Positions 1 to 64,000 of a stretch of DNA of 64,000 nt are shown piece after piece (within the stretch, counting starts at the first letter, position 1; every line of letters starts with the position of its first letter). The stretch comes from a virus. The DNA is taken from UHGV virus genome UHGV-0277313; one strand, written 5' to 3'. A model generated the notes under the pieces. The model was given only the letters and a program-made list of their open reading frames with translations, searched no databases and was not told the origin of the DNA. The position numbers were made by a program, and so were the translations under genes.

Positions 1-1
1 A

Positions 2-247
2 AACGAGTTTATTAAGTATGAAGCAGATGAGAACTTCAACTTCATTGATGTTGTTAATGGTAATTATCGGTTGATGACAACGTGTTGTGTACAATACACT
101 TCAGAGATATCATATTGTATTTTAGGCATTGATGATTTTGATGTGTTGTATAAATATAGAAATAAACTTAATCAGTTAGATATCTATATCACAGATGGAA
201 TAATTAAGGTTAGAGCAATCGGTCAGATAACCTTGAACAATCTGTAA
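2..247 (+). CDS. C-terminal-tail paralog family member (5' truncated by window edge)
   Basis: ORF ends ...KVRAIGQITLNNL*; shares DxDxLxKYRNKLxxLDIYxxDxIKVRxIG block with 1383-1697 and 2192-2548. Confidence 0.5.
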   Translation, partial: NEFIKYEADENFNFIDVVNGNYRLMTTCCVQYTSEISYCILGIDDFDVLYKYRNKLNQLDIYITDGIIKVRAIGQITLNNL

Positions 248-298
248 TATATTGACATTTATCTATACTTTTTATATAACATATGTAAGGGTGATATA

Positions 299-622
299 GT
301 GGATATTAATAGAGAAAGGTTTGTACAGTTGATACAAAAGGTACATGATCAAACTGTAGACTTTGATAAAGGGTCAGTACTGTGTGTCATTAAAGATTTA
401 GCTAGAGAACCGATATACTGTGTTAGTATAAATGATGAATTGTACTATCGTATTATTGTTAAAGTAAAGACTATTCCTTTAGGAAGTATGTTATCTAAAA
501 CTATCTATATCAAAGATAACTTGTTAAAGAGTATATACGATATAGAAAAAACATCATTTAAAATGAATGGTGATTTTATTGAGTTAGAAAACATAGGTCA
601 GATTGTTTTGGAAGAAATTTAA
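299..622 (+). CDS. C-terminal-tail paralog family protein (ends ENIGQIVLEEI)
   Basis: 107 aa ORF; promoter-like TTGACA at ~254 upstream; conserved C-terminal [DE][IV]GxxxLxx[IV] tail. Confidence 0.6.
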   Translation: MDINRERFVQLIQKVHDQTVDFDKGSVLCVIKDLAREPIYCVSINDELYYRIIVKVKTIPLGSMLSKTIYIKDNLLKSIYDIEKTSFKMNGDFIELENIGQIVLEEI

Positions 623-713
623 AATAATGTCAACTTTGATTGTTGCAAACAAGATTTTTAAAGATATATCTATTATTTATAATATGAATGAAGAAAGACT
701 TAAGAATATATAG

Positions 714-1064
714 GTGATTGCTATGCGTGGTAGATTTTATATCATTGAAAGAAGACATCAGAATGATGATACAGACATTATCACATTGAACCGTTGTAAA
801 GGTAATATCATCACACAATCTGAAGAAGAGTTTTTTAATTATATAAAAGACTATCGTTTTAAAGAGTATACGAAATACGCTATCAAGTTTACTGATTGTT
901 TTAATATAGCATTATACTTAAATAAAGTAATGAATATTTTATCAAGATATAGACTGATTGATTGTATGGTTTCTATCAGTGAAGTAGATGAGCGTCATTA
1001 TTTTAATATTGAGTTTCAAGTATTGAACAAACATATTGGTACATTCGCTTTAGAAAGTATTTAA
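714..1064 (+). CDS. C-terminal-tail paralog family protein (ends HIGTFALESI)
   Basis: 116 aa ORF, SD taggtga upstream, conserved tail. Confidence 0.6.
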   Translation: MIAMRGRFYIIERRHQNDDTDIITLNRCKGNIITQSEEEFFNYIKDYRFKEYTKYAIKFTDCFNIALYLNKVMNILSRYRLIDCMVSISEVDERHYFNIEFQVLNKHIGTFALESI

Positions 1065-1084
1065 TATAGATAGGAAGGTGTGTC

Positions 1085-1369
1085 ATGCCGACATTGATTG
1101 TAGCCAATAAAGTCATTAAAGATGTGTCTATAGTAAATAAGCAAAGAAATCGTATTACACTTCGTATGTTAACTAAAGACTCGAATTACTTCAAACATGA
1201 TATCAAAAATGCAAATAAAGATGATCCTGTTATGTATGAAGCGTTTAAAAGAAGTTGCGCGTGTACGTTGTTTGTAAATACAGAATCTTTTAGTAATTGT
1301 GTTGCAGTAAACATTCGCAAATCACGTTTAACAGGTTATCGTATTGTGACATTTGAAAGATTATCATAA
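1085..1369 (+). CDS. hypothetical protein (no family tail)
   Basis: 94 aa ORF, SD aggaaggtg 6 nt upstream of ATG. Confidence 0.5.
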   Translation: MPTLIVANKVIKDVSIVNKQRNRITLRMLTKDSNYFKHDIKNANKDDPVMYEAFKRSCACTLFVNTESFSNCVAVNIRKSRLTGYRIVTFERLS

Positions 1370-1382
1370 ACAGGTGACTGTA

Positions 1383-1697
1383 ATGAAGATGACGATTAGA
1401 CAACGTAAAATTTTAGCTGATAAAATATCTGAACATCTAGTAACTATCAAAGAAAGCGATTCAAATAAGTTTGTTTATTTAAAGGGTAAAAGCCTTATTG
1501 ATATTGTTGATGGTCGCTATACATTATGGACAACTTGTCTAGGTACATTTAAACAACCCGTGTTTTGTGATTTGTATATTGATGATATTGATTTGTTGTT
1601 AAAATATCAAAACAAACTTAATGAATTGGATATTTATGTTGATAAAGATTTCATTAAGGTGCGCAATATTGGTGAAATGACATTCAATAAGATATAA
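1383..1697 (+). CDS. C-terminal-tail paralog family protein (ends NIGEMTFNKI)
   Basis: ORF track gives 1353 start; ATG at 1383 is preceded by SD aggtga and avoids overlap; conserved tail. Confidence 0.6.
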   Translation: MKMTIRQRKILADKISEHLVTIKESDSNKFVYLKGKSLIDIVDGRYTLWTTCLGTFKQPVFCDLYIDDIDLLLKYQNKLNELDIYVDKDFIKVRNIGEMTFNKI

Positions 1698-1707
1698 CTT
1701 TTTTATG

Positions 1708-2076
1708 TCATACTTCATTCAAACAAATTGAACCTATTTCTTTTTCTGATATTTCTATTGCATTTAAATCTTTATTTAATATCAATTCAACATCTTCTTT
1801 TTTAACTGTGTCAATTTTAGATAACAAACGTTTATTGATATATGCCGTGTCTTGTGCAAATACGACATCGTTACCCATGTATGAAAAAGTTTCCAGTTGA
1901 ACGGGTTGTAAATTATCATCTTGATAAAACAATTCTTTTTCTTTTATTTTTGTGGTAACGTCTGTTATATAAAAACGTTGATCCCTGTTTAAAAGATTTA
2001 TTGCATACGACATGTTTTTCAACAGACTTGTCAGTATCACGTCAACATCTTGATTTTGCATTTTATTCTGAATCAC
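1708..2076 (-). CDS. C-terminal-tail paralog family protein on minus strand (ends EIGSICLNEV)
   Basis: 122 aa minus-strand ORF carrying the same C-terminal tail; own TTGACA...TATAAA promoter on minus strand at ~2105-2133; alternative start ATG at 2061. Confidence 0.55.
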   Translation of the reverse strand: MIQNKMQNQDVDVILTSLLKNMSYAINLLNRDQRFYITDVTTKIKEKELFYQDDNLQPVQLETFSYMGNDVVFAQDTAYINKRLLSKIDTVKKEDVELILNKDLNAIEISEKEIGSICLNEV

Positions 2077-2191
2077 TTTTTATCATTTACATTAAATTAA
2101 CTTTATAGTATTTATCATTTTCTGTCAATACAAAATATTTTATTGACAAGTGTTTATATATTCTATATGATAGAACTGTTGATTTGGTGAG

Positions 2192-2548
2192 GTGTATGTA
2201 ATGGTTGAGTTCATGAAACTGTCAAAAATTGATAGAATTAATTTTGCAGAAGAGTTGGCAAAACATATTGCAACTATTAATGAAAGGGTTTTATCAACAT
2301 CGTCAGTTGTTGCATATAAGAGTGGCAAAGCAATGATTGTAAAAAAGGGTGATATGTATGCATTGTGGACAGTGTGTCACCCGCAGTATGAAGCACTTGA
2401 TTCTTATGTTAAAACATGTGTGTTATGGCTTAAAGATTTTGATTTGTTATGGGATTATCGTAATAAATTAAAGCAGCTTGATTTGTATATTGAAAATGAT
2501 TGCATTAAGGTTCGTCATATTGGTGAATTTGTAATGAATAGGATTTAG
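2192..2548 (+). CDS. C-terminal-tail paralog family protein (ends HIGEFVMNRI)
   Basis: 118 aa; promoter TTGACA(2143)-N17-TATGAT upstream; tail motif. Confidence 0.65.
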   Translation: MYVMVEFMKLSKIDRINFAEELAKHIATINERVLSTSSVVAYKSGKAMIVKKGDMYALWTVCHPQYEALDSYVKTCVLWLKDFDLLWDYRNKLKQLDLYIENDCIKVRHIGEFVMNRI

Positions 2549-2556
2549 GTGCAGAC

Positions 2557-2913
2557 ATGAGAAAGTTTAAGATGTATCATAAATTAGATAAAAAGCAAAT
2601 TTTCCAATTAAAAAAGCGGTTGCAGAATCGTGAATATATTGGAGTCGATAATAATAAATATCGTTTTCCTTATATACGAAATTTTGTTGTTTTTGATTCT
2701 GCAGAAGTTTGGGAATATGAAGATGGTGAAGTTTGGTATCACTTCGATATAAAGTCTGAATGTATTAAAAATAAAAAATTGGATTGGCATTTATTTTGCA
2801 TTCCGGAAAATGATGTAGAAGAATTTTTAAATAGTCATTGTAAGTTTCATATTGATACAGAGTCAAGCATCATTTTAGATACAGTAGGTCAAACTGTTTT
2901 GGAGAATATTTAA
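2557..2913 (+). CDS. C-terminal-tail paralog family protein (ends TVGQTVLENI)
   Basis: 118 aa ORF, tail motif. Confidence 0.65.
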   Translation: MRKFKMYHKLDKKQIFQLKKRLQNREYIGVDNNKYRFPYIRNFVVFDSAEVWEYEDGEVWYHFDIKSECIKNKKLDWHLFCIPENDVEEFLNSHCKFHIDTESSIILDTVGQTVLENI

Positions 2914-2915
2914 TT

Positions 2916-3248
2916 ATGATATTTTCAGATAAGCAAAGAATCGTTTTAGCGAATTTATTTGACGGTTTGACATTCAATGATGGTGAGTATTCCTATATAG
3001 TTATTTCTTCAAACTATAAGGATATTAATGCTATATGTAGCGAGGTTGACTTTAATAATGTTAAATATTATGTAATCGAAGTAATTAGTCAAGAAAGATA
3101 TCAATACTTAACGAGACGTAAACATATAGGGTTGTTTGTCAAGGAAGATTATTTGCAGTGTATCTTGGATAACAAGTGCAAAGTCTATATTGATGGCTTC
3201 GTTGTATGTATTCATGACGTTGGAAACTTTTGTTTAGATGAGGTTTAG
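2916..3248 (+). CDS. C-terminal-tail paralog family protein (ends DVGNFCLDEV)
   Basis: 110 aa ORF, tail motif. Confidence 0.65.
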   Translation: MIFSDKQRIVLANLFDGLTFNDGEYSYIVISSNYKDINAICSEVDFNNVKYYVIEVISQERYQYLTRRKHIGLFVKEDYLQCILDNKCKVYIDGFVVCIHDVGNFCLDEV

Positions 3249-3250
3249 CA

Positions 3251-3721
3251 ATGGGCGATAAGATACGTTTCAAAATGATTAAAAATCCGAAAATAAAAAA
3301 ACATCGTATTTGTGGCAAGTTTTTTAAAAAGTTGTCTGAACAGCCCCCAACACACGGTGAATGGTTATATTCAACAATCTTTTTTGGAAATCGTTATGAT
3401 AGAAGACGTTTTAAATTTTTGTTGTCGTTGCTGTTTGATGACATTCAAGGAAAGCCTATTTTATATAGTTCAGGTGATTCACGAGTTTTAACACCTGAAA
3501 AGGTTACTGACATTTCATATAATACAGTCGATAAACAATATTATTTTATTGTCAAATGTACCTGTTTTCATTATGTGGCTGTGGTTATTTCAAAAGAGCT
3601 ATGGCACGAATTGATTCATCTGAAAAACAAATATTGTGATTTGAAGTTTGAAACAGATTTGATAGGTAACGAGCATTTGGTAAAACAACAAATTGGGGCA
3701 TCGTGTTTAAATGGTATATAA
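3251..3721 (+). CDS. C-terminal-tail paralog family protein, NRYDRRR subgroup (ends QIGASCLNGI)
   Basis: 156 aa; N-terminal FFGNRYDRRRFKF block shared with next two genes. Confidence 0.65.
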   Translation: MGDKIRFKMIKNPKIKKHRICGKFFKKLSEQPPTHGEWLYSTIFFGNRYDRRRFKFLLSLLFDDIQGKPILYSSGDSRVLTPEKVTDISYNTVDKQYYFIVKCTCFHYVAVVISKELWHELIHLKNKYCDLKFETDLIGNEHLVKQQIGASCLNGI

Positions 3722-4097
3722 AAAACGAGTTCAGAAATTATTTGATTTGAAGCCCGTTAATAATCCGTTCTGGGTTTTTTATAAAGGTTTTGTGCTAAAT
3801 CGTTATGAAAGAAGAAGACTAAACAAAATTATCCGTTTCGTAAAAACAAATGATACTTTCAAGGATTTTGGAATATTAAAAGTTGAAAATATATGTTATA
3901 AAAGAGACTATCAATTAGTCGAGATACGTGTACTATGTTTAGAATATGACTATATAAGTGTTGCTGTAAAAAAAGATTTGTGGGAAAATTTATTGAAGTT
4001 TGATATTAATTACTTAACTGTCAGTCACCCGCTTGATTTTTACTATATAGTAAATGTTGATAAAACAGTTGGTGAAGTGACTTTGAATAATTTTTAA
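3711..4097 (+). CDS. C-terminal-tail paralog family protein, NRYDRRR subgroup (ends TVGEVTLNNF)
   Basis: 128 aa; FVLNRYERRRLNKI block; tail motif. Confidence 0.65.
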   Translation: MVYKKRVQKLFDLKPVNNPFWVFYKGFVLNRYERRRLNKIIRFVKTNDTFKDFGILKVENICYKRDYQLVEIRVLCLEYDYISVAVKKDLWENLLKFDINYLTVSHPLDFYYIVNVDKTVGEVTLNNF

Positions 4098-4137
4098 TGT
4101 CGCTTGAAAATATGTTTTCAGTTTATGAAAGATTGTC

Positions 4138-4533
4138 ATGGGAAAAAGATTTAAAAAGATTGCTGATACTTACCAGTTCGTAACAGGTTTTATATTGAAT
4201 CGTTATGACAGGCGTCGGTGCAATAAAATTAGAAAGACTTTCATTGGAAGAGAAATTGAAGCGTACAATGTTGGTAATGAACAGTCTGATGTTTTAACAA
4301 TCAATGACGTGTCTTTGTGGGAATATAAAAGAAATCTTAATCGATACCTTTTTATCTTTAAATTATCAAACGGTTTCAGCACACCAGTCTTTTTGGATGG
4401 AACATTATATGATAACTTGAATCAGGTTGATAACAAACAGTTAGGAATGAAGTGTGTTATTTATAATTCGGATCGTTTTGAGCAGTATATTGTTTTAAAT
4501 GATATTGGCGACGCCTGTTTAAAAACATTTTAG
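4138..4533 (+). CDS. C-terminal-tail paralog family protein, NRYDRRR subgroup (ends DIGDACLKTF)
   Basis: 131 aa; FILNRYDRRRCNKI block; tail motif. Confidence 0.65.
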   Translation: MGKRFKKIADTYQFVTGFILNRYDRRRCNKIRKTFIGREIEAYNVGNEQSDVLTINDVSLWEYKRNLNRYLFIFKLSNGFSTPVFLDGTLYDNLNQVDNKQLGMKCVIYNSDRFEQYIVLNDIGDACLKTF

Positions 4534-4626
4534 AATAGTTAATATTTTTTAAAGTTAAATATTTTATACATAAGACGTTGTAATGTAAGGTATGTTTTCA
4601 TTAACAGTCATGGAGATAATTTCTAG

Positions 4627-4980
4627 ATGAACGCAGATGCCATTGTAAAGAAAGTTGTTGATTGGTTTGTAGGTCAAACGGTTAGTGTGAACAAACCTAA
4701 TTCTGATATAACTTTAACATTTCATATAGATGAATTCATACCTTCAGAAACATTGGAACTGTCTGATGGTATTTATTTGCGCTTTAATACTAAAATTAGG
4801 AACGATAATGAAGTGATACTTTGTTCAATTTTGATGGTTGATAAAAGATTTTTTGATGCTATAGAATCAACAGATACAAAATTCTTCAGGTATTCAAGTA
4901 AGTTTTTAAATTATTCAGCAGGGTATATTTTTTTCTTTGAGTTTGCAGATTTAAATAACGAATGTCTTGAAAATATTTGA
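4627..4980 (+). CDS. probable divergent family member (ends ADLNNECLENI)
   Basis: 117 aa ORF; degenerate tail lacking the Gly. Confidence 0.5.
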   Translation: MNADAIVKKVVDWFVGQTVSVNKPNSDITLTFHIDEFIPSETLELSDGIYLRFNTKIRNDNEVILCSILMVDKRFFDAIESTDTKFFRYSSKFLNYSAGYIFFFEFADLNNECLENI

Positions 4981-4991
4981 ACAGGTGAATT

Positions 4992-5357
4992 ATGAAGTTT
5001 GAACACACTGATAAAGACATTATTGATAAATGTGAAGCTATCCTTTTAAGAGTTGTAAACATTAACGATATTTATTATAGTAATGACAGGTTTTCAGCAG
5101 GAATAATTTCAACTATGTCTGATCCGCCGTATAGAGAAAAAGCAAAAGGTATATATGTGTTTGTAGATGCAACAAGATATTCAACAAATAAAAACGATGC
5201 AGTGTTGTGTGTTTACATTTGTAACGAGTTATTAGAACTAGACAAACAAGATATATCCAAGAAACAATTTAAAATTGAGAATACACAGATTAATTCGTTG
5301 AATTATTTACATGTTTGTGAAATTGGTATTGGTGAATCTGTTTTGGAACAAATGTAA
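4992..5357 (+). CDS. C-terminal-tail paralog family protein (ends EIGIGESVLEQM)
   Basis: 121 aa ORF, tail motif. Confidence 0.6.
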   Translation: MKFEHTDKDIIDKCEAILLRVVNINDIYYSNDRFSAGIISTMSDPPYREKAKGIYVFVDATRYSTNKNDAVLCVYICNELLELDKQDISKKQFKIENTQINSLNYLHVCEIGIGESVLEQM

Positions 5358-5409
5358 TGTTTGATTAAATAAATTGAAAGTTATTCTAAATTAGAAGGTA
5401 ATTAAACTT

Positions 5410-5718
5410 ATGACGAATTTTGTAGCATTTAATGGAAAGACTTTAAAAGTAATTTGCAAAGAATTAGGCTTGAATTATACAACTGTCACACAACGAAGAA
5501 TGAAAGATCCGGGAAAACCTTTAGAAGCGTACCTGTATCCGGCAAGAAAGAATAAAGGTGGAAACTGTTGTGCAGATTATTTTACAAACGATGGTAAATC
5601 TGTTTATCAATTATTTAAAAACAACAAATCACAATATTCAAAAATGCTCTATTTAATGGGGAAGAAGAAATTAAGTTTCGATGAAGCTTATGAAATTGTC
5701 ATGGAAGAAAACAAGTAA
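5410..5718 (+). CDS. hypothetical protein
   Basis: 102 aa ORF, SD agaaggt upstream; no tail motif. Confidence 0.5.
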   Translation: MTNFVAFNGKTLKVICKELGLNYTTVTQRRMKDPGKPLEAYLYPARKNKGGNCCADYFTNDGKSVYQLFKNNKSQYSKMLYLMGKKKLSFDEAYEIVMEENK

Positions 5719-6056
5719 TGCCGTATACGTCATACATATATGAAGAATTAACAGTAACAAAAGCTTTTGAATTTAAGGAAGCTTTAAAAGGAACAAAATT
5801 TTTATTTAAAAATAATACTTATACTATTGTTGACATTGGAACTTGTTTGTATTCCTTACATGGTTCTGAACCGTGGTCGTTGAAAGTTAAAGCTGTCACA
5901 GATGCAAACGGTATATCAATGACAAGAGAGTTTTCATTTTATATTGATGAAAGTTTAATCGATAATAATCTTGATTATAAGAACATGATGTTCGGGATTG
6001 TTAATGATGAAATCGTAGCTTCAAGTGTAGGACAAGAAGTGTTAAACCAAATATAA
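5718..6056 (+). CDS. C-terminal-tail paralog family protein (ends SVGQEVLNQI)
   Basis: 112 aa, tail motif; followed by bidirectional terminator. Confidence 0.65.
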   Translation: MPYTSYIYEELTVTKAFEFKEALKGTKFLFKNNTYTIVDIGTCLYSLHGSEPWSLKVKAVTDANGISMTREFSFYIDESLIDNNLDYKNMMFGIVNDEIVASSVGQEVLNQI

Positions 6057-6086
6057 AACAAAATTGATTAATTTTAATGTATTATA

Positions 6087-6128
6087 AAAGCGGCTGATCA
6101 TTTTAAGGTCAACCGCTTTTATTTTTAT
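6087..6128. terminator. bidirectional rho-independent terminator
   Basis: near-perfect hairpin aaagcggctgatca...ggtcaaccgcttt followed by T-run, between convergent genes. Confidence 0.7.
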
Positions 6129-6140
6129 CTAATTAACTGT

Positions 6141-7043
6141 TTACTGTTTATCGATTTGATGTTGTTTAAGATATTCACGAATTTCATCATCAAACGCAAA
6201 AGACAGTGCTGTTTTATTTTCATCAGAAACAGCATCAACATCAGCACCTTTTTCAACTAGCAATTTGACAGTATCAAAATCATTATGAAGTGTCGCATTC
6301 ATCAATGCCGTCATCCCTGTAGATGAACGAGCATTAACGTCAGCACCGTTTTCTAATAACATCTTAATGATATCTATAGAGTCTTGACGGCAAGCAAAGA
6401 TTAAAGGAGTGTCGCCTTCCCAATCTGTATTATCAATATCAGCACCAAGTTCTATAGCTTTTTGTGCAAGTTCAAGTTTATTGAGAATGCAGCTTCCAGT
6501 TAAAAGACGATTCGGGTCTTTAATTTCCGCATTGTGTTTGATTAATGTTTCAATAATATCATAAGCGTATTCGTATGCACCTTCTGATAACAGAACGTCA
6601 GCAGTTGTCATTCCGTTTATATTAGTAATGTTTGTATCAGCACCATGTTCTAATAACCAATTTATAGTTTCAATATCACCATAACCGAGACATGTGATAT
6701 ATAAAATTGTTTCGCCGCTTTTATTTTTAAAATTTAAATCAGCCCCGTGTTCATATAATAATTGAGCAACTTCAAGATTGTCAAGATAGATAGCACGAAA
6801 CAAAGGAGTTTCACCAAATTGGTCTGTCATGTTGACATCAACTTGAGGGTTATCTTCCAGAAGTTGTTTAATTGTTTCGAAGTCATTTGAGAACAGTTTG
6901 ATTTTCGTATCATCTGTTTCATCTTCTTCAATCATTTTTATAACCATTTCTTTTAGTTTGTATTTAACTGAACGTTTAAAAGATTCGAGTTTTAAATTTT
7001 CATCATTCATGTATTTAGTCCTTGTGTCAATAAAACGATGCAA
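6141..7043 (-). CDS. ankyrin-repeat protein
   Basis: 300 aa; repeated G(A/E)(D/T)xNxx(D/N)xxGxTPLxxAxxxxxxxxxxLLExGAD units (e.g. GETPLFRAI..LLYEHGADLN, GMTALMNATLH..LLVEKGADVD). Confidence 0.8.
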   Translation of the reverse strand: MHRFIDTRTKYMNDENLKLESFKRSVKYKLKEMVIKMIEEDETDDTKIKLFSNDFETIKQLLEDNPQVDVNMTDQFGETPLFRAIYLDNLEVAQLLYEHGADLNFKNKSGETILYITCLGYGDIETINWLLEHGADTNITNINGMTTADVLLSEGAYEYAYDIIETLIKHNAEIKDPNRLLTGSCILNKLELAQKAIELGADIDNTDWEGDTPLIFACRQDSIDIIKMLLENGADVNARSSTGMTALMNATLHNDFDTVKLLVEKGADVDAVSDENKTALSFAFDDEIREYLKQHQIDKQ

Positions 7044-7530
7044 CTTTTGGTGATAGTGTTTTTAAGTATTTTGGTTCGACAATGTCTAGCATGTTTACTT
7101 TTTTAAGTAAGCTATACGGAGATGACCAAATATTTTCTTGACTATATAAATCAGCACCATGACGAAGCAAATAATTTATTTTATCTTTTTCATCATCAAT
7201 ATCTTCTTGTGTTGTGTGACTATCTAAACTATCAACAAAATTTTTTGTAATCATCTGTAAGACTTTATTCATTCGTTCATTATCAAAATAAACTTTATAA
7301 TGATCAAGAATCAAATCAGCAACGTCAAAAGCTTTACTTTCAAAACAAATAGCAAATGCGATTCGACTATCAATTCCTAAATCTTTAGGATGCTGTTCTT
7401 CAAAAGATTTAATTTCATCAACAGTCATTGTTTCGACAGTTGCATATTCACGTTCAACAAGTTGTGTTAATTTGTTATTGATGACTGTTTTAAAGCTTTC
7501 GATTAAAGTTTCTTTGTTCAACATTGACAA
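7027..7530 (-). CDS. hypothetical protein
   Basis: 167 aa ORF co-directional with and overlapping the ankyrin gene start. Confidence 0.55.
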   Translation of the reverse strand: MSMLNKETLIESFKTVINNKLTQLVEREYATVETMTVDEIKSFEEQHPKDLGIDSRIAFAICFESKAFDVADLILDHYKVYFDNERMNKVLQMITKNFVDSLDSHTTQEDIDDEKDKINYLLRHGADLYSQENIWSSPYSLLKKVNMLDIVEPKYLKTLSPKVASFY

Positions 7531-7591
7531 CCTGATATTTATATGTTAAGTTAATTATCTTAAAGAACGGTTGTTTTGAAAGATGATTTAG

Positions 7592-7942
7592 ATGTCTAAA
7601 ATAAAAAATATCACAAAACTAATGCTGAATAGTTTTTTAATAAATGATTGGTTTTTCAATTTAACATCTGAACAACAAAATAAAATGTTGGGTTTATTGA
7701 AGAGAGTTGTTAAAAATGATTATAATTTAGATATTGAAATCAAGGGTGTTATTTCACAAACCTTTTTCATTAGCTCAATTTGTTTTACAATAAAATTAAA
7801 CAATGGTGAACAATTGGAAATCTATGTTTCTGACGAAATTGACAACTATAAAGATAAACTAGATTGTATCTGTTTAAAAAGAGTTAAAGACAATGAGTTC
7901 AATGTTGCAGAAATTGGTGAATCAGTGTTAAAAGAGTTGTGA
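7592..7942 (+). CDS. C-terminal-tail paralog family protein (ends EIGESVLKEL)
   Basis: 116 aa, tail motif. Confidence 0.6.
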   Translation: MSKIKNITKLMLNSFLINDWFFNLTSEQQNKMLGLLKRVVKNDYNLDIEIKGVISQTFFISSICFTIKLNNGEQLEIYVSDEIDNYKDKLDCICLKRVKDNEFNVAEIGESVLKEL

Positions 7943-7943
7943 T

Positions 7944-8279
7944 ATGATTGATTTTGATAAGTTAACAAAAGAACAGTTATACGAATTCATTGATGTTTTT
8001 GATGAATTGATTTTAAAAGAATACGGTTGGTGTCGAGCGTATGATAAAGAAGCGTTTTTGGAAGATTTGCTAGAAACAATTCACAAGGTTGATAACGTCT
8101 ATTGTTTTTATGTGGATGTTAAAAGAAAGGGTGGCAAGAAACGCAATTCAAGATTTTTCTATTTTGATACATTATTTTTTGAGAGCAAATGTAAATTTCA
8201 CAAAATGAAATTGAAACGTGTTGATGAAACAACATTCATGTTAGCAGATGTTGGTTATGAATTGTTAAGAAATATTTAA
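7944..8279 (+). CDS. C-terminal-tail paralog family protein (ends DVGYELLRNI)
   Basis: 111 aa, tail motif. Confidence 0.6.
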   Translation: MIDFDKLTKEQLYEFIDVFDELILKEYGWCRAYDKEAFLEDLLETIHKVDNVYCFYVDVKRKGGKKRNSRFFYFDTLFFESKCKFHKMKLKRVDETTFMLADVGYELLRNI

Positions 8280-8287
8280 GTAGGAAG

Positions 8288-8662
8288 ATGTACATGCAAT
8301 TACAGGTAGGTATTGGTTTAGATAGTGTTGTTAAAAAGTCACAAGAGTTAGTTGAACAATCATCACCTTTATATATTGATGACAATGGAGTCAAGAGGTT
8401 AGTATTAGGTGTTCATACAAGGATTGATTCCGGTTTAATTTTTGATGATGATTACTATTATATTGATGTTGCAACAAAGATAGTTGACGAAGATTATTTT
8501 CAAACAAAAGCAACAATCCGTGTAGCTGTTGATAAAAAAGTTATCGATGCAATAAAAGACGTAAAACAATATAAAGCAAAATTTGTTAATAGAAATGTTT
8601 CAATATGTAATAACGTTCTAGAAATCGTGGAATTAGGTGAACGTGTTTTACAAAGGATTTAG
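8288..8662 (+). CDS. C-terminal-tail paralog family protein (ends ELGERVLQRI)
   Basis: 124 aa, tail motif. Confidence 0.6.
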   Translation: MYMQLQVGIGLDSVVKKSQELVEQSSPLYIDDNGVKRLVLGVHTRIDSGLIFDDDYYYIDVATKIVDEDYFQTKATIRVAVDKKVIDAIKDVKQYKAKFVNRNVSICNNVLEIVELGERVLQRI

Positions 8663-8667
8663 ATATC

Positions 8668-9060
8668 ATGTTAATGAAGCTTCCAAAAAATTCACAAGTA
8701 ATGAAAAATGCAAGAAACTTATTTAAAGCAGCTAAAGGTTTACAAGTTGAAGTACCCGAAAATAAAGCGTTTGTTATTACAGAAATGGTTGATTCAACTA
8801 TAGTTTATAAAATGGATGCAAACGGTTGTGAATATTTAGGGTTCAGTGTTAAATCGTTATATTTTTATTTAGGTATATTGAACGGAGAACATCCAATTAT
8901 TATTAATACGATTTGGTGTTTGCGTAGTTGGATTGAACAAACATCAGATTTTAAAAAGGAAAATCTTGAATTCTTTCAATTTGATGGAACAGGTAATCTA
9001 TATGGTAAATTAATTATTCAAGATAAATCAATTGGACAAATGCTATTAAACAATGTTTAG
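8668..9060 (+). CDS. C-terminal-tail paralog family protein (ends SIGQMLLNNV)
   Basis: 130 aa, tail motif. Confidence 0.6.
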   Translation: MLMKLPKNSQVMKNARNLFKAAKGLQVEVPENKAFVITEMVDSTIVYKMDANGCEYLGFSVKSLYFYLGILNGEHPIIINTIWCLRSWIEQTSDFKKENLEFFQFDGTGNLYGKLIIQDKSIGQMLLNNV

Positions 9061-9064
9061 CTAT

Positions 9065-9093
9065 TGACATTTTTGAAATTTTATTATAATATA
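9065..9093 (+). promoter_or_regulatory. sigma70-like promoter (TTGACA-N17-TAATAT)
   Basis: ctaTTGACAtttttgaaattttattaTAATAT upstream of kinase-phosphatase-ligase gene. Confidence 0.5.
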
Positions 9094-9120
9094 AAAATCT
9101 AATTGATTAAGGACACGCTA

Positions 9121-11391
9121 ATGAAATATCTAATTTTGCTTCGGGGTCTTCCTGGTTCTGGTAAAAGTTATTGGATAAAAGAAAACAAATTAGAAGATTA
9201 TACTATTTCTTCTGATAATGTTCGTTTGTTGTTTGCAACACCGTCTATTCCTTTTCAGGCTTGTTATAAGGATAGAGGAATTTCACAAAAGAATGACAAA
9301 GAGGTTTGGGATTTAATACATTCTTTAGTTGAACGTCGTTTAATGGAAGGCATGACAACTATCGTTGATGCAACACATTTGACTGTTAAGTCTATTAATT
9401 ATTACAAAAGCTTTTGTGCAAGTAATAATGTACGTTGTATCGTATTGGATTTTAATGTTAGCCTGGAAAGTGCTATTAACAATGATTTGTTAAGAAAAGG
9501 CACTTGTCGTTATGTAGGTTGTCAGATCATTAAAATAATGAATGACAAAAAAGAAGATGTGCCTAAATGGGTTGATTATACAACTGATAAAGAGCATGTT
9601 GTCAAGCTGTTTAATGACTGTATAGACGCGGTTGATTACAATGAGAAGTATGATAGCGTTGTAATCTTCGGTGATTTGCATGGTTGTTATGAACCTTTAA
9701 AACAGTGGTTTGACAAACATCCTGTTAACGACAAAACGAAATATATCTTTTGTGGTGATTATGAAGATAGAGGTATTCAACATAAAGAGTTGTTTGATTT
9801 TCTTTTAGAACATCGCAAAGATTTTAATTTCAAATTCTTAAAAGGCAATCATTCTTGTCGTTTGTTACAGATAGCTGAACGTGATAAAGATTCTATTCGT
9901 TATCCGGAATACTATAATACGTTTGAACAAATGAAAGATTTTGATCCTATTGAACTGAAAAAGTTTGTTCGGGATCAAGATGATATGGTTTACTTTACAT
10001 TTCGTAATAAAAACTTTTGTGTATCACATGGTGGTATTAGTTGTCTTCCGACTTTAAAGTTGAATAGTAGTGAATACATAAAAGGTCACGGAACATATCA
10101 AATGTCAAATGATGTGGATAATGATTTTATGTTCAATTCTTCTATTGAAGGTGATAACATTTATCAGGTACATGGTCATCGCAACGTTACAAATAGTGAT
10201 ATTCAAGTATGTGATCGTTGTTTTAATTTGGAAGGAGGAGTTGAGTTCGGTGGTGAATTACGAATTCTTCAGATTGATAGTGAAGGTAAATGTATACTGG
10301 ATTCTATTAGAAATACTGTTTTTAAAGAATTGACGGAAGGTTCGAAGATTGTCAATGAGTTTAAGTATTCTTCATTGATTAGAAAGTCGCAAAACCCAAA
10401 CGGTATTAGTTCTTATAACTTTAATCGAGACGCTTTTTTTGATAAAAAGTGGAATAGCTTGACGTGTACCGCAAGGGGCTTGTTTGTATATGATGATACA
10501 GATAAAGTTGCAGCAAGGTCTTTTAACAAATTCTTTAATTTGAATGAAACTAGTACTTCGAAATTAGATTATATTGTGAAGAATTGGTGTGGCGTCACGA
10601 ATGTTTATAAAAAGGAAAACGGATATTTAGGTATCATTTCTGTTGATGTTCGTGATAACAGTTTCATTTTAGCATCGAAAAGTCGTACTGATAAAGAGTT
10701 CGCAACGAATATTAGTAGAATCTTTAATGAAAAATTGTCAGAAGAACAACAGAACAATTTGAAGAAATGGTTATTGAAGGATGTGGATAAACATCAAGGT
10801 AATGCATATTCTTTAGTTGTTGAAGTAATTGATCCAATTAACGATCCGCATTTTGTTCAATATGATAAAGATGATATTGTTGTTTTGGATGCATTCGTTA
10901 ATGACTTTAATGAAAAAACTGTTTCATATGATGAACTGATTTCATTACATGACTTAACAGGTTTGACAATAAAAGAAAAGATTTGTGAGACGTGTGATCT
11001 AAAGACAACAATTCATGAACTTTGTAATACCAAAGATCATATCGAAGGATTTGTTTTAGAAGGGCATGATTATAATGGCAAGACTGTTCGTGTGAAGATT
11101 AAAACAAAATGGTACTTGATGTGGAAGAAGTTCAGATCAACAGGTGATTTCGATGAACGATTCGACATTAAAGATTTTTTGACAGTTGAACAACAAAAAT
11201 ACGCCAAACAAATCTATAGCCGAACAAAACAATTGATCGATTTACGTAATGGAGATACAGTTAGTACTGATGGTTCAATAAATGTAAATGATGAAATTGA
11301 CAATTATGTTATGTTTATTTATAGAGATTTGATTGGTGATTCGCGGATTAATATACCGAAAATTATACAATCTGTTGAAAATGTGAAATAG
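9121..11391 (+). CDS. polynucleotide kinase-phosphatase / RNA ligase (Pnkp-like three-domain RNA repair enzyme)
   Basis: N-term P-loop LLRGLPGSGKSYW; central calcineurin-type phosphoesterase motifs GDLHGCY, GDYEDRG, GNHS; C-terminal nucleotidyltransferase motif I YKKENGYLG (KxNG). ATG at 9121 has SD aagga; ORF track start 9103. Confidence 0.75.
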   Translation: MKYLILLRGLPGSGKSYWIKENKLEDYTISSDNVRLLFATPSIPFQACYKDRGISQKNDKEVWDLIHSLVERRLMEGMTTIVDATHLTVKSINYYKSFCASNNVRCIVLDFNVSLESAINNDLLRKGTCRYVGCQIIKIMNDKKEDVPKWVDYTTDKEHVVKLFNDCIDAVDYNEKYDSVVIFGDLHGCYEPLKQWFDKHPVNDKTKYIFCGDYEDRGIQHKELFDFLLEHRKDFNFKFLKGNHSCRLLQIAERDKDSIRYPEYYNTFEQMKDFDPIELKKFVRDQDDMVYFTFRNKNFCVSHGGISCLPTLKLNSSEYIKGHGTYQMSNDVDNDFMFNSSIEGDNIYQVHGHRNVTNSDIQVCDRCFNLEGGVEFGGELRILQIDSEGKCILDSIRNTVFKELTEGSKIVNEFKYSSLIRKSQNPNGISSYNFNRDAFFDKKWNSLTCTARGLFVYDDTDKVAARSFNKFFNLNETSTSKLDYIVKNWCGVTNVYKKENGYLGIISVDVRDNSFILASKSRTDKEFATNISRIFNEKLSEEQQNNLKKWLLKDVDKHQGNAYSLVVEVIDPINDPHFVQYDKDDIVVLDAFVNDFNEKTVSYDELISLHDLTGLTIKEKICETCDLKTTIHELCNTKDHIEGFVLEGHDYNGKTVRVKIKTKWYLMWKKFRSTGDFDERFDIKDFLTVEQQKYAKQIYSRTKQLIDLRNGDTVSTDGSINVNDEIDNYVMFIYRDLIGDSRINIPKIIQSVENVK

Positions 11392-11483
11392 TTCGATAAA
11401 GGCGAGATTAAATATCTTGCCTTTATTTTTATAAAATAGTTATTGACAAATCCTTTTGTTTCGTATATCTTGTAGTAAATTAA

Positions 11484-11696
11484 ATGAAAGGAGTTGGAAT
11501 GATATCTATTTTTTGTATGTTTGTTGGATTCTTATTGAATGCATTTGGTTTTAATGCGATTGAGAACACGACAGCAATCTTGCTAGCTTTTTTGTCTGAA
11601 TTGACTTTTGAGATTGCAAGTTTGGCAATTTATGCTATAATCAAAGGTGATTTTGAAATGAATAAACCTGATGGTTTTTTCGAACCAATATATTGA
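11484..11696 (+). CDS. small membrane protein
   Basis: 70 aa hydrophobic ORF; promoter-like TTGACA at ~11447. Confidence 0.45.
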   Translation: MKGVGMISIFCMFVGFLLNAFGFNAIENTTAILLAFLSELTFEIASLAIYAIIKGDFEMNKPDGFFEPIY

Positions 11697-12235
11697 TAGG
11701 AGACAAAATGTATACAAACCTATTGCGTTTACACCTGATCCAGCAGATAATTTTAATGAGTGCTGTAAATGATACGGAATATTTTTCCAAACTGTTGAAA
11801 GATTATAACGAAGAATATTTGCTGTTGTTTTATCGTAAGCTTCAAAATATAGCAGTAGAAGAATATCGAAAAGATTTCTTAATTAAGTTTTTAAAAGAAT
11901 CTATTTCTTCTGATAAAATAGACACCAGGGTTTTAGAAGATTTAATGGATGCATATATATTGGATCTTTCTAAAAAGGAACAACCTGAGATTAAAAGAGA
12001 TAATCAGTGCCAATGTTTCACATGTCGTAATAAAGATAATATTGACGCATTGATTGCATATTATACAGGTTGTTATGACACATTAAAAGAAGTTATTGAG
12101 TTGACAGAAGAATGTCAATATGGTAATAAACTAAATAAAGATTTAGCATTTAAATCTTTATTGGCAAAACTGAATTACGAACGTTATTGTAATGGTGTTT
12201 TGTTGGAAGAAGTTGAGTTGAAAAAGAAAGGTTAA
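11693..12235 (+). CDS. hypothetical protein
   Basis: 180 aa ORF, SD taggaga upstream. Confidence 0.55.
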   Translation: MIGDKMYTNLLRLHLIQQIILMSAVNDTEYFSKLLKDYNEEYLLLFYRKLQNIAVEEYRKDFLIKFLKESISSDKIDTRVLEDLMDAYILDLSKKEQPEIKRDNQCQCFTCRNKDNIDALIAYYTGCYDTLKEVIELTEECQYGNKLNKDLAFKSLLAKLNYERYCNGVLLEEVELKKKG

Positions 12236-12242
12236 GAAATTT

Positions 12243-13538
12243 ATGGTTGATAAAGTTTGTAAATTGTCAAGCGGTGCAACGTTCCTGTATAATCAGCAAG
12301 AAGATGATTTGGCATCTTTTGCTATCTTGTTTGATGTAGGTTCGATTGATGAACAGGAAAATGAGAAAAAAGGTATTGCACATTGCCTAGAACATATGAT
12401 GTTCAAAGGAACTAAAACAAAAACATCAGCTGAATTTCTTGATTTGATGGATAAGTTGGGTGTTGAATCAAACGCGTTTACTTCGTTTGATGTAACTTGT
12501 TATCATGGAACGTTTCATAATGATGATACAAATGATGTCATTAATCTATTCGGTGAAATGATTACAGAACCCCGTTTTGATTATAAAGATTTGGAATTAG
12601 AAAAAGGTGTAATTCATCAAGAAATCATTATGGGTGAAAACGATCCGCAAAGCCGTGCACAACAGTATGGTTTGGAAAACATTTTTAAAGACACACCTTT
12701 TGCAAGGCCTGTTATTGGTTATTGGAAAGATGTGAATTCTATTACACCTGATGATTTGCGTTCATTTATGTACAATCATTATACACCGTCTAATTGCATT
12801 ATTGCCTATTCAGGAAAAACGTCTTTTAATGATGTTAGAAAAATTGTAGAAGACTTTACAAAAAAATTATCTAATAATACTGTTAGATTTGAACGTAAAG
12901 ATGTTAAAGTTAATTTAGGTGCTGAGACTGTCATTATCGAAGATAAAGAGACTAAACAGAATACTATTATGATTGGCGGTGCTTTATATAATAGTAATAC
13001 AGTTGATGGTGTAGCTTGCATTCTTGCTAAAGCTGTTCTTTCTGGCGGTCTGGCAAGTCGTTTGGTTAAACGAATCCGTGAAGAATTAGGCTTGTGTTAT
13101 TACATTGGAATTACAAACGTTCCTTCTATGAAAGATTTTGTATGTCCTTTAATCGTTTGTATTACTGATAAAGATACAAAAATGGTGGAAATGGAAATCA
13201 AAAAGGTTATTGCCAAAGCGATCAAAGAAGGTTTCGAAGATGAAGAAATCAAAACTGTAAAGAAACATGGCGAACTTGTTTGTATCAAATCAAATATTGA
13301 TCGTGATGATTATGCTGTAACAATGTGTACAAATTATCAAGGTACAGGTAAGTTGCCGTCACAGCTATTGAAAACTAAAGTGTCAAGGTTTAAGAAAGCA
13401 TCAAAGAAATCTGTTAATGAAGCAGTTGATAAGTTGTTTTGTGAAACAATTTCAGTTCATGTTGTCAAACCTATCAAAAAACAGAATGCTTTTAAACGGT
13501 TCTTCAAACTGGTGTTTGACAGATTGAATGAAGAATAA
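12243..13538 (+). CDS. M16-family (pitrilysin/insulinase-like) zinc metallopeptidase
   Basis: inverted zinc motif GIAHCLEHMMFKGTKT (HxxEH) near N-terminus, 431 aa. Confidence 0.75.
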   Translation: MVDKVCKLSSGATFLYNQQEDDLASFAILFDVGSIDEQENEKKGIAHCLEHMMFKGTKTKTSAEFLDLMDKLGVESNAFTSFDVTCYHGTFHNDDTNDVINLFGEMITEPRFDYKDLELEKGVIHQEIIMGENDPQSRAQQYGLENIFKDTPFARPVIGYWKDVNSITPDDLRSFMYNHYTPSNCIIAYSGKTSFNDVRKIVEDFTKKLSNNTVRFERKDVKVNLGAETVIIEDKETKQNTIMIGGALYNSNTVDGVACILAKAVLSGGLASRLVKRIREELGLCYYIGITNVPSMKDFVCPLIVCITDKDTKMVEMEIKKVIAKAIKEGFEDEEIKTVKKHGELVCIKSNIDRDDYAVTMCTNYQGTGKLPSQLLKTKVSRFKKASKKSVNEAVDKLFCETISVHVVKPIKKQNAFKRFFKLVFDRLNEE

Positions 13539-13728
13539 CATGACACATGAGTTTTATAGCATTCACGAGTCGGAATTGAAAAGTTTGGCATTGTTTATTT
13601 TAGTTACTCTTTTTATTATCTTTTGTCTTTTCGGTTTTTATAATTTAGGAAAGAATGAAGCGATAGAAGAGTTATGTCAAAAACAACATTACGACTTTTG
13701 TGTAAAAAGTAATAATCAACAATTGTAA
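13528..13728 (+). CDS. small membrane protein
   Basis: 66 aa with one TM segment; followed by terminator. Confidence 0.4.
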   Translation: MKNNMTHEFYSIHESELKSLALFILVTLFIIFCLFGFYNLGKNEAIEELCQKQHYDFCVKSNNQQL

Positions 13729-13735
13729 TCAACGA

Positions 13736-13775
13736 ATCACATGGCATCGTAACAGTGTCATGTGATTTATTTTCT
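13736..13775 (+). terminator. rho-independent terminator
   Basis: 8-bp stem atcacatg/catgtgat followed by ttattttct. Confidence 0.55.
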
Positions 13776-13787
13776 AATAGGTGATTT

Positions 13788-14183
13788 ATGTTAGATATAG
13801 AATCTAAAGTATTGCGTTATGCAACCGCTCAAATTGATGACAGTGTTACATACACGGATTTTGAATTTACGAAAGAACAAAAACAGATTTTAAATGAATT
13901 AAAAACTTGTTCAGAATCTGAAAAAGAAAATTTGGTTGATAAGTTCAATGCGTCTTTAGAAGTTGAAAGCTTAAAAAGAGCTTATATGGAAAGATTAACA
14001 AAAACATATATTGAACAATTGAAAAAATGTTTAGAAATGCCAATAGATTTAGATTCAAAAGAAATGGTAGAATTTGTTAAAGAAGAAAGAAATTTACGAT
14101 TAACAGATTCAAATAAAAAGTTTGACAGTGAATTAATTTTAGAGCGTTATAAAAATTTCTTTAATAAAGATTTTCTGTCTTAA
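13788..14183 (+). CDS. hypothetical acidic coiled-coil protein
   Basis: 131 aa ORF. Confidence 0.5.
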   Translation: MLDIESKVLRYATAQIDDSVTYTDFEFTKEQKQILNELKTCSESEKENLVDKFNASLEVESLKRAYMERLTKTYIEQLKKCLEMPIDLDSKEMVEFVKEERNLRLTDSNKKFDSELILERYKNFFNKDFLS

Positions 14184-14197
14184 AAGATTTATTCAAA

Positions 14198-14599
14198 ATG
14201 TTTAATGATAAAACGACATGTTCAGAGTTTAATTCTTATACAAAAGAGTTAATGATTCAATTATTATCTTTGAACAATGACAGACCTTTTAAAACGGAAG
14301 AAGAGTTAAAAAAGGCTTATTGTGATTTCAAAGACAGATTAGAAACTAAAAAGAATTTGCTACAAGTTTGTTCTGATGAAGAGTTAATTATGAATACGTT
14401 AATTCAGTATAATAAAGATTATGAATTAAAAGAATCTTCGGAAATAAGATGGGAAATTGATCGAATAAATTTACAATCTGAACCTTTATATACAACAACA
14501 ATTGAAGAGTTGGAACATTTCAAAAAAGAATTAGAGAAAAATCTTAACAAACCTATAAAACAAATTATTCAAAGTATGTTAGACATGGCGAACAAATAA
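14198..14599 (+). CDS. hypothetical protein
   Basis: 133 aa ORF. Confidence 0.5.
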   Translation: MFNDKTTCSEFNSYTKELMIQLLSLNNDRPFKTEEELKKAYCDFKDRLETKKNLLQVCSDEELIMNTLIQYNKDYELKESSEIRWEIDRINLQSEPLYTTTIEELEHFKKELEKNLNKPIKQIIQSMLDMANK

Positions 14600-14797
14600 A
14601 CTGTGTGGTATTTGTTTTTATCTTGAATACTAGATTCATTAATTTTTTTGTTTAAATCTGCTTTGTAAAATTTTTCATAAAAATAAATAACTTTTTGAAA
14701 ATTCCTATTGACTTTCTTATTCATATTATATACTATAAGAATATAAGATAAATGGAAACCTGAAATGGTTAAAATTAAAAAGGAAAGAGAGAGAAAG

Positions 14798-15331
14798 AAG
14801 ATGAAAAGTATTTTGAGTGAAATTCCTGCACTGCGCATTTTTTACAAAGCTTCGTGTATTGATAAAGGGTTTATGTACGCATCGGATTCAGAAGTGTTGG
14901 GAAAAGCAAAAGATTCTTTCACTTTTTGGAAGAAAGTGGAAGATCCAGAAGGATTGTATATTTCCAATAAAGATGAAAATTCCTCTGTTGTTAAACTTGG
15001 AGATTTGGAAACGATTGAAGCTTGCCCTTTCTACAATAAAGAATTGATTCAAAAAGCTCGTAAAACTTTGGTTGATGTTTGGTTCGAGAATGCCAAAAAA
15101 GCTTATGAAGAAACTTTGGCTACTATAAAATCCGAAAAGAAAAAGAAAATGTTGGCTATCCCTGTTATTGAAACCTACATGGAAAAGGTGTTTACAATGA
15201 CAGATTATGATGTCTTTTTTAATTTGGAATTGAATGATTATTTTGTTTTTGAACAGAAGGAAAGCTTAATCGATTCGGAAAATGAAGGTCGAGAAATTCT
15301 TTTGAAGGTCGAGCAAAATGAAAACAATTGA
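14798..15331 (+). CDS. hypothetical protein
   Basis: ATG at 14798 preceded by SD aaaggaaagagag; ORF track start 14765. Confidence 0.5.
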   Translation, partial: KMKSILSEIPALRIFYKASCIDKGFMYASDSEVLGKAKDSFTFWKKVEDPEGLYISNKDENSSVVKLGDLETIEACPFYNKELIQKARKTLVDVWFENAKKAYEETLATIKSEKKKKMLAIPVIETYMEKVFTMTDYDVFFNLELNDYFVFEQKESLIDSENEGREILLKVEQNENN

Positions 15332-15365
15332 TGATAACATAGATTACGAATTTAAAGAATGAATA

Positions 15366-15845
15366 ATGGTAAAAATGATAAAACCAGAGGACTTAAAACC
15401 AATCGACAATATAATTGCAAGTACATATTGGTCTGATGGAGATATTTTAAAACAAGATTATAGTACCTGTTTTCATTATATTGCAGATAATTCATTTAAA
15501 TATACACGGTGTTCTGATAAAACTGATTTTAATAATCTTGATGAATTCTTTTCAAAAGTTTTGCAAGCAGTTTTGTCAGGTACAAAATTTATTATATCAG
15601 GACAATATCATTTTGGTTACGATTGTTACCTATTCAGAAAAGGGCATCCTTTGAATGAAAATATAGGAAAACACTATTTTATGGCAGCAATCGGATATAA
15701 AAAGATAAATGGATTACTAGAATATTATAGTAATAAAGTTTATCCAAATATAGTAGTTACGCCATATGATGATGGAAGGTTGCCGTATTTCAAAACTTTA
15801 GTGCGGAAAGCTGAATTTGGTGAAACAATTCTAAATAAAATTTAA
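15366..15845 (+). CDS. C-terminal-tail paralog family protein (ends EFGETILNKI)
   Basis: 159 aa, tail motif. Confidence 0.55.
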   Translation: MVKMIKPEDLKPIDNIIASTYWSDGDILKQDYSTCFHYIADNSFKYTRCSDKTDFNNLDEFFSKVLQAVLSGTKFIISGQYHFGYDCYLFRKGHPLNENIGKHYFMAAIGYKKINGLLEYYSNKVYPNIVVTPYDDGRLPYFKTLVRKAEFGETILNKI

Positions 15846-15903
15846 AATAAAAATGATAAAAAAGAATCATAAATTTATTTTTAACATCACATAAAAAAAG
15901 TTC

Positions 15904-15932
15904 TTGACATTCAGCATTACTTTTGCTAATTT
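15904..15932 (+). promoter_or_regulatory. sigma70-like promoter (TTGACA-N17-TAATTT) heading the tRNA island
   Basis: aaaaagttcTTGACAttcagcattacttttgcTAATTT; near-identical copy at 17442. Confidence 0.55.
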
Positions 15933-16236
15933 AGTTTTTGTCAGGTGATGAACTTGACAGCGAGTTTTTAGAAATAGTGAATATGATTTCCGTACTTAAG
16001 GAAAACCTCATCGTGGTTGTACGGTCTAGTATCTGTTTTATCAATGTTTCTTCATTGTGTTCATCTCCAAAATTATCCAAAATAAAACAGTGAAGCTAAT
16101 TTCCTTTCTTCTTCATAAAACAGCCTTGTCGTGGCGAAGAAGCTCTAGTAGTTTACGTTTGTAAACGAAGCTAATGTTTTACTCTTATTTTAAGGCAGCA
16201 GATGCAATTGTTTGCATGCAGTTGCATCTGCATTTA

Positions 16237-16328
16237 GGAAATGTGGATGAGTGGTTTAAATCAGCGGTTTGCTAAACCGTCGGGCATAGAAATATGTCCC
16301 GCAAGTTCGAATCTTGCCGTTTCCGCCA
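16237..16328 (+). tRNA. tRNA-Ser (anticodon GCT), class II
   Basis: acceptor ggaaatg/cgtttcc, anticodon loop ttGCTaa, long variable arm, T-arm gcaag-ttcgaat-cttgc, G73, CCA encoded. Confidence 0.7.
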
Positions 16329-16355
16329 AAAGTTTCTGTAGAAGATACAGGTTAC

Positions 16356-16449
16356 GCCTTCGTCGTTCAATGGTTAGGACACTCGGCTTATACCCGAGCG
16401 AGCAGCTGATATCTGCGAAATCACAGTTCGAATCTGTGCGGAGGTACCA
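16356..16449 (+). tRNA. class-II (long variable arm) tRNA with anticodon UAU, discriminator A73
   Basis: acceptor gccttcg/cggaggt; D-stem gttc/ggac; anticodon stem ctcgg/ccgag with loop cTTATAc; 23-nt variable arm; T-arm cacag-ttcgaat-ctgtg; CCA encoded. Confidence 0.5.
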
Positions 16450-16457
16450 ATTTTAAT

Positions 16458-17312
16458 TTGCATTTTGAAAGTTGGGTAGATATGCAATATTTGACAAAGC
16501 CTTTTGTAAAATGGGTCGGTGGTAAAAAACAACTTCTTGAGAAATTAGGATCTTGTATGCCCAAAGATTACAATCGTTATTACGAACCTTTTATTGGTGG
16601 TGGAGCTTTATTGTTTAATGTTCAACCTAAAGATGCTGTCATTAATGATACAAACAGTCAGTTAATAAATGTTTATAATCAATTAAAAACAAACATTGAA
16701 GATGTTATAAAAACGGTGAATACTTTAGATAGTAAAATGTGTAATGAAGATTATTATCTAGAAATTCGTGACCGTTATAATTCAAAAATCAAATCAAAAG
16801 AGTTAGATGCTGAATGTGCTTCTTTAATGATTTGGGTTAACAAACATTGTTTTAACGGGCTATATAGAGTCAATTCAAAAGGGTTGTTTAACGTCCCGTA
16901 TAACAATAAAGTAAATGGCGTTTCAATTGATGAATGTAATTTACGAAACATCAGCAATTATTTAAATTTAAATAAAGTTGATATTCGTGAAGGTGATTTC
17001 GAAGCCGCTTGTTCCGATGTGAAAAAAGGCGATTTGGTATATTTTGATTCGCCGTACGTTCCAGTAAGTAAAACAGCAAACTTTACAAATTATACAAAAG
17101 ATGGTTTTAGTTTAAATGATCACAAACGTTTGGCTAAATTGTTTTGCACTCTGGATAGTTTAGGTGCGTATATTATGTTAAGCAATAACGATGTTCCTTT
17201 GGTTCATGAGTTGTATAGTCAATTTAATGTGACTTCTGTTGATGCCCGTCGTGCTGTCAATAGAGATGCAACAAAAAGGAAAGGTAAGGAAGTAATCGTT
17301 ACCAATTTTTGA
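16458..17312 (+). CDS. dam: DNA adenine methyltransferase (Dam-like, N6-adenine)
   Basis: N-terminal KPFVKWVGGKKQLL (Dam motif I), YFDSPYV catalytic (DPPY-like) motif; 284 aa. Confidence 0.8.
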   Translation: MHFESWVDMQYLTKPFVKWVGGKKQLLEKLGSCMPKDYNRYYEPFIGGGALLFNVQPKDAVINDTNSQLINVYNQLKTNIEDVIKTVNTLDSKMCNEDYYLEIRDRYNSKIKSKELDAECASLMIWVNKHCFNGLYRVNSKGLFNVPYNNKVNGVSIDECNLRNISNYLNLNKVDIREGDFEAACSDVKKGDLVYFDSPYVPVSKTANFTNYTKDGFSLNDHKRLAKLFCTLDSLGAYIMLSNNDVPLVHELYSQFNVTSVDARRAVNRDATKRKGKEVIVTNF

Positions 17313-17325
17313 TTAAACAGATAGT

Positions 17326-17412
17326 GGATGGGTCGCATAGCGGCAATTGCTGGGGACTGTAAATCCCCCGCCTGAAAAGGCTTCGTTGGTTCGAGTCCAA
17401 CCTCATCCACCA
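17326..17412 (+). tRNA. tRNA-Tyr (anticodon GTA), class II
   Basis: acceptor ggatggg/ctcatcc, anticodon loop ctGTAaa, variable arm gcctgaaaaggcttcg, T-arm gttgg-ttcgagt-ccaac, CCA encoded. Confidence 0.7.
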
Positions 17413-17441
17413 AAAATTTTTAAAAAGATGAAAAAAAGTTC

Positions 17442-17470
17442 TTGACAATTAGCATTACATTTGCTATAAA
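17442..17470 (+). promoter_or_regulatory. sigma70-like promoter (TTGACA-N17-TATAAA)
   Basis: aaaaaaagttcTTGACAattagcattacatttgcTATAAA, paralogous to promoter at 15904. Confidence 0.55.
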
Positions 17471-17984
17471 TAATACATCAAGACGAGATATTAAACATTG
17501 TAAATAAGAAACAGCCAAATGAAAAGGCCTTTACGTGGCTTGGCTGATAAGTAGCTTTCTTCATTTAGTGAATTTAGTGAAACCAACTTTTTCATTGTTT
17601 AATATCTCATATAACTTGAACTGTATAAAAACAGTACGGCTGTATAGACATAAGATGATTCTGCCTATATAGTTTCCGTCATCAGTCTGATTACCTTTTC
17701 GTGGTTTGACGGATAAGTAGCGACCTTCAACTGTTTATTTTCAAGAGCGAAGCATTGATTATAAACTGTCGCGAAACTAAAGTTCTGACATGTAACAGTT
17801 GATGAAATTTCCGCATCGGTTGTTACAATATGATAATGGTCTTGACGAATTATAACCCCAATTTAACGTACGGTAATGCGGGAAAACATAGTTGTTATAA
17901 TGACTCAAGATCTTTCAAGCTATTTGTTTAGCCGTTTTCAGGAAAGTTTTGGGGTGAAAAACTTCCTTGTTATTATTTGTAAAA

Positions 17985-18236
17985 TATGCCTTGATTTTTA
18001 ATTTTCTATAACTTCTAATAAAGTAGAATAGGAAATTTTAAAAGGTTTTAAAATTAAGTTGGAAGATTTGTGATTTTGTTATACAGAGTGACTGAATCAA
18101 TGGAAGAAAGAGGTCGTTTTGTTTAGATTGCAAACCCAATTTGATTTTAAATAAAAAGAAAATCTGAGTGAAATAAAGGTTTTCTCCTTAGAAATAAGGT
18201 TCTTTTTAGACTTAAGTCTTCTAAATTTATATAAAG
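17985..18236 (+). ncRNA. ~250 bp repeated putative small transcription unit, copy A
   Basis: ~88% identical to 38538-38790; contains mini-ORF MEERGRFV (18100-18126) and a terminal hairpin tttaga..tctaaa followed by an AT run. Confidence 0.4.
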
Positions 18237-18718
18237 TTTATATTTGTTTAGATAACTGAGTTATTTTATCGCAGTTTATTGTTTTAGACTCAAGTTCTAA
18301 ACATTTCAGATCGAATCTGAATGCTGCTTCTAATTCAATCCTTTATTCAAGGATTGTTTCCGGTGATTCGCGATAGTCAGTACCGGTACAAAATCTGACA
18401 TCTAGATAAATTGAAATATGTTTATCTGTTAGGTTCCTAAAACCTATCATCAAAATTTAGGCGTCAAGATTGTTTCTTGCAGGTTTCTTGTTCACCTGAC
18501 AAAATGAACAAGCAGTGCAAACGCTGTAGAATCGTTGGCGGGTTTGTCGTTGCCCATATACCGACCAGAAATGATACTTGCTGATATTCTGATAGAAGTT
18601 CCGCTAGACTGATGATCTTCATGTAAAGTGTGTCAAGCTTTACATTATGACATTCTTAATTGAATGCTGTCAAAGGTTTTGTGTATTGTACCTGCGTAGC
18701 AAAACAATACACTTTTAA

Positions 18719-18794
18719 GCCGAAATAGCACAGTTGGTAGTGCAGTTGATTTGTAATCATCAGGTCGTGGGTTCAAATCCCTCTTTCGGCACCA
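18719..18794 (+). tRNA. tRNA-Thr (anticodon TGT)
   Basis: acceptor gccgaaa/tttcggc, D-stem gcac/gtgc, anticodon loop ttTGTaa, CCA encoded; one mismatch each in anticodon and T stems. Confidence 0.6.
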
Positions 18795-19005
18795 GTTTAT
18801 TTAGGTGTTTTGCAAAGTTTAATCTCATTCGCTCGTTAAACTTTCCTTTCAAAATTCTCATCATCTCCAATTTTGATAAATGCAAAACAGTTCAATTCGT
18901 TTGTTTACCTTCACGTGGTTTTGAATGTAAGTAACTTAAGGTTTTTAACAACTGCCGTAGATCGTTTACTTAAGTGAAACTAAATAACAAACAATGCCCT
19001 TATGA

Positions 19006-19082
19006 TGGAATCGGTAGACATAACAGATTCAGAATCTGTTGGAATTACTTCCGTACCTGTTCGAGTCAGGTTAGGGGCACCA
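19006..19082 (+). tRNA. tRNA-Leu (anticodon CAG), class II
   Basis: acceptor gccctta/taggggc, anticodon stem acaga/tctgt with loop ttCAGaa, long variable arm, T-arm acctg-ttcgagt-caggt, A73, CCA. Confidence 0.7.
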
Positions 19083-19085
19083 TTT

Positions 19086-19179
19086 GGGTGGTTGGCAGAG
19101 TCTGGCTTATTGCAACGGTCTTGAAAACCGTCGAACATAGGAATATGTTCCGTGTGTTCAAATCACACACCACCCGCCA
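19086..19179 (+). tRNA. tRNA-Ser (anticodon TGA), class II
   Basis: acceptor gggtggt/accaccc, anticodon stem acggt/accgt with loop ctTGAaa, long variable arm, T-arm gtgtg-ttcaaat-cacac, G73, CCA. Confidence 0.7.
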
Positions 19180-19185
19180 ATTTAT

Positions 19186-19279
19186 ACCCCGTTGTAGTCA
19201 TGGTGACCATCAATTGAATGCCTATAGCTCCAGTCAATTGGTACGGGAATGCTGTTCGAATCAGTCTACGGGGTGCCAA
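19186..19279 (+). ncRNA. tRNA-like element, fold unresolved
   Basis: acceptor accccgt/acggggt + g + CCA and T-loop ttcgaat present, but D and anticodon arms could not be folded by eye. Confidence 0.3.
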
Positions 19280-19351
19280 TTTTTTAAACAAGCCTTTACA
19301 CGCGTCATGATGACGATAGTCCAATATACATTTGAAGGCTTTTTTAAAAAT

Positions 19352-19444
19352 TGGAAAATGACTGAGTGGTTATAAGGTGGGTGACTTGGCGAAGTGCCAA
19401 TTAACTTAAAATGTTAAGACGTAGGTTCGAATCCTGCTTTTCCA
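19352..19444 (+). ncRNA. tRNA-like element (class-II-like), anticodon arm non-canonical
   Basis: perfect acceptor tggaaaa/ttttcca, D-loop agtggtta, T-arm gtagg-ttcgaat-cctgc; candidate anticodon stem ttggc/gccaa has only a 5-nt loop; no CCA encoded. Confidence 0.3.
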
Positions 19445-19480
19445 ATTTTTTCAATTTTCTTGAATTTTAAATAAGCGTAG

Positions 19481-19554
19481 CACAATGGTAGTGCATCGGT
19501 CTCCAAAACCGAGGATGAGAGTTCAATTCTTTCCGCTTATGCCATTTCCTACAT
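19481..19554 (+). tRNA. tRNA-Trp (anticodon CCA)
   Basis: acceptor ataagcg/cgcttat, D-stem gcac/gtgc, anticodon stem tcggt/accga with loop ctCCAaa, T-arm gagag-ttcaatt-ctttc, CCA. Confidence 0.65.
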
Positions 19555-19560
19555 TTTTAA

Positions 19561-19637
19561 CGGGGTTTAGCGCAGTCTGGTAGCGCGCCTGCCTTGGGAG
19601 CAGGAGGTCGAGTGTTCGAGTCACTCAATCCCGACCA
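19561..19637 (+). tRNA. tRNA-Pro (anticodon TGG)
   Basis: acceptor cggggtt/aatcccg, anticodon stem cctgc/gcagg with loop ctTGGga, CCA. Confidence 0.65.
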
Positions 19638-20587
19638 TATTAAGAATTCAGGTGAAAGCTAGTGAGTAACCTGTATCGTTTAACCCCACTGTGCGTCAAC
19701 AGGGTTTTGTACAGACAAAAATGAAACTGTATCGGGACGGAAAGTGTCCGATTATGCCGAAATGCCGACGGGCAAATCGTAAAGTTGTGGACCCGGTGGA
19801 CCACATTAAAAACCCACCTACCGTTTCCTTTGAAAAAACAAGGATTGTAAGATTGGATGATTTAGACTTATGATGAAACAGAATTAGGTTTTATTGATTA
19901 AGCATCAAATAAATCTTTGGTTCGTTCGGGACTTAGTCCGCACATTGAGGGATTAACGTCAGGTTAATGTACTTAGTAAGCCAAAGATGAATTGAAAAAT
20001 TCTGATATAAAACGTATTTTGGTTTTATAAATGTTCTTTTGGTGCTTAATCAATAGAAAATGGAGCATATTGTAATTTCTGAGAATGATATCTAATTAGA
20101 AATGAAAATACCCTAGGGTTCGGTTGAATATGTGATAGAACTCACCATTTCCTTTGAAAAACAAGGATTAAGAGCAAGGATTGCCCTGAGATATTATGAA
20201 GGCGTATTATGAGGAAAAGAAACATAATGTGCTTTTATAATAAAATAAGGGTGTGGTTTAATTATATAGGGTAAATTGGTTCTTTTCCAACTCATTTATT
20301 ACTAGGATTAAAATCAGGTAGTGTATCCTGCCTCGTCCTTTTAAAAATTCCTTTGAAAAACAAGGATTGAAGTTTGCATTTGGTGTAACTTTGGTTAAAT
20401 AGTCTTAAGCCTATGCGCAAGGTGTTTTAAGAAACGTTTGACGGGGGGCTATAGCAGATTCTAGAGGCTGTAAATAGTTTGTAGCATACTTAGAGTGGAT
20501 TTTAAGAGGTTATGTGTGAATCATAGGTGCAAAAATAAATTTTTAAATAAAGTAATCATTTAGATGTGATTACACTATTTGTCAGGC

Positions 20588-20620
20588 TGTTCGAGTGTTC
20601 GAGTCACTCAATCATGACTA
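20588..20620 (+). repeat. duplicated 3' fragment of tRNA-Pro
   Basis: ctgttcgagtgttcgagtcactcaatc matches 23 nt of the tRNA-Pro 3' half (19612-19634). Confidence 0.5.
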
Positions 20621-20625
20621 ACTAT

Positions 20626-20700
20626 TCCGTGATAGCTCAATGGTAGAGCAATCGGCTGTTAACCGATTGGTTGTAGGTTCGAATCCTACTCACGGAGCCA
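20626..20700 (+). tRNA. tRNA-Asn (anticodon GTT)
   Basis: acceptor tccgtga/tcacgga, anticodon stem atcgg/ccgat with loop ctGTTaa, T-arm gtagg-ttcgaat-cctac, CCA. Confidence 0.7.
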
Positions 20701-21114
20701 TTGATATCTTATAAATGTTTTGGTTCGTGTGTGTGGTTCCAATTAATCAAAAAATGCACTGCTTGAGCTTAATCGGGCTGTAATTAAGTAACCTTTGGAA
20801 GACGTGGTTCGACTTCCCCTATAGAGGTGATATCGGTGAATGTCCTCGGCTCTTTCCTTCAAGAGTGGCGTAAATGTAAGTAACGATTACAAAAGGATGA
20901 TGACAATAATTTGTCCGTGAGTGATTCCCAAAAGAAGTACGTTAAGCTTCTAAACTTTAAAACATTTCTTTGAGTGCTAACATGCTCAATGAAACAAGGT
21001 TTTAACAGTTTCCTTGTAAATCTTAAACTGTCATAGTGCTTCATCTTATAAAGGTTTTTTGTTGTAATTCCAAAGATGAAGTTTGTTTTTTAAACTGAAC
21101 TAAGAGGTCTGGAA

Positions 21115-21462
21115 ATGATCGTTAAAAAAATAACAGAACGTACCGTTTATCCGTCGTCATATGAATCTTTATCTTTGCCAGAAAAGAGCGATATTGATTC
21201 ATTTATTAAGCAGTCAATTAAGGTTGCTTATAAGGCAGGAAAAACATTTCGTGTAGGTGATTATGTTGGAAGGAAAGCTTTTCCTGATTGGTCAAATACA
21301 CCTTTGGATCCGATTTATCAATATCATAAAAGAATTGGTACAACTGATCCAACGAAACAGGCAGGTATTGATGTAGGTCATCTGTTTAAAAATGCAATGG
21401 ATGAAAGTCCATTTTGTTTTGAAATTCATAAAGGGCATGTAAATTACTATACGCCTGTTTAA
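21115..21462 (+). CDS. hypothetical protein embedded in tRNA island
   Basis: 115 aa ORF with SD agaggt 8 nt upstream. Confidence 0.5.
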   Translation: MIVKKITERTVYPSSYESLSLPEKSDIDSFIKQSIKVAYKAGKTFRVGDYVGRKAFPDWSNTPLDPIYQYHKRIGTTDPTKQAGIDVGHLFKNAMDESPFCFEIHKGHVNYYTPV

Positions 21463-21545
21463 ACAGTGTGAGTTTGATGCAACAGCGTTTATTCCTAACG
21501 CAAATTCCATTCTTTTCAGTTCTGTGGTTGCTAAAACTGAATAAT

Positions 21546-21632
21546 GCACTTGTGGTGGAATAGGTAGACACGCAAGCTTGAGGTGCTTGTGAAAGAAATT
21601 TCGTGCTTGTTCGAGTCAAGTCAGGTGCACCA
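21546..21632 (+). tRNA. tRNA-Leu (anticodon GAG), class II
   Basis: acceptor gcacttg/caggtgc, anticodon stem caagc/gcttg with loop ttGAGgt, long variable arm, A73, CCA. Confidence 0.65.
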
Positions 21633-22726
21633 GTTTAGCAACACGAGAGACCAGCTTCCTTGTTTCTTGTTTGTTGCCAGCCAATCGACGAAGGCTGTAG
21701 TTACAGATTTCTGGTTTTCGGTGAAATCGAAAAGTCAAATAACAATCAGTTTATTTGGCTGGTTGTTTCATAATAGGTTGCGGGTGATGAACCGATCCTT
21801 TCTATAAAAAGTAAGGGTGGGCTAATAAAATGCTTCCTTGATTGGAAGTTAAGCAAATCGATGGTTATCATCTTCAATCCCGCAATCGCGATTGTAATTT
21901 TATCGTCCCACCTTTATTTTACAAGTTTCTTGGTTTTGCTAAGCTTATTTAAAGGGCTTAGAGACCTTTTATCGCGGATTAGTGAAATGGTATCTTAAAA
22001 CTTCACACAAACCAGAGAAAAATAATGCAAGGTGAATAAAATTTTTCTTGCTTTTAGATTCTGGTTATGTTACTTTGATTAAGTTGATGGCGGATATGAG
22101 ATATTAAAGCTGTGCCATATATTTCTGGTAATGTCCGTTATTGATACCAGTCTTTGGTGGTTATCAGATATGCCCCAATATGAGTAAGGCTATTGATTGG
22201 TTACTTTGATTGGCATTTGAAAATACCGTAAGTTGTTCGGCAATGTGTGCGACAGTAACTGAGTTTAACCACATCAGGAGAGATGAGCTTGCTCATCGAT
22301 ATAGTCCCTGATACTGGAAAAGCCGATTTCATTGGTTTTCATTGAAATTGGTAACTATCACATTAGGCTCTTACCTTAAAATTACCAGTTCGAGTCTGGT
22401 GTCCGCCCCCAATTCAATTCCTTACATGGAATTGTTTCTGGTAAGTTCGCGCGATAGTCAGTACCAGAACCTAAACCTGACAAAGTCTTAGCATTGACTT
22501 TAAACTGCTTAACCTTATGCATAGAGATAGGATAAATGCTTCAGACTTTAAGCTGTCATCTTAAAGGGCTTTGCAAATTTACCGTAAATTGCCAGAAAAG
22601 AAGAGGCTGTGATAGTGTCTAGAATTCTTCCGATTGTGAGTTCGATAATCTCATAGATTTGACCGTCCATCACTTTTAAAGTGGCTCTCTTAGCTGGTTC
22701 TGAGTGGTCATAAAACCAGCTTTAAT

Positions 22727-22803
22727 GATTCCATAGCTCAACTGGATAGAGCCACAGACTTCTAATCTGTAGGTTGCAAGTTCAAGTCTTGCTGGGATCG
22801 CCA
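22727..22803 (+). tRNA. tRNA-Arg (anticodon TCT)
   Basis: acceptor gattcca/tgggatc, D-stem gctc/gagc, anticodon stem acaga/tctgt with loop ctTCTaa, T-arm gcaag-ttcaagt-cttgc, CCA. Confidence 0.7.
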
Positions 22804-23104
22804 AAGTTTCTTTTTGTGATGATCTTACCTTTCGGGTCATCACCAGCCAATAAGCGAAGGCTGATGTTACAACTTTCTCAAGTGTGAAAGTGCAGAGCTT
22901 GTTCGTGGATAAGGTTATTGCTTATTCCATACTATGTATGACAGGTTTTCCTTTGCTCCTTTAAAAATCGATCAATGAAGGTGTCAGCAGAATGCTTGTA
23001 TGTACTACAAGTTAAGCCTTCGTAAAAAGGAAGAAACATTGCTTTAGCATGCCTGTCATAGCGATGGTAATTTTGCCATCCCTTCATTGATCGTGAATAT
23101 TATT

Positions 23105-23178
23105 TTCGGGATCGACTAAAGGTAGGTCAACACACTTTGACTGTGTTAATGTTGGTTCAAATCCAGCTCCCGAAACCA
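23105..23178 (+). tRNA. tRNA-Gln (anticodon TTG)
   Basis: acceptor ttcggga/tcccgaa perfect, anticodon stem acaca/tgtgt with loop ctTTGac, T-arm ttggt-tcaaatc?-cagct approximate, CCA. Confidence 0.6.
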
Positions 23179-23251
23179 ATTTTTAATTATTCCTTGATTT
23201 GTAGTCAGTTTGATTAAAGATCGAGGAATTTTTAATTTGTGGAGAAATAAA

Positions 23252-23503
23252 ATGAGAAAAAAGAAAATAGTAAAGAAACGTGACTTGATAGCAAAAGATT
23301 TAATGACAAATAAATATCGACAACGGATAGTTCCAAATAAGAAAAAGAAATTAAAGAAGTTTGATTGGAAAAAACAAAAAGGCGATAACAGAATCATTGA
23401 TATGGTTGATGATTCTGTTATCGCCTTTTTTATTTATTTGAATCCACGTTTTAAAAATGTGTTGAATGCTTTTTGTTTTTCTTTTTTATTCTTAATAAAA
23501 TAA
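23252..23503 (+). CDS. small Lys-rich ORF (doubtful)
   Basis: ATG with SD ggagaaataaa, but reading frame runs through the strong terminator hairpin at 23381-23425. Confidence 0.25.
   Translation: MRKKKIVKKRDLIAKDLMTNKYRQRIVPNKKKKLKKFDWKKQKGDNRIIDMVDDSVIAFFIYLNPRFKNVLNAFCFSFLFLIK
23381..23436 (+). terminator. rho-independent terminator closing the tRNA island
   Basis: long stem ggcgataacagaatcat...atgattctgttatcgcc followed by tttttt. Confidence 0.65.
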
Positions 23504-23531
23504 AGAACTGAAATCTGTTTGATGGATAAGT

Positions 23532-24824
23532 CTAATCTTCACCATTGGCATAAACAAAAAAGAAGCCAGGCTGTATTTGTGTAGTAGTATATGTTGCCGT
23601 TGAGTCTATACCTAAAATCATAACATCACCTTTTAAAACCGGCAACAAAACACAAATTTCAGCGTTATTACCGTTTGCTTTGCTTATTGATTTTGTATGT
23701 TTACTTCTCACTTCAAAAACAATCCATGATCCTTCTTTTGAACATATAAAATCACCAGTAAACATTCCGTTCGCAGGTGCAAGATAACGTGTACCATTTG
23801 TTCCTAAAGTCAATTGAATATATTTTCCTGAAGGCATTGCCATGCCAGATATATCTGAACGTGTATATGTATTAATTGGTGGTGTTATAGAAGGTTCAAA
23901 AGAAGTAATGTTAAATGCACTATTTGTTGAAATATCATTAGCTATAATAATTTCTCTTGATTTGCCATAAACACCAGCGCCATTGCTTCTAAATGTTTCA
24001 TTTGTTTTTGGTTTGTACCAAACGGAATCATCTGAAACTGGTTGATTATTTTGTATAAAATATTTTCCAGTTCGAATCAGAATACCTTGATCGTTTATTG
24101 ACAATGGTTGTCTATCTGGATCTTTGATTTGGTATGAATAACTGGTTAATGAAACCTTATCAAATGTTTTTGTTATTGATTTATATGTCCCATCTTCATT
24201 CAGACCGTCAGCGAATTGATATTTTACACCAGGTAACGCAAATGCAGTTGAACCGATATATCCAAATCCGTTAAAGATTTGATCAACAGAAACTATATTA
24301 TTACCTGTTGTGGCGCTGTTTGTGCAAATACAAATTGGGAGACTCATAGTAACTGATAACGAACCGTCGTTATATGATTCCATTTTATTTGTTGTTAAAT
24401 TGTAAAAAGCTCCAGTATAATTGTCAGGTACTGTTTTACCGGAATTATTGTTTCCTCTTCTGAATAAACCATTACCATTAGATGAAACAAAAAGAGGAAG
24501 TGTTAATGCGGTGGAAGTTGGCTCTGTATATGTTAAATCTTTTGTTAATATAATAATGTCAAATTTTCTTGTGATACCATCAGTTTCAAATCCATTAGGA
24601 ATATAAACTTTAGTTCCAGCTTTGATTGTTATAACACCATTATTTAGTTCCGCTTTAACAGTTTGCGGAATTTCAAGAATTCGATTGGTTGTATAATTGA
24701 TTACGTTAGTTTTTAATTTATTATCAACGTTATCATTAGTTGAATAATCACCAACATTTTGTTTATTTTGTAATGTTTGTGGCAATTGATTTACTGTTGT
24801 TTGTTTAACTGTATAGCTTGACAT
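23532..24824 (-). CDS. tail fiber / receptor-binding-like protein, paralog 1
   Basis: 430 aa; N-term MSSYTVKQTTVNQL...NRILEIPQTVKAELNNGVITIKAGTKVYIPNG shared with 59746-60945 and 63717->. Confidence 0.65.
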   Translation of the reverse strand: MSSYTVKQTTVNQLPQTLQNKQNVGDYSTNDNVDNKLKTNVINYTTNRILEIPQTVKAELNNGVITIKAGTKVYIPNGFETDGITRKFDIIILTKDLTYTEPTSTALTLPLFVSSNGNGLFRRGNNNSGKTVPDNYTGAFYNLTTNKMESYNDGSLSVTMSLPICICTNSATTGNNIVSVDQIFNGFGYIGSTAFALPGVKYQFADGLNEDGTYKSITKTFDKVSLTSYSYQIKDPDRQPLSINDQGILIRTGKYFIQNNQPVSDDSVWYKPKTNETFRSNGAGVYGKSREIIIANDISTNSAFNITSFEPSITPPINTYTRSDISGMAMPSGKYIQLTLGTNGTRYLAPANGMFTGDFICSKEGSWIVFEVRSKHTKSISKANGNNAEICVLLPVLKGDVMILGIDSTATYTTTQIQPGFFFVYANGED

Positions 24825-24867
24825 TTGTATTGCCTTTCATGACTAATGATATTTAAAGAACATCAAG

Positions 24868-24916
24868 TCGTACGAATAGTTTTTCTAAATCACTTTTTAT
24901 AAAAATACTCGTACGA
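24868..24916. promoter_or_regulatory. pair of TCGTACGA palindromic motifs in divergent intergenic region
   Basis: aagTCGTACGAatag at 24868 and ctcGTACGAttcgacgttcttaaattatag at 24909, between fiber (-) and gly-rich (+) genes. Confidence 0.45.
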
Positions 24917-24957
24917 TTCGACGTTCTTAAATTATAGTTAATGATGCAGGTGTTGTA

Positions 24958-25614
24958 ATGACTATTTATAAAGGTTCACAAAAAGTAAAGCAGATTGCCA
25001 GTAAAAATAAATCTGTTAAAAGGATTTATTGTGGAACGAAATTAATATTTGGAACAAAAGCCAGTAAATTATTGGTTTATACAACATCTGGTTCAATAAC
25101 GATACCTAATAATACAATATCATGTATAGTTCATGTTGTTGGAAGTGGTGGAAGTTCTGGTGGTACTAATCCATATGCTCATGAACTTCATTGTGCATCT
25201 GGTGGTGGGTCAGCAGGATATTCACGAAAACAATATAATTCTAGCCTATCTGGACAAACTATCAATTTTACAGTAGGTCAACCTATATCGTCATATTGCC
25301 AAAATGGTCAAAATTCATCTTTTCTTGCTCAAATCGGTGGAATGGGTTTTGCAGGAATAGCTGCAACAGGCGGTGCATCTCAACCTGGTGGAGTCGGCGG
25401 TGCAGCTTCAGGAGGTGATGTTAATACAAATGGTTCACAAGGAGAGCAAGGTTGCTGGCTAGCTTGGGGCGGCGGCAGTGGTGGTCAAGGTAGAGGTGCA
25501 ACAGGTCATACAATAAATGGTGTTCAATATGGGTTTGGTGGAACATGTACTGGCGTAGGTTCCCCAACATCTGGTAGTGGTTGTGTCATCGTTGAGTTAA
25601 TTTATTGGGCATGA
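24958..25614 (+). CDS. glycine-rich structural protein (VVGGGG-motif family)
   Basis: 218 aa; N-term IYKGSQKV...IYCGTKLIFG, then HVVGSGGSSGG and Gly-rich body; divergent from fiber gene. Confidence 0.6.
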   Translation: MTIYKGSQKVKQIASKNKSVKRIYCGTKLIFGTKASKLLVYTTSGSITIPNNTISCIVHVVGSGGSSGGTNPYAHELHCASGGGSAGYSRKQYNSSLSGQTINFTVGQPISSYCQNGQNSSFLAQIGGMGFAGIAATGGASQPGGVGGAASGGDVNTNGSQGEQGCWLAWGGGSGGQGRGATGHTINGVQYGFGGTCTGVGSPTSGSGCVIVELIYWA

Positions 25615-25693
25615 TTCTTTACTTTTTTAGTTGATTATTTTTAATGATTATGTTAATGTAAATCCATTGTTTGAGAATTAGAAGGAGAGAACA

Positions 25694-25993
25694 GTGGACT
25701 TTACTTTGGCTGCTATGGCAAGTGTTCCATATTCTGCTAACAAGTTGTTTTTATTAGCAACTTGTTTGGTATCGTGTATTTATTCAACGGTTTATTTAAT
25801 ACACTCCAAAGATAAACTAGTTACAGAAAGTAACTATAAATTTCTTTTATGTATTTTAATAGTAGCAATCGTCGATGCAACTTTTATTTTCTTGTGCTGG
25901 GATAGGTTGACTTTTGATGAAATATGTGGAATGTTTATATGTGCACCTATTGTTTATTTGATCACATCTGTGTTAAAAAAGGTTAATAAATGA
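25694..25993 (+). CDS. membrane protein (3 predicted TM segments)
   Basis: 99 aa hydrophobic ORF with SD aaggagag. Confidence 0.5.
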   Translation: MDFTLAAMASVPYSANKLFLLATCLVSCIYSTVYLIHSKDKLVTESNYKFLLCILIVAIVDATFIFLCWDRLTFDEICGMFICAPIVYLITSVLKKVNK

Positions 25994-26346
25994 AACATTT
26001 TTATTGGTATGGTGGTTATATTAAAAATAAAAAGCAATATCAACGTGTTGAATTCATAATTGCACAAGAAGATAAAAAACTGTATCAGTTCGTTGATTAC
26101 AAACTTTTTAAAGAGATTAAAACTGAAACAAAAGATATTTGGAAAAACGCATCTAAATTAATTCAGGAAGCAGGACATTGGAGTGATGAAGCGGATGCGG
26201 CTTTAGCCTTTAATGGTTATTTGTGGTCTGAAATAACAGAACAAGAATTTAAAGAAATCTATCAGACAGGGACTGTTGAGGAAAAAGACTTGCGAATGAT
26301 TTATTTGCAGTGGCTAAAGGATACAGGAATTAACAGAATCAGATGA
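25990..26346 (+). CDS. hypothetical protein
   Basis: 118 aa ORF overlapping previous stop (ATGA). Confidence 0.5.
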   Translation: MKHFYWYGGYIKNKKQYQRVEFIIAQEDKKLYQFVDYKLFKEIKTETKDIWKNASKLIQEAGHWSDEADAALAFNGYLWSEITEQEFKEIYQTGTVEEKDLRMIYLQWLKDTGINRIR

Positions 26347-26399
26347 TAAAAGTTTATAAGACCAAATTGAATTTAACATATAATTAGCGTAAGCAATTT

Positions 26400-27482
26400 A
26401 TGGCTAATGCTGGTTGTGCTCGTTGGGCTTATAACTATGTTGTCGGTAAAGAAACTGAATCTTTAAAGAGCAATAAATATATTCCTGTTAATGATTTAAG
26501 AAAAGAAGTTACAAAATTAAAACAAACAGATGAATTAAATTGGTTATTTAATTATGATTGTGATATTGTTAAGCAATCAATGAAAGATGCTGATAAAGCA
26601 TTCAGAACATTTTTTAAGAATAAACAGAAATTTGGATTTCCTAAATTTCATTCTAAACATTCATCTAAACAATCTTTTTATGTTGATGGTGTTAAATTAA
26701 AAGTTTGGTCGAATAAAATCAGAGTACCAAAAGTAGGTTATGTTAAGTTATATGAAAAAGATTATATTCCAACGGATGTTAAAAGTTATACCAATCCAAG
26801 AATTTTATTTGATGGAATAAGTTGGTATATTTCTGTTGGTGTAAAAGAAGATGATCCTAAAAAGATTACAAATAATGTTGTTATTGGCATTGATTTAGGA
26901 TTAAAGGAATTAGCAACATGTTCCAATGGACTTGTTATCCATAATATATCCAAATCAAAAAGATATAAAAAGTTAGAAAAGAAATTAAAAAGACAACAAA
27001 GGCAAATGTCAAGATCCTTAGAAAGGAATAAGATTGGAAAGAAATTTGTCAAGACAAAGAACTTTGAGAAATATAGAAAGAGATATTTAAAGACAAGTAT
27101 TAAGATGAATAATCTGAAGATAGATTATTTCAATAAATCTATTGTAGATATCATGAAAACCAAGTGTTGTACAATAGTTCTCGAAGATTTAGCTGTAAAG
27201 AATATGCAGAAAAATAGAAAAATATCTAATGCTTTTCAGAAATCTGCTATTTCTCAGTTTAGATCAAGATTGATTCAGAAAGCTGAAATGCTTGGTGTCA
27301 GTATATCTATCGCAGATAGATTCTTTCCAAGTTCAAAGATGTGTTCTCATTGTGGACATATTAAAAAAGATCTGACATTGTCAGATAGAATATATCATTG
27401 TGATATATGTGGGTTTGAGGTTGATCGTGATTTAAATGCTGCGATCAATCTCAAGAATACCGTGAGATCCACGGGAATTTAA
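26400..27482 (+). mobile_element. tnpB: TnpB (IS200/IS605 OrfB family RNA-guided RuvC nuclease)
   Basis: FGFPKFHSKH block; RuvC-I IGIDLGLKELATCSNG; C-terminal zinc finger CSHCGH...CDICGF followed by DRDLNAAINL (RuvC-III). N-terminus may be disrupted (KVYKTKLNLTYN* in another frame just upstream). Confidence 0.75.
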
Positions 27483-27580
27483 GCCTTCTATTGATTTGTT
27501 AAGATTATACTTGACAAATTCATGTAGGAATTATAAGATTAAATACTTAGTTATAACTTATAAAGATCGGAAAAAGAATA

Positions 27581-28540
27581 ATGAGTAATGTTGATCTAAT
27601 TGAATGGTGGTTGCATCAATTTAAATTTACCGAACAAGATATGAACTTGTTGCAATCGTATGAAACTGATTTTATTATTACAAATAAAGATTACGATATT
27701 GTAAGAGAAAAAGCTTTGTCGATGTTGCCTGTACATTCAATTGATTATCATATTCATTTTGATACTTGTGCAACAAACATAATTGATAATTTATTTTTCA
27801 AGTATGTCGATGATGACACATTAGTCATTACAACAATGAGCGAACATCCTTCTGTAAAAAAGAATTTAGAGAAGTGCAAGAATGTAATATACATGTGTTG
27901 TAACGGAAAAGTGATTGAAGATTTTTATAAGCAATCGGACAAAATAGCTAATTTTAAAAAGGTATTTGTTTATAATATAGCTTTATCTGTTGGTGATGGG
28001 CATATAACATATAATGACAATTTATTGGAGCTGAAAAGGAATCTAGATTCATTAGGTATCAAATCAGTTTTTGTATTAGATGCTGTACAAGAATTGTTTA
28101 TGTTGCCGCGTGATTATTCAATCTATGATTATATTATTGGTACTGCACATGCATTCGTCACGAAATACGATACTGGAGTACTTTTAAGTAAAGAGTATAT
28201 ACCGTCAGCTAAATCGTGTTTATCACAAGGTGATCAGTATTTAGATTTATTGTCAATGTTGATAAAACATAAAGAACAATTATATCAATTTAAATATGTA
28301 ATGGTGCAAGTATTTGGAAAATATTTATCGACAGATAGCGCTTTAAGTGTAACAGAAAACGGGCCGTATGTATTCAACTTGATTGATAAAAAGAATCGAT
28401 TGGTTGGAATTACTGAAGCAGATCCAATTGCACAACCTGAAAATACTAATGCAACATTAAGAGCTTGCGAATCTTTATTGGACCAAAATACGTTTATAAA
28501 TAAAGTGGAAACGATTAAATATCTGTTGTCGGAGAACTAA
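27581..28540 (+). CDS. cysteine desulfurase-like (aminotransferase class V fold) protein, paralog 1
   Basis: VITTMSEHPSVKKNLEKCKNV and VLDAVQELFMLPRDYSIYDYIIGTAHAF resemble IscS/NifS ITSxxEHxAV and VDAVQS...SGHK, but Lys of SGHK is Ala. Confidence 0.5.
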   Translation: MSNVDLIEWWLHQFKFTEQDMNLLQSYETDFIITNKDYDIVREKALSMLPVHSIDYHIHFDTCATNIIDNLFFKYVDDDTLVITTMSEHPSVKKNLEKCKNVIYMCCNGKVIEDFYKQSDKIANFKKVFVYNIALSVGDGHITYNDNLLELKRNLDSLGIKSVFVLDAVQELFMLPRDYSIYDYIIGTAHAFVTKYDTGVLLSKEYIPSAKSCLSQGDQYLDLLSMLIKHKEQLYQFKYVMVQVFGKYLSTDSALSVTENGPYVFNLIDKKNRLVGITEADPIAQPENTNATLRACESLLDQNTFINKVETIKYLLSEN

Positions 28541-28542
28541 AC

Positions 28543-29400
28543 ATGAATGAAAAGAAAGAATTAATAAATATTTTTGATTATGATTTGTTTGATTGGGCAG
28601 ATATGAAAACACATTCAATCTCAACTAGTAAATCAACACAAGAAGAAGATAAAAAGTCGTTTATTAAAGCATATAAATTAAATGAAGTAGAAGTAGCTAT
28701 TGAGCCGCAAAGCTATCCTGAATTTCTAAAAACAGGGTCAGTAGGAATTGTTTATAGTGGCGGTTATGATTCAACTGTCTTAATGCTTCAAGCGTTAATG
28801 AACGGGGAAACAGTTAAACCGATTATATTTAATTTTGCACAGGATGATATAATTAAAGCAGTAAACTTGTCTATTTTAAAAAATAGATTTGGTGAGAATT
28901 TATTGGAACCTATTTGGTTCAATTTTTTCGGTTTGCAAGGCGGAATGTGCGGAACACAATGTACACAACAGTTGGCAATTCACAATATGTTGACATATTT
29001 GTCTAATGATGTTTTGAAAAGTTTGAAAGAGATTCAGGTAGGATACGTAATGAACGATGACGCTGTTTCTTTTCAAGAGGAATTGAAAGATGTTGTATCA
29101 ATTGGATTTAAGATTCAAGATAAAGTCAATGTTCCTATTACATATCCTTTAATACAAAAACATAAATATTATATAGATGATTTTATTCAACAACATTTAG
29201 GGTTCAATCATTTATGTTTGTCTTGCCAGTTGCCAAGTTTTAATTATTATAAAGATTCTGATGCTTTATATATTATCACGGCAACTTGTAATGGCTGTAC
29301 ATCTTGTATGCATTCACAGTTATATAATTTGAATTTTTATCGTGGTAATTGTGTTGTTTTAGCAACAAGAATCCCATTTGCTAAACGATCTTGTTTTTGA
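28543..29400 (+). CDS. PP-loop ATPase (QueC/TtcA-like) with C-terminal Cys cluster
   Basis: GIVYSGGYDSTVLM (SGGxDS PP-loop); C-terminal CLSCQL...CNGCTSC metal-binding cysteines. Confidence 0.6.
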   Translation: MNEKKELINIFDYDLFDWADMKTHSISTSKSTQEEDKKSFIKAYKLNEVEVAIEPQSYPEFLKTGSVGIVYSGGYDSTVLMLQALMNGETVKPIIFNFAQDDIIKAVNLSILKNRFGENLLEPIWFNFFGLQGGMCGTQCTQQLAIHNMLTYLSNDVLKSLKEIQVGYVMNDDAVSFQEELKDVVSIGFKIQDKVNVPITYPLIQKHKYYIDDFIQQHLGFNHLCLSCQLPSFNYYKDSDALYIITATCNGCTSCMHSQLYNLNFYRGNCVVLATRIPFAKRSCF

Positions 29401-29437
29401 TAGACTAAAAAGAAACTAATTGATTTATAGGTGATAA

Positions 29438-30202
29438 ATGATTTTTGCTGATACAGAAACAACTGATTTGACTGAACCAAAAGTCTGTTCAATCGCAATG
29501 ATTAAAGTTGATCAGTTTGGGAGCATTGTTGATACTTTGTATGAAATGATAAACCCTGAAAAAGAAGTATCATTAAATGCAAGTCAGGTTAATGGTTTTT
29601 CTTTAGAATTATTACAATCATATAAAACATTTCGTGAATTGGCTGATAAAATCATTAATTTCGTTGGTGATGAAGTTGTTGTTTTCCATAATGCAGATTT
29701 TGATATGAGTGTATTAAATAAAGAATTTACTGAATGTGGTAAAAATGTTGATTGGAAAATTATTGATACGTTACGTTTATCTTGTGATATCTTAAATAGT
29801 AAACATAAATATGTCAAACATAATTTAAATGCTTTAACTGAATATTATAATTTGTCGAATTTACGTGATGACAAACATGATGCTTTAATAGATACAAAAA
29901 TGTTGAAAGAAATCTATTGTTGTTTGATGAAAGATTATAAAGAAATTAAAAACACAAAAGATTTTTGGACACAGAGAGGTCTAGTTGAATTAGCACATTA
30001 CCCTAAATCAAAAGTGTGTATTGGAGGAATGTGTTATAAAACATGTGATCCTAATAGAACACGTGAATATTGGCGTGGTTATGTTTGGTTAAATTCAGGT
30101 GATGTTGTTGAGCCTATATATACAAACAAAATAACATTTAATACACGTGATGGAAAAATGACTTTTGATTTAGCATCTATTTCTATTTTGAAAATAAAAT
30201 AG
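29438..30202 (+). CDS. DEDD-family 3'-5' exonuclease (DnaQ-like)
   Basis: Exo I MIFADTETTDL, Exo II VVFHNADFDMSVL, Exo III HDALIDTKML; extra ~90 aa Cys-containing C-terminal region. Confidence 0.7.
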   Translation: MIFADTETTDLTEPKVCSIAMIKVDQFGSIVDTLYEMINPEKEVSLNASQVNGFSLELLQSYKTFRELADKIINFVGDEVVVFHNADFDMSVLNKEFTECGKNVDWKIIDTLRLSCDILNSKHKYVKHNLNALTEYYNLSNLRDDKHDALIDTKMLKEIYCCLMKDYKEIKNTKDFWTQRGLVELAHYPKSKVCIGGMCYKTCDPNRTREYWRGYVWLNSGDVVEPIYTNKITFNTRDGKMTFDLASISILKIK

Positions 30203-30262
30203 TTATTGACATTTATTCTTTAATGATATAGCATATAACTATATACAGAAGGAAGGTGTATT

Positions 30263-30676
30263 GTGATGAAAATTCGTTTAAGTCAAGAAGAAATGAAACA
30301 AGTAACAATCTTGCGTAATATCTTTAAAGGAAGATATGTTGAATGTTTTTTAAATTCTTCTGATAAGAACACAAGCGTTGTTCGTGTTTTGAAGAAACAA
30401 GAAAGAGTTTTTCAAGGAAGCTATTGGAATCAATCACATGAACCTCTTCGTGCAGACGTTAATGTGTTTTACTTTAGTTCATCTGATGCAGTTTCGTTGT
30501 ATGTGAAGGCATTTTATGACAACAAGGAAATTGGGTTCAATATTGAAATTGATATAAATGATTTACGACAGGTTACAAAACAGACTGTATTAACGGATTT
30601 AAAGTTAACACCTTTAGTTAAAGGTGTGGTTATAAAATTAAAAGATTTGGGACAAACAACATTGGAATCAATTTAA
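30263..30676 (+). CDS. C-terminal-tail paralog family protein (ends DLGQTTLESI)
   Basis: 137 aa; promoter-like TTGACA at ~30206; tail motif. Confidence 0.6.
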   Translation: MMKIRLSQEEMKQVTILRNIFKGRYVECFLNSSDKNTSVVRVLKKQERVFQGSYWNQSHEPLRADVNVFYFSSSDAVSLYVKAFYDNKEIGFNIEIDINDLRQVTKQTVLTDLKLTPLVKGVVIKLKDLGQTTLESI

Positions 30677-30688
30677 GGGTAACTAGTT

Positions 30689-31000
30689 ATGATTAAACCT
30701 ATTGAAGAAAATATTGAGCTGTTGGAAAATCTTTTGAAAAAACATTTAAAAGGTTTTGTACAATTTTCTGAAAAAGATGATAATGTTGAAATTGACAATG
30801 GTTTCATTTGTTTTAAAATGATTCAAGTTACAGATGGTTTTTCTGGTTATTCTTTAAATATGCGTATGTTGCTATCCGAATTGATGTTAATAACTAAAAA
30901 AACACAATCAAATGAAATTGAGTTACATTATAATTGGGACAATGATTTTGTGGATGTTTCTATAAAAGAGGCTGGTGTATATACGCTTGAGACTGTTTAA
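30689..31000 (+). CDS. C-terminal-tail paralog family protein (ends EAGVYTLETV)
   Basis: 103 aa, tail motif. Confidence 0.55.
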   Translation: MIKPIEENIELLENLLKKHLKGFVQFSEKDDNVEIDNGFICFKMIQVTDGFSGYSLNMRMLLSELMLITKKTQSNEIELHYNWDNDFVDVSIKEAGVYTLETV

Positions 31001-31359
31001 TGATTGATGACGCGCTTTCTAAAAAGATTGCAAAATTAGCAACAAAGTTACACAATAAAAAATTTGTTGATGAAGATAATAATGAATTCGTTGTTCGTAT
31101 ATCCCCGAAAATTTATGAAACACATACAAAAAAATATATAGACTTTTGGTTGGATAGTAATTACTATTTGCTACGGATTTTAGCTGTTCATAAAAATTTT
31201 TTATTTAGAAGAAGAAAGTGGTTTCATATTCAAATACCTATTGATGATTTTGCAAATATAGATTTAGATTTATCATCAATCACATTTACAAAATGTAAAG
31301 ATAGTGTTATCAAATTAAAATTTGTTGATATTGGAACAGCTTGTTTGAATGAAATTTAA
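31000..31359 (+). CDS. C-terminal-tail paralog family protein (ends DIGTACLNEI)
   Basis: 119 aa, tail motif. Confidence 0.6.
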   Translation: MIDDALSKKIAKLATKLHNKKFVDEDNNEFVVRISPKIYETHTKKYIDFWLDSNYYLLRILAVHKNFLFRRRKWFHIQIPIDDFANIDLDLSSITFTKCKDSVIKLKFVDIGTACLNEI

Positions 31360-31419
31360 TGTTGACATTGTGCAAAATTTAATATAATATATTTATATAG
31401 TTTTAGGAGAAAGTGGCAT

Positions 31420-31863
31420 ATGAGAATTTTTGTTGTTCCAAGAAAGTATATCAAAATGTTTATGCATACAGATATGTTTTTTAAACATAATAACTTTATC
31501 AGTATTGGTGAAGTTGCAGGTTATGAAGGAGTACCTGTTAATACTGAAAATGTTTTAAAACTTGTGTTCGACGATATGTCAGATAAAGAAACAGTTGGAA
31601 CATTGTTTACCGAAGAACATGCCATTCAAATTAAAAACTTTGTTGATCGTATTGATAAAAGTAAAACTTTGTATGTTAACTGTTTCGCAGGTATATCAAG
31701 AAGCGGTGCAGTTGGTACGGTGATTAACGATTATGTCAACTGTTATCTTAACGGGTTGAAAAAGAATGAAGATTGGTATTCATTCTTTGACGATAATAAA
31801 CAAATCAAACCAAATGCTTATATTATGAGGGTTATGAATAAAACGTTTGGATTGACATATTAA
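31420..31863 (+). CDS. dual-specificity/tyrosine phosphatase-like protein (CX5R motif)
   Basis: VNCFAGISRSGAVG = C-x5-R P-loop; SD ttaggaga upstream; promoter TTGACA at 31363. Confidence 0.55.
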   Translation: MRIFVVPRKYIKMFMHTDMFFKHNNFISIGEVAGYEGVPVNTENVLKLVFDDMSDKETVGTLFTEEHAIQIKNFVDRIDKSKTLYVNCFAGISRSGAVGTVINDYVNCYLNGLKKNEDWYSFFDDNKQIKPNAYIMRVMNKTFGLTY

Positions 31864-31877
31864 ATTAGGAGGGTAAA

Positions 31878-32159
31878 ATGAAATTGTGCAAAGATAAATT
31901 CAAAGAAAAGGTTGGTTATTTTTATCTTGATGCTATTGATTGGGTTTGTAATGACACAGATCTTAACAATTTCATTTTACCTGAAAAGACAGAATTTATG
32001 TCAATTAAAGAAATGATTCGATATGCTATTGATAATGTCCCTGCATCTGCAACAGAATCATTTGCACAATTTCATTACATTAAAAATGATGTGATAAAAG
32101 AAGAAACAGCGTTGCTGTTTAAATATTACAACGGTTCGCTTAAAACATTTCAAATCTAA
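31878..32159 (+). CDS. hypothetical protein
   Basis: 93 aa, SD taggagggt. Confidence 0.5.
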   Translation: MKLCKDKFKEKVGYFYLDAIDWVCNDTDLNNFILPEKTEFMSIKEMIRYAIDNVPASATESFAQFHYIKNDVIKEETALLFKYYNGSLKTFQI

Positions 32160-32161
32160 AT

Positions 32162-32905
32162 TTATCCTGTTGATTTCATGTATGTAAAATCAAGAATTAC
32201 ACAACCAACTATTCCGTTTGTATATGCTGCGCCGTAGCTAGGTTGAAAACCCCCTGCTCCATAGCCTGTAGTTGTATCATCATATGCACTAGGTGTTGGC
32301 GCAAACACACTGACTGAACCATATGGAACGGTATAGCCATTTTTATTTAAACTGTTACCTCCTGTTGCTGTACCACCATTTGCTGCATGGCCGTTGTCAT
32401 ACCAACCGCTCATTCCACCTTGACCGCCTGTTGCTTGCATGTTAATATTTGTTCCAACACAGCTAGAAGTACCACCATCAGCACCTTTATGACCACCCGC
32501 TGAAGTAGGCCCGCCAGCTGCTGCACCTGCGGCGCACGCTCCAGCTTTACCAACAATACAAGTTAAACTCTGAAGACTTAAATCTTTTGCTGCTGTGCCA
32601 GTAAAGACGCTTTTACATACAGCGCCACTGCCACCTGAACGACCACACCATTTATTACCGTGATAGAATGTGCTTTCACCGCTACCACCACCGCCGCCGA
32701 CGACCGTAATTGTTAACGACAATAATTCTTTAGGTAAAGTAAAGCTATACGTTCCAGCAACGTTAAATGTTTTGTTTTCAGTTGTTTGAACTTTAGTAAC
32801 ATAAACCAGCTGTTTACCTTTGTAGACTCTCCTAATATTTTTATTATCAGAAGATATTTTTGTTAAATTTTTATTAGACTTTTTTATTGTCATCATTCTT
32901 CTCAC
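32162..32905 (-). CDS. glycine-rich structural protein (VVGGGG-motif family)
   Basis: 247 aa; RRVYKGKQLVYVTK...LTITVVGGGGGSG then Gly/Ala-rich body. Confidence 0.6.
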   Translation of the reverse strand: MRRMMTIKKSNKNLTKISSDNKNIRRVYKGKQLVYVTKVQTTENKTFNVAGTYSFTLPKELLSLTITVVGGGGGSGESTFYHGNKWCGRSGGSGAVCKSVFTGTAAKDLSLQSLTCIVGKAGACAAGAAAGGPTSAGGHKGADGGTSSCVGTNINMQATGGQGGMSGWYDNGHAANGGTATGGNSLNKNGYTVPYGSVSVFAPTPSAYDDTTTGYGAGGFQPSYGAAYTNGIVGCVILDFTYMKSTG

Positions 32906-32961
32906 TAATTACTATTTATCGTAAGAACAAAGATTTATGTGATAAACAAATAACACTAAAC

Positions 32962-33000
32962 AAAAATGCCGGGCTAAAGTGCTCGGCATTTTTGTTTATT
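32962..33000 (-). terminator. rho-independent terminator
   Basis: aaaaatgccgggc-taaagtg-ctcggcattttt hairpin with T/A runs on both sides. Confidence 0.6.
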
Positions 33001-33014
33001 TATCTAATTCAATC

Positions 33015-33374
33015 TCAAAATTCAAAGACATAAGGTAATTCATCTTCACGAATTTCGAAAATCTTATCATGTGTCTTTACGAATCCATGTTCAACCAGAT
33101 ATTCAACAAAACCATAAAAAGGTGATTTTGCATCTTTCAACAAAGCGTCTTTATACATTTTTCTTAAGTTGAAATCTTTAATAACAAGAAAAGTTGTATG
33201 TTTTGCATCAGCATCATTGTCGGCAAATTCATTTAATTCAATTAATTCGCCAGCATGACAATCGAAGCCTTCAGGCTCATATGTATCCCAATCACGTTCG
33301 ATTTGATCTTCGTTAAGATATGAACGAACAAATTTACGATAGGATTCTTCGATTTTATTTTTAGAATCAGTCAT
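33015..33374 (-). CDS. hypothetical acidic protein
   Basis: 119 aa ORF. Confidence 0.5.
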   Translation of the reverse strand: MTDSKNKIEESYRKFVRSYLNEDQIERDWDTYEPEGFDCHAGELIELNEFADNDADAKHTTFLVIKDFNLRKMYKDALLKDAKSPFYGFVEYLVEHGFVKTHDKIFEIREDELPYVFEF

Positions 33375-33560
33375 TATTAAAACCTTTAGTTAAGTTGCAA
33401 CTGAATAAAGAACAAACTTAAAGACAATCAGCTTGACTTTTGTTTTTTAATTTGATATTTTAAAAACTTCACACAAACCAATGAAAATTGAAGAAAATTT
33501 CTTGCAAAATTTCATCGTTTGAGTTAATATAGAATAAATTGAGAAAAGAAGAAACGGAAA

Positions 33561-34754
33561 ATGATTCGCAGTTCAGCATTGACGTTAAAATTTGCAACAA
33601 GCAAAAAGCTGAACACCTTGGATTTGGTGTTTGACGAGTATGTCCGTGTTGTGAATTTGTATATTGATGCCTTGAGCCAATCAAAAGAACTGCCTAAATT
33701 CATCAATTTCAAAGTGGATACTTGGATTTCTGTTCAGCTCCAGCAAGTAGCTGGCAAACAAGCAGTGGAAATAATAAAATCTACCAGAAAGAAAGATCGA
33801 GAGATTAGATTGAAGAAATACAAGAAAACCTACAAGTATTTCTTAAATAAACAACGACAAAAGAAATTCATTAGCACGAAATTCAGCGAATTGAGATTGA
33901 ATTACAAAATAAAACCAAGGTATGATGGGAAAGTAATTCCGTTTGATCAACGCCAGTTTTCTTTATGTAAGTCAAATAATTCGTTTGACTTCTGGGTTCA
34001 TTTGCGTTGCCTTGGTAATAAATTTATTTTGGATTTGCCTTTGAAAAATCACAAGCACAATAAACAGTTTATAGATTGGAAACGAGTGGGTTCTTGTAGG
34101 TTGCTTAGAAACAATGGGAAATACAAAATTGAGTTGATTTATGAAAAAGAAGCTCCTAAATTAGCTAAACCAACAAAAATACTTGCAATAGATGCAGGAA
34201 TTAATTGCTTGATGTCTTGCTCAGATGGACGACAGCTTGGTTTAGAACTGAAGAAATTACTCAATGAATTGAATCAGAAACAACAGAAATCTAAATCATA
34301 CACTCGTAAATTGAACCAAATACATAACTATGTCCGTTGGTGCGTGAACCAGCTAAATTGGGGTAATTTATCTGATTTGGTGATTGAAAATCTGAAATAC
34401 ATTCAGATTGATACGAAGAAGCGAGTTAATAAAGTAACTTGTAAGTTGCTTTCCAAATGGAATTTGGGTTTATGGCGTAAAGCCATAGAACAAAAATGTG
34501 AAGAAAACTGTGTTTATTTGCATTATGTTAATCCCAAAGACACAAGCAGAACTTGTCCTAAATGCGGAAGCATTGACAAGGAAAACAGAAACGGTGAATT
34601 ATTTCATTGCATAAATTGTGGCTATGAAGCAAATGCTGACCTCAATGCAGCAATGAATATACTCACCCGGTTTTATCAGGAGAAACCTTTGCAGGTTGAT
34701 ATAGTCCTTGATTCTGCGAAAACTAATTTTAGTGATTTCATTAATTTTCATTAA
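33561..34754 (+). mobile_element. tnpB: TnpB (IS200/IS605 OrfB family RNA-guided RuvC nuclease), second copy
   Basis: RuvC-I ILAIDAGINCLMSCSDG; zinc finger CPKCGS...CINCGYEANADLNAAMNIL; 397 aa. Confidence 0.75.
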
Positions 34755-34797
34755 AATTGGTAACTATTGTAATTCCAATAACGAATTGAGGTTTAAT

Positions 34798-35706
34798 ATG
34801 ACATTTAATGACTTTTTGAAAATTAATGAAATCAAGGCATTGTTTAATTGCCCTGAAAATCTGATCTATCACCCTGAAGGCAATACAGGTGGTCATGTTG
34901 TCAAAGCATTAGAATGGTTAAATGCCAATTGCCCTTCTGAATACAAACACGATTGTTATATTGCAACATTGCTTCATGATATAGGAAAACCTTTAACGGA
35001 AAAGGAAAAGTTTCCTAAACATCCTAAACATGATGTATTGGGTGCTGAATTTATTACAAACAATTCAAATTTTCGTAAGGCTGTAGAGGATATTTACGGT
35101 GTTGTTGATTGGAAATTTGTCGAAAATGTTTGCCGTTATCACATGGTTTTTTGGCATTTTAAAGATAGAAATAAACGTGCATCTAGCTTTTTAACTTTAT
35201 TAGAAGATGTAGGCTATAAAAATATTGATAAATTTTTATGGTGTGTATTCGCTGATAATTGTAGTAATGACAATGTGAATGATAAAAGCTATGTAACATT
35301 GTTTCAGTTGTGTAAAGACTTGTTTAAAGACTTGAAAAACATGTGCGACAAAGTCATAGAACCTAGTCATAAATATAAACAATGGAAGAATATGTATTGG
35401 GAAACTAAAGTGCGAGTCTGTTCGGATGTTGTTAATACATTTAATAAAGAATCCAAAATTGTTGTGTTTGATGATTTGGTTCAATCTTTCATGAATATGC
35501 TAAAGAAAAAAGAAGGCAGTCAAATTAGCAATGATTCTGTTTCAATAAACAAAGAAAATTCGACATTATGGTTTAATGTTAACAATGTAAATTATGTTAT
35601 TGAAGTTTTTGATTTGCAAAAATGTAATTGTCGAGTCATTGCACCTGATTTATTTGAATTTAGATTTAGCACAGATTTCAACGTTTGGTTTGTTCGATTT
35701 AAATAA
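34798..35706 (+). CDS. HD-domain phosphohydrolase
   Basis: GHVVKALEW ... CYIATLLHDIGKP (H...HD motif); ATG at 34798 with SD gaggt; ORF track start 34708 overlaps tnpB. Confidence 0.55.
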   Translation: MTFNDFLKINEIKALFNCPENLIYHPEGNTGGHVVKALEWLNANCPSEYKHDCYIATLLHDIGKPLTEKEKFPKHPKHDVLGAEFITNNSNFRKAVEDIYGVVDWKFVENVCRYHMVFWHFKDRNKRASSFLTLLEDVGYKNIDKFLWCVFADNCSNDNVNDKSYVTLFQLCKDLFKDLKNMCDKVIEPSHKYKQWKNMYWETKVRVCSDVVNTFNKESKIVVFDDLVQSFMNMLKKKEGSQISNDSVSINKENSTLWFNVNNVNYVIEVFDLQKCNCRVIAPDLFEFRFSTDFNVWFVRFK

Positions 35707-36086
35707 TGCTTTTTAAAAATCTTTTATTTAGTACATCGTGGATAACAAATGAAAAAGTTGATGAATTTGTAAATTCAATAAATGGTTTACAATGTGAAGC
35801 ACATGTATCATTCGAAGGGCAAAGAGATGCGGTTATTAATCAGACTTCTAAAGTTGCAATCGCAAGTGATTACGACGTTTATTTCATAAATTTAAATTGC
35901 GTAATCAACAATAAAAAAGCTAAATTTAGTTTAATAGAAACGTTTTGTTTTGATCGAGGTTGGTTTGATAACACTAAATCTTTTGTTGGAAAGGAATATA
36001 AAATATTGTATAAAGATACAGTTAAAGGGCGTGTTCAATTTATCAGTGAAAAAGATGTAGGTGAAAGTTTGTTGGGAGACGTTTAA
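35706..36086 (+). CDS. C-terminal-tail paralog family protein (ends DVGESLLGDV)
   Basis: 126 aa, tail motif. Confidence 0.6.
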   Translation: MLFKNLLFSTSWITNEKVDEFVNSINGLQCEAHVSFEGQRDAVINQTSKVAIASDYDVYFINLNCVINNKKAKFSLIETFCFDRGWFDNTKSFVGKEYKILYKDTVKGRVQFISEKDVGESLLGDV

Positions 36087-36490
36087 TGGAAGATATAGAC
36101 ATTGCAAAAAGAAATTTTTCAAAGATATGTGACAAGTTTTTAGGACAAACTATAACTTGTCAATTTAAAGGATATATTGTTACACAGATTAAACGAATAA
36201 ATATTCATTTGAATGAAAATTTTCACTTTTACGAATGGATTGAACAACCTATTGGGAATGCATTACCTCAATTTAAGGATTGTTTTGAAATTCCTTTTGA
36301 AGCTGAAAGCGAAGTAAAAGGTAATGACGTAGTAAAAGGTAATTGTGTGCAATTTCCAGTATTTGTAAATACGAATGTTTTATTCAAAAATAATAGACAA
36401 TTGATTTTTAAATATGGATTGATTTTTGATTGCTTATATTGTGAAGTAGAAGCAGAAGAAGTTGGATTATCTGTTTTAAACGAGGTTTGA
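36086..36490 (+). CDS. C-terminal-tail paralog family protein (ends EVGLSVLNEV)
   Basis: 134 aa, tail motif. Confidence 0.6.
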   Translation: MEDIDIAKRNFSKICDKFLGQTITCQFKGYIVTQIKRINIHLNENFHFYEWIEQPIGNALPQFKDCFEIPFEAESEVKGNDVVKGNCVQFPVFVNTNVLFKNNRQLIFKYGLIFDCLYCEVEAEEVGLSVLNEV

Positions 36491-36949
36491 ATGAAATTAA
36501 AATATGTTTATTGGTGTTTATTTTTATCGCCTCAACTTGCTATGTTGATAGGGGACTGTTGGCATTTTGCACCTGCCATAATTTTATTCCCGTTGCTTCC
36601 TATATTTACTATTGATTTTAGTTTCAATCATTGTACAAACTATTTAACAGTACACAATGTTACTGTAAAACGTTTGGTTGTAAAGGGCAATGTTTTTTAT
36701 GAGATAACAAATGATTTTTATTATAGGCTTTCAGTTAATGAAAAAATTAATGAGTTACAAATTTTAACAACCAGTTTATCAGATTTTGATATGTTTATGT
36801 TTGATATTTTATTTAAACATGTTATTAATAATTGGGTCAAAAAACAGTTTAACGGGGAGTTAAAAATAAAATATATAAAATTACCTAATCAAATATGTTA
36901 TAGACTTGAAAAAGTAGATATTGGTAATGTTTGTCTTAATTCAATTTAG
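36491..36949 (+). CDS. C-terminal-tail paralog family protein with hydrophobic N-terminus (ends DIGNVCLNSI)
   Basis: 152 aa; N-terminal TM-like segment; tail motif. Confidence 0.55.
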   Translation: MKLKYVYWCLFLSPQLAMLIGDCWHFAPAIILFPLLPIFTIDFSFNHCTNYLTVHNVTVKRLVVKGNVFYEITNDFYYRLSVNEKINELQILTTSLSDFDMFMFDILFKHVINNWVKKQFNGELKIKYIKLPNQICYRLEKVDIGNVCLNSI

Positions 36950-36961
36950 AGGTGTGTGTAA

Positions 36962-37588
36962 ATGTCAACAGAATATTTTTATATTAAAGAATCGACAAAA
37001 GAATTATTTGATTTAGGAAATGGTGGTCATTATTATGATTTGTATGAATTAATCTTGAAAAAGATTAGGTCTTTTCAAAAGTCAGGAACATCGATTGATG
37101 TTGTAAAAGAAAAGTTAAAGCCGTACATTTTAGAAGAATTCCAGTATTTTGATCCTGATACAACTGAAGATGATTCATATTTATGTTTTTTTGTTGAACG
37201 AGTTATTCCTTCTTTGTTAAATTGGATTGATGACACAACAAACCTGATAAATGATTATGAATTAGTTGTATCTGTCGAAAAAGAATTTGGTAAAGAATTT
37301 TGTGAGAACTTCTATGAAGAAAATCATAAAAGTTATGTAGATCAAGTATACAAAACTGTCGGTTCAATTTATGAAGATGAAACATTCGAAAATGGTATTA
37401 TTGATCGTTCAGTTACTTTTGATCGTGTGTTGATTGAATTGAAGCACGGGAAGACAGCATATCGTAAAAGTAAACCGAATATCATCTTTGGTTTGTTACC
37501 AAATGGCATATTTTCAGTTAATGATCATGGCGTTATCTTAATAAAAACAGATGATATTTTAGCAAATGATTGGATTGTTGTTGACTAA
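36962..37588 (+). CDS. hypothetical acidic protein
   Basis: 208 aa ORF, SD agaggtgtg. Confidence 0.55.
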   Translation: MSTEYFYIKESTKELFDLGNGGHYYDLYELILKKIRSFQKSGTSIDVVKEKLKPYILEEFQYFDPDTTEDDSYLCFFVERVIPSLLNWIDDTTNLINDYELVVSVEKEFGKEFCENFYEENHKSYVDQVYKTVGSIYEDETFENGIIDRSVTFDRVLIELKHGKTAYRKSKPNIIFGLLPNGIFSVNDHGVILIKTDDILANDWIVVD

Positions 37589-37640
37589 ATTATGAAAATG
37601 ATATATTATTATTTCATGTAGTAAATTCGGAGACAAGTTC

Positions 37641-37940
37641 ATGACTGAAAATTTAACAAAATCGGTAGAGAATTTCATATTATCAAATAAGATATATGGT
37701 TATGAAGTTTTGTCTATCTGTTCTGTTGAAGAATCTTTTCAGAAAGATTATCTTGCTATTGAATTAACAATTAAAACAGATACTTCTTTTAATACTGTAG
37801 AACATTGTGTATGGATTAGTAAAAAATATCTTGATGAAAAAGTGTATAAACATTTTAGGTATCAGCAACATAAAGATAAACAATGGGTAAGTGAAATTGT
37901 TCCGATTGAGATTGGTGAATTTGCTTTAGAGTCAATTTAA
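37641..37940 (+). CDS. C-terminal-tail paralog family protein (ends EIGEFALESI)
   Basis: 99 aa, tail motif, SD ttcggaga. Confidence 0.6.
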   Translation: MTENLTKSVENFILSNKIYGYEVLSICSVEESFQKDYLAIELTIKTDTSFNTVEHCVWISKKYLDEKVYKHFRYQQHKDKQWVSEIVPIEIGEFALESI

Positions 37941-37950
37941 AGAGAAACGA

Positions 37951-38142
37951 ATGATTGTAAATTTAATAGAAAGTCAAATAGTCAACAGAATAGATTGTGA
38001 ACATTTAAAACGTGTCGAAGATTTAGATAAGTTGGAATGTTTTAACGATTTAATAATGACAGATCTGAAAGAATGCGAAAAAGAACATCTGAAAATTTAC
38101 AATAAACAAATCGAAAAAGCGGGAACTTTTAATGGCCAATAA
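37951..38142 (+). CDS. small hypothetical protein
   Basis: 63 aa ORF. Confidence 0.35.
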   Translation: MIVNLIESQIVNRIDCEHLKRVEDLDKLECFNDLIMTDLKECEKEHLKIYNKQIEKAGTFNGQ

Positions 38143-38467
38143 AAATAAAAAGCTTGAGAGAATATATCAATTATTAAATGAAAAGAATTCAACGTTTTGT
38201 TTATATGATCGAGAAGTATATTTAAAAACATGTCATATATTTCAATTCGATGAATACAATAATGAATACACTGTTGCTGGAGAAATTCATTTAGATAAAG
38301 AGCGAACAGAGCAGCCTTTAGGGTATATAGTTGTAAGAGTCAGTAAAGAAGCTTTAAAATCTTTTCCGTATGTGTTTGAAAAAGGAGATTTAAAGTTAAC
38401 CGAAAAAGGGTTGTCTGTCTTCGTGGAAAGAAAAGAGGTTGGAAAAGTTGTTTTAGATAATGTTTAA
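38132..38467 (+). CDS. C-terminal-tail paralog family protein (ends EVGKVVLDNV)
   Basis: 111 aa, tail motif. Confidence 0.6.
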   Translation: MANKNKKLERIYQLLNEKNSTFCLYDREVYLKTCHIFQFDEYNNEYTVAGEIHLDKERTEQPLGYIVVRVSKEALKSFPYVFEKGDLKLTEKGLSVFVERKEVGKVVLDNV

Positions 38468-38471
38468 TTAG

Positions 38472-38500
38472 TTGACATATAGCTTTTTATATGATATATT
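38472..38500 (+). promoter_or_regulatory. sigma70-like promoter (TTGACA-N17-TATATT)
   Basis: agTTGACAtatagctttttatatgaTATATT, upstream of repeat copy B. Confidence 0.5.
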
Positions 38501-38537
38501 ACAAAATATAAATTCTCATCCAAATGTTATTTTTAAA

Positions 38538-38790
38538 ATATATCTTGATTTCTAAATTGATATGAGGTAATCTAAAAGAATAGAAGTTTATCTATAAAGT
38601 TTTAAAATTAAGTTGGAAGGTTTGTGATTTTGTTATACAAGGTGACTAAATCAATGGAAGAAAGAGGATACTTTGTTTAGGTTACAAATTCAACTTGATT
38701 TTAAATACAAAAGAAAATCTGAGTGAAATAAAGGTTTTCTCCTTAGAAATAAGGTTGTTTTTAGATTCATGTCATCTAAATCTATATAAA
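38538..38790 (+). ncRNA. ~250 bp repeated putative small transcription unit, copy B
   Basis: paralog of 17985-18236; mini-ORF MEERGYFV (38654-38680); terminal hairpin tttagat-tcatgtc-atctaaa with compensatory changes relative to copy A. Confidence 0.4.
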
Positions 38791-38840
38791 TTTTATAATA
38801 GTTTAGAGTGGTGAGTTATTTTAAGAGAGGTATTTTTGTT

Positions 38841-38957
38841 TTGCTAAGTTTAGGTGTTGTCTTTACTGTTGTTGCAGTATTAGGTTTCGTTTGGGCAATC
38901 AAATTGTCTAAAGTTGTAGAAAAGGCTGATAAAGCCGATCATGAAAATAAAAACTAA
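38841..38957 (+). CDS. small hydrophobic protein (possible SPFH partner)
   Basis: ~38 aa LLSLGVVFTVVAVLGFVWAIKLSKVVEKADKADHENKN from TTG at 38841 with SD agagagg; below ORF-track cutoff. Confidence 0.3.
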   Translation: MLSLGVVFTVVAVLGFVWAIKLSKVVEKADKADHENKN

Positions 38958-38970
38958 TTGAGGTGTGGAA

Positions 38971-40119
38971 ATGTCTTTTAAAAGCTTGACAATCGTTACG
39001 ATCGTAGTGTGTTTAGTGCTTTTTGTTTGTTTAGCAGGAGGTCTGTTTGAAACAAACAGTTTTGGAAATTATCAGATTAAACAGGCGGCTGTTACTGGCC
39101 ATGTAACCGTTCGGACGGCGCCAGGTCTTTATTGGCAAGGATTTGGGCAAATCACTACATACCCTGTTTCTGAAGACCTTGATTTTGAAGATTCAAATAT
39201 GACTGTACGTTTCAATGATGGATCTGTTGCTAGTGTGAAAGGTACAGTCAAATACAAATTGCCAATGTTAGAAAAATTGCAGATGGAATTGCATCGTGAC
39301 TATGGCTCGTTTAAAAATGTTGAAGAAGATTTGATTCGCAAAAATGTTGCTGAAGCATTGTCACAGGCCGCTACGTTGATGGTTGCTGAAGATTCATATT
39401 CTGCAAGACGTGCTGAATTTTCAGATGCGGCGAAGAAACAGTTGGAAAACGGCATTTTCAAAACGTCTACAAAAGTTGTTGATTCGACTGATGAAAATGG
39501 AACAAAATTCAAACAGCGCATCATTAACATTGTTTATGATAATGAAGGGAACCCTATCGTTCAGAAGAAGTCGTTGTTGAAGCACTACGGAATTGAAATT
39601 CTTCAGTTTGTTGTAAATGATTTTGGCTACGATTCTAAAATTAACGATTTGATTTCGAAAAAGAAAGAAGCTGAACAGTTAAAAGTTGTTAGTACGGCAA
39701 ACGCTGAACGTGCTAAACAGGATGCTTTAACAGCTGAAGCGCAAGGGAAGGCCAGAATTGCAGAAGCCCGTGCAAATGCTGAAGTACAGAAAACTACAGA
39801 AGTCGTAGAAGCACAGAAACGTGCTGAAGTAGCTAAACTTGCGGCTGAACAGGCTAAATACGAAGCCTTGAAGGTCAAGCAGGAAGGTGAGGCTGAAGCA
39901 TATGCAAATAAACTGAAAGTGCAAGCGGGTTTGACACCTTTAGAAAAAGCAACAATCGAAAAAGAAACCCGCATTGGAATTGCAAAAGCATTGGCTAGCG
40001 TTAAATTTCCTGAACACATGATCATTTCAGGTGGTAGTTCAGGTACAAGTTCAACAAATCCTTTTGACGCAGTAGGACTTAAAGCACTCTACGAATTGTC
40101 AAATAGTTTGAATAAATAA
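38971..40119 (+). CDS. SPFH/band-7 (HflK/C, flotillin-like) membrane protein
   Basis: N-terminal TM, SPFH-like core, C-terminal Ala/Glu/Lys-rich coiled coil (AEARANAEVQK...AEQAKYEALKVKQEGEAEAYANK); ATG at 38971 with SD gaggtg. Confidence 0.6.
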   Translation: MSFKSLTIVTIVVCLVLFVCLAGGLFETNSFGNYQIKQAAVTGHVTVRTAPGLYWQGFGQITTYPVSEDLDFEDSNMTVRFNDGSVASVKGTVKYKLPMLEKLQMELHRDYGSFKNVEEDLIRKNVAEALSQAATLMVAEDSYSARRAEFSDAAKKQLENGIFKTSTKVVDSTDENGTKFKQRIINIVYDNEGNPIVQKKSLLKHYGIEILQFVVNDFGYDSKINDLISKKKEAEQLKVVSTANAERAKQDALTAEAQGKARIAEARANAEVQKTTEVVEAQKRAEVAKLAAEQAKYEALKVKQEGEAEAYANKLKVQAGLTPLEKATIEKETRIGIAKALASVKFPEHMIISGGSSGTSSTNPFDAVGLKALYELSNSLNK

Positions 40120-40126
40120 ACTCAAA

Positions 40127-40161
40127 CAGAAGCGAAGTTCAAATACTTCGCTTCTGTTTTG
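40127..40161 (+). terminator. rho-independent terminator
   Basis: cagaagcgaagt-tcaaat-acttcgcttctg + tttt. Confidence 0.7.
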
Positions 40162-40219
40162 TCTTGACATTGCATCTTAATCAGCATAGAATGAATTTAA
40201 ATAAACAAATAGGTGACAA

Positions 40220-40562
40220 AATGACTAATTGCTTAATGAATGCTACATATACTAAAATGCAAGAAAGGTTGTTGTCTGATGATAACTTAAAAGCATTTAC
40301 AGTATGTTGTGATATAGTTAAAAATGAATTCTTTTTTATTGAACGTATTGATTCTGATGCCGTAATCACAAACAACAACAAATACAAAGACTATATTAGT
40401 TTGTGGGATTATCAAATCGAACAATTGTCAAATGAAGGCGTTGAATGGATTAGACGTTTATTAGATCGTGACAATATTTTAATTGTAACGAAATGCAACA
40501 ACAAAGAAGACTGCATTAAATTAATTAAAGAATTGGAAAAAGTCAAATTCAACGTTCATTAA
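40220..40562 (+). CDS. hypothetical protein
   Basis: ATG at 40220 preceded by aggtga; ORF track start 40164. Confidence 0.5.
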
Positions 40563-40813
40563 ACATAATAATCTTTTGAATTCTGTTCGTTTAAAACTTC
40601 TTCTTCTTCATGAGCTTTTTGACAATGGTTTCGGGAACCCGTGAAAATAGAAAAGAACACGTCAAGAGAGAAACATATTATAATAAATATTATGTTGCCT
40701 TCATATGATTTTCTATAGCTTCTTGCCGCAATAGTTTCATCAGGATGCCCAAACAAAATACTGTTAAAAAGTTGGCTGATAGCAATTAAAATGTTTTTGA
40801 TATATTGTTTCAT
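40559..40813 (-). CDS. small membrane protein
   Basis: 84 aa with 2 hydrophobic segments; SD aggtga on minus strand. Confidence 0.5.
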   Translation of the reverse strand: MKQYIKNILIAISQLFNSILFGHPDETIAARSYRKSYEGNIIFIIICFSLDVFFSIFTGSRNHCQKAHEEEEVLNEQNSKDYYV

Positions 40814-40914
40814 CTATTCACCTATATTCTTTCTTTTAAGAACAAATAAAACTTGACAATTTCGTTTGCTTGTTTTATCTTTAGAGTGTAAATAGAAATT
40901 TGAGGTAATTTTAT

Positions 40915-41382
40915 ATGGGAAAGATTAATAAGAAATATAAAGCCAATATTTACCGTGATTCATGGGCGATCGATGTGGCTTTTTATGCATGGTTGTTGCC
41001 TAGATTAAAAGCTTTTAGAGATTATACAAATGGTTGGCCTAATCAATTGTATGATACGTTTGAAGATTTTATTGCTGATATCGATGAAAAAATCAAATGG
41101 CTAGAGTTTTTGTATAAAGCAACATGTAATAGAAAAGATATTAAAATTACAAAAGAAGAAATTGATTCATTATTTAACGAAGAAATGAATGACAAATATT
41201 ATGAAGGCGATTGGAGACATTGGCTTAATTTAAAGCCTTTACATATGAAATGTGGGGACTTTGAAAAAATATATGATGAAGATGAAAGTCACTATATTTG
41301 GAAACAGGAAATTTTAACAAATGTTTTAGGTAAAGCATTTGGTGAATGGTTTGGTAAAAATTATTCGACTTTATGGTGGTAA
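40915..41382 (+). CDS. hypothetical Trp-rich protein
   Basis: 155 aa; promoter TTGACA(40852)-N17-TATCTT upstream. Confidence 0.55.
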   Translation: MGKINKKYKANIYRDSWAIDVAFYAWLLPRLKAFRDYTNGWPNQLYDTFEDFIADIDEKIKWLEFLYKATCNRKDIKITKEEIDSLFNEEMNDKYYEGDWRHWLNLKPLHMKCGDFEKIYDEDESHYIWKQEILTNVLGKAFGEWFGKNYSTLWW

Positions 41383-41388
41383 ACTTTA

Positions 41389-41586
41389 ATGAAGAATTTT
41401 ATCTTGTGTTTATCTAAATTGCAACTATTGTTTGTTGTGGTTATGACAATAGTTGTCTTAACACAAGTTTTTAACGAAACCGAAGAAAGCCTTTTTATAT
41501 TCAAAGTTTATATGTTGTTTAATGTTTTTTCTGTAGCTTTATGGTTGTTTGGTGATATTGTTGCAGAAGATTTAGAAAGCAATTGA
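41389..41586 (+). CDS. small membrane protein
   Basis: 65 aa, two hydrophobic stretches. Confidence 0.4.
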   Translation: MKNFILCLSKLQLLFVVVMTIVVLTQVFNETEESLFIFKVYMLFNVFSVALWLFGDIVAEDLESN

Positions 41587-41594
41587 TTGTTTAA

Positions 41595-41957
41595 ATGATT
41601 AGCAAAAAAGATTTTTTAGATTATAAAGATCCACATTTCCAAAAGATATTGAAAATTATTCAAAGTCATTGCTATACATATGTCACAGATTGTTTACACG
41701 ATATCTGTGGTGGAAGCTGTAGAAATGGAAAGAACACATTTATTCAAAAATGGGATATTCAAGGTTGTAATACAGCAATAGATTCAGTTTGGGTTCAGGT
41801 TTATTCAAAAAGCAGGCATGCCTATTTTGCACATGAAGATTGTTTCAGAAGGGAACATTTATCTTTTAATGAATTAAACTTCTTAACAGATAAATATACA
41901 AAAACAAAATATATTTCATTGAAAGAATGTGGTGAAGCTGTGTTGGAGTCGATTTAA
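41595..41957 (+). CDS. C-terminal-tail paralog family protein, Cys-rich (ends ECGEAVLESI)
   Basis: 120 aa, tail motif. Confidence 0.55.
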   Translation: MISKKDFLDYKDPHFQKILKIIQSHCYTYVTDCLHDICGGSCRNGKNTFIQKWDIQGCNTAIDSVWVQVYSKSRHAYFAHEDCFRREHLSFNELNFLTDKYTKTKYISLKECGEAVLESI

Positions 41958-42310
41958 TGAATGACGATTATAATTTATATGTAGGTGAGATTCTTCGATT
42001 TGGTGAAGGTGAATATGAAGATTATTTCACATTTGGTGATCGAGTGGTTTTGAAAGATTTTAATATTCAAGATGAAGCTAAATATTATCTTGATGAATCT
42101 CAAGTAATAGGAATTTATGATTTCCTAAAAAGACTTGATTCAAAAGGTTTAACAAAAGAGGTAAACAACCGTACTTTCTATATTGGCGCTGGATACGTTG
42201 ATAACAATCAAGATTTTGATTGGTTTGAAAATTTGAGTCAAGAAGAAGTGCAAAAGAATATTGATAATTACTATGACGAGAGCGACGTAGAAGATGAAGA
42301 AGAGAATTAA
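41957..42310 (+). CDS. hypothetical acidic protein
   Basis: 117 aa, acidic C-terminal tail DESDVEDEEEN. Confidence 0.5.
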   Translation: MNDDYNLYVGEILRFGEGEYEDYFTFGDRVVLKDFNIQDEAKYYLDESQVIGIYDFLKRLDSKGLTKEVNNRTFYIGAGYVDNNQDFDWFENLSQEEVQKNIDNYYDESDVEDEEEN

Positions 42311-42851
42311 GTTTCGAGTTTGGGATAAATGTAATCGAGAATATTGGTCATTCAATAAGATTGATGATAAGTATGATTGGTTAGTTGACGAACAAGATCC
42401 TATAGGAAAAGATTTCATTATCATCGAGAAAAATACTAGAATGTGTGATTCATGTGGCAATGAAATTTATGAAAATGATTTTGTTGATATTACAGATGTT
42501 GGCCTGTGCGTCATGCGTAAAAACCAAAAAACAAATACATGGTCTTTTGTTTTGTCGATTAAAAATAAACCTGATCGTTGGTTTAGTGTAGAAGATGTAA
42601 AAGATAAAAATAAACGCAGAGTAGGTGATATACATATGAATGATTTCTATCAGGCTAAACCTGTTGCGAGATGTGTAGGTGGATATCATTTACGGAAAGA
42701 TTATATTGAGCGGGAAATCGATCACATATTATCTGGTTTAATGGAGCATGAAAATGTTTCTGTAAGTCGTAAGTTTCTTAAAAAGATTAAGACAAAATTG
42801 ATGAGATTAAATGAAATTAAACATCAATCTAGTCGCATCACAAGACTTTAA
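42294..42851 (+). CDS. hypothetical protein
   Basis: 185 aa ORF. Confidence 0.5.
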   Translation: MKKRIKFRVWDKCNREYWSFNKIDDKYDWLVDEQDPIGKDFIIIEKNTRMCDSCGNEIYENDFVDITDVGLCVMRKNQKTNTWSFVLSIKNKPDRWFSVEDVKDKNKRRVGDIHMNDFYQAKPVARCVGGYHLRKDYIEREIDHILSGLMEHENVSVSRKFLKKIKTKLMRLNEIKHQSSRITRL

Positions 42852-42904
42852 CACAAACAATTTTTGTTCTTGATTGTACTAATATTTAACTATAGGTTGT
42901 TGAA

Positions 42905-43570
42905 ATGTTTGATCAAAATACAGTAATTCATTTTGAAAATGAAAACAAAGATGAAATTAAAAAGACGTTAGATGAATTGTTTTCATATGAAGAGACATTA
43001 GAAGATAATTCCAATGTAAAACTTGACCTTAAAGGTAAAAGTCTTGATACAATTGCTTTTGTTTTGAAAGAAGCTTTGAACAATTCAGAATTGAAAAACG
43101 TTCAATTGTTAACTAATGTCCTTTGTTTATTGAAATCATATTTTACATTTGATTCTAGCTTTTTTGAATCAGAAGACATTTATGTTAATAAATCTGTTGA
43201 ATTAATTGATTTGAAACGTCGTTTGAAAAGTGATATTGATAAAGTATCACGTCAGGTAGCTATCTATTTTCTGTCAATTTGTCGGTCTTTGAACAAGGTT
43301 GAATACACAATGCTTGATTCATATCGGCCGTTGCCAAACCTTTATCATACAATATTTTTAACGACTGATATGGTTACTATCAGCAGCATTTTATGTGACG
43401 TTAAAGATGGTTCTTTTTCTGAATGTTCATTAGTTCGTGATGCTAATTTGTATTTCAATTCAATCATGAGTAAGTACAGAATTGGGAATGAAATGATGAA
43501 TGAATTTTTAAGACCAATCTTAAAACAATTCCAAAAAGAAGACGGTGCTAAAAATGAAAAAGCTGATTAA
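42905..43570 (+). CDS. hypothetical protein
   Basis: 221 aa ORF. Confidence 0.55.
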   Translation: MFDQNTVIHFENENKDEIKKTLDELFSYEETLEDNSNVKLDLKGKSLDTIAFVLKEALNNSELKNVQLLTNVLCLLKSYFTFDSSFFESEDIYVNKSVELIDLKRRLKSDIDKVSRQVAIYFLSICRSLNKVEYTMLDSYRPLPNLYHTIFLTTDMVTISSILCDVKDGSFSECSLVRDANLYFNSIMSKYRIGNEMMNEFLRPILKQFQKEDGAKNEKAD

Positions 43571-44210
43571 ATATAGTGAATTAATTGAATACGCATTAAC
43601 ATACATTGCATCAGTGTGTGAGAATATTGATGGGATGAAACCTTCTATTCCTGATGATGTTAAAAATGGTTATACACGTGTTTTAGCGAACAACGGCAAA
43701 CATTCAATTACAATGGTAGTATCAGATGGAACCGTTGCTCAAGTAGCATCTTCAACTGTTCGTTCTGAATTAACAAGCTTTCTATCAACACAAGGTGTTT
43801 ATTCTAAAGCTGGAACTTTGATTAATGCTAAAGGTGTGCTTAATTTCTTCAATTATTTAGCATCTTTTATCAGTGGTCATGTGTTTACAGTTGTGAATAA
43901 TGTGTCAGGAAATAAATGCTGTGTGTATAAAGCAGGGAATGTTTCTGTGTCAGGGGTTTCGAGATTGTCAGAAGAAATAGATTCAGATCCTGAACGTCAT
44001 AATGTAATCTTTACAGCAACACATAATGAAAACAATCTTGCATCTCTGACAGAAGCACTAAAAAATGTAACTAGTGTAAAAAGTATTAATACGTTAATTA
44101 ATTACGCTTGCTCATCGTCTTCGTCATCATCAAGTTCATCTTGTAGTTGTTCAAGTAGTTCAAGTTGTTGCAGCTCGTCTTCTTCGTATATTGTCTATAT
44201 GATGATTTAA
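43552..44210 (+). CDS. hypothetical protein with Ser/Cys-rich low-complexity C-terminal tail
   Basis: ends ...ACSSSSSSSSSSCSCSSSSSCCSSSSSYIVYMMI; paralogous core to 44223-44783. Confidence 0.5.
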
Positions 44211-44222
44211 AGGTTTACAATA

Positions 44223-44783
44223 ATGGATATTACGTACAGCAATATTACGACAACAATGCTGAACAAACTGATTGCGATGTGTGATAATATCAATCGTTTT
44301 GGTTCTATTGACGCTTGCTTTAAAGCAGGATTTGAAACTGTTGTAAATGTTAATCATACATATAACGCACCTGGTGCCGGTGGAAGAGTTGAATATGTAC
44401 CTATTTCTAAATACAGTTTAACTGGCAATGCAATTCCGCAACAGTCAGCGGCAAATTTGACAAATGACTATAATGCATTTATTGCAAAATTAGGTTTAAA
44501 TTTAAATGAAAAATGTACCGTAAATGGTATGTTTTATTTGTTAGAAAACATTACTGAATTTGCTAAATGTAATATCTTTTTTGCAACAAGTATTTACACA
44601 GGAAATAAGTGGGTAGTTTATATTCCTTCAAATGAATCTGTACGTATACATGATATGTCTGAATTATCTGATGATATTGCTCGTGAAAACCCTGTTGTAA
44701 AAATCATTGAAGAATATGTTTCAGGTATTCGTAATCGCATCAGGGCATACCCTGCGATTTATACGTATATTATTGTTCAATAA
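44223..44783 (+). CDS. hypothetical protein (paralog of previous, no poly-Ser tail)
   Basis: 186 aa; shared GNKxxVY..SNESV..SELSDDI blocks. Confidence 0.5.
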   Translation: MDITYSNITTTMLNKLIAMCDNINRFGSIDACFKAGFETVVNVNHTYNAPGAGGRVEYVPISKYSLTGNAIPQQSAANLTNDYNAFIAKLGLNLNEKCTVNGMFYLLENITEFAKCNIFFATSIYTGNKWVVYIPSNESVRIHDMSELSDDIARENPVVKIIEEYVSGIRNRIRAYPAIYTYIIVQ

Positions 44784-44793
44784 GGAAATTTCG

Positions 44794-45432
44794 ATGAAAA
44801 AGTTTAATTTAAAATTAGGTAATAACATTTGTCCTTTTTGTGGTAGTGAATTAACATATAATGACGAATATAAAATTGTTTACTGTAAGATATGTAAAGA
44901 AAAAGGTCATGCAGTACAATTTAAATATAAAGATGATCCACAAGAAGCATTTGATTATGCAAACACAAGAAACGGTGAAAATGAACTGTTGGAAAAACTT
45001 CAGGATTTGTATGCATATCTTAAACAATTAGGTATTGAAGGTCAAAATCTTGAAGATATTTCAGTTGCATCAGAAGGTGAATTGCCAAACAACGGTTGGA
45101 TTATTACTGAAGAAGCTGTTGCCTTGCCTTGCGAAGAACCTCATGATGTAATGTATTCACATTTGGTTACAGATAAATCTATCAATTTGTCTGATCGTCA
45201 AGCTGTTTGTAATTCTTTGCATTGTATTAATGTGACATACGTCATGAAAGTCCTTGACATTTATATTCCAAAAAGATATAATGCTAAACAGAAAGAAGTT
45301 TTAACGAAGGTTTGTTCAAAGTATCCAAAAGATACCAAAATTGAAGTTGAGTATTTGACAGATGCTAAAGGAAAACAGTTCGAAACTTTTGATGGAATAA
45401 GTGACTTTTTACTATTTTTGGATACGATCTAA
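44794..45432 (+). CDS. zinc-ribbon protein
   Basis: N-terminal CPFCGS...YCKICK (CxxC-x17-CxxC); ATG at 44794 with SD aaggaaa; heads the radical-SAM array. Confidence 0.5.
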   Translation: MKKFNLKLGNNICPFCGSELTYNDEYKIVYCKICKEKGHAVQFKYKDDPQEAFDYANTRNGENELLEKLQDLYAYLKQLGIEGQNLEDISVASEGELPNNGWIITEEAVALPCEEPHDVMYSHLVTDKSINLSDRQAVCNSLHCINVTYVMKVLDIYIPKRYNAKQKEVLTKVCSKYPKDTKIEVEYLTDAKGKQFETFDGISDFLLFLDTI

Positions 45433-46295
45433 TGAACATTAAACCAATTACGGAATTTCTTCTTTGGGATAATTGCAATAATAATTGTAAATTTTGTTTT
45501 CAACGTAAGAATCCGCGATTGTTTTCATTAGATGGTCAAAAACAAATTCTTGATAATGTATTAAGTTTTCTTAATTCAGACGATTATATAAAAGGAAGTC
45601 ATGTACTTGTTGTTGGCGGTGAGCTTTTCGACCGTGAACGCGAGTTCATGCTTCCTTTTTTTGAACAGATTATAGAAAAAATGTTATCTGATGATATAGA
45701 TATTCTATATCTGAATACGAATTTAATTTATGATGCAACATATTCGACGATGCTTAAACCTGTTTTAAAATTATTTGATGCAAATAATTTATTTGACAGG
45801 TTAAAGTTTACAACATCTTTTGATATTGCAGGAAGGTTTAAGACCAAACAGGCACGATCATTAGTATTAAGCAACCTTTTACTGCTAAAGGAAGATTTTC
45901 CAAAATTGCGAACTGTTGTTAATATAATTTTAACAAAACAGTTTTGTGAAAGTGTCATTTATGAAAAGTTTGAAATCTTTCATTTTATGGAATCTTTTGG
46001 AGTTAATACAAATCTAATTCCGTATATTGTTTTAGATAAAGAATTGTGCGCCGATCGGGAAACTATCTTTGCCGCTTTACGAAAGATTAATGAACAACAT
46101 CCAGAATATATCAGACAATACGTAGATAATATGGATTTGCGACATAAACGTTATTTGTATGCTTGTTACCCTGAACATTTACAATTATGTAGTTGTGAAG
46201 ATTCAGAATGTGGTCATTCAATAAACTTTAAGAAATATAGTGATGATCCAGAAGCTTGTTTTGTATGTGATTTAAAAAAAGAGTTTGATCAATGA
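45432..46295 (+). CDS. radical SAM enzyme, paralog 1 (QueE/activase-like) with C-terminal Cys-rich tail
   Basis: WDNCNNNCKFC (CxxxCxxC), VVGGELFD SAM-binding GGE; tail CEDSECGHS...CFVCD. Confidence 0.7.
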   Translation: MNIKPITEFLLWDNCNNNCKFCFQRKNPRLFSLDGQKQILDNVLSFLNSDDYIKGSHVLVVGGELFDREREFMLPFFEQIIEKMLSDDIDILYLNTNLIYDATYSTMLKPVLKLFDANNLFDRLKFTTSFDIAGRFKTKQARSLVLSNLLLLKEDFPKLRTVVNIILTKQFCESVIYEKFEIFHFMESFGVNTNLIPYIVLDKELCADRETIFAALRKINEQHPEYIRQYVDNMDLRHKRYLYACYPEHLQLCSCEDSECGHSINFKKYSDDPEACFVCDLKKEFDQ

Positions 46296-47248
46296 CTAAA
46301 GTAAATACTAATGTTGTAGATTGTGGAGAACATCGATTCTTGCAATTCAATCTATGGAAAGATTGTAATAATAATTGTGAATTTTGTTTTTATCGTGGCC
46401 ACAAATTATTATCAAATGAAAAGAAAATTTCATCAATTAATTTTGTTAAAGAAAGATTATTAGATTTTGAAGAGTCTGATTTCTATAATGAAATTGGTTT
46501 CATTGGCGGTGAGTTCTTTGATAATCAAATTGAAAATGAGTCTGTTAAAAAAGCTTTTTATGGATTGTTCGATATCCTAAAAGATAAACGTGAACGTGGA
46601 AAGCTTGATCGTATTTACATTACAACAAACTTAATATTCGATTCACATAAATTATTGCGGCCATTTCTTGACTATTTAAAAGAATTGAACCTTTTAGATA
46701 TCACATTATTATGCACATCGTATGATTTAAAATACAGATTTCATAATGAAAAAGCATTGCAGTATTGGCAAGATAATATGATTAATTTGTCAAAAGATTA
46801 CAATACAATGATTCATACAGAAATTATTGTAACGCAAGCTTTTATTGATGCTGTCATGAGTGGTTCATTTGACATCGAAGATTTCTGTGATAAATATAAT
46901 ACACGAATCGATTATATCGAACCTTCTTCAGGTTTCTATTTCTATGATAAAAAGGAATGCGAGAAAGAAGTTAAAGACTTTTTCCCTAAACGTGAGGATT
47001 TCTTAAACTTTATTAGATATACCGCAATTGATAATAATTGGATTGATTTAACAAAATTCTTGTCAATGCGAATCAGATCAGATACGTTGTACTGTCATTT
47101 AAAAGGTCAATGGAGAAAGCTGGAAGGTCGTAGGTCACAATATATATGCCCGACTTTAGGATTGTATGACGTAACGTATGAGAATGGTTATTGTGATTCG
47201 ACAGAATCAATGGTCGATGATGTAAATGCATTTTTAGGGAGTGTATGA
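46292..47248 (+). CDS. radical SAM enzyme, paralog 2
   Basis: WKDCNNNCEFC, FIGGEFFD; divergent C-terminus lacking ECGHS. Confidence 0.7.
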   Translation: MTKVNTNVVDCGEHRFLQFNLWKDCNNNCEFCFYRGHKLLSNEKKISSINFVKERLLDFEESDFYNEIGFIGGEFFDNQIENESVKKAFYGLFDILKDKRERGKLDRIYITTNLIFDSHKLLRPFLDYLKELNLLDITLLCTSYDLKYRFHNEKALQYWQDNMINLSKDYNTMIHTEIIVTQAFIDAVMSGSFDIEDFCDKYNTRIDYIEPSSGFYFYDKKECEKEVKDFFPKREDFLNFIRYTAIDNNWIDLTKFLSMRIRSDTLYCHLKGQWRKLEGRRSQYICPTLGLYDVTYENGYCDSTESMVDDVNAFLGSV

Positions 47249-48180
47249 TGGGGAAAATGGTTCAATATTCGATGTGGTCAAATTGCAGTAATCATTGTGA
47301 TTTTTGTTTAATTCGTGATCATCATCATTATACAAAAAAAGAACAGATTGCGAATATACGTAGAATTCGTGAGAATATAAAACATGTTGACTGGCAGAAT
47401 GAATTTTCATACGGAATTTCTTTATTAGGTGGTGAGCTTTATTTTATTACTGATAAAGAAGTGCAAGATGAATTTATGTTGTTAATTGATGATATCATTG
47501 AAAATATCTTGTTAAAAGTGGATAATAAATTCTGCCGATATTCATCTGTTACTAACGGTTTATATGAGCCTTCTTTCCTGTTTCGCGTAATTGATGAAAT
47601 AAAAAATAGAGCAGGTATTGAAAAAGTTGACATTAACTTTTCATATGATTTGAAATATCGTTATCATTCAGAAGCTAGAAGAAAATTGGCTTTGGAAAAT
47701 ATTAACAAATTTCATGACAGATATGATTATAGAGTTGGCGTACAAATGATTGTTACACAACATTTGATTAATTTGTGTAAATCAGGTGAATTTAATGTAG
47801 CAGAATTTGTTGAAAAAGAAATTCCTGGATGTGTATTGTCTTTATTATACCCGCACCCTGTTCAAACTGGTAATGTATTGCCGGATTTCTTTTTTACACG
47901 CGATGACCTGTTTTGGTTCGTTAATTATTTAAGAGAGAATTGTTTGGATACATATTATAATTTCCTATACAGTACAAAAAATTCTGGTACGTTTAAATAT
48001 ACAGGTTTTCTTGACAGATCGTCTAAAGGTATGAAACAATTGGATCAGCAGCCAACATTGTCTGATGGTAAAGAAGAATTAAGTGAATGTGGTCATTCTG
48101 TTTTGTATAAATGCTATTCAGATAGTGATGAATGTATGTTATGTGACTTGGAATTATTAGAAGCGGATATTAATTCATGA
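47245..48180 (+). CDS. radical SAM enzyme, paralog 3
   Basis: WSNCSNHCDFC, LLGGELYF; tail SECGHSVLYKCYSDSDECMLCD. Confidence 0.7.
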   Translation: MMGKMVQYSMWSNCSNHCDFCLIRDHHHYTKKEQIANIRRIRENIKHVDWQNEFSYGISLLGGELYFITDKEVQDEFMLLIDDIIENILLKVDNKFCRYSSVTNGLYEPSFLFRVIDEIKNRAGIEKVDINFSYDLKYRYHSEARRKLALENINKFHDRYDYRVGVQMIVTQHLINLCKSGEFNVAEFVEKEIPGCVLSLLYPHPVQTGNVLPDFFFTRDDLFWFVNYLRENCLDTYYNFLYSTKNSGTFKYTGFLDRSSKGMKQLDQQPTLSDGKEELSECGHSVLYKCYSDSDECMLCDLELLEADINS

Positions 48181-49157
48181 ATAAAGAAAATGATAACAGA
48201 CAAGAATGTCAATTTGAAGTTTGGACTGAATGCAATTCTAAATGTGTGTTTTGTTATTTAAGTACAAATAACATTAAAACATTAGATGAAATTAAAATAA
48301 AACAGATGAATGAAATCATCGATAGCATGAAAGCCGATGACTTTTGTGAAAAGTTTAATAAAGTTGCATTCATTGGCGGTGAATTTTATCAAGGTCAACT
48401 ATCAAATCCTGAAGTCAAGTCTAAATTTATGGAAATGATGGATGTTGCAGCAGATTTACTAAACAGTGGTAAAATTACTGAAGTTTGGACTTGTGCAACT
48501 TTAACAATTGGTGATCAGAAGGATATGTATGAAGTCTTGAAGAAATTCAATGACATATCAAGAGTTTGGGTGTTGACATCATACGATACTATAGGAAGAT
48601 TTCATACACCTAAAATGAAACAGACGTGGCTTGATAACATGCAGAAGTTACGTGACACATACAAAGATATTAAGATTAACATTACATCAATCTTAACTGG
48701 TGATTTTATTGATAAATATCTTGAAGGAACTTTAGATTTATGGGAAATTGCTAATCAGTATAATGCAGCAATTTTCTTAAAACCAGCATGCCCTATTGAT
48801 AGAAACGAAAAGTCACAATACACTAAAGAAGAAACCAATCAAATTATACCAAACTTTTTCCCAACACGTGACAAATTTATTGAGTTTCTATATAAATTTA
48901 AAATGAATGAGCCTGAATTCATGTATGATAAATTATTCAACATGAAATATAGAAGCGATTATTTATATCGTTTTGAAGAAGGTGAAATGCATTGTTCGCA
49001 TCGAGTAAAAGAAACACAGCAAGAGTTTTATGATAAACAAATAGCTGATAATGTTGTTAATAAATGCGGACATAGTTCACAATATCAAATATATCTTGAT
49101 AGTGATGAATGTGCTGTTTGTGATAAAGAAATGATTAAGGAAATGGTGAATGATTGA
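48177..49157 (+). CDS. radical SAM enzyme, paralog 4
   Basis: WTECNSKCVFC, FIGGEFYQ; tail NKCGHSSQYQIYLDSDECAVCD. Confidence 0.7.
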   Translation: MNKENDNRQECQFEVWTECNSKCVFCYLSTNNIKTLDEIKIKQMNEIIDSMKADDFCEKFNKVAFIGGEFYQGQLSNPEVKSKFMEMMDVAADLLNSGKITEVWTCATLTIGDQKDMYEVLKKFNDISRVWVLTSYDTIGRFHTPKMKQTWLDNMQKLRDTYKDIKINITSILTGDFIDKYLEGTLDLWEIANQYNAAIFLKPACPIDRNEKSQYTKEETNQIIPNFFPTRDKFIEFLYKFKMNEPEFMYDKLFNMKYRSDYLYRFEEGEMHCSHRVKETQQEFYDKQIADNVVNKCGHSSQYQIYLDSDECAVCDKEMIKEMVND

Positions 49158-50088
49158 GTCTATTCTAGAAAAAGTATCTTTTAACAATGCCGAATTTGCA
49201 TTTTATAAAGAGTCACTTAAAAGTTACAATGCAAAAGAAATCATGTCTGAACATGATTATGAATCAGTTGATAAAGCATTGAAAGAATTTCTTCCTTGCA
49301 AAATTAATGACGATTATCATTTTACATTTTCAACAACCGCAACTGATTTAATTAAACAGTTATTTAAAAAGTATGTTGATGATGACACATTGGTTTTGAC
49401 AACAAATAGTGAACATCCTAAAGTTCAGGAAATTTTAAAGAAATGCAAAAACGTAGTTAAAGCTTTTGATAAAGAAAGTTTACAACAGTTTACAGTTGAT
49501 AATAAATATAAACGCGTTTTTATTTATATGATTGGGACAATGTGTGCAACAGGCCACATTGTTTATGATCAGGAGTTTGAATCAATCATTGAACGTGCAA
49601 AAGCTTCAGGTAAAGAAGTCATTACAGTCATTGATGCAGTTCAAGAACTATTCCTATTACACCGTGATTATAACAAATTCGATTATATTATTGGTACAGC
49701 ACATGCCTTAATTCCTGAATATAATGTTGGTTTAATGTTGTCAAAAGACACATCAGTTGGAAAACATTTGATGATTGCGCAACCTTTTGTAACGATGTTA
49801 AAATGGCTTTTAAAGCGCAAAGAATACCTATATCAATTCAGTACTTTTATGAGTATGGAATTTGGCAATACCCGTAATACACAATTCTATCATGATTTTG
49901 GTATCAGTCATCTATTCTTTATTAAAACCAGAAATGGTGAATTTAATCAGATGCAAGAAGAAGATACTGTAAAAGATAATATCGACAATGTTGGTGTATT
50001 ATTTAGAGGTTGTTGGTCTGTTGTAGATCGTGAAACTTTTGATAATCTTTTACAAACAACAAAATTCATTGTTGAAGGGAATATCTAA
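49150..50088 (+). CDS. cysteine desulfurase-like (aminotransferase class V fold) protein, paralog 2
   Basis: LVLTTNSEHPKVQEILKKCKNV; VIDAVQELFLLHRDYNKFDYIIGTAHAL. Confidence 0.5.
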   Translation: MIESILEKVSFNNAEFAFYKESLKSYNAKEIMSEHDYESVDKALKEFLPCKINDDYHFTFSTTATDLIKQLFKKYVDDDTLVLTTNSEHPKVQEILKKCKNVVKAFDKESLQQFTVDNKYKRVFIYMIGTMCATGHIVYDQEFESIIERAKASGKEVITVIDAVQELFLLHRDYNKFDYIIGTAHALIPEYNVGLMLSKDTSVGKHLMIAQPFVTMLKWLLKRKEYLYQFSTFMSMEFGNTRNTQFYHDFGISHLFFIKTRNGEFNQMQEEDTVKDNIDNVGVLFRGCWSVVDRETFDNLLQTTKFIVEGNI

Positions 50089-51047
50089 TGAAATTAATTA
50101 CTAATTGGTTGAATAGTTTTGATTATTCAAAAAATGAATTAGAACAATTGGCAAGAATACGGATATCCGATGATATCATTATAGATAACTTTGATGAAGA
50201 AAAAGTTCGAACTTTTTCAATGATACCGTTTGATAGCTTTAAATATAATCATCTGACTGTTGATACATGTGCAACAAATATCATTAATAATTTATTTGAT
50301 AAATATGTTGATGACGATACTTTGGTTATTACAACAGGAAGTGAACATCATTCTGTTAGAAACAATCTAAACAAATGCCAAAATGTTGTTAATTTTGTTT
50401 GTCGTGGGGAAATCCGTCAAGATATAGATATAATTAACACAATAAAACCTTTTAAAAAAGTATTCATTTATATGATTGCTTTAAGTGTCGGCGACCCACA
50501 TTATCTTAACAATTGTATTGTGGAGCAATTACAAAACATTCTAAAAGAAAACAATAAACAATTCGTTACTGTATTAGATGCTGTACAAGAATTGTTTTTA
50601 TTACCACGAGATTATTCAATCTATGATTATGTTGTAGGCACTTCACATGCGTTAATACCGAATTATGATATGGGAATGTTATTCGGTAAAGAAGAGCTTT
50701 CATATAAAGCGGGAAATTGGTTGAAAGATTTTAACGATTGTCTGGAAATTCTTTTAAGAAACCGCGACAAATTATATCAATTGAACGTTGTAATGCGTCA
50801 ACACTTTGCCAAATATACATGTTTCGATAAAGATTTAATTGATTCAAGTCGTGCACCGTATGTTTATAATTTGTGTGATTATAAAAAACGTTTAGACGGT
50901 TTAAACGATGTCGATTACGAACGAGGAGCAGTAGCTCCTGGTGATTACACACCTGTTACTTTTAGGGCATGCCCGTTTTTAGCACATCAAGAAAAGTTCC
51001 TTGATAGAATACAAACGATTGATAATATCCTTGAATCAGATATGTGA
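50088..51047 (+). CDS. cysteine desulfurase-like (aminotransferase class V fold) protein, paralog 3
   Basis: DTCATNIINNLFDKYVDDDTLVITTGSEHHSV; VLDAVQELFLLPRDYSIYDYVVGTSHAL; very close to 27581-28540. Confidence 0.5.
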   Translation: MKLITNWLNSFDYSKNELEQLARIRISDDIIIDNFDEEKVRTFSMIPFDSFKYNHLTVDTCATNIINNLFDKYVDDDTLVITTGSEHHSVRNNLNKCQNVVNFVCRGEIRQDIDIINTIKPFKKVFIYMIALSVGDPHYLNNCIVEQLQNILKENNKQFVTVLDAVQELFLLPRDYSIYDYVVGTSHALIPNYDMGMLFGKEELSYKAGNWLKDFNDCLEILLRNRDKLYQLNVVMRQHFAKYTCFDKDLIDSSRAPYVYNLCDYKKRLDGLNDVDYERGAVAPGDYTPVTFRACPFLAHQEKFLDRIQTIDNILESDM

Positions 51048-51051
51048 AGAT

Positions 51052-51090
51052 AAAGGCTGGAAACTAAATCCAGCCTTTATATTTATTGAA
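51052..51090. terminator. bidirectional rho-independent terminator
   Basis: aaaggctgga-aactaaa-tccagccttt + T/A-rich flank, between convergent genes. Confidence 0.65.
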
Positions 51091-51775
51091 TTGCTTTATC
51101 TATATTGACAACACGTTGTTGTTGATCCATTGTACGATAAAGTTGTTTGTCAAACCAATCTAAACCTTCAGGTGTGTTCGGAACAATTATAAATTTTAAA
51201 TCATCTTTAAAACGTATCGAGTTGTCTTCGATAAAAGGTTTGAACATATCTTTCACACAAATGAATTTCCAATTATTCAAGACATATTTGCGTAATTCAG
51301 AATAAATTCCGAAAGCGTCAAGGTGATCTAAACGAAGAAGAGTGTCATTAATTTTGTCATAATCTTCTTCAGTAATTGTTGACATTGAACAACCGCAAAC
51401 AATTTGTGATTGTTTTGTTTTATCAAAACTTAATTGATTAACTGTTAAAATAACTAAATGAGTTTTATCAAAAAATATACGCATTTTCACAAAACTAAAA
51501 ACACCTTTTTCTGACACATCATTTTTAGAATGAAAAGAAAATTCTTTGATATCTTCTAGATTCCATTGAGAGCCATCAACATATGGCGAAATGTAACCAA
51601 AATCTTCTTTTGCATACTTTAGATGTTTTTCTTCTAAAGGTTGTTCGTAACTATCTTCCATGTATTCAAGAAAGGTTTCAATAAACGTCTTTTTCATAAA
51701 AATCACCTTCATATTCTTATATAAAATAAAGAACGAACAGTGAAAGTCTAACACATATTTAAGACACAAAAACAC
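51083..51775 (-). CDS. hypothetical protein
   Basis: 230 aa minus-strand ORF. Confidence 0.5.
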   Translation of the reverse strand: MFLCLKYVLDFHCSFFILYKNMKVIFMKKTFIETFLEYMEDSYEQPLEEKHLKYAKEDFGYISPYVDGSQWNLEDIKEFSFHSKNDVSEKGVFSFVKMRIFFDKTHLVILTVNQLSFDKTKQSQIVCGCSMSTITEEDYDKINDTLLRLDHLDAFGIYSELRKYVLNNWKFICVKDMFKPFIEDNSIRFKDDLKFIIVPNTPEGLDWFDKQLYRTMDQQQRVVNIDKAIQ

Positions 51776-51851
51776 GTTATTTAAGTTTTTGTTTTTATCA
51801 TATTTAAATTATTTAATAAATAAAGTGTGTTTTTAAACCCCGCTTTCCTTT

Positions 51852-52469
51852 TTATATTGCAATTATTTTTACATAGCCACCTATAGCAGGAAACGAAGCA
51901 TTATTTTGTCCTGCATTGTTATTCCCTGAAGCGCCAGGACCTGTTATTGTTCCATCATATGTTGAAACTGTACGTGTTGAACCAGGCGTATTCCAAGAAT
52001 CATAAATAGCAAACCATTTACCATTTACAGGTGTTGCATTACTTATTATTTGAAAATTTGTCCATAGATTAGTATCGAAACCGCCTGTTGAATACCCAAT
52101 AGCTTTTGTACCATCACCAACTTTTCCAGAGTTAAAGGCAGCGCCTACTTGGGATAAATCACCTTGTGGGGAAATAAAAATATTGGACGAATAATCCGGC
52201 AACGTTCCAACACCAGAAGCCACACCGGTATTTGTCGGTGCAGCAATATTTCCATAACTAAAATTTGAGTTATCACCACCATTACCAACAACTATATACA
52301 GTTTTTGCCCTGCATGTTTAGGTTTTATTCGTATAATTCCACAACCTGAACCACTTGCCGTTGATCTTGACCAATAGAGCTTATAACGTTTATCTGTATG
52401 TTTGTTTAACTTGTTTGTACGATTATGTCTTTTTGGTTTATTATCAATAAAGTTACTGATATTTATCAT
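51852..52469 (-). CDS. glycine-rich structural protein (VVGNGG motif)
   Basis: 205 aa; YIVVGNGGDNS then Gly/Ser/Thr-rich body. Confidence 0.5.
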   Translation of the reverse strand: MINISNFIDNKPKRHNRTNKLNKHTDKRYKLYWSRSTASGSGCGIIRIKPKHAGQKLYIVVGNGGDNSNFSYGNIAAPTNTGVASGVGTLPDYSSNIFISPQGDLSQVGAAFNSGKVGDGTKAIGYSTGGFDTNLWTNFQIISNATPVNGKWFAIYDSWNTPGSTRTVSTYDGTITGPGASGNNNAGQNNASFPAIGGYVKIIAI

Positions 52470-52483
52470 GAAAATTTCCTTTT

Positions 52484-52741
52484 TTATAAGTCAACAACTG
52501 CACCAACTACAGGTGAACCCCCACCGACAACAACTATCTCAACCATTTGTGATGTCGGTAACATTATTTCATAGGTACTAAAACCACCACCACCATTATT
52601 ACCAAACTTTTCAAACAAAACAGTTCCAGAAGGTAAAGCTTTTTGATATATCAAAGTTTGACCTTGATAAATTTCTTTGATTACTCTGTCACCAAAAGTA
52701 ACTAAAGGAACTTTATTTCCTTGATAAATTATCATATGCAA
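52484..52741 (-). CDS. short glycine-rich family N-terminal module (possible split gene with 51852-52469)
   Basis: 85 aa; IIYQGNKV...IYQGQTLIYQ...EIVVVGGGSPVVG then stop; separated by 14 nt from downstream gly-rich ORF. Confidence 0.4.
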   Translation of the reverse strand: MHMIIYQGNKVPLVTFGDRVIKEIYQGQTLIYQKALPSGTVLFEKFGNNGGGGFSTYEIMLPTSQMVEIVVVGGGSPVVGAVVDL

Positions 52742-52801
52742 CTCTTTCTAGTAATATAAACACAATTGTATCTCTATACAACTAAAAAGAAGAACAAAAC
52801 G

Positions 52802-52932
52802 TCGTACGACTTAATTATGAAAATTTAAAAATAGAATGTAACAACAAATGGTGCATCAGAATGTCCATCAATAAAAATAACATGATTCATTTTAAATTAA
52901 GTCGTACGACTTGAAGGTCTATTGATCAAATG
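52802..52932. promoter_or_regulatory. pair of TCGTACGA motifs in divergent intergenic region
   Basis: cgTCGTACGActtaa at 52802 and agTCGTACGActtgaaggtctattg at 52902. Confidence 0.45.
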
Positions 52933-52957
52933 ATGTTTTAGAATACAGGTTTGTTTA

Positions 52958-53596
52958 ATGTCAATCAATAATCAAGGTCGAAAAATAAAAGTAATTTATA
53001 AAGGTTCAACAAAGTTTGGACGTGTTTATAAAGGTGAACAGATAATTTTTGGAACAAAGTTTCATGATGTAAAAACTTTTACAGCGTCCGGAAGTTTTAT
53101 CTTTCCAAACAGACTGATTTCATTGACTATTACAGTTGTTGGTGGCGGTGGTGCATCTGGTGGTTGGTCAAATGATAGGCACGGTTGGTACACACCAAAA
53201 CCTGGTCAAAACGGCGGAAAAGCTATACATTCACTGTCTAATGCAATTGATTATTCAAATAAAACTGTAACGTTTATTGTTGGTGATGGTGGAAAAGCTG
53301 GTGCTCAAGCCTGGTCTGGAAAATTTAACGGGTTTTATGCTTCTACCAAAGGCGGCGACAGTTCAGTTCCATTGTTTAATTTGGTTGCGACAGGTGGTTA
53401 TCAAGGGTGGACTGCAGGAAACCCTCAATCTACTGATAACCAACCTGGTACGGCATCTGGTGGCAATACGTTCAATGGTGTTTCAACAGATGCATATCCT
53501 GCAAATGGTGGTGGCGCCCCAATTTCTTCATCGGTTGGTGCTGGCATTAATGGTGTTGTCGGTAAAGTAGTTTTTGATTATTACTATTGGAAATAA
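52958..53596 (+). CDS. glycine-rich structural protein (VVGGGG-motif family)
   Basis: 212 aa; KVIYKGSTKFGRVYKGEQIIFG...LTITVVGGGGASGG. Confidence 0.6.
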   Translation: MSINNQGRKIKVIYKGSTKFGRVYKGEQIIFGTKFHDVKTFTASGSFIFPNRLISLTITVVGGGGASGGWSNDRHGWYTPKPGQNGGKAIHSLSNAIDYSNKTVTFIVGDGGKAGAQAWSGKFNGFYASTKGGDSSVPLFNLVATGGYQGWTAGNPQSTDNQPGTASGGNTFNGVSTDAYPANGGGAPISSSVGAGINGVVGKVVFDYYYWK

Positions 53597-53645
53597 CCTT
53601 GATTTTGTTCGTTTTTTATGCTATCTTAAAACAATCTAAAACTAA

Positions 53646-54587
53646 TTGAAAGGTTTTTTAATAATGAATAAAGACGAACTATCATTACTTCCTGATTGTA
53701 TAAAACAACAGGTTGAAAAATGTCTGAAATTTGAAGAAGATTGCAAGAAGCAAGATGAAATTGAATTTCGTGAATTTGCCAAAACACACAATAACCTATC
53801 AGCAAGCGAATTTGTATTACAGTATTATAATATAACAAAAAAGACATTGACAAATGAACGGTTGTATTGGTATTTGCAAGTTTATGGCACAAATACATAT
53901 GGCGCAAGTGTTGCTAAATTTGTATTAGATAACATTGGTTTGCATGATAATGCTGTTGTAACTGTTGAAAATAAACCAAAAGAATGTTTAAAAGAGTTTA
54001 AGGATCCAGTTGTTCCTCCTTGTACAATAACTTGTACTTGTGAACAACCGTCTATAACAATACAAGAAAATGTTTGTTGGGATTTATTTTCTGAACGAAT
54101 TGAAGAAAGTAAAACATTTCAAAAGTTCAGTCAAAAAACTGTTGATTATAATGAAGAAATTTATCAGATGTCAAGGGCTATTTATCAAGCTTGTAAAATG
54201 CAAGAAGATAAATCAACTACAATTATAGATCTATTTAACATGCTTTATCAAAATGATGGATCTAAAAAGCTTGAAGACAATGATAATTATAAATTTCTTG
54301 CTGAATTAATTAAGGTCATGTCATCATATGGAATAATTAAACGTAAGGCATTGACTTTTAAAATTGTCGAAAATCTTTTTACGTATGATCGTGTAAAAAT
54401 TTGTATTATAAAAACATGTTGCTATTCTGAACTGTTTACTAAAGAAGAAAAAATTAACTATTTGCAACAAGTTGGTACATTGAATGTTGTTGAATTAACA
54501 AGTATTTTCAAACAGGCACACGAAAAAACAACTGAACTTTTAGAAAGTTTAGAGTTAAAGAAAAAGCGTAAAAGAAGAAGCAAATAA
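53646..54587 (+). CDS. hypothetical protein
   Basis: 313 aa ORF; alternative ATG at 53664; basic KKKRKRRSK C-terminus. Confidence 0.55.
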   Translation: MKGFLIMNKDELSLLPDCIKQQVEKCLKFEEDCKKQDEIEFREFAKTHNNLSASEFVLQYYNITKKTLTNERLYWYLQVYGTNTYGASVAKFVLDNIGLHDNAVVTVENKPKECLKEFKDPVVPPCTITCTCEQPSITIQENVCWDLFSERIEESKTFQKFSQKTVDYNEEIYQMSRAIYQACKMQEDKSTTIIDLFNMLYQNDGSKKLEDNDNYKFLAELIKVMSSYGIIKRKALTFKIVENLFTYDRVKICIIKTCCYSELFTKEEKINYLQQVGTLNVVELTSIFKQAHEKTTELLESLELKKKRKRRSK

Positions 54588-54593
54588 AATAAT

Positions 54594-54632
54594 TAAGCGG
54601 GTAACTTTATTTGTTACCCGCTTTTCTTTTTA
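54594..54632. terminator. bidirectional rho-independent terminator
   Basis: aagcgggtaac-tttattt-gttacccgctt + T run. Confidence 0.7.
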
Positions 54633-54848
54633 TATAGCTAATTTAAATTCCGGTGATTTAATTGCAGAAAGAAAATCTGGAAATTGTTTTACAACTGGTT
54701 CAATCATTTCGTCTTTTCTACACATACAGGTTATTCCATTGCTGTATAGGTAAAAACAAAACTCATCTGATACTTTAGTAATTAAGAATCTTTCTCCACA
54801 AAAGGTTTCTCTCAATTGGAAGGCTTTAGGAAGTGCGATTTTAGACAT
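54630..54848 (-). CDS. small hypothetical protein
   Basis: 72 aa ORF. Confidence 0.35.
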   Translation of the reverse strand: MSKIALPKAFQLRETFCGERFLITKVSDEFCFYLYSNGITCMCRKDEMIEPVVKQFPDFLSAIKSPEFKLAI

Positions 54849-55011
54849 AGGGGTTTCACCTTGTTTACAGTTGCACGGACATTATCAAGAACATCAACAT
54901 CAACGTAATTCAATCAGTTTTTGAATGACAGTTGCCCTTAATCAAATAATATTGTTGACAAATCTATCAATGCAATGATAATTTTTTAATTTGACAAAAA
55001 TTAAACAAAAT

Positions 55012-55599
55012 TTAAGCACTAAACGACAGTTTATTGTACAACATAAATAATAAACGAACAGTTTTAAAGCATGAATTGTCAGAAGGTGTTGGCAAATCAA
55101 ATGCTGTACATATTGTGTTAAATTTAAAATCAGGGATTGTTGGACGAATGTCCAACATTGCAATATTTGCTAATTGCATAACATCTAAAGCTGGTGAATA
55201 GAAATAATCAAAAAATCTATTATGTTGTTCTCCTGATTCATTAACAGTTACACCATATCGTTTAAACATGTTTAGTATAAAGTCGTATACAAAAGGTGCA
55301 TTATAGGCAACAATCATAAACTTTTCATTTTGTGAATAATGTTTCTTTAATATTTCTTCAACGTGTTTAAATGCAAACTCTTGTGGAATATATTTTTGTA
55401 TATCCTCTATTTTTTCATTGTTTATCGTTAAAGCTTTTGGATCAAACTCAACATCGCCTGGATTCATTTTTGTATACATTTGGTCAATTACTTTGCCATT
55501 CTTTTCAACCAAAATTGCAATTTCAGTAATACCGTGTTTCCAAGGAATTGTTCCTGTTGTTTTTATAGATGTGAATAGTTTTATCATTTTGATTTCCAA
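55012..55599 (-). CDS. probable DEDD 3'-5' exonuclease-like protein
   Basis: TGTIPWKHGITEIAIL (Exo I-like) and MIVAYNAPFVYDFILN (Exo II-like); weak. Confidence 0.4.
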   Translation of the reverse strand: MEIKMIKLFTSIKTTGTIPWKHGITEIAILVEKNGKVIDQMYTKMNPGDVEFDPKALTINNEKIEDIQKYIPQEFAFKHVEEILKKHYSQNEKFMIVAYNAPFVYDFILNMFKRYGVTVNESGEQHNRFFDYFYSPALDVMQLANIAMLDIRPTIPDFKFNTICTAFDLPTPSDNSCFKTVRLLFMLYNKLSFSA

Positions 55600-55748
55600 T
55601 GTTTATTGAAACTTTTGAAAGATTATCACATTAAAAATTATAGTGCAAGTCTTATTTTGAAATTCAAATTTCATAATTAATGATATACCAACTGAACAAT
55701 GGACAGTCAAATAAATTAAAAGGGCAGGTTTATTTACCTGCCCTTTCT

Positions 55749-56057
55749 TTATGCAATTTTCTCAAATTTACAGTCACGAACAATATATACAACAGGTTTT
55801 TTCTTTTTTGCTTCAACAATAAAAATAAAACCTTCATTGTTTTTATCTACAAATTCTTTAGCCTGTTTCAATGAACCATAAACAGGATATTCAATATCAT
55901 CGTCAACTGTAATTACATCACCTAAAATATTGTCAATATCCTGAAATGCAAACTGATAAAAGTCTGATGCAAATTCATCAACATCATTTGCTTTTAAAAA
56001 CATTTCTTTCATATATTCAATCAAATCACGAGGTGTTTCGAAATGTGGTTTTGTCAT
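55749..56057 (-). CDS. hypothetical protein
   Basis: 102 aa ORF. Confidence 0.45.
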   Translation of the reverse strand: MTKPHFETPRDLIEYMKEMFLKANDVDEFASDFYQFAFQDIDNILGDVITVDDDIEYPVYGSLKQAKEFVDKNNEGFIFIVEAKKKKPVVYIVRDCKFEKIA

Positions 56058-56197
56058 CTTAACTTCCTTTTTTGTTTAACCAATGTAGACACTTTAGAAT
56101 AACATTTTCAAAATGTCAAGCTTTATTTGCAAACATATCTAAAAAACATTCATCACGTTCTTTTTATAAAGATTTTTATATTTAAACAGGTGTGAAT

Positions 56198-57301
56198 ATG
56201 AGCATTCGTGTTAACGGTAAAGTGATTGCAAGTAATGGAGATGTTAAAACAGAAACTGATAACCTGGTAACCACTGATACTAATCAGACTATTACCGCAA
56301 CTAAAGTATTCACTGCTGAACAGCAGAAGAAATCAACAGTTATCGATATTACAACACAGCCAGAAAATTACACTTCAAATAACGCTTTTCGTTTTCTAGA
56401 TAAAAACGATCAAATTTCTGGTTATATTGAAAATGGTCAGATGGCTTCTGGCGAAATTACAACAGGGATCCATGCAAAAAATAAAGATGGCTATCAACCT
56501 CATGTAAGTATTTTTGCACCTTTATCAGGTACAACCGGAGCTTATGCAATCGCACCTAGGACACCTGAAGACGCTCCTGATAATGCTATTACTACCATTG
56601 ATTATGTGAAGAATAACTATGTAGATAAGACGAGTAATCAGACGATTTCTGGTGTTAAAACATTCACGGCAAGTAGACCTGTTGAAATTATAGCTGATAC
56701 CAATCAGCAAATAGTTCCTACTACCGACACATCTTGTGTGCTTGGATTATACCGTAATGCTACATATACAAAGGGAGATGGATTTTCGAGTTGGATACAA
56801 GGAGTTCGTGCTTCTAACGGGTTATCAACGAGCGGGATGTATGTAAGACGATTTCTTGAAAGTGATAGTCAGCCAATTGTAAACTATATTTCTGTACAAA
56901 TAACAGCAGATGGAAGCCCTTTTGCCGTTACAAAAACACCCCCTGCTTATTGCGTTAATGAAGAAATAGTAACTGCTGCGTGGTTTAAGCAGTCAAACTG
57001 TAGCGTAAGAACAGTCATAGAAACATATCACAATGGCACTGAATGGTATCGCGTCTGGAGTGATGGCTGGAAAGAACAAGGTGGTGTTGTTTTAACTGGA
57101 AATTCGGCAACCCCCGTAACCGTGACACTTTTAACACCCTTTTCTGACGCAAATTATACTCTTCAAGCTACTTGCAACCCTCTAACAGTACAATGGGCAC
57201 AAATGGTAGATTTGCAGATTGTAAATAAAACTGCAACATCTTTTGGGATAATCGCTAACCCGTCAAACAACAATAACAACTGGTTCGCCTGTGGTTATTA
57301 A
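56198..57301 (+). CDS. tail fiber protein
   Basis: repeated fiber signature NQTITATKVFTAEQ / NQTISGVKTFTASRP; ATG at 56198 with SD aacaggtgtga (GTG at 56192 alternative). Confidence 0.65.
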   Translation: MSIRVNGKVIASNGDVKTETDNLVTTDTNQTITATKVFTAEQQKKSTVIDITTQPENYTSNNAFRFLDKNDQISGYIENGQMASGEITTGIHAKNKDGYQPHVSIFAPLSGTTGAYAIAPRTPEDAPDNAITTIDYVKNNYVDKTSNQTISGVKTFTASRPVEIIADTNQQIVPTTDTSCVLGLYRNATYTKGDGFSSWIQGVRASNGLSTSGMYVRRFLESDSQPIVNYISVQITADGSPFAVTKTPPAYCVNEEIVTAAWFKQSNCSVRTVIETYHNGTEWYRVWSDGWKEQGGVVLTGNSATPVTVTLLTPFSDANYTLQATCNPLTVQWAQMVDLQIVNKTATSFGIIANPSNNNNNWFACGY

Positions 57302-57313
57302 GGAGAGACAACA

Positions 57314-57640
57314 ATGAAACTTTACAAAAACGAAATGACAAATGCGAAATACGCCGACCTTGCTGTTTATTGTAACAAGAATGGCAAAGTCATTGAAGAC
57401 AAAGGTGATTATCTGGAAGCGGTTAATCCTCCTGAACCGGGTATTGAAGAAAAGAAAGCTCAAGTTCGTTCCATCCGTAATCAATACTTGGAACAGACAG
57501 ATAAATTCATGATTACTGACTATCCTATCACTGATGAAGAACGTGAGATTTATAAACAGTATCGTACTTATTTGCGTGATTACACACTGACAGAAAACTG
57601 GTGGGAAAGTAATCCGTTGAAGTTCGAGGAATGGAAATAA
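57314..57640 (+). CDS. hypothetical protein (possible fiber accessory)
   Basis: 108 aa, SD aaggagaga. Confidence 0.5.
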   Translation: MKLYKNEMTNAKYADLAVYCNKNGKVIEDKGDYLEAVNPPEPGIEEKKAQVRSIRNQYLEQTDKFMITDYPITDEEREIYKQYRTYLRDYTLTENWWESNPLKFEEWK

Positions 57641-58500
57641 TTAAACCCTGTTACAATTATAAATTTTGGATTGAACATATGAATAATACTAATACTAATG
57701 CTATTGAAGCAACGTTTAGACACAAAATTCTAGAATCAGTTTTGAATCTTCTAGAAGATACTGATTTATCTTTTGATGCTAACGAACAAAAAGACATCTC
57801 TAAAATGCTAATACAAATGGCTAGTGAAGTTGGCGAACAAGTGCCTGAACAAATACAGGTACTTGCAAATTCAGATGATAGTAATGTTCAGGAATCGAAT
57901 GTTATTGATATTTTGAAATCATTTGCTAAAAAAGTCATTCCGGCATTTTTATTAAGCACAGTATTGTTCAGTCCTTCAGCAAATGCTATGAATATACCGT
58001 CACAAGTATCAATGCAAAGTGGTTATATACAAGGTGTTTATGATATTGATACTAGAGAATATACAACAAAAAAGTGTAATGACATTGCAAATCAATTGAC
58101 GTTAAAATGGAAATCTTCACAAGATAGTGAAGAAATCTTTAAAGATTTAAGTCAATTAAGCGGTTGTGAATTTAGTCCTGTTCAAACAACATTCTTACAA
58201 TCCGAGCTTGATGCTTATGAAAATTTAGCTTCAAAATATATTGATGTAACTATTGAAGTAGTTAAAGATGCACAAACGAATGAGTTAACAGATCAGTTTT
58301 CTGTTGAAATCAATGCATTATCATCAAAAGATTCAGCAACACTTGAGAATGGTTCTTCACACGAAGCTTATGATTTATTAAGTAATAAAATTGTAGGCTT
58401 TAAAGATCATATTACATACGATAATTTTATGAACATGATTAAGTCGTGCGATTCAAAAAAGCTTCAAGATTTAGTTAACAAAAGTATAGAAAATAATTAA
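57631..58500 (+). CDS. hypothetical protein
   Basis: 289 aa ORF; alternative start 57679. Confidence 0.5.
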   Translation: MEIIKPCYNYKFWIEHMNNTNTNAIEATFRHKILESVLNLLEDTDLSFDANEQKDISKMLIQMASEVGEQVPEQIQVLANSDDSNVQESNVIDILKSFAKKVIPAFLLSTVLFSPSANAMNIPSQVSMQSGYIQGVYDIDTREYTTKKCNDIANQLTLKWKSSQDSEEIFKDLSQLSGCEFSPVQTTFLQSELDAYENLASKYIDVTIEVVKDAQTNELTDQFSVEINALSSKDSATLENGSSHEAYDLLSNKIVGFKDHITYDNFMNMIKSCDSKKLQDLVNKSIENN

Positions 58501-58522
58501 TTTTAATTAAAGGTATTTTAAA

Positions 58523-58900
58523 ATGTTTAAAGCAATTAAAGACGAAAAGATTATCGCAGTTAATGAATCAGGTGAATTTCCTTGCATGATTTATGATTCC
58601 GTTGAAGAAGATACTGAACATACACTTTCTGACTATGTTCATTGCAATGGTGAATTCGTTTTGACAACATCTGATCCTGCAATTGCACAATATAAAGAAA
58701 TTAAACGTTCTGAACGTGACGCTATGATTGAAAAATATGAATGGCGTCTATCACGTTATGAACGTCAAAAAGCAATTAATATTGAAACTACAGATTCTGA
58801 AGAAACGTATCTTAATCTGTGTAAATACATTCAGGATTTGAGAGATATCACCAAAAAAGATAAATGGTGGCAACTTGAATTAAAAGAATTTGCAGAATAA
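58523..58900 (+). CDS. hypothetical protein
   Basis: 125 aa, SD aaaggta. Confidence 0.5.
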   Translation: MFKAIKDEKIIAVNESGEFPCMIYDSVEEDTEHTLSDYVHCNGEFVLTTSDPAIAQYKEIKRSERDAMIEKYEWRLSRYERQKAINIETTDSEETYLNLCKYIQDLRDITKKDKWWQLELKEFAE

Positions 58901-58920
58901 AGTTTTAACATATCAATAAA

Positions 58921-58959
58921 AGGCCAGTAGTTAAATTAATTGCTGGTCTTTATTTTTTT
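58921..58959. terminator. bidirectional terminator
   Basis: aggccagtag...ctggtctt hairpin + ttattttttt. Confidence 0.5.
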
Positions 58960-59599
58960 ATATTGTTCTAATCTCGACCCAACCAGACTGTCCTGTTGCA
59001 CCAACGATTGTTGTGGATTGGTTTGTCCCACTCCCACCAGCACCTGGCCCTGTTAATGTTCCATCAACAAGTGAATAACCCCCGTGACCTCCAGCAACCC
59101 AACCGTCACCATTGTTACCTACCGAATTTCTGATTATTCGATAAAACGATCCTTGAACTGTAGCTGCAGCTCCCCCAGCACCATGCCCAATACCACCATT
59201 TCGTTGGCTATCACCACCGCCTCCTCCTGAAATTGACACAAGACCAGATATAGATGAGCCACCACCATTTTGTGCCCATACGTTTCTATTTCCACCAGCA
59301 CTTCCAGCTCCAATGACAATTGACAATACAGTGTTTTTAATTAATTTTATATCACCAATAAATAAACCACTACTACCACCAGATGCAGTTGCTCCACCTC
59401 CACCACCACCAACAACAGTGATACGATAGTTTTGTGATGTTGGGATTGTAAATGAATAGGTTCCTGAATTACGTATAGAAAATAAAACGGTATTTACAGG
59501 AAGAATTTGAAACATTAATGAAGAAGCATGATAAACTTTTCCAATATTTCGACTACCTTTAATGGTGCAAATCAATTTATTTCCTTTATATATTGGCAT
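58958..59599 (-). CDS. glycine-rich structural protein (VVGGGG-motif family)
   Basis: 213 aa; MPIYKGNKL...KVYHASSLMF...RITVVGGGGGGATASGG. Confidence 0.6.
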   Translation of the reverse strand: MPIYKGNKLICTIKGSRNIGKVYHASSLMFQILPVNTVLFSIRNSGTYSFTIPTSQNYRITVVGGGGGGATASGGSSGLFIGDIKLIKNTVLSIVIGAGSAGGNRNVWAQNGGGSSISGLVSISGGGGGDSQRNGGIGHGAGGAAATVQGSFYRIIRNSVGNNGDGWVAGGHGGYSLVDGTLTGPGAGGSGTNQSTTIVGATGQSGWVEIRTI

Positions 59600-59658
59600 A
59601 GTTTAGATGTTCCTTCAAATGATGAATTATAATTAACATATAGTTCAAGAACGTTGAA

Positions 59659-59727
59659 TCGTACGATTGTTTTATAAAATTGAAATTTAAAATGTATCGT
59701 ACGAATCGAAGGTCTTTAAATAAAAGG
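59659..59727. promoter_or_regulatory. pair of TCGTACGA motifs in divergent intergenic region
   Basis: aaTCGTACGAttg at 59659 and aTCGTACGAatcgaaggtctttaaataaaagg at 59697. Confidence 0.45.
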
Positions 59728-59745
59728 ATTGTTAAATTAGGAAAA

Positions 59746-60945
59746 GCAATGTCTAACTATCAATTAACTCAATCGGTCGTTCAAGGTTTACTAAAAGACA
59801 AAAACACAATAATTGATAAATTTAATTCGAATAAAATTGTTTCAATTCAGCAAGATATTAAGTTAGAATTAAATGACGGTACTCTGATTTTAAAAGCTGG
59901 AAGTAAAGTATATATACCTAATGGTAAGAATAGTGATGATAGCAATAAATTTGATGCAGTTACTATTGAGAATGATGTAACTTATTCTGCCGTATATACA
60001 TCGGCCGTTAAATGTTATGCTGTATACGATTATTCAGCAAAAAGATTGCAAATAATTTCTTTAACTGATAATAGATTATCTTATGATTCTACAACAAATA
60101 AAGTAATTCATACAGAAATAACTGATAATGTTTTATCTTTTCCATTTGCTTTAGTAGTAAGAGATACAACTGGTATAGGTAGTGTTAACCAAATCTTCAA
60201 TGGTTTTGGATACATTGGCTCGACTTGTTATATTTTACCAGGTATTACCGGATATATTCCACAAGGATTAAATTCAGACGGAACTTTAATTAATGAAATA
60301 ATCACACAAACAAAAGTGTCTTGTACAACAGTTACTTCATCATGGGGAACTGGTTCAGAATTATTCTTCTTTAATGGCATCGATAGCTATATTCATAGAG
60401 CTTCAAAAAATTGTTTTTATCAAGCAACACAACCTATAGTGAACGATGTTGACAATTATTGGTATAACACTGAAACTGGGAAATTTTATGAAACAAAAAA
60501 TTCTGGATCATCTTGGTCTGAATTTAAAGCTATTCCTGCATTTACGATTACTTTTGATGAAGGGAAGATTACATCTTTAAAATCTTGTGGTGTACATGAA
60601 TTAGTCAATTCAAATGCAACGAATTTATCTGACTATGGAAGACAAGTTATTTCAGGTTTAGGAAAGCCTTCTAGCAAATATATTGATCTGACTGTCGGGG
60701 CTTCTGGAACGACTTATATCGCTCCAATGAATGGCTATCTTTATTGTAGTGGTCATGCCGATGCTTCACCTGCATATATATCAATTGATATTCCAAACTT
60801 ACAATATTGTGGAATAAATGGTGATGAAGGACAGGATTTAACAACAAATCAAATAGCATTAAAAATTGGTGATAAATTTACTCTACGCTATAGTAACACA
60901 ACAATTAATGCTTTTAGGTTTGTTTATGATGAAGGGTGCTCTTAA
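59746..60945 (+). CDS. tail fiber / receptor-binding-like protein, paralog 2
   Basis: N-term MSNYQLTQSV...IKLELNDGTLILKAGSKVYIPNG matches paralogs; ATG 59746 has SD taggaaaag; ORF-track start 59680 would cover the TCGTACGA motif region. Confidence 0.6.
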   Translation, partial: AMSNYQLTQSVVQGLLKDKNTIIDKFNSNKIVSIQQDIKLELNDGTLILKAGSKVYIPNGKNSDDSNKFDAVTIENDVTYSAVYTSAVKCYAVYDYSAKRLQIISLTDNRLSYDSTTNKVIHTEITDNVLSFPFALVVRDTTGIGSVNQIFNGFGYIGSTCYILPGITGYIPQGLNSDGTLINEIITQTKVSCTTVTSSWGTGSELFFFNGIDSYIHRASKNCFYQATQPIVNDVDNYWYNTETGKFYETKNSGSSWSEFKAIPAFTITFDEGKITSLKSCGVHELVNSNATNLSDYGRQVISGLGKPSSKYIDLTVGASGTTYIAPMNGYLYCSGHADASPAYISIDIPNLQYCGINGDEGQDLTTNQIALKIGDKFTLRYSNTTINAFRFVYDEGCS

Positions 60946-61047
60946 ATAGTCTGTCAGGTTGTACAACATTTGATTTAACCAGAACAGAGTTTCACCTTAG
61001 GCAATGCAAGATATGAAACCGTTAATTGTTTTCAAATTTAGAAACCT

Positions 61048-61130
61048 TATAAAATTTTATGATTTTATTTATGTTGAATCATAGAAAATTAAAAATCAAG
61101 ACTTGTTTTAAAAATAATAAGATCCAAAGT
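61048..61130. repeat. ~75 bp imperfect direct repeat, left copy
   Basis: aaattttatgattttatttatgttgaatcatag...tcaagacttgttttaaaaataat vs 63018-63092. Confidence 0.5.
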
Positions 61131-61233
61131 TAACTTTTGAAAAAGAGAATGTTTGTTTTTGAACCATCTCAATTTTTCTATTGATTTTCTTATTCATATC
61201 TTATAATATAATTATATGAAAGGAATAAAGAAG

Positions 61234-61629
61234 ATGCAAAGAATTCAAAAATTGAAATACACCTTGAAACATAAAATTGCTTTTCTTAAAGTTGAAAAGC
61301 AAATCACTGGTCACATTTCATTTAAGGGAATTGTTCATGATTTGGATAAAGTCTTTATGTTCCTTTTTTGTCCTTGGTTGACAACGAAAGAAATTCAAAA
61401 GATTCATCGTCAAAATCAAAAACATCACATTGAAAATGTTTCACAAAAAACAGAAAAGGATTATCTGGAAGCAATCATTGATTGGGAATGTGCAAGATAT
61501 ACAAAGCCGGATAAACCTTTAAATGCTTATGAAACACTTATGAAGTTTTATCCGAATTACAAAGAAGTTTATTTACCTCTTATTTTGCAATATCTTCCGC
61601 AGGAAGTTATCGATTACAAATCAAAATAA
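61234..61629 (+). CDS. hypothetical protein (cargo of repeat-flanked segment)
   Basis: ATG at 61234 with SD ggaataaagaag; ORF track start 61216. Confidence 0.45.
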   Translation: MQRIQKLKYTLKHKIAFLKVEKQITGHISFKGIVHDLDKVFMFLFCPWLTTKEIQKIHRQNQKHHIENVSQKTEKDYLEAIIDWECARYTKPDKPLNAYETLMKFYPNYKEVYLPLILQYLPQEVIDYKSK

Positions 61630-61692
61630 ATTGTAGTGTTTGAGAAAAAGATCAGTTTGAAATTTGCTTCTCACTGATCTCTTTAAAATAGC

Positions 61693-63006
61693 TCAACATT
61701 CTAAACTATTATAAATTTTATATAAATTTACAAAAGATTTAGATGACTTGAGTCTAAAAACTTCAGATTTAAACAAACCCAAAGAACGTCTGTATTTCAC
61801 TCCAGATGTTTTTGCTATATCAAAGAGTTCTTTCCAAGAACTATAAACCCAGCTTGCTGATTCCTTCCATAGGTTGAACAAACTTTCAGCTTTTATAAGT
61901 TCTGGATAAAACCGACCTTTGATATAACGGAAATTCGCACGACGTGCAATTTCCAAACTTGCTGCTATCGGGTCTGGTGCTTCGTTAAGCACATTCCCAA
62001 TGAATGAAGAATAAACTGGATTGACTTCTATGAAGTCTATTTTGTTAAGCAAGCATAGTTTCTTTAAAGCAGAAACCAAGCTATCTCTTTTCCATTTATT
62101 CTTCGTTAATCTATTGAATGATTTACCTTTTCCTGAATTACCAATTTTGAAATTCAAATCTTCAATGCCAAATTTACCAACATGGAAAAATTTGCATTTT
62201 TTGATTATATCTTTCGCAATCTCTTTAAGCTCAAAGATTTGCTTGTTGTTTTGGTGCTTAGAGTCTTTATGAGAAGAAGATTTATGAAAATTTTTGGTAA
62301 AATAGGAAAGGTCATACTGCTCTTTAAGTAATATCTTCCTCTTATCACCAGTCCATTTAGAAATAGAAAATCCAATATAATTTGGATTCATATCAATTGC
62401 GCCAATAACATTTAATTTTCCATTATAATTGGAACAATAGATTTTGAAATCATCGAAAGCAATACAGATTTTATCTAATTTTAATTCAACACTAAAATTA
62501 GATAACTTCTGCTTGACTTGCTCTTCTAAGCTGATTAGTTCATATAAGTAATTCTTATGAAAGATAGGTAACTTCAAATAGATATGTTTAGTTTTAGAAA
62601 ACTTAAAGATAATCTGGTTATTTGAGATATCCAACTTGAATTTACGATTTCCACCTTTTGGCGTTTCACCTTGAGAATAAATCCCTAAAAATCTATTTTC
62701 TTTGAAAATATTTTTATTTAACTTATGTTTTAATCTCTGAAAGAAATTAAATTTACCTCCAAATATAACATTTTCTTTATTTGCTGCAAGCAAATAACTT
62801 GCTTTCTTAATAGCACACTGAATAAACCACGAATCCGAAGGAACATTTGATAAGCTTTTAGAAAGCAATCTAATGTCTTTTTCAGATTTTTCATCTTGAA
62901 AACGGTTATATGCAAATCTTACCATATTAGACGACTTACGAATTTCATCTCTGATGAAGATTCGATCATCGTCTGAACAAGTATAAGGTAAGCTAATTGT
63001 TTTCAA
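61693..63006 (-). mobile_element. divergent TnpB/RuvC-like nuclease lacking the C-terminal zinc finger
   Basis: RuvC-I-like GAIDMNPNYIGFSI, RuvC-II-like KFGIEDLNFK, RuvC-III-like region FIGNVLNEAPDPIAASLEIARRANF; no CxxC pairs; 437 aa. Confidence 0.45.
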
Positions 63007-63017
63007 TTTATAAACCT

Positions 63018-63092
63018 TAGGAAATTTTATAGTTTAATTTATGTTAAATTAGATTTAGTTAGATGTCAAGACTTATTTTAAAAATAATCTCT
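63018..63092. repeat. ~75 bp imperfect direct repeat, right copy
   Basis: aaattttatagtttaatttatgttaaattag...tcaagacttattttaaaaataat. Confidence 0.5.
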
Positions 63093-63234
63093 TTGATTTT
63101 AACTAAGTCTTCTTGAATTGACATTTTAAGATTTCCAACTTCATATTAAAAAGATGGATAGAATTAAGTATAAAAACAAAGGAGAGGCTTAGGATTTTTA
63201 TTTCCTAAGCCTCTTCCTTCATTTTGAAGATTTT

Positions 63235-63390
63235 TTAATAATCTTCGTACCAATCACCTTGGCCATTTACCCGACGATGATAATCTTCGTTGCTTTCGTG
63301 GGATTTCCGTGTTGTGCCTTGTTCCCGTTCCAGCCGTTTGAATCTTTCGTAAGAGCTTTCTTCTTTATCTTCATCATAGGTGTAACTCAT
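63235..63390 (-). CDS. small acidic protein (MSYTYDEDKEESSYERFKRLEREQG...)
   Basis: 51 aa minus-strand ORF with strong SD aaggagaaaag and a downstream hairpin terminator at 63183-63225; the plus-strand ORF 63259-63498 is likely spurious. Confidence 0.4.
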   Translation of the reverse strand: MSYTYDEDKEESSYERFKRLEREQGTTRKSHESNEDYHRRVNGQGDWYEDY

Positions 63391-63716
63391 TTTCTTTTCT
63401 CCTTTTCCTTTCTCCAGGGGAAATCAATTTCCCTTTACATATATAACATAACCTTTTTTGGAGAAGAAATCAAGAACTTTTTTATATTTTTATTATAATT
63501 TTTCTTGATTTCTCTGCAAATCTTCAATTAAACACAGAGAGCTAAATGAAAGCTAACGTTTTAAGTTGAATCGAAATAGTCATTTCGAATTTCATAACAA
63601 ATGAAGATTAAATTAAAAACTTATGCTCTTAAATAATCTGCTAAATCGTACGACAGATTTAATAATAAATATTTAATTTAATGTTCTTTTATTAGTTAAA
63701 ATAAAGGAGCATTAAA

Positions 63717-64000
63717 ATGGTGTCATATACAGTTAAACAAACAGTTGTTGAAAACTTAAATGCAGATCTTGATGGAAAACAACCAGCTGGTGATTATCCT
63801 ACAAATGCTTCTTTAACAGAATCTCTTCAATCCAATCTGTTTAATTATACAACGAACCGAATCCTTGAAATTCCACAAGATATTAAGTTAGAATTAAATG
63901 ACGGTACTCTAACTTTAAAAGCAGGAAGCAAGCTTAGAAGATTAACAGGCGAAGAATATATAGTAAAAAATGATTTTAGCTTAAATACTTCTTATTACGG
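63717..64000 (+). CDS. tail fiber / receptor-binding-like protein, paralog 3 (3' truncated by window)
   Basis: MVSYTVKQTVVENL...NRILEIPQDIKLELNDGTLTLKAGSKL; SD aaaggagc. Confidence 0.55.
   Translation, partial: MVSYTVKQTVVENLNADLDGKQPAGDYPTNASLTESLQSNLFNYTTNRILEIPQDIKLELNDGTLTLKAGSKLRRLTGEEYIVKNDFSLNTSYY

Follow-up and report, generated by a model that had tools for sequence, protein, structure and literature searches.

The window analysed here, 64 kb of the genome of an uncultured, ~300-kb jumbo phage known from metagenomes only, encodes many small proteins that end on closely similar peptides placed exactly at the stop codon. Is this tail a signal attached to otherwise unrelated proteins, or the most recognizable part of a single protein family? 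As the preliminary description had claimed, 27 stop-to-stop open reading frames (ORFs) of at least 50 a.a. in the window carry G-x3-[LFM]-x2-[IVFLM] immediately before the stop codon, 26 on the plus strand and one (1708-2076) on the minus strand. If the motif's frequency inside all 298 ORFs is taken as the chance rate, only 0.48 were expected (binomial P = 3.8e-38), and a degenerate nucleotide pattern for the tail gave 11 matches versus 0.05 in shuffles. A 28th member (4627-4980) ends in ADLNNECLENI, with N in place of G. The tandem arrays lie where they had been placed, but non-members interrupt them (Table 1). Apart from the member that runs off the window edge (2-247), whose full-length ortholog lies at 5760-6107 of the related locus L151, the called lengths are 99-159 a.a., and the 28 members together make up 16% of the window. 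L151 contains ten additional members upstream of the window start, and the strain has at least 38 copies (about 40), including the 28 inside the window.

Table 1 Family members, putative promoters and other features of the 64-kb window.
Feature	Position	Strand	Tail	Remarks
Member	2-247	+	AIGQITLNNL	N-terminus lost at window edge; 49% identical to 1353-1697
Member	299-622	+	NIGQIVLEEI	107 a.a.; AF2 model 1
Member	714-1064	+	HIGTFALESI	missing in L001 and L002, found in L151
Member	1353-1697	+	NIGEMTFNKI	
Member	1708-2076	-	EIGSICLNEV	sole minus-strand member; own TTGACA promoter at 2128-2100
Member	2192-2548	+	HIGEFVMNRI	actual start likely a few codons downstream (P0003)
Member	2557-2913	+	TVGQTVLENI	
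Member	2916-3248	+	DVGNFCLDEV	
Member	3251-3721	+	QIGASCLNGI	basic N-terminal extension with NRYDRRR motif
Member	3711-4097	+	TVGEVTLNNF	NRYERRR subgroup
Member	4138-4533	+	DIGDACLKTF	NRYDRRR subgroup
Member	4627-4980	+	DLNNECLENI	degenerate tail (G to N)
Member	4992-5357	+	GIGESVLEQM	
Member	5718-6056	+	SVGQEVLNQI	
Member	7592-7942	+	EIGESVLKEL	L001 and L002 lack an ortholog
Member	7944-8279	+	DVGYELLRNI	
Member	8288-8662	+	ELGERVLQRI	
Member	8668-9060	+	SIGQMLLNNV	
Isolated member	15366-15845	+	EFGETILNKI	159 a.a.; ~55 a.a. N-terminal extension (P0006)
Member	30263-30676	+	DLGQTTLESI	
Member	30689-31000	+	EAGVYTLETV	
Member	31000-31359	+	DIGTACLNEI	
Member	35706-36086	+	DVGESLLGDV	
Member	36086-36490	+	EVGLSVLNEV	
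Member	36491-36949	+	DIGNVCLNSI	hydrophobic N-terminal segment
Member	37641-37940	+	EIGEFALESI	99 a.a.
Member	38132-38467	+	EVGKVVLDNV	AF2 model 2
Isolated member	41595-41957	+	ECGEAVLESI	Cys-rich
Sigma70-like promoter	252-280	+		TTGACA-N17-TATAAC ahead of 299-622; by consensus match only
Sigma70-like promoter	2143-2171	+		TTGACA-17-TATGAT ahead of 2192-6056 run; divergent partner 2128-2100 (-)
Sigma70-like promoter	7524-7552	+		ahead of 7592-9060
Sigma70-like promoter	30206-30234	+		ahead of 30263-31359; both hexamers kept in 314-kb relative, spacer diverges
Sigma70-like promoter	38472-38500	+		TG extension; just past 35706-38467 array; conserved in 314-kb relative
Non-member within array	1085-1369			
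Non-member within array	5410-5718			
Non-member within array	6141-7043	-		ankyrin
Non-member within array	7027-7530	-		
Non-member within array	36962-37588			
M16 peptidase	12243-13538			both domains present; 3 kb downstream of first array; syntenic in relatives

The tail is exactly terminal, but the conserved element is longer than the ~10 residues first proposed: phi(-14)..K(-11)-[DEN](-10)-phi(-9)-G(-8)-x-x-[VTC](-5)-L(-4)-[NED](-3)-x-phi(-1). Position -10 is D/E/N/T/S, -9 is I/V/L, and L(-4) is near-invariant, far more so than the other core positions; G(-8) is replaced by N or S only, and position -3 is N, E or D in 41 of 55 members. Five hydrophobic positions fall within nine residues, and the non-motif positions drift at the rate of the body. 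Every member ends in I, V, L, F or M, and C-terminal extensions are absent from all ~55 non-redundant members, so that a hydrophobic residue with a free carboxylate stands at the exact C-terminus, as in C-terminal degrons or PDZ-type ligands. The missing extensions and the near-invariant L(-4) would also fit a partner recognizing the free C-terminus, which speaks against a structural-only reading of the tail.

Information content in the tail was high at codon positions 1 and 2, ~0-0.5 bit at position 3 and 0-0.2 bit downstream of the stop codon, where the sequence is unconserved; the Leu and Gly codons of the tail vary synonymously. Conservation confined to codon positions 1 and 2 indicates protein-level selection, so the tail is not a DNA repeat. 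The dN/dS values of orthologs were 0.1-1.0, mostly 0.2-0.6. Judged by these codon-level patterns, the family genes are translated and held by purifying selection as proteins. The ORFs are tandem, tightly packed and AT-rich, and promoters follow some arrays, as might be expected if the conservation really lay in the DNA (a repeat marking the ends of genes, be it a recombination, terminator or promoter element) or if the ORFs were not genes. We regard this as having a negligible chance of being correct, given the unconserved third positions and post-stop sequence, the differing Leu and Gly codons, dN/dS below 1 for most orthologs, and the retention of positional orthologs in a relative (L022) at just 27-61% protein identity; 14 neighbouring genes are 59-98% identical. 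A DNA-level repeat of the recombination-site or PeSL-like type was also considered and refuted: nucleotide conservation independent of codon position or extending beyond the ORFs was absent.

The bodies are highly divergent, as originally noted: links in all-against-all BLASTP form just three small subgroups, and the pI ranges from 4.5 to 9.4. When all 36 members were scanned against Pfam-A, PHROGs v4 and NCBIfam 20, no HMM match passed the curated thresholds, the best being single-member matches at chance level (E of 0.001 or worse), in agreement with the earlier statement that no described family fits. A profile search of 1.84 billion representatives returned only 15 clusters at E ≤ 1e-3, all aligned to the very last residue, and tail ORFs were absent from three loci (L006-L008) of phages whose adjacent PNK-Rnl gene shows 33-36% identity. 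On the evidence of these searches, the family is restricted to one phage lineage. Within it, L002 has truncated alleles of family members, and two members are absent from both L001 and L002. Tandem arrays, copy-number variation between strains and a narrow taxonomic range are the features of an expanded paralog family. Taken together, this is a previously undescribed small-protein family, although of an already familiar kind, that of lineage-specific, tandemly expanded paralogs.

Are the bodies themselves related? AF2 model 1 (299-619; pLDDT 83.6, pTM 0.70) has a helix at residues 3-15, strands, a helix at 73-78, strands at 87-90 and 93-96, and a last helix at 99-106, with pLDDT falling to ~64 on the tail; model 2 (38132-38464) is of moderate confidence (pLDDT 70.5, pTM 0.50) and ends in a helix at 103-110. 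The two members, from different arrays, share the same predicted order of elements (alpha1, five strands, alpha2, a beta-hairpin and alpha3, which is the tail), an agreement that is not fully independent because both runs used the same family alignment. Model 1 weakly resembles NTF2-, VirB8- or cystatin-like folds, with a DUF4467 match at E = 0.015. In addition, we performed a leave-one-out test for the 22 members without close paralogs, using HMMs built after the final 20 residues had been cut from the tail-anchored alignment. The left-out, tail-less body ranked first among 75 likely genes for 6 of the 22 members and in the top 3 for 10 (P = 4e-9; median rank 4.5), and cutting 30 residues gave a similar outcome. 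Without anchoring, the test detected no body homology, and hhalign of tail-trimmed ortholog groups found none beyond the three known subgroups, with family-to-family scores hardly above family-to-control scores. The shared element order and the leave-one-out ranks nevertheless suggest common descent of the members, with weak homology of the bodies. The tail does stand out, as had been recognized, but it is not all that defines the family.

The tail ORFs in the loci of the lineage (n = 102) were all 69-163 a.a. long, and none of the 75 ORFs of at least 165 a.a. carried the tail; in these loci it never occurs on proteins of other kinds. The notion of a shared terminal signal holds insofar as the tail is under protein-level selection, but its confinement to one domain counts against a portable tag. 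From phi(-9)-[G/N/S](-8)-x-x-[VTC](-5)-L(-4)-x-x-phi(-1), we infer a helix N-cap with a hydrophobic staple (N' to N4), and the tolerance of only N or S at the G position fits an N-cap.

We therefore consider it somewhat probable that the members form one homologous, lineage-specific, tandemly amplified family, probably of early host-interaction proteins, in which the tail is an integral terminal helix. Small single-domain proteins (~100-160 a.a.) would have been multiplied by tandem duplication in the jumbo phage. The tail would start a two-turn amphipathic helix whose phi/VTC/L/phi face would pack onto the domain, while the remainder of the fold would retain hydrophobic patterning only; its indel-free sequence, its anchoring at the terminus and steric constraint may make the tail look like the sole part conserved.

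A different use of the same helix, as a constant docking or oligomerization handle that is solvent-exposed in the monomer and joins ~40 bodies to a common partner or into mixed oligomers, is possible but doubtful. The contact, which would include the free C-terminal carboxylate, might be with a hub of the host (for example a protease, clamp or polymerase) or with a machine of the phage. Such a handle would account for the C-terminal length that never varies, with each profile match stopping at the last residue, for the near-invariant L(-4), for the polar or acidic preference at -3, which is not helix-stabilizing, and for the pLDDT drop on the tail in the better model; the five hydrophobic positions need burial somewhere. 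However, no known C-terminal binding motif matches: to our knowledge, none of the ClpX LAA, clamp QL[SD]LF, SSB DDDIPF and ClpP IGF-loop motifs fits the tail. Moreover, the tail has never moved onto another fold, the exchange of G for N or S suits helix capping more than tight helix-helix packing, and the non-motif tail positions change as quickly as the body. An unlikely extension of this is an adaptor repertoire: ~40 fast-diverging recognition bodies would dock via the helix and free carboxylate onto a single hub, either of the host (a protease, the replisome or RNA polymerase) or a machine of the phage. If true, a constant handle would bring many different targets in the host, defence proteins for example, to the same effector, making the repertoire the bacterial-virus counterpart of poxvirus ankyrin-PRANC or F-box systems.

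The hydrophobic, exactly terminal C-terminus would also suit a degron or processing signal for a protease, limiting the lifetime of early proteins or maturing them. The proposed protease, the M16 peptidase, is real, with both domains, 3 kb beyond the first array and syntenic in relatives, but its sole link to the family is neighbourhood, in a phage where all genes are neighbours. The substrates of M16 enzymes are short unfolded peptides or N-terminal presequences; an M16-type cleavage motif is absent, and the tail is unlike the bacterial C-degrons known to us. Since the helix-capping pattern would also be left unexplained, we find a signal for this or a host protease scarcely credible.

TTGACA-N17-TAnnnT sites occur intergenically both before and after arrays, and their hexamers are conserved in a 314-kb relative while the spacers diverge. 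This consensus and its conservation suggest that the arrays are probably transcribed by the host sigma70-type RNA polymerase, and hence probably early. The arrays adjoin nucleic-acid metabolism, tRNA and DNA-modification genes, not a head module. This setting and the conserved promoters ahead of the arrays fit poorly with the packaging or ejection tag that had been suggested, which, like the T4 capsid-targeting sequence (CTS), would direct the proteins into the large capsid so that they are injected together with the DNA. Small divergent phage proteins with only a 10-residue terminal peptide in common typify the internal-protein locus of T4, many internal proteins are found in jumbo capsids, and the members are small and compact. 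Nevertheless, the tail is a predicted integral helix of one fold rather than an addition to unrelated folds, no protease-site-like motif precedes it, and natural strains lose or truncate individual members, so we judge packaging very unlikely.

For the integral-helix family, faster evolution than the neighbouring genes, gain, loss and truncation of copies, and the wide pI range point to a varied set of host-takeover or anti-defence binders as the most likely role, a conclusion drawn from evolutionary behaviour, not homology. Specificity would come from the variable sheet, loops and N-terminal extensions, with the terminal helix as the constant part of the scaffold.

Several known systems resemble this family in part. 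Immunity proteins of the small alpha+beta type (SUKH, Imm-NTF2 and others; Zhang et al. 2012, PMC3482391) form poly-immunity arrays that are likewise tandem and very divergent. Unlike them, the phage family has no HMM match to any such family, lacks a toxin context and resides in a lytic-type jumbo phage. The T4 internal proteins (IPI, IPII, IPIII and the hypervariable IP locus) are small accessory or anti-defence proteins of a plastic locus whose content varies between related phages, and IPI* blocks a restriction enzyme; their sequences, too, have nothing in common but a terminal peptide of ~10 residues. The T4 CTS, however, is N-terminal, is cut by the prohead protease and occurs on unrelated folds, and the proteins are packaged, whereas the peptide here is C-terminal, a predicted helix of a single fold and confined to these proteins. 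T4-type CTS cargo was rejected on both counts: the peptide is at the C-terminus with no adjacent cleavage motif, and it is found on 69-163 a.a. ORFs of one predicted topology but on none of the 75 larger ones. The SPO1 terminal-redundancy module and the T4 early "monkey-wrench" genes share the runs of small same-strand genes and strong host-type promoters; these host-takeover clusters are mostly ORFans and individually dispensable. The genes there are unrelated, whereas here one fold is present at ~40 copies, with 16% of the window given over to it. ASFV MGF110/360/505 and poxvirus ankyrin-PRANC families, which have host-interaction roles, are also tandem, lineage-specific sets of tens of rapidly diverging paralogs with copy-number differences between strains, and the ankyrin-PRANC proteins likewise combine variable bodies with a constant C-terminal element. 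They differ in belonging to eukaryotic viruses and in having other folds and known adaptor partners, whereas the constant element of the phage family spans just ~10-15 residues.

A six-frame scan of the window for stop-to-stop ORFs of at least 50 aa with G-x3-[LFM]-x2-[IVFLM] immediately 5' of the stop codon recovered the 27 tail-bearing ORFs listed in the preliminary description, each where it had been placed, 26 on the + strand and one on the - strand. A 28th member carries a similar tail with N instead of G. At the rate estimated from internal positions, the terminal motif was expected by chance 0.48 times among 298 ORFs, versus the 27 observed (P = 3.8e-38), and a degenerate DNA form of the tail gave 11 matches, compared with 0.05 in shuffled sequences. 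The 28 family genes cover 10,260 bp (16% of the window), in arrays that are broken by several non-members (see the table). A DNA artefact, with a DNA-level repeat as the cause of the conservation, was excluded by analyzing codon positions in the aligned last 15 codons and 40 downstream bases of all 28 genes: the motif codons were information-rich at positions 1 and 2 and held about 0-0.5 bit at position 3, synonymous codons varied (TTA, TTG, CTT and CTA for Leu; GGT, GGA, GGC and GGG for Gly), and the 40 bases 3' of the stop showed no conservation. The dN/dS ratios of family orthologs in related metagenomic contigs were 0.1-1.0, mostly 0.2-0.6, as compared with 0.05-0.36 for neighboring genes. 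Judged from these sequence comparisons, the family ORFs are real genes, under selection that appears to be relaxed or partly diversifying. The tail-less gene within the first array is kept in three loci of related strains (L001, L002 and L151; dN/dS 0.13-0.25) and matches the family profile weakly (13.8 bits). This gene is a degenerate member or else a small gene of another kind.

We then defined the tail in 55 non-redundant members, counting back from the last residue (-1). The element comprises a hydrophobic residue (-14), K (-11), D/E/N/T/S (-10), I/V/L (-9), G (-8), V/T/C (-5), L (-4), N/E/D (-3) and I/V (-1); columns -8, -4 and -1 were preset by the regular expression that collected the sequences, so only the remaining columns are informative. 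The conserved positions -9, -8, -5, -4 and -1 recur with helical periodicity, and both AF2 models predicted a helix for the tail. The Gly at -8 is replaced by N or S only, as in three members upstream of the window start in L151, a nearly identical strain (L151 coordinates 2816-3187, 3602-4009 and 4859-5248), and in the protein P0005 (the four tails are LSEETLDNI, VNEEYLEGL, CNLASLDSI and ISNTVLEQI), indicating that this position tolerates helix-capping residues only. A helix N-cap with a hydrophobic staple combines G, N, S, T or D with a hydrophobic residue just before it and a Leu five positions later. We infer that the start of the tail would form such a stapled N-cap.

The tail had been proposed to be a shared terminal signal; if such a signal were portable, unrelated proteins would be expected to carry it. 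This was not seen: all ORFs with the tail measure 69-163 aa, none of the 75 ORFs of at least 165 aa in the lineage loci carries it, and longer members (e.g., 15366-15845) consist of this one domain, extended at the N-terminus. To our knowledge, the residue pattern matches none of the M16-substrate, ClpX-degron, clamp-binding, SSB-tip or IGF-loop patterns, and these five likenesses were dropped because of this mismatch. The M16 peptidase noted previously is indeed present, as a two-domain, insulinase-type protein with an HxxEH motif that is kept in related strains; we found no connection between it and the tail family. That the tail is a degron or an M16 substrate is favored solely by neighborhood, and we consider it very improbable.

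The bodies had been described as highly divergent, in agreement with our member-versus-member BLASTP, which joined only three small subgroups. The stronger claim, that the tail alone is shared, held in so far as the bodies lie near the detection limit, and failed in that two AF2 models were alike and a tail-anchored body test was positive. The model of 299-619 was confident (pLDDT 83.6, pTM 0.70) and showed an N-terminal helix, five strands, a short helix, a hairpin and a last helix, H99-106, which is the tail. The model of 38132-38464, from another array, was less confident (pLDDT 70.5) and had an identical order of elements, ending with H103-110; both runs were fed with the family alignment and are therefore not fully independent. 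Neither unanchored leave-one-out HMMs on the bodies nor hhalign comparisons of tail-trimmed ortholog groups detected family-wide body homology, which was seen only by tail-anchored leave-one-out tests. In these tests the tail served as the anchor of the alignment, after which the 20 terminal residues were cut from profile and query alike. Among 75 likely genes, the body left out of the profile then came first for 6 of the 22 members without close paralogs and third or better for 10 (P = 4e-9), and the result held with 30 residues cut. The visible common elements of the bodies are an amphipathic alpha1, often ending in G-Q-T, and a phi-x-[YFW]-phi-x-[KDE] strand (phi, hydrophobic) followed by an x-L-phi-x-x helix. 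Taken together, the anchored ranks and these elements argue that the bodies are homologous, near the limit of detection.

The constant helix might also serve as a common docking or oligomerisation handle. This main rival would account for the absence of a C-terminal extension from every member, the near-invariance of Leu(-4) and the fall in pLDDT over the tail, and we regard it as possible, though doubtful. We prefer to read the tail as the terminal helix of one small alpha/beta domain, which would be conspicuous because it is indel-free and sterically constrained.

Window 1-9100 had no megablast match among 50,697 phage records. Syntenic contigs were reached via protein look-ups in the Logan, ENA and JGI assemblies, among them L001 (74 kb), L002 (81 kb) and contigs of 313,762 bp (IMGVR_UViG_3300013426_000013) and 314,217 bp that represent a relative of greater divergence, indicating that the window is part of a jumbo phage, uncultured and about 300 kb in size. 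An upstream walk in IMG/VR with an L002 protein yielded no match, and TnpB, used as a host probe, had no close relative among 185,579 species genomes. The sample label of one relative is 'TONG22-1', and a 2020 preprint described circular jumbo phages of >300 kbp from tongue-dorsum samples, which hints at an oral habitat.

In relatives, the first array extends upstream of the window start. The nearly identical strain carries ten more members there, three of them with S or N for G, giving at least 38 members in one genome. The ~314-kb relative has positional orthologs of all nine members from window 30-42 kb, each with the tail. A search of 1.84 billion representative proteins with a profile built from the 27 members in the window, run with no word filter, retrieved only 15 clusters at E <= 1e-3 (111-157 aa), all from this lineage and all aligning through their very last residue; a second, word-indexed search gave the same result. 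When IMG/VR and JGI metagenomes were queried with the adjacent kinase-phosphatase-Rnl1 gene, the matches were confined to ~170-kb phages with 33-36% identity, and the three such loci that we checked contained no tail ORFs. The exact DNA pattern of one tail variant matched at least 120 stretches in IMG/VR; among the matches listed, several tail ORFs occurred only in two stretches, both from the 313,762-bp relative, and the others were chance singletons.

Outside the tail, family orthologs are 27-61% identical to those of the ~314-kb relative, as compared with 59-98% for 14 neighboring genes; within the tail, the motif positions alone are kept. Two members are missing from L001 and L002, and truncated alleles without the tail vary between strains (e.g., the protein P0007, on 10 contigs). 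Predicted pI values of members span 4.5-9.4. A basic N-R-Y-D-R-R-R extension is present in one subgroup, and the N-terminus of a single member is hydrophobic.

The intergenic gaps flanking the arrays hold perfect TTGACA, a 17-bp spacer and TAnnnT, and in the ~314-kb relative both hexamers are kept while the spacers have diverged. Since the total number of such sites shows no excess over chance in this AT-rich DNA, the argument rests on their position and conservation. The arrays would be transcribed by a host sigma70-type polymerase, and hence are probably expressed early. A packaging tag fits these promoters poorly, as it does a tail tied to one domain, and is in our view unlikely.

Positions of selected features in the window
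Feature	Position	Strand	Remark
TTGACA/TAnnnT promoter-like sites	252, 2143, 7524, 9064, 30206, 31362, 38472		before or just after arrays
Divergent promoter partner of 2143	2128	-	
Minus-strand family member	1708-2076	-	
28th family member	4627-4980		N instead of G
Members missing from L001 and L002	714-1064, 7592-7942		
Tail-less gene	1085-1369		94 aa; breaks first array
Other non-members breaking arrays	5410-5718, 36962-37588		
Ankyrin-repeat protein	6141-7043	-	300 aa; breaks first array
Neighbor of ankyrin-repeat gene	7027-7530	-	167 aa; breaks first array
Kinase-phosphatase-Rnl1 fusion	9103-11391		762 aa; directly after first array
M16 peptidase	12243-13538		
tRNA genes	16237-23178	+	13 genes
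TnpB / Cas12f-like ORFs	26400-27482, 33561-34754, 61693-63006 (-)		
Ser/Cys-run protein	43545-44210		
CxxxCxxC paralogs	45432-49157		four in tandem, 287-326 aa
Genes flanking CxxxCxxC paralogs	27581-28540, 49150-51047, 28543-29400		
Glycine-rich paralogs	24958-25614, 32162-32905 (-), 51852-52469 (-), 52958-53596, 58958-59599 (-)		
421-430-aa paralogs	23532-24824 (-), 59680-60945		

The window (30% G+C) also encodes tRNAs, the kinase-phosphatase-Rnl1 fusion, the M16 peptidase, a Dam-type methylase, TnpB and a QueC-like protein. The cumulative GC skew climbs steadily until about 50 kb and then levels off, coinciding with a switch from genes almost exclusively on the + strand (1-50000) to mixed strands (50000-64000). 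The tRNA genes spread over 7 kb with ORFs in between, and several measure 87-94 nt, including a tRNA-Ile(TAT) of 94 nt. The fusion joins a P-loop kinase (AAA_33), a metallophosphatase and a T4 Rnl1-type RNA ligase and is a tRNA-repair type enzyme; its nearest relatives in cultured phages, those of Alicyclobacillus, Staphylococcus and Mammaliicoccus, are ~32% identical. The ankyrin-repeat gene and its neighbor are conserved across all related strains. The first of the three TnpB ORFs has OrfB_IS605 and TNB domains, and, by gene lists, the first two are absent from the syntenic places in the ~314-kb relative. The CxxxCxxC paralogs, with this motif at the N-terminus and a Cys cluster at the C-terminus, are flanked by three ~315-aa paralogs and the QueC-like PP-loop protein; one member of each paralog set was searched against Pfam, with no hit, and the genes may together form a nucleotide or DNA-modification module. 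The glycine-rich proteins, with a weak Pfam Gly_rich_2 match, form a second dispersed paralog family on both strands, each copy near a 421-430-aa paralog or other fibre-like genes. The Ser/Cys-run protein has ~30 Ser and Cys (SSSSSSSSSCSCSSSSSCCSSSSS) followed by a terminal YIVYMMI, and the run is kept in the ~314-kb relative.

On balance, we lean towards a single account in which one lineage-specific alpha/beta domain, tandemly amplified and rapidly diversifying, with the tail as its terminal helix, would supply an early repertoire of host-takeover or anti-defence binders. The function is the least supported part of this account, and is favored because the family behaves like typical viral host-interaction genes. 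About one gene in ten in this jumbo-phage region would encode a single undescribed fold. The family outpaces all surrounding genes in evolution, as is usual for viral genes in host conflict, and may therefore be a good source of new anti-defence or host-takeover activities. The ~40 sequence-unrelated variants of one small scaffold also provide a natural series for studying the limits of fold divergence and for finding the residues that a fold must keep. If the terminal helix is a common docking handle, phages would have in this family a modular adaptor system of a new kind; if its role is purely structural, the family would be a well-characterized ORFan family and little beyond. Its interest is moderate at present, and would be high only if the constant helix turns out to be a shared handle.

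Pfam, PHROG and NCBIfam models did not match any of 36 members, PDB sequences gave no match, and we found no description of the family in the literature; by these comparisons, it falls outside the described protein families and probably also outside the described folds. It is a lineage-specific expanded paralog family, itself new, yet of an already known kind. By analogy, it comes closest to the T4 internal-protein locus and the early host-takeover clusters of large phages, together with multigene families in large DNA viruses of eukaryotes and poly-immunity arrays.

What the first reader, a model, noticed from the sequence alone, without database searches (positions are those of the whole stretch)
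17985..18236. A ~250 bp unit present twice (17985-18236 and 38538-38790) that looks like an autonomous small-RNA gene
Two distant loci share ~88% identity over ~250 bp. Each copy has a promoter-like cTTGATTt box and a conserved 8-codon mini-ORF (MEERGRFV / MEERGYFV). Each ends in a hairpin whose stem is maintained by compensatory changes (tttaga/tctaaa versus tttagat/atctaaa), followed by an AT run. Stem conservation with compensation argues for a functional RNA terminator or hairpin rather than coding constraint. Copy B lies immediately upstream of the SPFH operon and copy A sits inside the tRNA island.
Basis: seen in the sequence. Interest (0 to 1): 0.6.

Follow-up and report, generated by a model that had tools for sequence, protein, structure and literature searches.

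The report
Protein-less mini-transposon carrying a guide-RNA scaffold
The repeated ~300-bp unit is a stripped-down copy of a transposon found elsewhere in the same phage genome: it has lost the nuclease gene but keeps the promoter end and the folded RNA that this kind of nuclease normally uses as its guide, so it is a small mobile RNA gene rather than an ordinary regulatory RNA.

Summary
The repeat is real (E 1.6e-81), but longer and less similar than reported: 17970-18268 and 38527-38823, 83% identical overall and 88% in the RNA part. It is not a free-standing sRNA gene. It is an internally deleted, MITE-like derivative of an IS607-family element whose full-length copy lies at 63087-61684 on the minus strand. 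That copy encodes a 437-aa TnpB/Cas12f-fold protein.

Each mini keeps the ~75-nt left end, which holds a promoter, and the last ~225-235 nt of the gene. In about 60 homologous phage loci this 3' region folds into a conserved four-hairpin RNA with strong covariation, which is the position and behaviour of a TnpB guide RNA (omega/reRNA).

Copies A and B differ at 11 paired positions, and all 11 differences are wobble-preserving transitions.

A near-identical phage contig has the empty site for copy B. The insertion there is a clean 294 bp, with TTA at both junctions.

The "mini-ORF" is the tip of the long hairpin. The cited "compensatory" change is not compensatory.

Guide-RNA function with the TnpB-like protein supplied in trans is inferred, not shown.

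The parts
17970..18268 (+). Mini-element copy A (299 nt counting TTA at both junctions), in the tRNA island between tRNA-Tyr and tRNA-Thr
   Evidence: Alignment with copy B, L103 and the full-length copies. It is absent from the more distant relative L010. It is present in the siblings L115 and L116.
38527..38823 (+). Mini-element copy B (net insertion 294 nt, with TTA at both junctions), in the 5' UTR of the small-TM-protein/SPFH operon
   Evidence: The empty site in L108 reads ...CCAAATG TTA AGAGAGG..., with flanks about 99.5% identical to the window. Identical occupied copies are found in L107 and L109-L112.
17991..18019 (+). Left-end promoter of copy A: TTGATT, 17-nt spacer, TCTAAT. The -10 box is TATAAT in LR756497.1 and in L103.
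   Evidence: Read directly from the sequence, and homologous to TTGATT-17-TATAAT in L025 and TTGACA-17-TAACAT in the full-length copy. It did not pass the generic scan.
38545..38573 (+). Left-end promoter-like site of copy B: TTGATT, 17-nt spacer, TAATCT (weak -10)
   Evidence: Read directly from the sequence and aligned with the other left ends.
18047..18151 (+). Long irregular hairpin of copy A (about 105 nt, many G-U pairs). The 'mini-ORF' lies at its apex.
   Evidence: It is the counterpart of the ~115-nt hairpin in the full-length genes.
38601..38705 (+). Long hairpin of copy B
   Evidence: It is also hit by model R2, which was built from full-length genes only (24 bits, E 0.003).
18157..18199 (+). 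Hairpin 2 (9 bp, loop GAGUGAAAUAA) and hairpin 3 (CCUUA-GAAA-UAAGG) of copy A. Both lie within the 47-nt block that is identical in A and B.
38712..38754 (+). Hairpins 2 and 3 of copy B
18209..18262 (+). Terminal compound hairpin of copy A, closing GACUUAA/ACUGAGUU and followed by AUUUUA at the right end
38764..38818 (+). Terminal compound hairpin of copy B
18269..18288 (+). Right flank of copy A. This is the putative guide segment if the RNA works like a TnpB omega RNA.
   Evidence: Inference only. There is no other match in the held sequences.
38824..38843 (+). Right flank of copy B, the putative guide. It overlaps the RBS and start of the small TM ORF.
   Evidence: Inference only. It is identical to the sequence 3' of TTA in the empty site of L108.
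61684..63087 (-). Full-length TnpB-only element: left end with promoter, 437-aa ORF, right end
61693..63006 (-). 437-aa TnpB/Cas12f-fold protein with invariant D205 and D345 and near-invariant E282, and no zinc finger
61684..61928 (-). Structured RNA module (omega-RNA-like) inside the 3' end of the ORF. It has the same four-part architecture as the minis.
   Evidence: -80 kcal/mol, z -6.05
63041..63069 (-). Promoter of the full-length copy: TTGACA, 17-nt spacer, TAACAT
   Evidence: Read and aligned with the other left ends.
61022..61120 (-). Solo left end (promoter region plus the first ~14 nt of the ORF). The rest of the element is missing.
   Evidence: (D7)
38472..38500 (+). Resident operon promoter TTGACA, 17-nt spacer, TATATT (with TG), just upstream of copy B. 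It would read through the mini.
   Evidence: It is conserved in the empty-site genomes L001 and L108.

Best explanation
Each unit is a non-autonomous, protein-less derivative of an IS607-family insertion sequence that lives in huge (jumbo) phages. The parent element, with a full-length copy at 63087-61684 on the minus strand, consists of a short left end carrying a sigma-70-type promoter and a 437-aa TnpB/Cas12f-fold RuvC nuclease gene. The last ~245 nt of that gene double as a conserved structured RNA that ends 9 nt after the stop codon, at the right end of the element.

In the minis, the coding sequence from the start codon to about codon 360 has been deleted. The promoter-bearing left end is therefore fused directly to the complete RNA module.

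Shown:
- The homology to both ends of the parent element.
- The shared four-hairpin architecture.
- Family-wide covariation in the RNA.
- Structure-preserving substitutions between mini copies.
- A clean 294-bp presence/absence polymorphism with TTA at both junctions.

Inferred:
1. The mini is transcribed from its own left-end promoter, and copy B also by read-through from the operon promoter.
2. The RNA is the guide (omega/reRNA) scaffold of the TnpB-like protein, and its 3' end extends into the flank, which acts as the guide.
3. The full-length copy supplies the nuclease in trans.
4. The RNP cuts genomes or sister copies that carry the empty site (TTA-type motif followed by the flank). Recombinational repair from an occupied copy then restores or spreads the mini (homing/retention).
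5. Jumps to new sites need an IS607 serine recombinase supplied in trans.
For: Homology to the parent element:
- nhmmer and blastn with the unit hit the 5' flank (63091-63005) and the 3' end (61876-61682) of the 437-aa ORF on the minus strand.
- Multi-copy alignments give common ends: TTATT... on the left and ...TGAGYTATTTTA on the right.

The protein is TnpB-like:
- TIGR01766 hit at E 3.6e-4.
- A family profile against PDB hits Cas12f at E 0.008.
- The AF2 model has pLDDT 87. Its Foldseek hits 1-31 are all Cas12f, Cas12k, ISFba1 TnpB, Fanzor2 or Cas12g, with the best at E 2e-9.
- D205 and D345 are invariant and E282 is nearly invariant.
- JGI names family members 'IS605 OrfB family transposase'.

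IS607 context:
- An 80%-identical homologue (L024) is preceded by, and overlaps, a MerR-HTH plus Resolvase serine recombinase.
- 9-11 of 78 viral loci have such a gene.

The RNA:
- The 3' 287 nt of the full-length gene folds at -80 kcal/mol, z -6.
- The minis and five full-length copies share the same four-part fold.
- Model R1 finds the module at the 3' end of about 60 homologous genes. 91% of cells are paired, against 64% in shuffles and 37-45% in slid controls. There are 347 double-sided changes against 108 in shuffles.
- Model R2 (long hairpin) gives 84% paired against 65%, and 375 double-sided changes against 129.

Selection in the minis:
- Paired sites carry 11 transitions and no transversions, and all 11 keep the pair. 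Unpaired RNA sites carry 6 transitions and 11 transversions.
- In a neutral simulation, 0 of 200,000 runs kept all 11 pairs. Allowing transitions only, the probability is 0.0026.
- The + strand is about 30 kcal/mol more stable than the minus strand.

Mobility:
- L108 has the empty site, in near-identical flanks.
- A third mini sits at an unrelated site in another 189-kb phage contig.
- Both sites are unoccupied in a more distant relative.
Against: - No transcript, RNA-protein binding or cleavage data exist. The guide role is argued by analogy with characterised TnpB systems.
- No serine recombinase gene is present in the 64-kb window.
- The -10 boxes of copies A and B in this window are weak (TCTAAT, TAATCT).
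- The element ends in a hairpin followed by a U-rich tract. If that terminates transcription, the RNA would carry no flank-derived guide.
- The right end (TTTTA) also contains the TTA seen at the left junction, so a TAM of only TTA would not protect occupied sites from cleavage.
- Sequence-level similarity of the protein to canonical TnpB is marginal (hhalign E 0.013), and the zinc-finger/TNB domain is absent.
- The covariation counts were made on alignments fitted to the models, which inflates them.
Confidence: 0.75

Rival explanations
1. It is an inert relic. The minis are decaying deletion remnants of tnpB-like genes, copied passively by recombination, and the RNA fold merely persists from the parent.
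For: They clearly derive from a coding gene by deletion. The -10 boxes in this window are degenerate. The left-end part is only 68% identical between A and B. Site-B copies in six other contigs are 100% identical, so little time has passed for decay.
Against: A and B have diverged by 17%, yet all 11 changes at paired sites keep the pairing, while unpaired sites take mostly transversions (0 of 200,000 neutral simulations). The deletion removes exactly the protein-only part and keeps the promoter plus the whole RNA module. The same deletion form occurs at three unrelated sites in two phage lineages, so it spread after the deletion. Hairpin 3 was remodelled into a GNRA-capped stem rather than lost.
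Confidence: 0.1
2. It is a mobile regulatory cassette. The unit matters mainly in cis, bringing a promoter and a hairpin/U-tract attenuator that retune expression of downstream genes (the SPFH operon for copy B, tRNAs for copy A).
For: Copy B sits between the operon promoter (38472-38500) and the RBS of the first ORF, in the same orientation. Copy A has the same orientation as the tRNA genes. The unit starts with a promoter and ends with a stem followed by UUAUUUUA. The occupied B allele is the common one among sampled siblings.
Against: A promoter-plus-terminator role does not need about 225 nt of four conserved hairpins with family-wide covariation. The same RNA module lies inside the coding 3' end of some 60 tnpB-like genes, where it cannot be an upstream regulator. 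No terminator passed the scan. Such a cis effect could exist as a side consequence and does not exclude the main explanation.
Confidence: 0.08
3. It is an autonomous trans-acting sRNA gene: a stand-alone regulatory RNA with its own promoter and terminator, unrelated to transposition.
For: There is + strand-specific stable structure and a promoter-like box, and no Rfam family matches. From general knowledge, small stable RNAs are known in the T4 tRNA cluster.
Against: Both halves are homologous to the ends of a transposon-borne gene in the same window. It is an insertion polymorphism. The structure is shared with the 3' ends of hundreds of tnpB-like genes.
Confidence: 0.04
4. The conserved hairpins act at the DNA level, as recognition or synapsis sites for the transposase at the right end, and not as RNA.
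For: IS607 ends carry subterminal repeats bound by TnpA (PMC6188088). IS200/IS605 ends use DNA hairpins.
Against: Pairing relies heavily on G-U, which makes the sense strand about 30 kcal/mol more stable than the antisense strand in the minis. Serine recombinases act on duplex DNA. The module is about 245 nt, far longer than known end-binding sites.
Confidence: 0.03

Closest known systems
PATE-like, protein-less IS200/IS605 derivatives that still encode omega RNAs (Meers et al. [quoted passage not shown]
   Same: Both keep the two transposon ends and the guide-RNA scaffold, have lost all protein genes, occur as several copies per genome, and presumably depend on TnpB and a transposase supplied in trans.
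   Different: Those elements belong to the Y1-transposase, single-strand 'peel-and-paste' families and have palindromic ends. This one belongs to a lineage associated with an IS607-type serine recombinase. It lives in a huge phage, carries a left-end promoter fused directly to the RNA, and its RNA family is not in Rfam.
IS607 TnpB with RAGATH-18-derived reRNA (ISFba1; PMC11061315; PDB 8iaz)
   Same: Both pair a serine-recombinase-associated tnpB with a guide-RNA scaffold at or after the 3' end of the gene. 8iaz is among the fold matches (E 4e-6). The RuvC D-E-D triad is retained.
   Different: There is no RAGATH-18 or any other Rfam match. There is no zinc finger. The RNA lies almost wholly inside the ORF and ends 9 nt after the stop codon. 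The junction motif is TTA rather than the AGGAG or GAGGG TAM.
ISDra2 / IS200-IS605 TnpB-omega RNA systems (PMC8612924; PDB 8exa, 8h1j)
   Same: The fold is the same. The omega RNA overlaps the 3' end of tnpB and runs to the right end, and the homing/retention model is the same.
   Different: The transposase class differs, the protein similarity is very low (hhalign E 0.013), and the scaffold is much longer, with a ~115-nt hairpin.
Zinc-finger-less, virus-enriched TnpB clades in the survey of Altae-Tran et al. 2023 (PMC10691335, e.g. RIIIr-4)
   Same: The proteins are phage-borne, lack the C4 zinc finger, and are sometimes linked to serine recombinases.
   Different: RIIIr-4 is described as having the RuvC-III Asp replaced by His. 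Here the Asp (D345, PDPIAAS) is invariant. Clade membership could not be tested.
PeSL promoter-stem-loop mobile regulatory cassettes of T4-type phages (recalled from memory, not checked here)
   Same: Both are short repeated promoter-plus-hairpin modules scattered in intergenic regions of large phages.
   Different: PeSLs are recombination substrates with no transposon parent or guide-RNA-like scaffold. This unit has a defined parent IS and precise insertion junctions.

Membership tests
TnpB / OMEGA RNA-guided nuclease system | Protein with a TnpB/Cas12f fold (WED/REC plus split RuvC) and a conserved D-E-D triad | tested here: met
   The AF2 model has pLDDT 87. Foldseek PDB hits 1-31 are all Cas12f, Cas12k, TnpB, Fanzor or Cas12g, with the best at E 2e-9. 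D205 and D345 are invariant and E282 nearly so. TIGR01766 hits at E 3.6e-4, below its curated cutoff.
TnpB / OMEGA RNA-guided nuclease system | C4 zinc-finger (TNB) domain between RuvC-II and RuvC-III | tested here: not met
   There is no Pfam Cas12f1-like_TNB hit, whereas both canonical TnpBs in the window have one, and the region has no CxxC motifs. The literature says some large TnpB clades lack it (PMC10691335), so it is not strictly defining.
TnpB / OMEGA RNA-guided nuclease system | Conserved structured non-coding RNA overlapping the 3' end of the gene and running to the transposon right end | tested here: met
   fold; found in about 60 loci with covariation well above the shuffled and slid controls. 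The alignments were fitted to the models, which inflates the counts.
TnpB / OMEGA RNA-guided nuclease system | Guide taken from the flank 3' of the right end, and TAM-dependent RNA-guided DNA cleavage | not testable with these tools
   There is only a hint. TTA lies at every left junction, and the base before it is never T in 6 of 6 copies, whereas the right end always reads TTTTA. The chance of that pattern is about 0.06.
IS607-family insertion sequence | Serine-recombinase TnpA (N-terminal MerR-like HTH plus resolvase domain) immediately upstream of tnpB | tested here: met
   This is met for the family: L024 and 9-11 of 78 loci. It is not met in this window, where tblastn finds nothing. The window copies are TnpB-only or protein-less.
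IS607-family insertion sequence | No target-site duplication, with the same short core at both termini and in the target | tested here: inconclusive
   The occupied site has TTA at both junctions and the empty site has one TTA. This fits exchange across a short identical core (GG in IS607, PMC6188088) but cannot be told apart from a 3-bp duplication.
IS607-family insertion sequence | No terminal inverted repeats | tested here: inconclusive
   The ends are TTATTTTTAAAATA... and ...GAGTTATTTTA. They share a direct TTATTTT, and a 7-nt inverted match lies 7 nt inside the left end. In sequence this AT-rich neither is significant (read).
MITE / PATE-type non-autonomous element | Keeps both ends of a parent element, has no ORF, occurs as several dispersed copies, and shows presence/absence polymorphism | tested here: met
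   Ends. No ORF of 30 aa or more lies on the + strand within copy A; in copy B only a TTG-initiated 39-aa frame (38695-38814) is listed. Three insertion sites. Empty site.
Any Rfam family (RAGATH-18, IS605-orfB RNAs, 6S, Y RNA, riboswitches) | Covariance-model score at or above the gathering threshold | tested here: not met
   Only tRNAs pass in the window. The best sub-threshold hits have E above 0.1 and come from unrelated families.
Intrinsic-terminator-ended sRNA gene | G+C-rich stem followed by a U run | tested here: not met
   The scan found no terminator-like sites in either region. The terminal stem is A+U-rich and is followed by UUAUUUUA.

The most novel reading that the evidence does not exclude
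The minis may act as phage-against-phage gene-drive or marker-exclusion devices. In a mixed infection, the mini's RNA would programme the resident TnpB-like nuclease to cut co-infecting sibling genomes that carry the empty site (the L108-type allele). Those genomes would then be converted or destroyed, and the linked loci (the SPFH operon and the tRNA island) would hitch-hike. A protein-less guide-RNA gene would thereby multiply the number of loci one nuclease can 'defend' in a phage population.
Probability: 0.3. Interest if true: 0.7.

Novelty: new variant of a known kind. Interest (0 to 1): 0.5.

Why it matters
If the inference holds, this is a natural case of a guide-RNA-only mobile element working with a nuclease encoded elsewhere in the same huge-phage genome. 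Occupied and empty alleles coexist in near-identical wild genomes. That makes the in-trans homing model for TnpB-family nucleases directly testable in a phage population.

It also defines a large, uncatalogued guide-RNA family (about 245 nt, dominated by a ~115-nt hairpin) for a compact 437-aa nuclease that lacks a zinc finger. The protein family has over 900 clusters at 50% identity (932 representatives at E <= 0.001), so it may interest genome-editing work.

There is a practical point for annotation too: such minis look like orphan sRNA genes, and they break metagenome assemblies.

Tried and rejected
- Nucleotide searches of INPHARED phages with the unit and with 15 kb of context found nothing.
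- The first IMG/VR pattern (20-mer from hairpin 2) gave no hit. Later patterns found only one further mini, L103. The single JGI metagenome scan returned the same contig. GTDB genomes hold no copy.
- Exact-protein look-ups for the SPFH and Dam proteins returned nothing.
- Rfam at permissive thresholds gave only chance-level hits.
- A direct PDB phmmer search with the protein returned only spurious spike-protein matches. hhalign against the window's canonical TnpB was marginal.
- The first AF2 model, built from a shallow alignment, was poor (pLDDT 56). It was replaced by a deeper one.
- A MAFFT alignment of the mini against the full-length long hairpin was not structurally consistent, so model R2 was built from full-length copies only.
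- Considered and dropped: retron msr/msd (no RT), T-box or riboswitch leader (no Rfam hit; the unit is an insertion), a type I/III toxin-antitoxin RNA, and a link to the two canonical TnpB genes at 26.4 and 33.6 kb (no sequence similarity to their flanks).
- The extra R2 hits in L044 and L073 and the extra R1/R2 hits in L053 turned out to be 3' ends of further full-length genes, not minis.
- The putative guides match nothing else in the held sequences.

Full report
**1. Observation**

The two loci are true repeats on the + strand, and they are the only two of this form in the window. blastn within the window gives E 1.6e-81.

The 88% quoted holds only for the 3' two-thirds of the unit. The 5' quarter is 68% identical.

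The unit is longer than reported, at 17970-18268 and 38527-38823.

The TTGATT box, the MEERG(R/Y)FV letters, the terminal hairpin and the final TTATTTTA are all present. Copy A lies between tRNA-Tyr and tRNA-Thr in a 13-tRNA island. Copy B lies between a strong promoter (38472-38500) and a small TM ORF followed by a Band_7/SPFH gene.

**2. Strand and structure**

The + strand of either copy folds at -54 to -56 kcal/mol (z -3.9 and -4.3). The minus strand folds at only about -24 kcal/mol (z about -0.5). The pairing therefore depends on G-U pairs, which points to a single-stranded, sense-specific structure.

The fold has four parts:
- a ~105-nt irregular hairpin, with the 'mini-ORF' at its apex;
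- a 9-bp hairpin with the loop GAGUGAAAUAA;
- a CCUUA-GAAA-UAAGG hairpin;
- a compound terminal hairpin followed by AUUUUA.

No Rfam family matches.

**3. Where the unit comes from**

A sensitive search with the unit finds a third, diverged relative on the minus strand, split in two. The 5' ~85 nt match 63091-63005. The 3' ~180 nt match 61876-61682. Between them lies a 437-aa ORF (63006-61693).

There is also a solo copy of the 5' part at 61120-61022.

The unit was aligned with this copy and with its closest homologues from IMG/VR and ENA (L023, L024, L025, L027). All share a left end beginning TTATT... and containing a promoter. That promoter reads TTGACA-17-TAACAT in the window's full-length copy and TTGATT-17-TATAAT in L025. 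All share a right end ...TGA GYT ATT TTA, which is the stop codon plus 9 nt. Beyond these ends the sequences are unrelated.

The last 287 nt of the full-length gene fold at -80 kcal/mol (z -6.05). The fold has the same four-part architecture as the minis, including a ~115-nt hairpin.

The minis are therefore the left end (about 75 nt) fused to the whole 3' RNA module (about 225-235 nt). Everything from the start codon to about codon 360 has been deleted. The 'mini-ORF' corresponds to the decayed ...LWKES... codons read in another frame.

**4. The protein**

The local Pfam copy and PHROGs give nothing for the 437-aa protein. Several other lines point to TnpB:
- NCBIfam TIGR01766 (TnpB-related) hits weakly, at E 3.6e-4.
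- The family is large: 1254 hits and 932 representatives at 50% identity with E <= 0.001. It is often multi-copy in phage contigs of 100-500 kb. It is labelled PF27229 'SSO2105_N' in the precomputed tables, and some members are called 'IS605 OrfB family transposase' by JGI.
- A family profile hits the RuvC-II region of Cas12f and Cas12b in the PDB (E 0.008-0.05).
- A shallow-alignment AF2 model was poor but already matched only Cas12/TnpB structures.
- A deeper alignment gave pLDDT 87 and pTM 0.78. Its Foldseek hits 1-31 are all Cas12f, Cas12k, ISFba1 TnpB, Fanzor2 or Cas12g, with the best at E 2e-9.
- D205 and D345 are invariant and E282 is nearly invariant.

There is no zinc finger. Direct profile-to-sequence similarity to a canonical TnpB from the same window is marginal.

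In L024, whose protein is 80% identical, the gene is preceded by and overlaps a MerR-HTH plus resolvase serine recombinase. 9-11 of 78 viral loci have one. That is the IS607 arrangement. The sequence upstream of that tnpA resembles the left end of the TnpB-only copies.

The window itself has no such recombinase.

**5. Is the RNA real across the family?**

Model R1, built from the 3' 165 nt of eight copies, finds a match at the 3' end of about 60 of the homologous genes. On that alignment:
- 91% of cells are standard pairs, against 64% in column shuffles and 37-45% when partners are slid;
- 347 cells have changes on both sides, against 108 in shuffles.

Model R2 was built from the long hairpin of five full-length genes only. 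It finds the hairpin in most loci, and also in mini copy B (24 bits). It gives 84% paired against 65%, and 375 double-sided changes against 129.

These alignments were fitted to the models, so the numbers lean high. The effect is nonetheless visible by eye in hairpin 2:
- window and L023: CAUCUG/CAGACG;
- L025: CGGUGG/CCGCCG;
- L024 and L027: CGGCGG/CCGCCG;
- minis: AAAAUCU/AGGUUUU.

All of these flank the same loop. In the genes the changes are achieved through synonymous Arg codons.

A structured RNA that overlaps the 3' end of tnpB and runs to the right end is what defines omega/reRNAs (PMC8612924, PMC10055086, PMC11061315).

**6. Selection in the minis**

Between A and B, the 140 paired positions carry 11 differences. 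All 11 are transitions and all keep the pair through wobble. The 90 unpaired RNA positions carry 17 differences (6 transitions, 11 transversions).

In a neutral simulation, 0 of 200,000 runs kept all 11 pairs. Allowing transitions only, the probability is 0.0026.

A third mini (L103/L106) is about 96% identical to copy A over the part that is not cut off, and lies in another 189-kb phage contig. It adds three more pair-keeping changes and one loop-closing break.

**7. Mobility**

A moderately distant relative (IMG/VR 3300013426_000013) lacks both copies, but its flanks are too diverged to define junctions.

An exact-protein look-up with the 111-aa gene next to copy B was decisive. Six near-identical contigs carry an identical copy B, including NCBI LR756497.1 (309 kb). 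One contig, L108, has the empty site in flanks about 99.5% identical to the window:
- empty: ...CCAAATG TTA AGAGAGG...
- occupied: ...CCAAATG TTA TTTTTAAAATA...GAGTTATTT TTA AGAGAGG...

This is a clean 294-bp insertion with TTA at both junctions. It fits exchange over a short shared core, as described for IS607 (GG there; PMC6188088), though a 3-bp duplication cannot be excluded.

Copy A is present in all siblings recovered. In two of them its -10 box is the consensus TATAAT, where the window has TCTAAT.

Several contigs end inside the mini, as expected for a repeat.

**8. Mechanism**

Shown: parentage, architecture, covariation, structure-preserving divergence, and the insertion polymorphism.

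Inferred:
1. The mini is transcribed from the left-end promoter, and copy B also by read-through from the operon promoter.
2. The RNA is bound by the TnpB-like protein made from 63006-61693.
3. The right flank serves as the guide.
4. Empty sites are cleaved and then repaired from an occupied copy.
5. New insertions need a serine recombinase supplied in trans.

There is one hint for a TAM. All six left junctions read VTTA (G, G, A, A, C, C before TTA), while every right end reads TTTTA. That difference would spare occupied sites, but the chance of the pattern is about 0.06.

Weak points:
- There are no expression or biochemical data.
- The -10 boxes in this window are weak.
- The hairpin and U-tract at the right end might terminate transcription before any guide is made.
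- No recombinase is present in the window.

**9. Comparison with what is known, and novelty**

Protein-less IS200/IS605 derivatives (PATEs) that still encode omega RNAs are already noted in the literature (PMC10055086). Zinc-finger-less, virus-enriched TnpB clades have been catalogued (PMC10691335). IS607 TnpBs guided by RAGATH-18 RNAs have been characterised (PMC11061315).

This case differs in several ways:
- it belongs to a serine-recombinase-linked lineage in huge phages;
- its RNA family is unknown to Rfam;
- a promoter is fused directly to the RNA;
- natural occupied and empty alleles coexist.

Full-text searches found no description of it. I rate it a new variant of a known kind, of moderate interest.

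Noticed in passing
window 26400-27482 (+) and 33561-34754 (+): Two canonical zinc-finger TnpB genes (OrfB_IS605 plus Cas12f1-like_TNB; NCBIfam guided_TnpB E 1e-66 and 6e-28). They are unrelated in sequence to the 437-aa family, so the window holds three TnpB-superfamily genes of two kinds.
   Followed up: partly
window 61022-61120 (-): A solo left end of the IS (promoter region plus the first ~14 nt of the ORF) with nothing behind it. It faces the 3' end of the 59680-60945 gene.
   Followed up: partly
window 45432-51047 (+); also 27581-29400 (+): Four tandem radical-SAM paralogues (CxxxCxxC; Pfam Radical_SAM E 5e-7 to 1e-3) are followed by two ~315-aa paralogues. Those two are related to 27581-28540, which sits beside a QueC-like gene (28543-29400). 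This may be a nucleic-acid modification cluster.
   Followed up: partly
window 9103-11391 (+) and 16237-23178: A kinase/phosphatase/RNA-ligase fusion (tRNA-repair type) lies next to a 13-tRNA island. Five ARAGORN calls were not confirmed by the Rfam tRNA model at gathering score: Tyr 17326, Leu 18996, Ser 19086, Phe-aaa 19378, Leu 21546. A 94-nt tRNA-Ile(tat) is unusually long.
   Followed up: no
window 18015; L116 and L103: The -10 box of copy A is TCTAAT in the window but the consensus TATAAT in LR756497.1 and in the L103 mini. This is either a promoter-down variant in this genome or a sequencing difference.
   Followed up: yes
L103/L106, L113, L114, L117: Four independent metagenome contigs end inside the mini-element. 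The repeat breaks assemblies of these phages.
   Followed up: yes
window 14689-14753 and 61162-61226 (+): A repeated promoter-like box (TTGACT or TTGATT, 17-nt spacer, TATACT or TATAAT, with a shared upstream TTCTATTGA) precedes two unrelated genes. It is probably a phage promoter class.
   Followed up: no
window 24958-25614 (+), 32162-32905 (-), 58958-59599 (-): Three proteins with the Gly_rich_2 domain are scattered through the window. One lies next to each of the TnpB-type genes at 26.4, 33.6 and 61.7 kb, and the same adjacency is seen in L023.
   Followed up: no
L120, L121, L131 and others: Close homologues of the 437-aa protein sit in MAG bins labelled Erysipelotrichaceae, Melainabacteria, Clostridia and Bacilli, on contigs up to 360 kb. 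These are most likely huge-phage contigs binned with bacteria. Distant relatives (27-30% identity) occur in Rhizobium and Acetobacter genomes.
   Followed up: no
window 59817-59906 and 63842-63931 (+): A 90-nt direct repeat (80% identical) lies within two tail-fibre-like ORFs on either side of the full-length IS. These are probably paralogous N-termini.
   Followed up: no

Follow-up and report, generated by a model that had tools for sequence, protein, structure and literature searches.

A directional palindromic element upstream of fibre-like and glycine-rich genes of a jumbo phage as a likely regulator binding site

Introduction

Several phages control gene classes through activator sites that take the place of the -35 box or add to it, such as the T4 MotA box at -30, the Mu C/Mor dyads and the P2 Ogr and P4 Delta dyads at about -55. 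The MotA box reads (a/t)(a/t)(a/t)TGCTTtA, and a T4 middle promoter combines it at -30 with a sigma-70 -10 box in a phage that carries MotA and AsiA genes; Ogr sites read TGT-N12-ACA. Other promoters consist of -35 TTGACA and -10 TATAAT hexamers 16–18 bp apart (sigma-70), of the 8-bp TATAAATA at -10 as the only element, used with gp55 (T4-type late), or of a contiguous consensus of ~23 bp across the start site, read by the product of a phage single-subunit RNA polymerase (ssRNAP) gene (T7-like). Jumbo phages frequently carry polymerase genes of their own. The Mu Gin/gix and P1 Cin/cix sites are located inside the fibre coding region, beside the invertase gene, and enclose segments of roughly 1 kb or more. 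In T4-type phages, mobile regulatory cassettes (PeSL) consist of an early sigma-70 promoter plus a terminator stem-loop (Arbiol 2010, PMC2839356; Comeau 2014, PMC4122927). In the GcrA/CcrM promoters of Alphaproteobacteria, GcrA recognises methylated GANTC (YGAKTCK) (Haakonsen 2015, PMC4647560; Fioravanti 2013, PMC3667746).

Here, we describe a repeated element in a stretch of 64,000 nucleotides (the window) from the phage genome UHGV-0277313. It resembled phage middle and late activator sites in being a short, phage-specific element, repeated per gene class, upstream of what would be a weak or non-canonical core promoter. Like those sites, it may be close to the core promoter or farther away, and dyad symmetry was shared with the Mu C and Ogr sites. 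However, its sequence was unrelated to the MotA, Mu C/Mor and Ogr/Delta sites, and its putative regulon was confined to fibre and glycine-rich cassettes instead of taking in all late genes. Homologues of MotA, AsiA, Mor, C or Ogr were not detected in the window. A T4 MotA-dependent middle promoter was rejected because the sequence was unlike the MotA box, Pfam found neither MotA nor AsiA among ~90 window proteins, and there was no sharp -10 box.

Copy Number and Gene Context

What follows on the anatomy and orientation of the element, its distances, the genes it serves and its conservation was read directly from the sequences. The 8-base palindrome TCGTACGA had seven exact copies in the window (24868, 24909, 52802, 52902, 59659, 59697, and 63646), all of them where the original prediction had placed them. 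Dinucleotide-preserving shuffles (n = 100) gave a mean of 0.26 copies and a maximum of three, and none of the 100 reached seven; the earlier estimate of about one chance copy in 64 kb was conservative. One-mismatch variants were not enriched (10 non-exact copies vs. ~10.6 expected). An equal frequency in coding regions had been named as contrary evidence; within the window, all seven copies were outside the called ORFs, which left 16.6% of the sequence uncovered (0.166^7 ~3.5e-6).

The genes behind these copies were three fibre-like and four glycine-rich genes (Pfam Gly_rich_2), and no others. The intergenic position in fibre/glycine-rich cassettes agreed with the original prediction, but the pair 52802/52902 was found between two glycine-rich genes rather than between a fibre-like and a glycine-rich one. 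The minus-strand neighbour of this pair, ORF 52484-52735(-), was an 83-aa N-terminal glycine-rich ORF followed by 51852-52469(-). Amino-acid identity among paralogues was 24–35% for the fibres and 26–35% for the glycine-rich proteins, and the 8-mer was nevertheless invariant, which points to selection. The fibre-like gene 23532-24824 had no Pfam or PHROG match, and many phage contigs from gut and rumen contained homologues of it; fibre homologues were often binned with MAGs of low-GC gut Alphaproteobacteria. In the PDB, the 58958-59599 product weakly matched the glycine-rich domain of SCD-2, an ALK homologue. The fibre-like gene 63717->(+) was interrupted by the window end. A fifth Gly_rich_2 gene, 32162-32905(-), had a degenerate core upstream and GTTCTT at 32923..32928 (-), and its orthologue in the nearest relative had the full element (L004:3765, minus strand). 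Terminator-like hairpins bordered the cassettes (51050, 54595, 58919, and 23380), which suggests that the cassettes may be independent transcription units.

Architecture of the Element

Alignment of 15 instances from two genomes gave a directional 20-bp consensus, TCGTACGA-cT..A.GTTCTt, in which the palindrome was the upstream half; the flanks were unconserved. Six window copies matched TCGTACGAnTnnAnGkTCT with 0–2 mismatches, three per strand, and each was aimed at the adjoining gene. The extended consensus originally proposed for the right-hand copies was found at 52902 and 59697 and proved general once strand was counted (six copies); the copy at 63646 had the core only. As read from the alignment, the dyad continued beyond the core: A at -2 (11/15 instances) mirrored T at +10 (13/15), giving a 12-bp dyad A-n-TCGTACGA-n-T, written AnTCGTACGAnT, with TCGTACGA at its centre. 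The coordinates are listed in Table 1.

Every core pointed to the nearest gene start, 41–67 nt before the ATG (41–49 nt from the core end in most copies, 59–67 nt in the others), and GTTCT(T) was ~29–39 nt from the start codon (29–32 nt in most copies). In the split form, found before tandem fibre genes, the core was followed by 27 nt and then ATGTTCTTT, compared with a gap of 4 nt to GTTCTT in the compact form. The core was shifted 23 bp upstream relative to the compact form, and GTTCTT was still 29–31 nt from the ATG; the core-to-GTTCT offset was either 14 or 37 nt. A weak A-rich preference was seen 5–8 nt upstream of the core. GTTCT was not followed by a -10 hexamer at a sharp position; in a comparison with the T4-type late promoter, TTTAAATA- or TTAAATTA-like strings came after it in about one third of the copies, at variable positions. 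There was no stem-loop within the element, and from core to ATG the RNA had no predicted pairs and no conserved structure or covariation.

Paired cores were 36–41 bp apart, centre to centre, in six of seven divergent regions, the inverted copies being separated by 28–33 bp; the cores at 52802/52902 were 100 bp apart. The arrangement of TTTTATAAAA on the glycine-rich side was common to 24895-24904, 59670-59679 and the relative. On the fibre side of the 24868 pair, the sequence upstream of the core was unconserved between orthologues.

Table 1. Elements and associated features in the window (a dot marks features given without strand).
Feature	Position	Strand	Context
Fibre-like gene, 430 aa	23532..24824	-	paralogue of 59749-60945 and 63717->
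Compact element TCGTACGACTTGATGTTCTT	24856..24875	-	core end 43 nt upstream of ATG, fibre-like gene 23532-24824(-)
Palindrome TTTTATAAAA	24895..24904	.	between two cores, 4 bp upstream of glycine-rich-side core
Compact element TCGTACGATTCGACGTTCTT	24909..24928	+	41 nt upstream of ATG, Gly_rich_2 gene 24958-25614(+)
Compact element TCGTACGACGTTTTGTTCTT	52790..52809	-	66 nt upstream of ATG (52735), ORF 52484-52735(-)
Compact element TCGTACGACTTGAAGGTCTA	52902..52921	+	48 nt upstream of ATG, Gly_rich_2 gene 52958-53596(+)
GTTCTT without core	56157..56162	+	35 nt upstream of gp53-like tail-fibre gene 56198-57301 and its chaperone
Glycine-rich protein, 213 aa	58958..59599	-	Pfam Gly_rich_2 1e-9; PHROG 863 'tail fiber assembly'
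Compact element TCGTACGATTCAACGTTCTT	59647..59666	-	59 nt upstream of ATG, Gly_rich_2 gene 58958-59599(-)
Palindrome TTTTATAAAA	59670..59679	.	3 bp upstream of glycine-rich-side core
Compact element TCGTACGAATCGAAGGTCTT	59697..59716	+	44 nt upstream of ATG (59749), fibre-like gene 59749-60945(+)
Decayed copy TTGTACAA	60959..60966	.	both CpGs changed; in left member of ~31-bp direct repeat
Split element	63646..63689	+	core TCGTACGA 63646-63653, 27-nt AT-rich spacer, ATGTTCTTT 63681-63689; before fibre-like gene 63717->(+)
Other GTTCTT-only genes	starts 7524(-), 33374(-), 40813(-), 42905(+), 54848(-)		GTTCTT upstream

Conservation in Related Genomes

The core 8-mer was counted across ~81 kb of the source genome (310 kb) and ~46 kb of its nearest relative, IMGVR_UViG_3300013426_000013 (313 kb; ~75% nucleotide identity, about 72–90% in aligned segments). 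In the relative, the element was present at the orthologous cassettes and at further ones. Scans of its whole contig for the extended forms found eight strict compact and two split matches, all at cassettes, and the split ones were before tandem fibres (L052:1374 and L052:2817). The elements were oriented alike in the window, in the relative and in the strain contigs. On the source contig, 2 kb beyond the window end, there was a further back-to-back pair between glycine-rich-like and fibre-like genes, as had been predicted for sequence outside the window; the 9.7 kb left of the window contained no copy. In 1.4 Mb surrounding distant fibre homologues, the core was at chance level. Because the motif occurred in only two independent lineages, the orthologous copies are not independent evidence.

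Three TnpB-like insertions in the window (~26312-27569, 33458-34779, and 60979-63623) were missing from the relative. A ~31-bp direct repeat (60937-60967 vs. 63624-63654) flanked the 2.6-kb window-specific insertion with a TnpB-like gene. The ends or target motif of IS200/IS605-TnpB elements were rejected as an origin of the motif, since the relative, which lacks the three insertions, keeps all motif copies.

Promoter Classes and Candidate Regulators

GTTCTT without the core was found 20–45 nt upstream of 11 genes, compared with 0.96 expected under random placement and 2.2 under non-coding placement. This half of the element, common to other genes, is more likely to be a core promoter element. 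At early-looking genes, TTGACA-N17-TAnnnT was found instead. At least 10 other genes had TTGACA-N16-18-TAnnnT 28–41 nt upstream of the ATG, and none of its 24 matches was in a cassette control region; generic promoter scans of these regions gave chance-level weak matches only. A sigma-70-type promoter was rejected because the cassette regions had no such boxes and the two core-to-GTTCT offsets differed from the ~23 nt of that promoter. Comparison with T7-like promoters showed a contiguous 20-bp consensus, the contiguity of which was broken by the split form, and no ssRNAP was seen in 81 kb.

The dimeric helix-turn-helix regulator suggested as a check by the original prediction was not found in the window: a Pfam scan of ~90 window proteins found no HTH, sigma, RNA-polymerase or other DNA-binding protein. 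Neither a polymerase nor a sigma gene was seen in 81 kb of the source genome. A GcrA-family gene (Pfam E = 3e-32), 3.3 kb beyond the window and adjoining a cassette, was the only candidate for the regulator; it had a sigma-70-type promoter upstream and was kept in the relative. This gene and the binning of fibre homologues with Alphaproteobacteria MAGs are the points of likeness to GcrA/CcrM promoters. However, TCGTACGA itself is not GANTC, and the sole methyltransferase in the window was a Dam-like D12 enzyme, with no CcrM-type enzyme seen. GANTC was present in 7/15 aligned compact copies, overlapping the 3' end of the core. GcrA is not known to recognise dyads.

Discussion

The fixed orientation upstream of fibre and glycine-rich genes, in the phage and its relative, suggests that the element is most likely a regulator binding site, through which these host-recognition genes would be turned on or off jointly. 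Protein binding, the position of a transcription start, and the direction and timing of control are inferences from this pattern. Our preferred reading, to which we give a probability of roughly 0.6, is that the dyad and the GTTCTT promoter form an operator or activator site defining a receptor-binding regulon. The original proposal of an operator or late-promoter element for the receptor-binding modules is supported in part, as regards a transcriptional cis-element, by the intergenic location, the single oriented copy per gene at a nearly constant ATG distance, the invariance across paralogues, the conservation in the relative and the pair beyond the window end; the palindrome, however, is only the upstream half of it. 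The dyad A-n-TCGTACGA-n-T would most likely be bound by a dimeric transcription factor, phage-encoded or from the host, and would be joined to GTTCT(T), a core promoter element specific to the phage, with a single oriented module of 20 bp for each gene. We favour an activator site, which would be near -30 in compact copies and near -50 in split ones. In divergent pairs, two modules stand back to back, and the distance of 36–41 bp between the core centres means that both promoters could be controlled from a single short region. GTTCTT by itself would drive a wider set of non-early genes, and the added palindrome would set apart the fibre-like genes and the glycine-rich ones (adhesin- or chaperone-like) as a regulon under separate control.

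It is rather unlikely that a phage sigma factor or RNA polymerase directly reads all 20 bp of the element as a promoter, with no separate transcription factor, on the model of T7-type or jumbo-phage non-canonical polymerase promoters. The contiguous, directional conservation across 20 bp, the fixed ATG distance, the lack of sigma-70-type boxes in the cassette regions and the frequency of own polymerases in jumbo phages are in its favour. However, the 27-nt rather than 4-nt gap of the split form, GTTCTT upstream of other genes without the core, and the absence of a polymerase or sigma gene from the 81 kb argue against it; offsets of both 14 and 37 nt are incompatible with a fixed two-box geometry, and the symmetry of the core is more in keeping with a dimer than with a polymerase or sigma factor. 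The palindrome may also be a repressor operator, paired about four helical turns apart to shut both divergent promoters, which could silence the alternative receptor-binding cassettes, delay them or let only subsets be expressed. The regular pairing in six of seven divergent regions would fit this, as would the overlap of the compact core with a presumed -35 contact position, and the GTTCTT-only promoters imply that promoter identity does not depend on the core. We consider it unlikely, since the split-form core, ~50 nt upstream of the presumed start, is in a poor place for steric repression, one pair is 100 bp apart and no repressor candidate was found. If transcription started upstream of or within the core (at AT-rich TTTTATAAAA or TAnAAT-like boxes), the 20-mer would be part of the 5' leader RNA and serve there as a signal in translation, stability or antitermination. 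The A-rich preference and the tight GTTCTT–ATG distance are consistent with such a signal, but the unstructured core-to-ATG RNA, the unconserved upstream sequence on the fibre side of the first site and a dyad symmetry that is a property of DNA make it very unlikely.

That the repeats are mainly recombination sites, at which recombinase crossovers or PeSL-like micro-homologies shuffle or invert receptor-binding cassettes, seems most improbable. In favour of such sites, homology between the window and the relative broke exactly at the outer edges of the 24857/24928 pair, the gene closest to the glycine-rich gene 24958 was located at a different cassette in the relative, the direct repeat bordering the 2.6-kb insertion included a decayed core, and modular shuffling is documented for PeSL motifs (PMC2839356; PMC4122927). 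The element is like PeSL in having conserved regulatory motifs at variable-gene borders where homology breakpoints coincide; however, it has neither stem-loop nor sigma-70 boxes and serves structural and host-range genes, whereas PeSL serve early ORFans. With only the breakpoint coincidence in common, a PeSL cassette was rejected. Inverted repeats at alternative tail-fibre genes are also found in Mu Gin/gix, P1 Cin/cix and shufflons. However, the window sites were upstream of complete genes with their own ribosome-binding sites, not intragenic as in Gin/Cin/Hin or shufflon systems, and they had no invertase neighbour and bounded no segment of about a kilobase. No integrase, invertase or resolvase was present among ~90 proteins scanned, the 28–33 bp between inverted copies is too short for inversion, and orientation, including that of the TTTTATAAAA spacer in both lineages, was the same everywhere compared; serine-invertase and shufflon sites were rejected on these grounds. 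Recombination would also leave the fixed ATG distance and the sharing of GTTCTT with other promoters unexplained.

Beyond the preferred operator or activator site, we speculated that the paired dyads form a host-range switch. One regulator, possibly an early-expressed phage GcrA-like sigma-70 cofactor or else a dimeric protein, would bind cooperatively at the back-to-back sites and select the cassettes expressed among about eight or more; virions would then differ in their receptor-binding sets, as bet-hedging rather than late timing. This is decidedly doubtful.

The mechanism itself is not of a new kind. The lineage has at least two promoter classes, one sigma-70-like and one of the GTTCTT type with or without the dyad. 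The motif offers a sequence handle on the expression layout of many alternative receptor-binding modules in an uncultured 310-kb jumbo phage, and a concrete DNA bait with which its regulator could be identified. The regulon of fibre-like genes and their polyglycine-type glycine-rich partners may help to locate host-range genes in related contigs.

Distribution of the palindrome and the genes it precedes

The rare 8-bp palindrome TCGTACGA, here called the core, occurred exactly seven times in the window (24868, 24909, 52802, 52902, 59659, 59697, and 63646). The original prediction had located these seven copies correctly and had allowed for about one by chance; dinucleotide-preserving shuffles gave a mean of 0.26 copies and a maximum of 3, and the enrichment therefore exceeded the estimate. 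One-mismatch variants of the core occurred in the window at the chance level. All seven copies were located inside the ORF-free 16.6% of the window and none within a called ORF (0.166^7, ~3.5e-6, based on called ORFs). A one-mismatch match at 32919 (TCGTAAGA) was rejected as a core variant, being a coincidence of GTTCTTACGA. In a literature search, TCGTACGA turned up only in primers and unrelated uses.

The genes adjoining the motif are listed in the table. The three fibre-like genes matched neither Pfam nor PHROG; the N-terminus was conserved among these paralogues, all of which had an FNGFGYIGST box. The glycine-rich proteins also matched PHROG 863 (tail fiber assembly), and in the PDB one of them weakly matched the polyglycine domain of an ALK homologue. 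The original prediction had set every pair of copies between a fibre-like and a glycine-rich gene; this held for the other pairs, but the 52802/52902 pair separates two glycine-rich genes. One of these, on the minus strand, is split in two, with an N-terminal ORF of 83 aa followed by one of 205 aa downstream. The same gene was also split in the 313-kb relative described below (L039:2362-2613), which indicated that the split is conserved and would reflect a pair of genes or a programmed frameshift, not a recent pseudogene.

Coordinates of the features considered (window positions unless a locus is named)
Feature	Position	Strand	Remark
Fibre-like gene	23532-24824	-	paralogue
Fibre-like gene	59749-60945	+	paralogue
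Fibre-like gene	63717->	+	paralogue
Gly-rich gene	24958-25614	+	Pfam Gly_rich_2
Gly-rich gene	52958-53596	+	Pfam Gly_rich_2
Gly-rich gene	58958-59599	-	Pfam Gly_rich_2
Two-ORF Gly-rich version	52484-52735 / 51852-52469	-	glycine-rich
GcrA-family gene	L211:17215-17715 (source-contig locus; window-equivalent ~66963-67463)		Pfam E = 3e-32
tRNA array	16237-23178		13 genes
TnpB-like insertions	26312-27569, 33458-34779, 60979-63623		unique to this phage
Near-consensus TTGACA-N17-TAnnnT	2100-2171, 7524-7552, 9064-9092, 27511-27539, 30206-30234, 31362-31390, 40853-40881, 56091-56119		

Structure of the element

In the orientation of the adjoining gene, six copies extended to TCGTACGA-cT..A.GTTCTt; each strand carried three of them, and each was aimed outward at its own gene. 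The alignment of 15 instances, comprising these six compact copies and nine from the relative, yielded an information-rich 20-mer with unconserved flanks. An A at position -2 in 11 of the 15 was mirrored by a T at +10 in 13, which indicated that the symmetric unit is AnTCGTACGAnT. The end of the core lay 41–49 nt from the ATG in most copies and 59–67 nt in the remainder. In the pairs between a fibre-like and a glycine-rich gene, the core on the glycine-rich side was preceded, at a distance of 3–4 bp, by a second palindrome, TTTTATAAAA.

The copy at 63646 had a split form, with the core followed by 27 nt and then ATGTTCTTT. The split form was also observed before the tandem fibre genes of the relative (L052:1374 and L052:2817). 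The distance from GTTCTT to the ATG was ~29–32 nt in most copies, compact and split alike. No sharply placed -10 hexamer was found after GTTCT.

Comparison with relatives

Scanning IMG/VR with a 19-nt pattern returned one genome with multiple matches, the phage contig IMGVR_UViG_3300013426_000013 (313,762 bp; corresponding to ERZ808258 NODE_5), which shared ~72–90% nucleotide identity with the window over matching segments. The whole contig contained eight strict compact matches and two split matches, all before fibre or glycine-rich genes. It retained a full element (L004:3765) at the orthologue of the site at 32.9 kb that has decayed in the window. Paralogous cassette proteins were only 24–35% identical; over such a divergence neutral sequence would have become scrambled, and the invariance of the 8-mer thus indicated that it is under selection.

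Just past the end of the window, the source contig carried a further back-to-back pair (window-equivalent 65777/65816), flanked by a Gly-like ORF and by a fibre-like ORF of 247 aa. On the left side, no motif was found in the 9.7 kb adjoining the window. In 1.38 Mb around distant fibre homologues, drawn from viral, metagenome, and MAG collections, TCGTACGA occurred twice, both times in coding sequence. The element is lineage-specific. Analogous palindromes sought at these distant loci were not convincing; the copies of TCTGCAGA in one of them (L112) were coding.

Several loci (L132, L135, and L259-L262) belonged to strains of the relative (97–99.7% identity). Between L132 and another strain locus, L133, the flanks were 99% identical and the middle of the fibre gene was non-homologous (L132:925-1319 vs. 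L133:6171-6577), pointing to a recent mosaic replacement within the fibre ORF.

Promoter classes and the candidate regulator

GTTCTT without the palindrome was located 20–45 nt upstream of 11 genes, compared with 0.96 expected at random and 2.2 under non-coding placement. These included an operon at 56198 for a gp53-like fibre and its chaperone, several minus-strand genes, and a fifth Gly_rich_2 gene with a decayed core (32162-32905). TTGACA-N16-18-TAnnnT was found 28–41 nt before the ATG of at least 10 other genes and of the GcrA-like gene outside the window, and had no match in the cassette control regions. This suggested two promoter classes in the phage, with the palindrome as an apparent add-on to the GTTCTT class. 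The TTGACA-N17-TAnnnT sites preceded many small genes, frequently back to back, and would constitute an early-type class distinct from the GTTCTT class. The TGTCAAG upstream of some GTTCTT sites was rejected as a motif of its own, being the opposite-strand -35 TTGACA of a divergent sigma-70-like promoter. The phage also encoded a 300-aa ankyrin-repeat protein (6141-7043, minus strand; Ank_2 E = 3e-38), located downstream of a gene that is itself preceded by a GTTCTT-type element.

The dimeric HTH regulator envisaged in the original prediction did not emerge: Pfam and PHROG scans of ~90 window proteins detected no HTH protein, sigma factor, polymerase, or recombinase. The only candidate seen was a GcrA-family protein, whose gene lies 3.3 kb past the window end and follows a sigma-70-type promoter; the relative has an orthologue in the syntenic position (72% identity). 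GcrA, a cofactor of sigma-70 region 2, has a preference for methylated GANTC (PMC4647560). Its link to the element is weak, because GANTC was present in only 7 of the 15 aligned compact copies.

Proposed mechanism and alternative explanations

In the best-supported reading, a putative dyad-symmetric binding site for a protein is joined to a promoter of the GTTCTT type. Each gene has one module, and in divergent pairs the modules stand back to back; the core centres were 36–41 bp apart in six of seven divergent regions. Ribosome-binding sequences 7–14 nt before each ATG implied a leader, which puts GTTCTT within ~20 nt of the presumed start. This would place the core at about -30 when compact and at about -50 when split. 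Activators including T4 MotA and P2 Ogr typically bind at such positions. Mu C is another activator whose site has a comparable position (PMC4461284). Because core and GTTCTT are separable, a transcription-factor site is favoured over a box intrinsic to a sigma or polymerase promoter; the spacers of 4 nt vs. 27 nt, the promoters with GTTCTT only, and the symmetry of the dyad all support this. It is also possible that the core is a repressor operator.

Other explanations fitted the element less well. An end of a TnpB/IS element was rejected, since the three TnpB-like insertions were specific to the window and absent from the matching places in the relative, which nevertheless has the motifs. 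Two of the insertions contained Cas12f1-like_TNB/OrfB_IS605 domains; the third contained a 437-aa protein (source annotation tag SSO2105_N) and a 137-aa ORF, with a ~31-bp direct repeat on its flanks. Sites for an invertase, a shufflon, or an invertible promoter were rejected, since the element precedes complete genes, the 28–33 bp spacer is too short and has a conserved orientation, and no recombinase was found among the ~90 window proteins scanned. An RNA element was likewise rejected, RNAalifold having predicted 0 pairs. The homology between the window and the relative broke at motif edges, and a decayed core copy, TTGTACAA, was located within the direct repeat flanking a 2.6-kb insertion; on these grounds the element may also, as a side effect, provide micro-homology through which modules are exchanged. 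Such a role of micro-homology has been described for T4-type PeSLs (PMC2839356, PMC4122927), the likeness being possible module exchange via a conserved regulatory motif.

Genomic setting of the element

The window had a G+C content of ~30% and used the standard genetic code. It was identical to the ENA contig ERZ27290582:k141_24374 (310,151 bp) across a 14,252-bp overlap, which indicated that it derives from an uncultured jumbo phage, a low-GC one of gut or rumen. Megablast and tblastn retrieved no relative of the window among INPHARED phages. Fibre homologues were often assigned to MAGs of low-GC gut Alphaproteobacteria, a hint that the host belongs to this clade.

Stop-codon recoding was rejected as an explanation for the ORF-poor 17–23 kb, the stretch being a tRNA array with long ORF-free gaps (e.g., 17413-18718, 19638-20625, and 21808-22726). 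The array contained a Dam-like D12 N6-adenine methyltransferase gene (16458-17312) and ended at a very strong terminator hairpin (23380-23426). Near it, a 762-aa fusion of kinase (AAA_33), phosphoesterase, and T4 Rnl1-type RNA ligase (9103-11391; PHROG 8238, E = 4e-146) appeared to be a Pnkp/ligase-type RNA repair enzyme. Six paralogous genes (~290–325 aa) with weak radical-SAM/4Fe-4S signatures were arranged in tandem at 45432-51047, and a related copy was located at 27581-28540.

Judged from its sequence, the element appears to be a real, selected cis-regulatory element that marks the receptor-binding cassettes of an uncultured jumbo phage. It belongs among the class-specific promoter/operator motifs of phages, a category that is already known.
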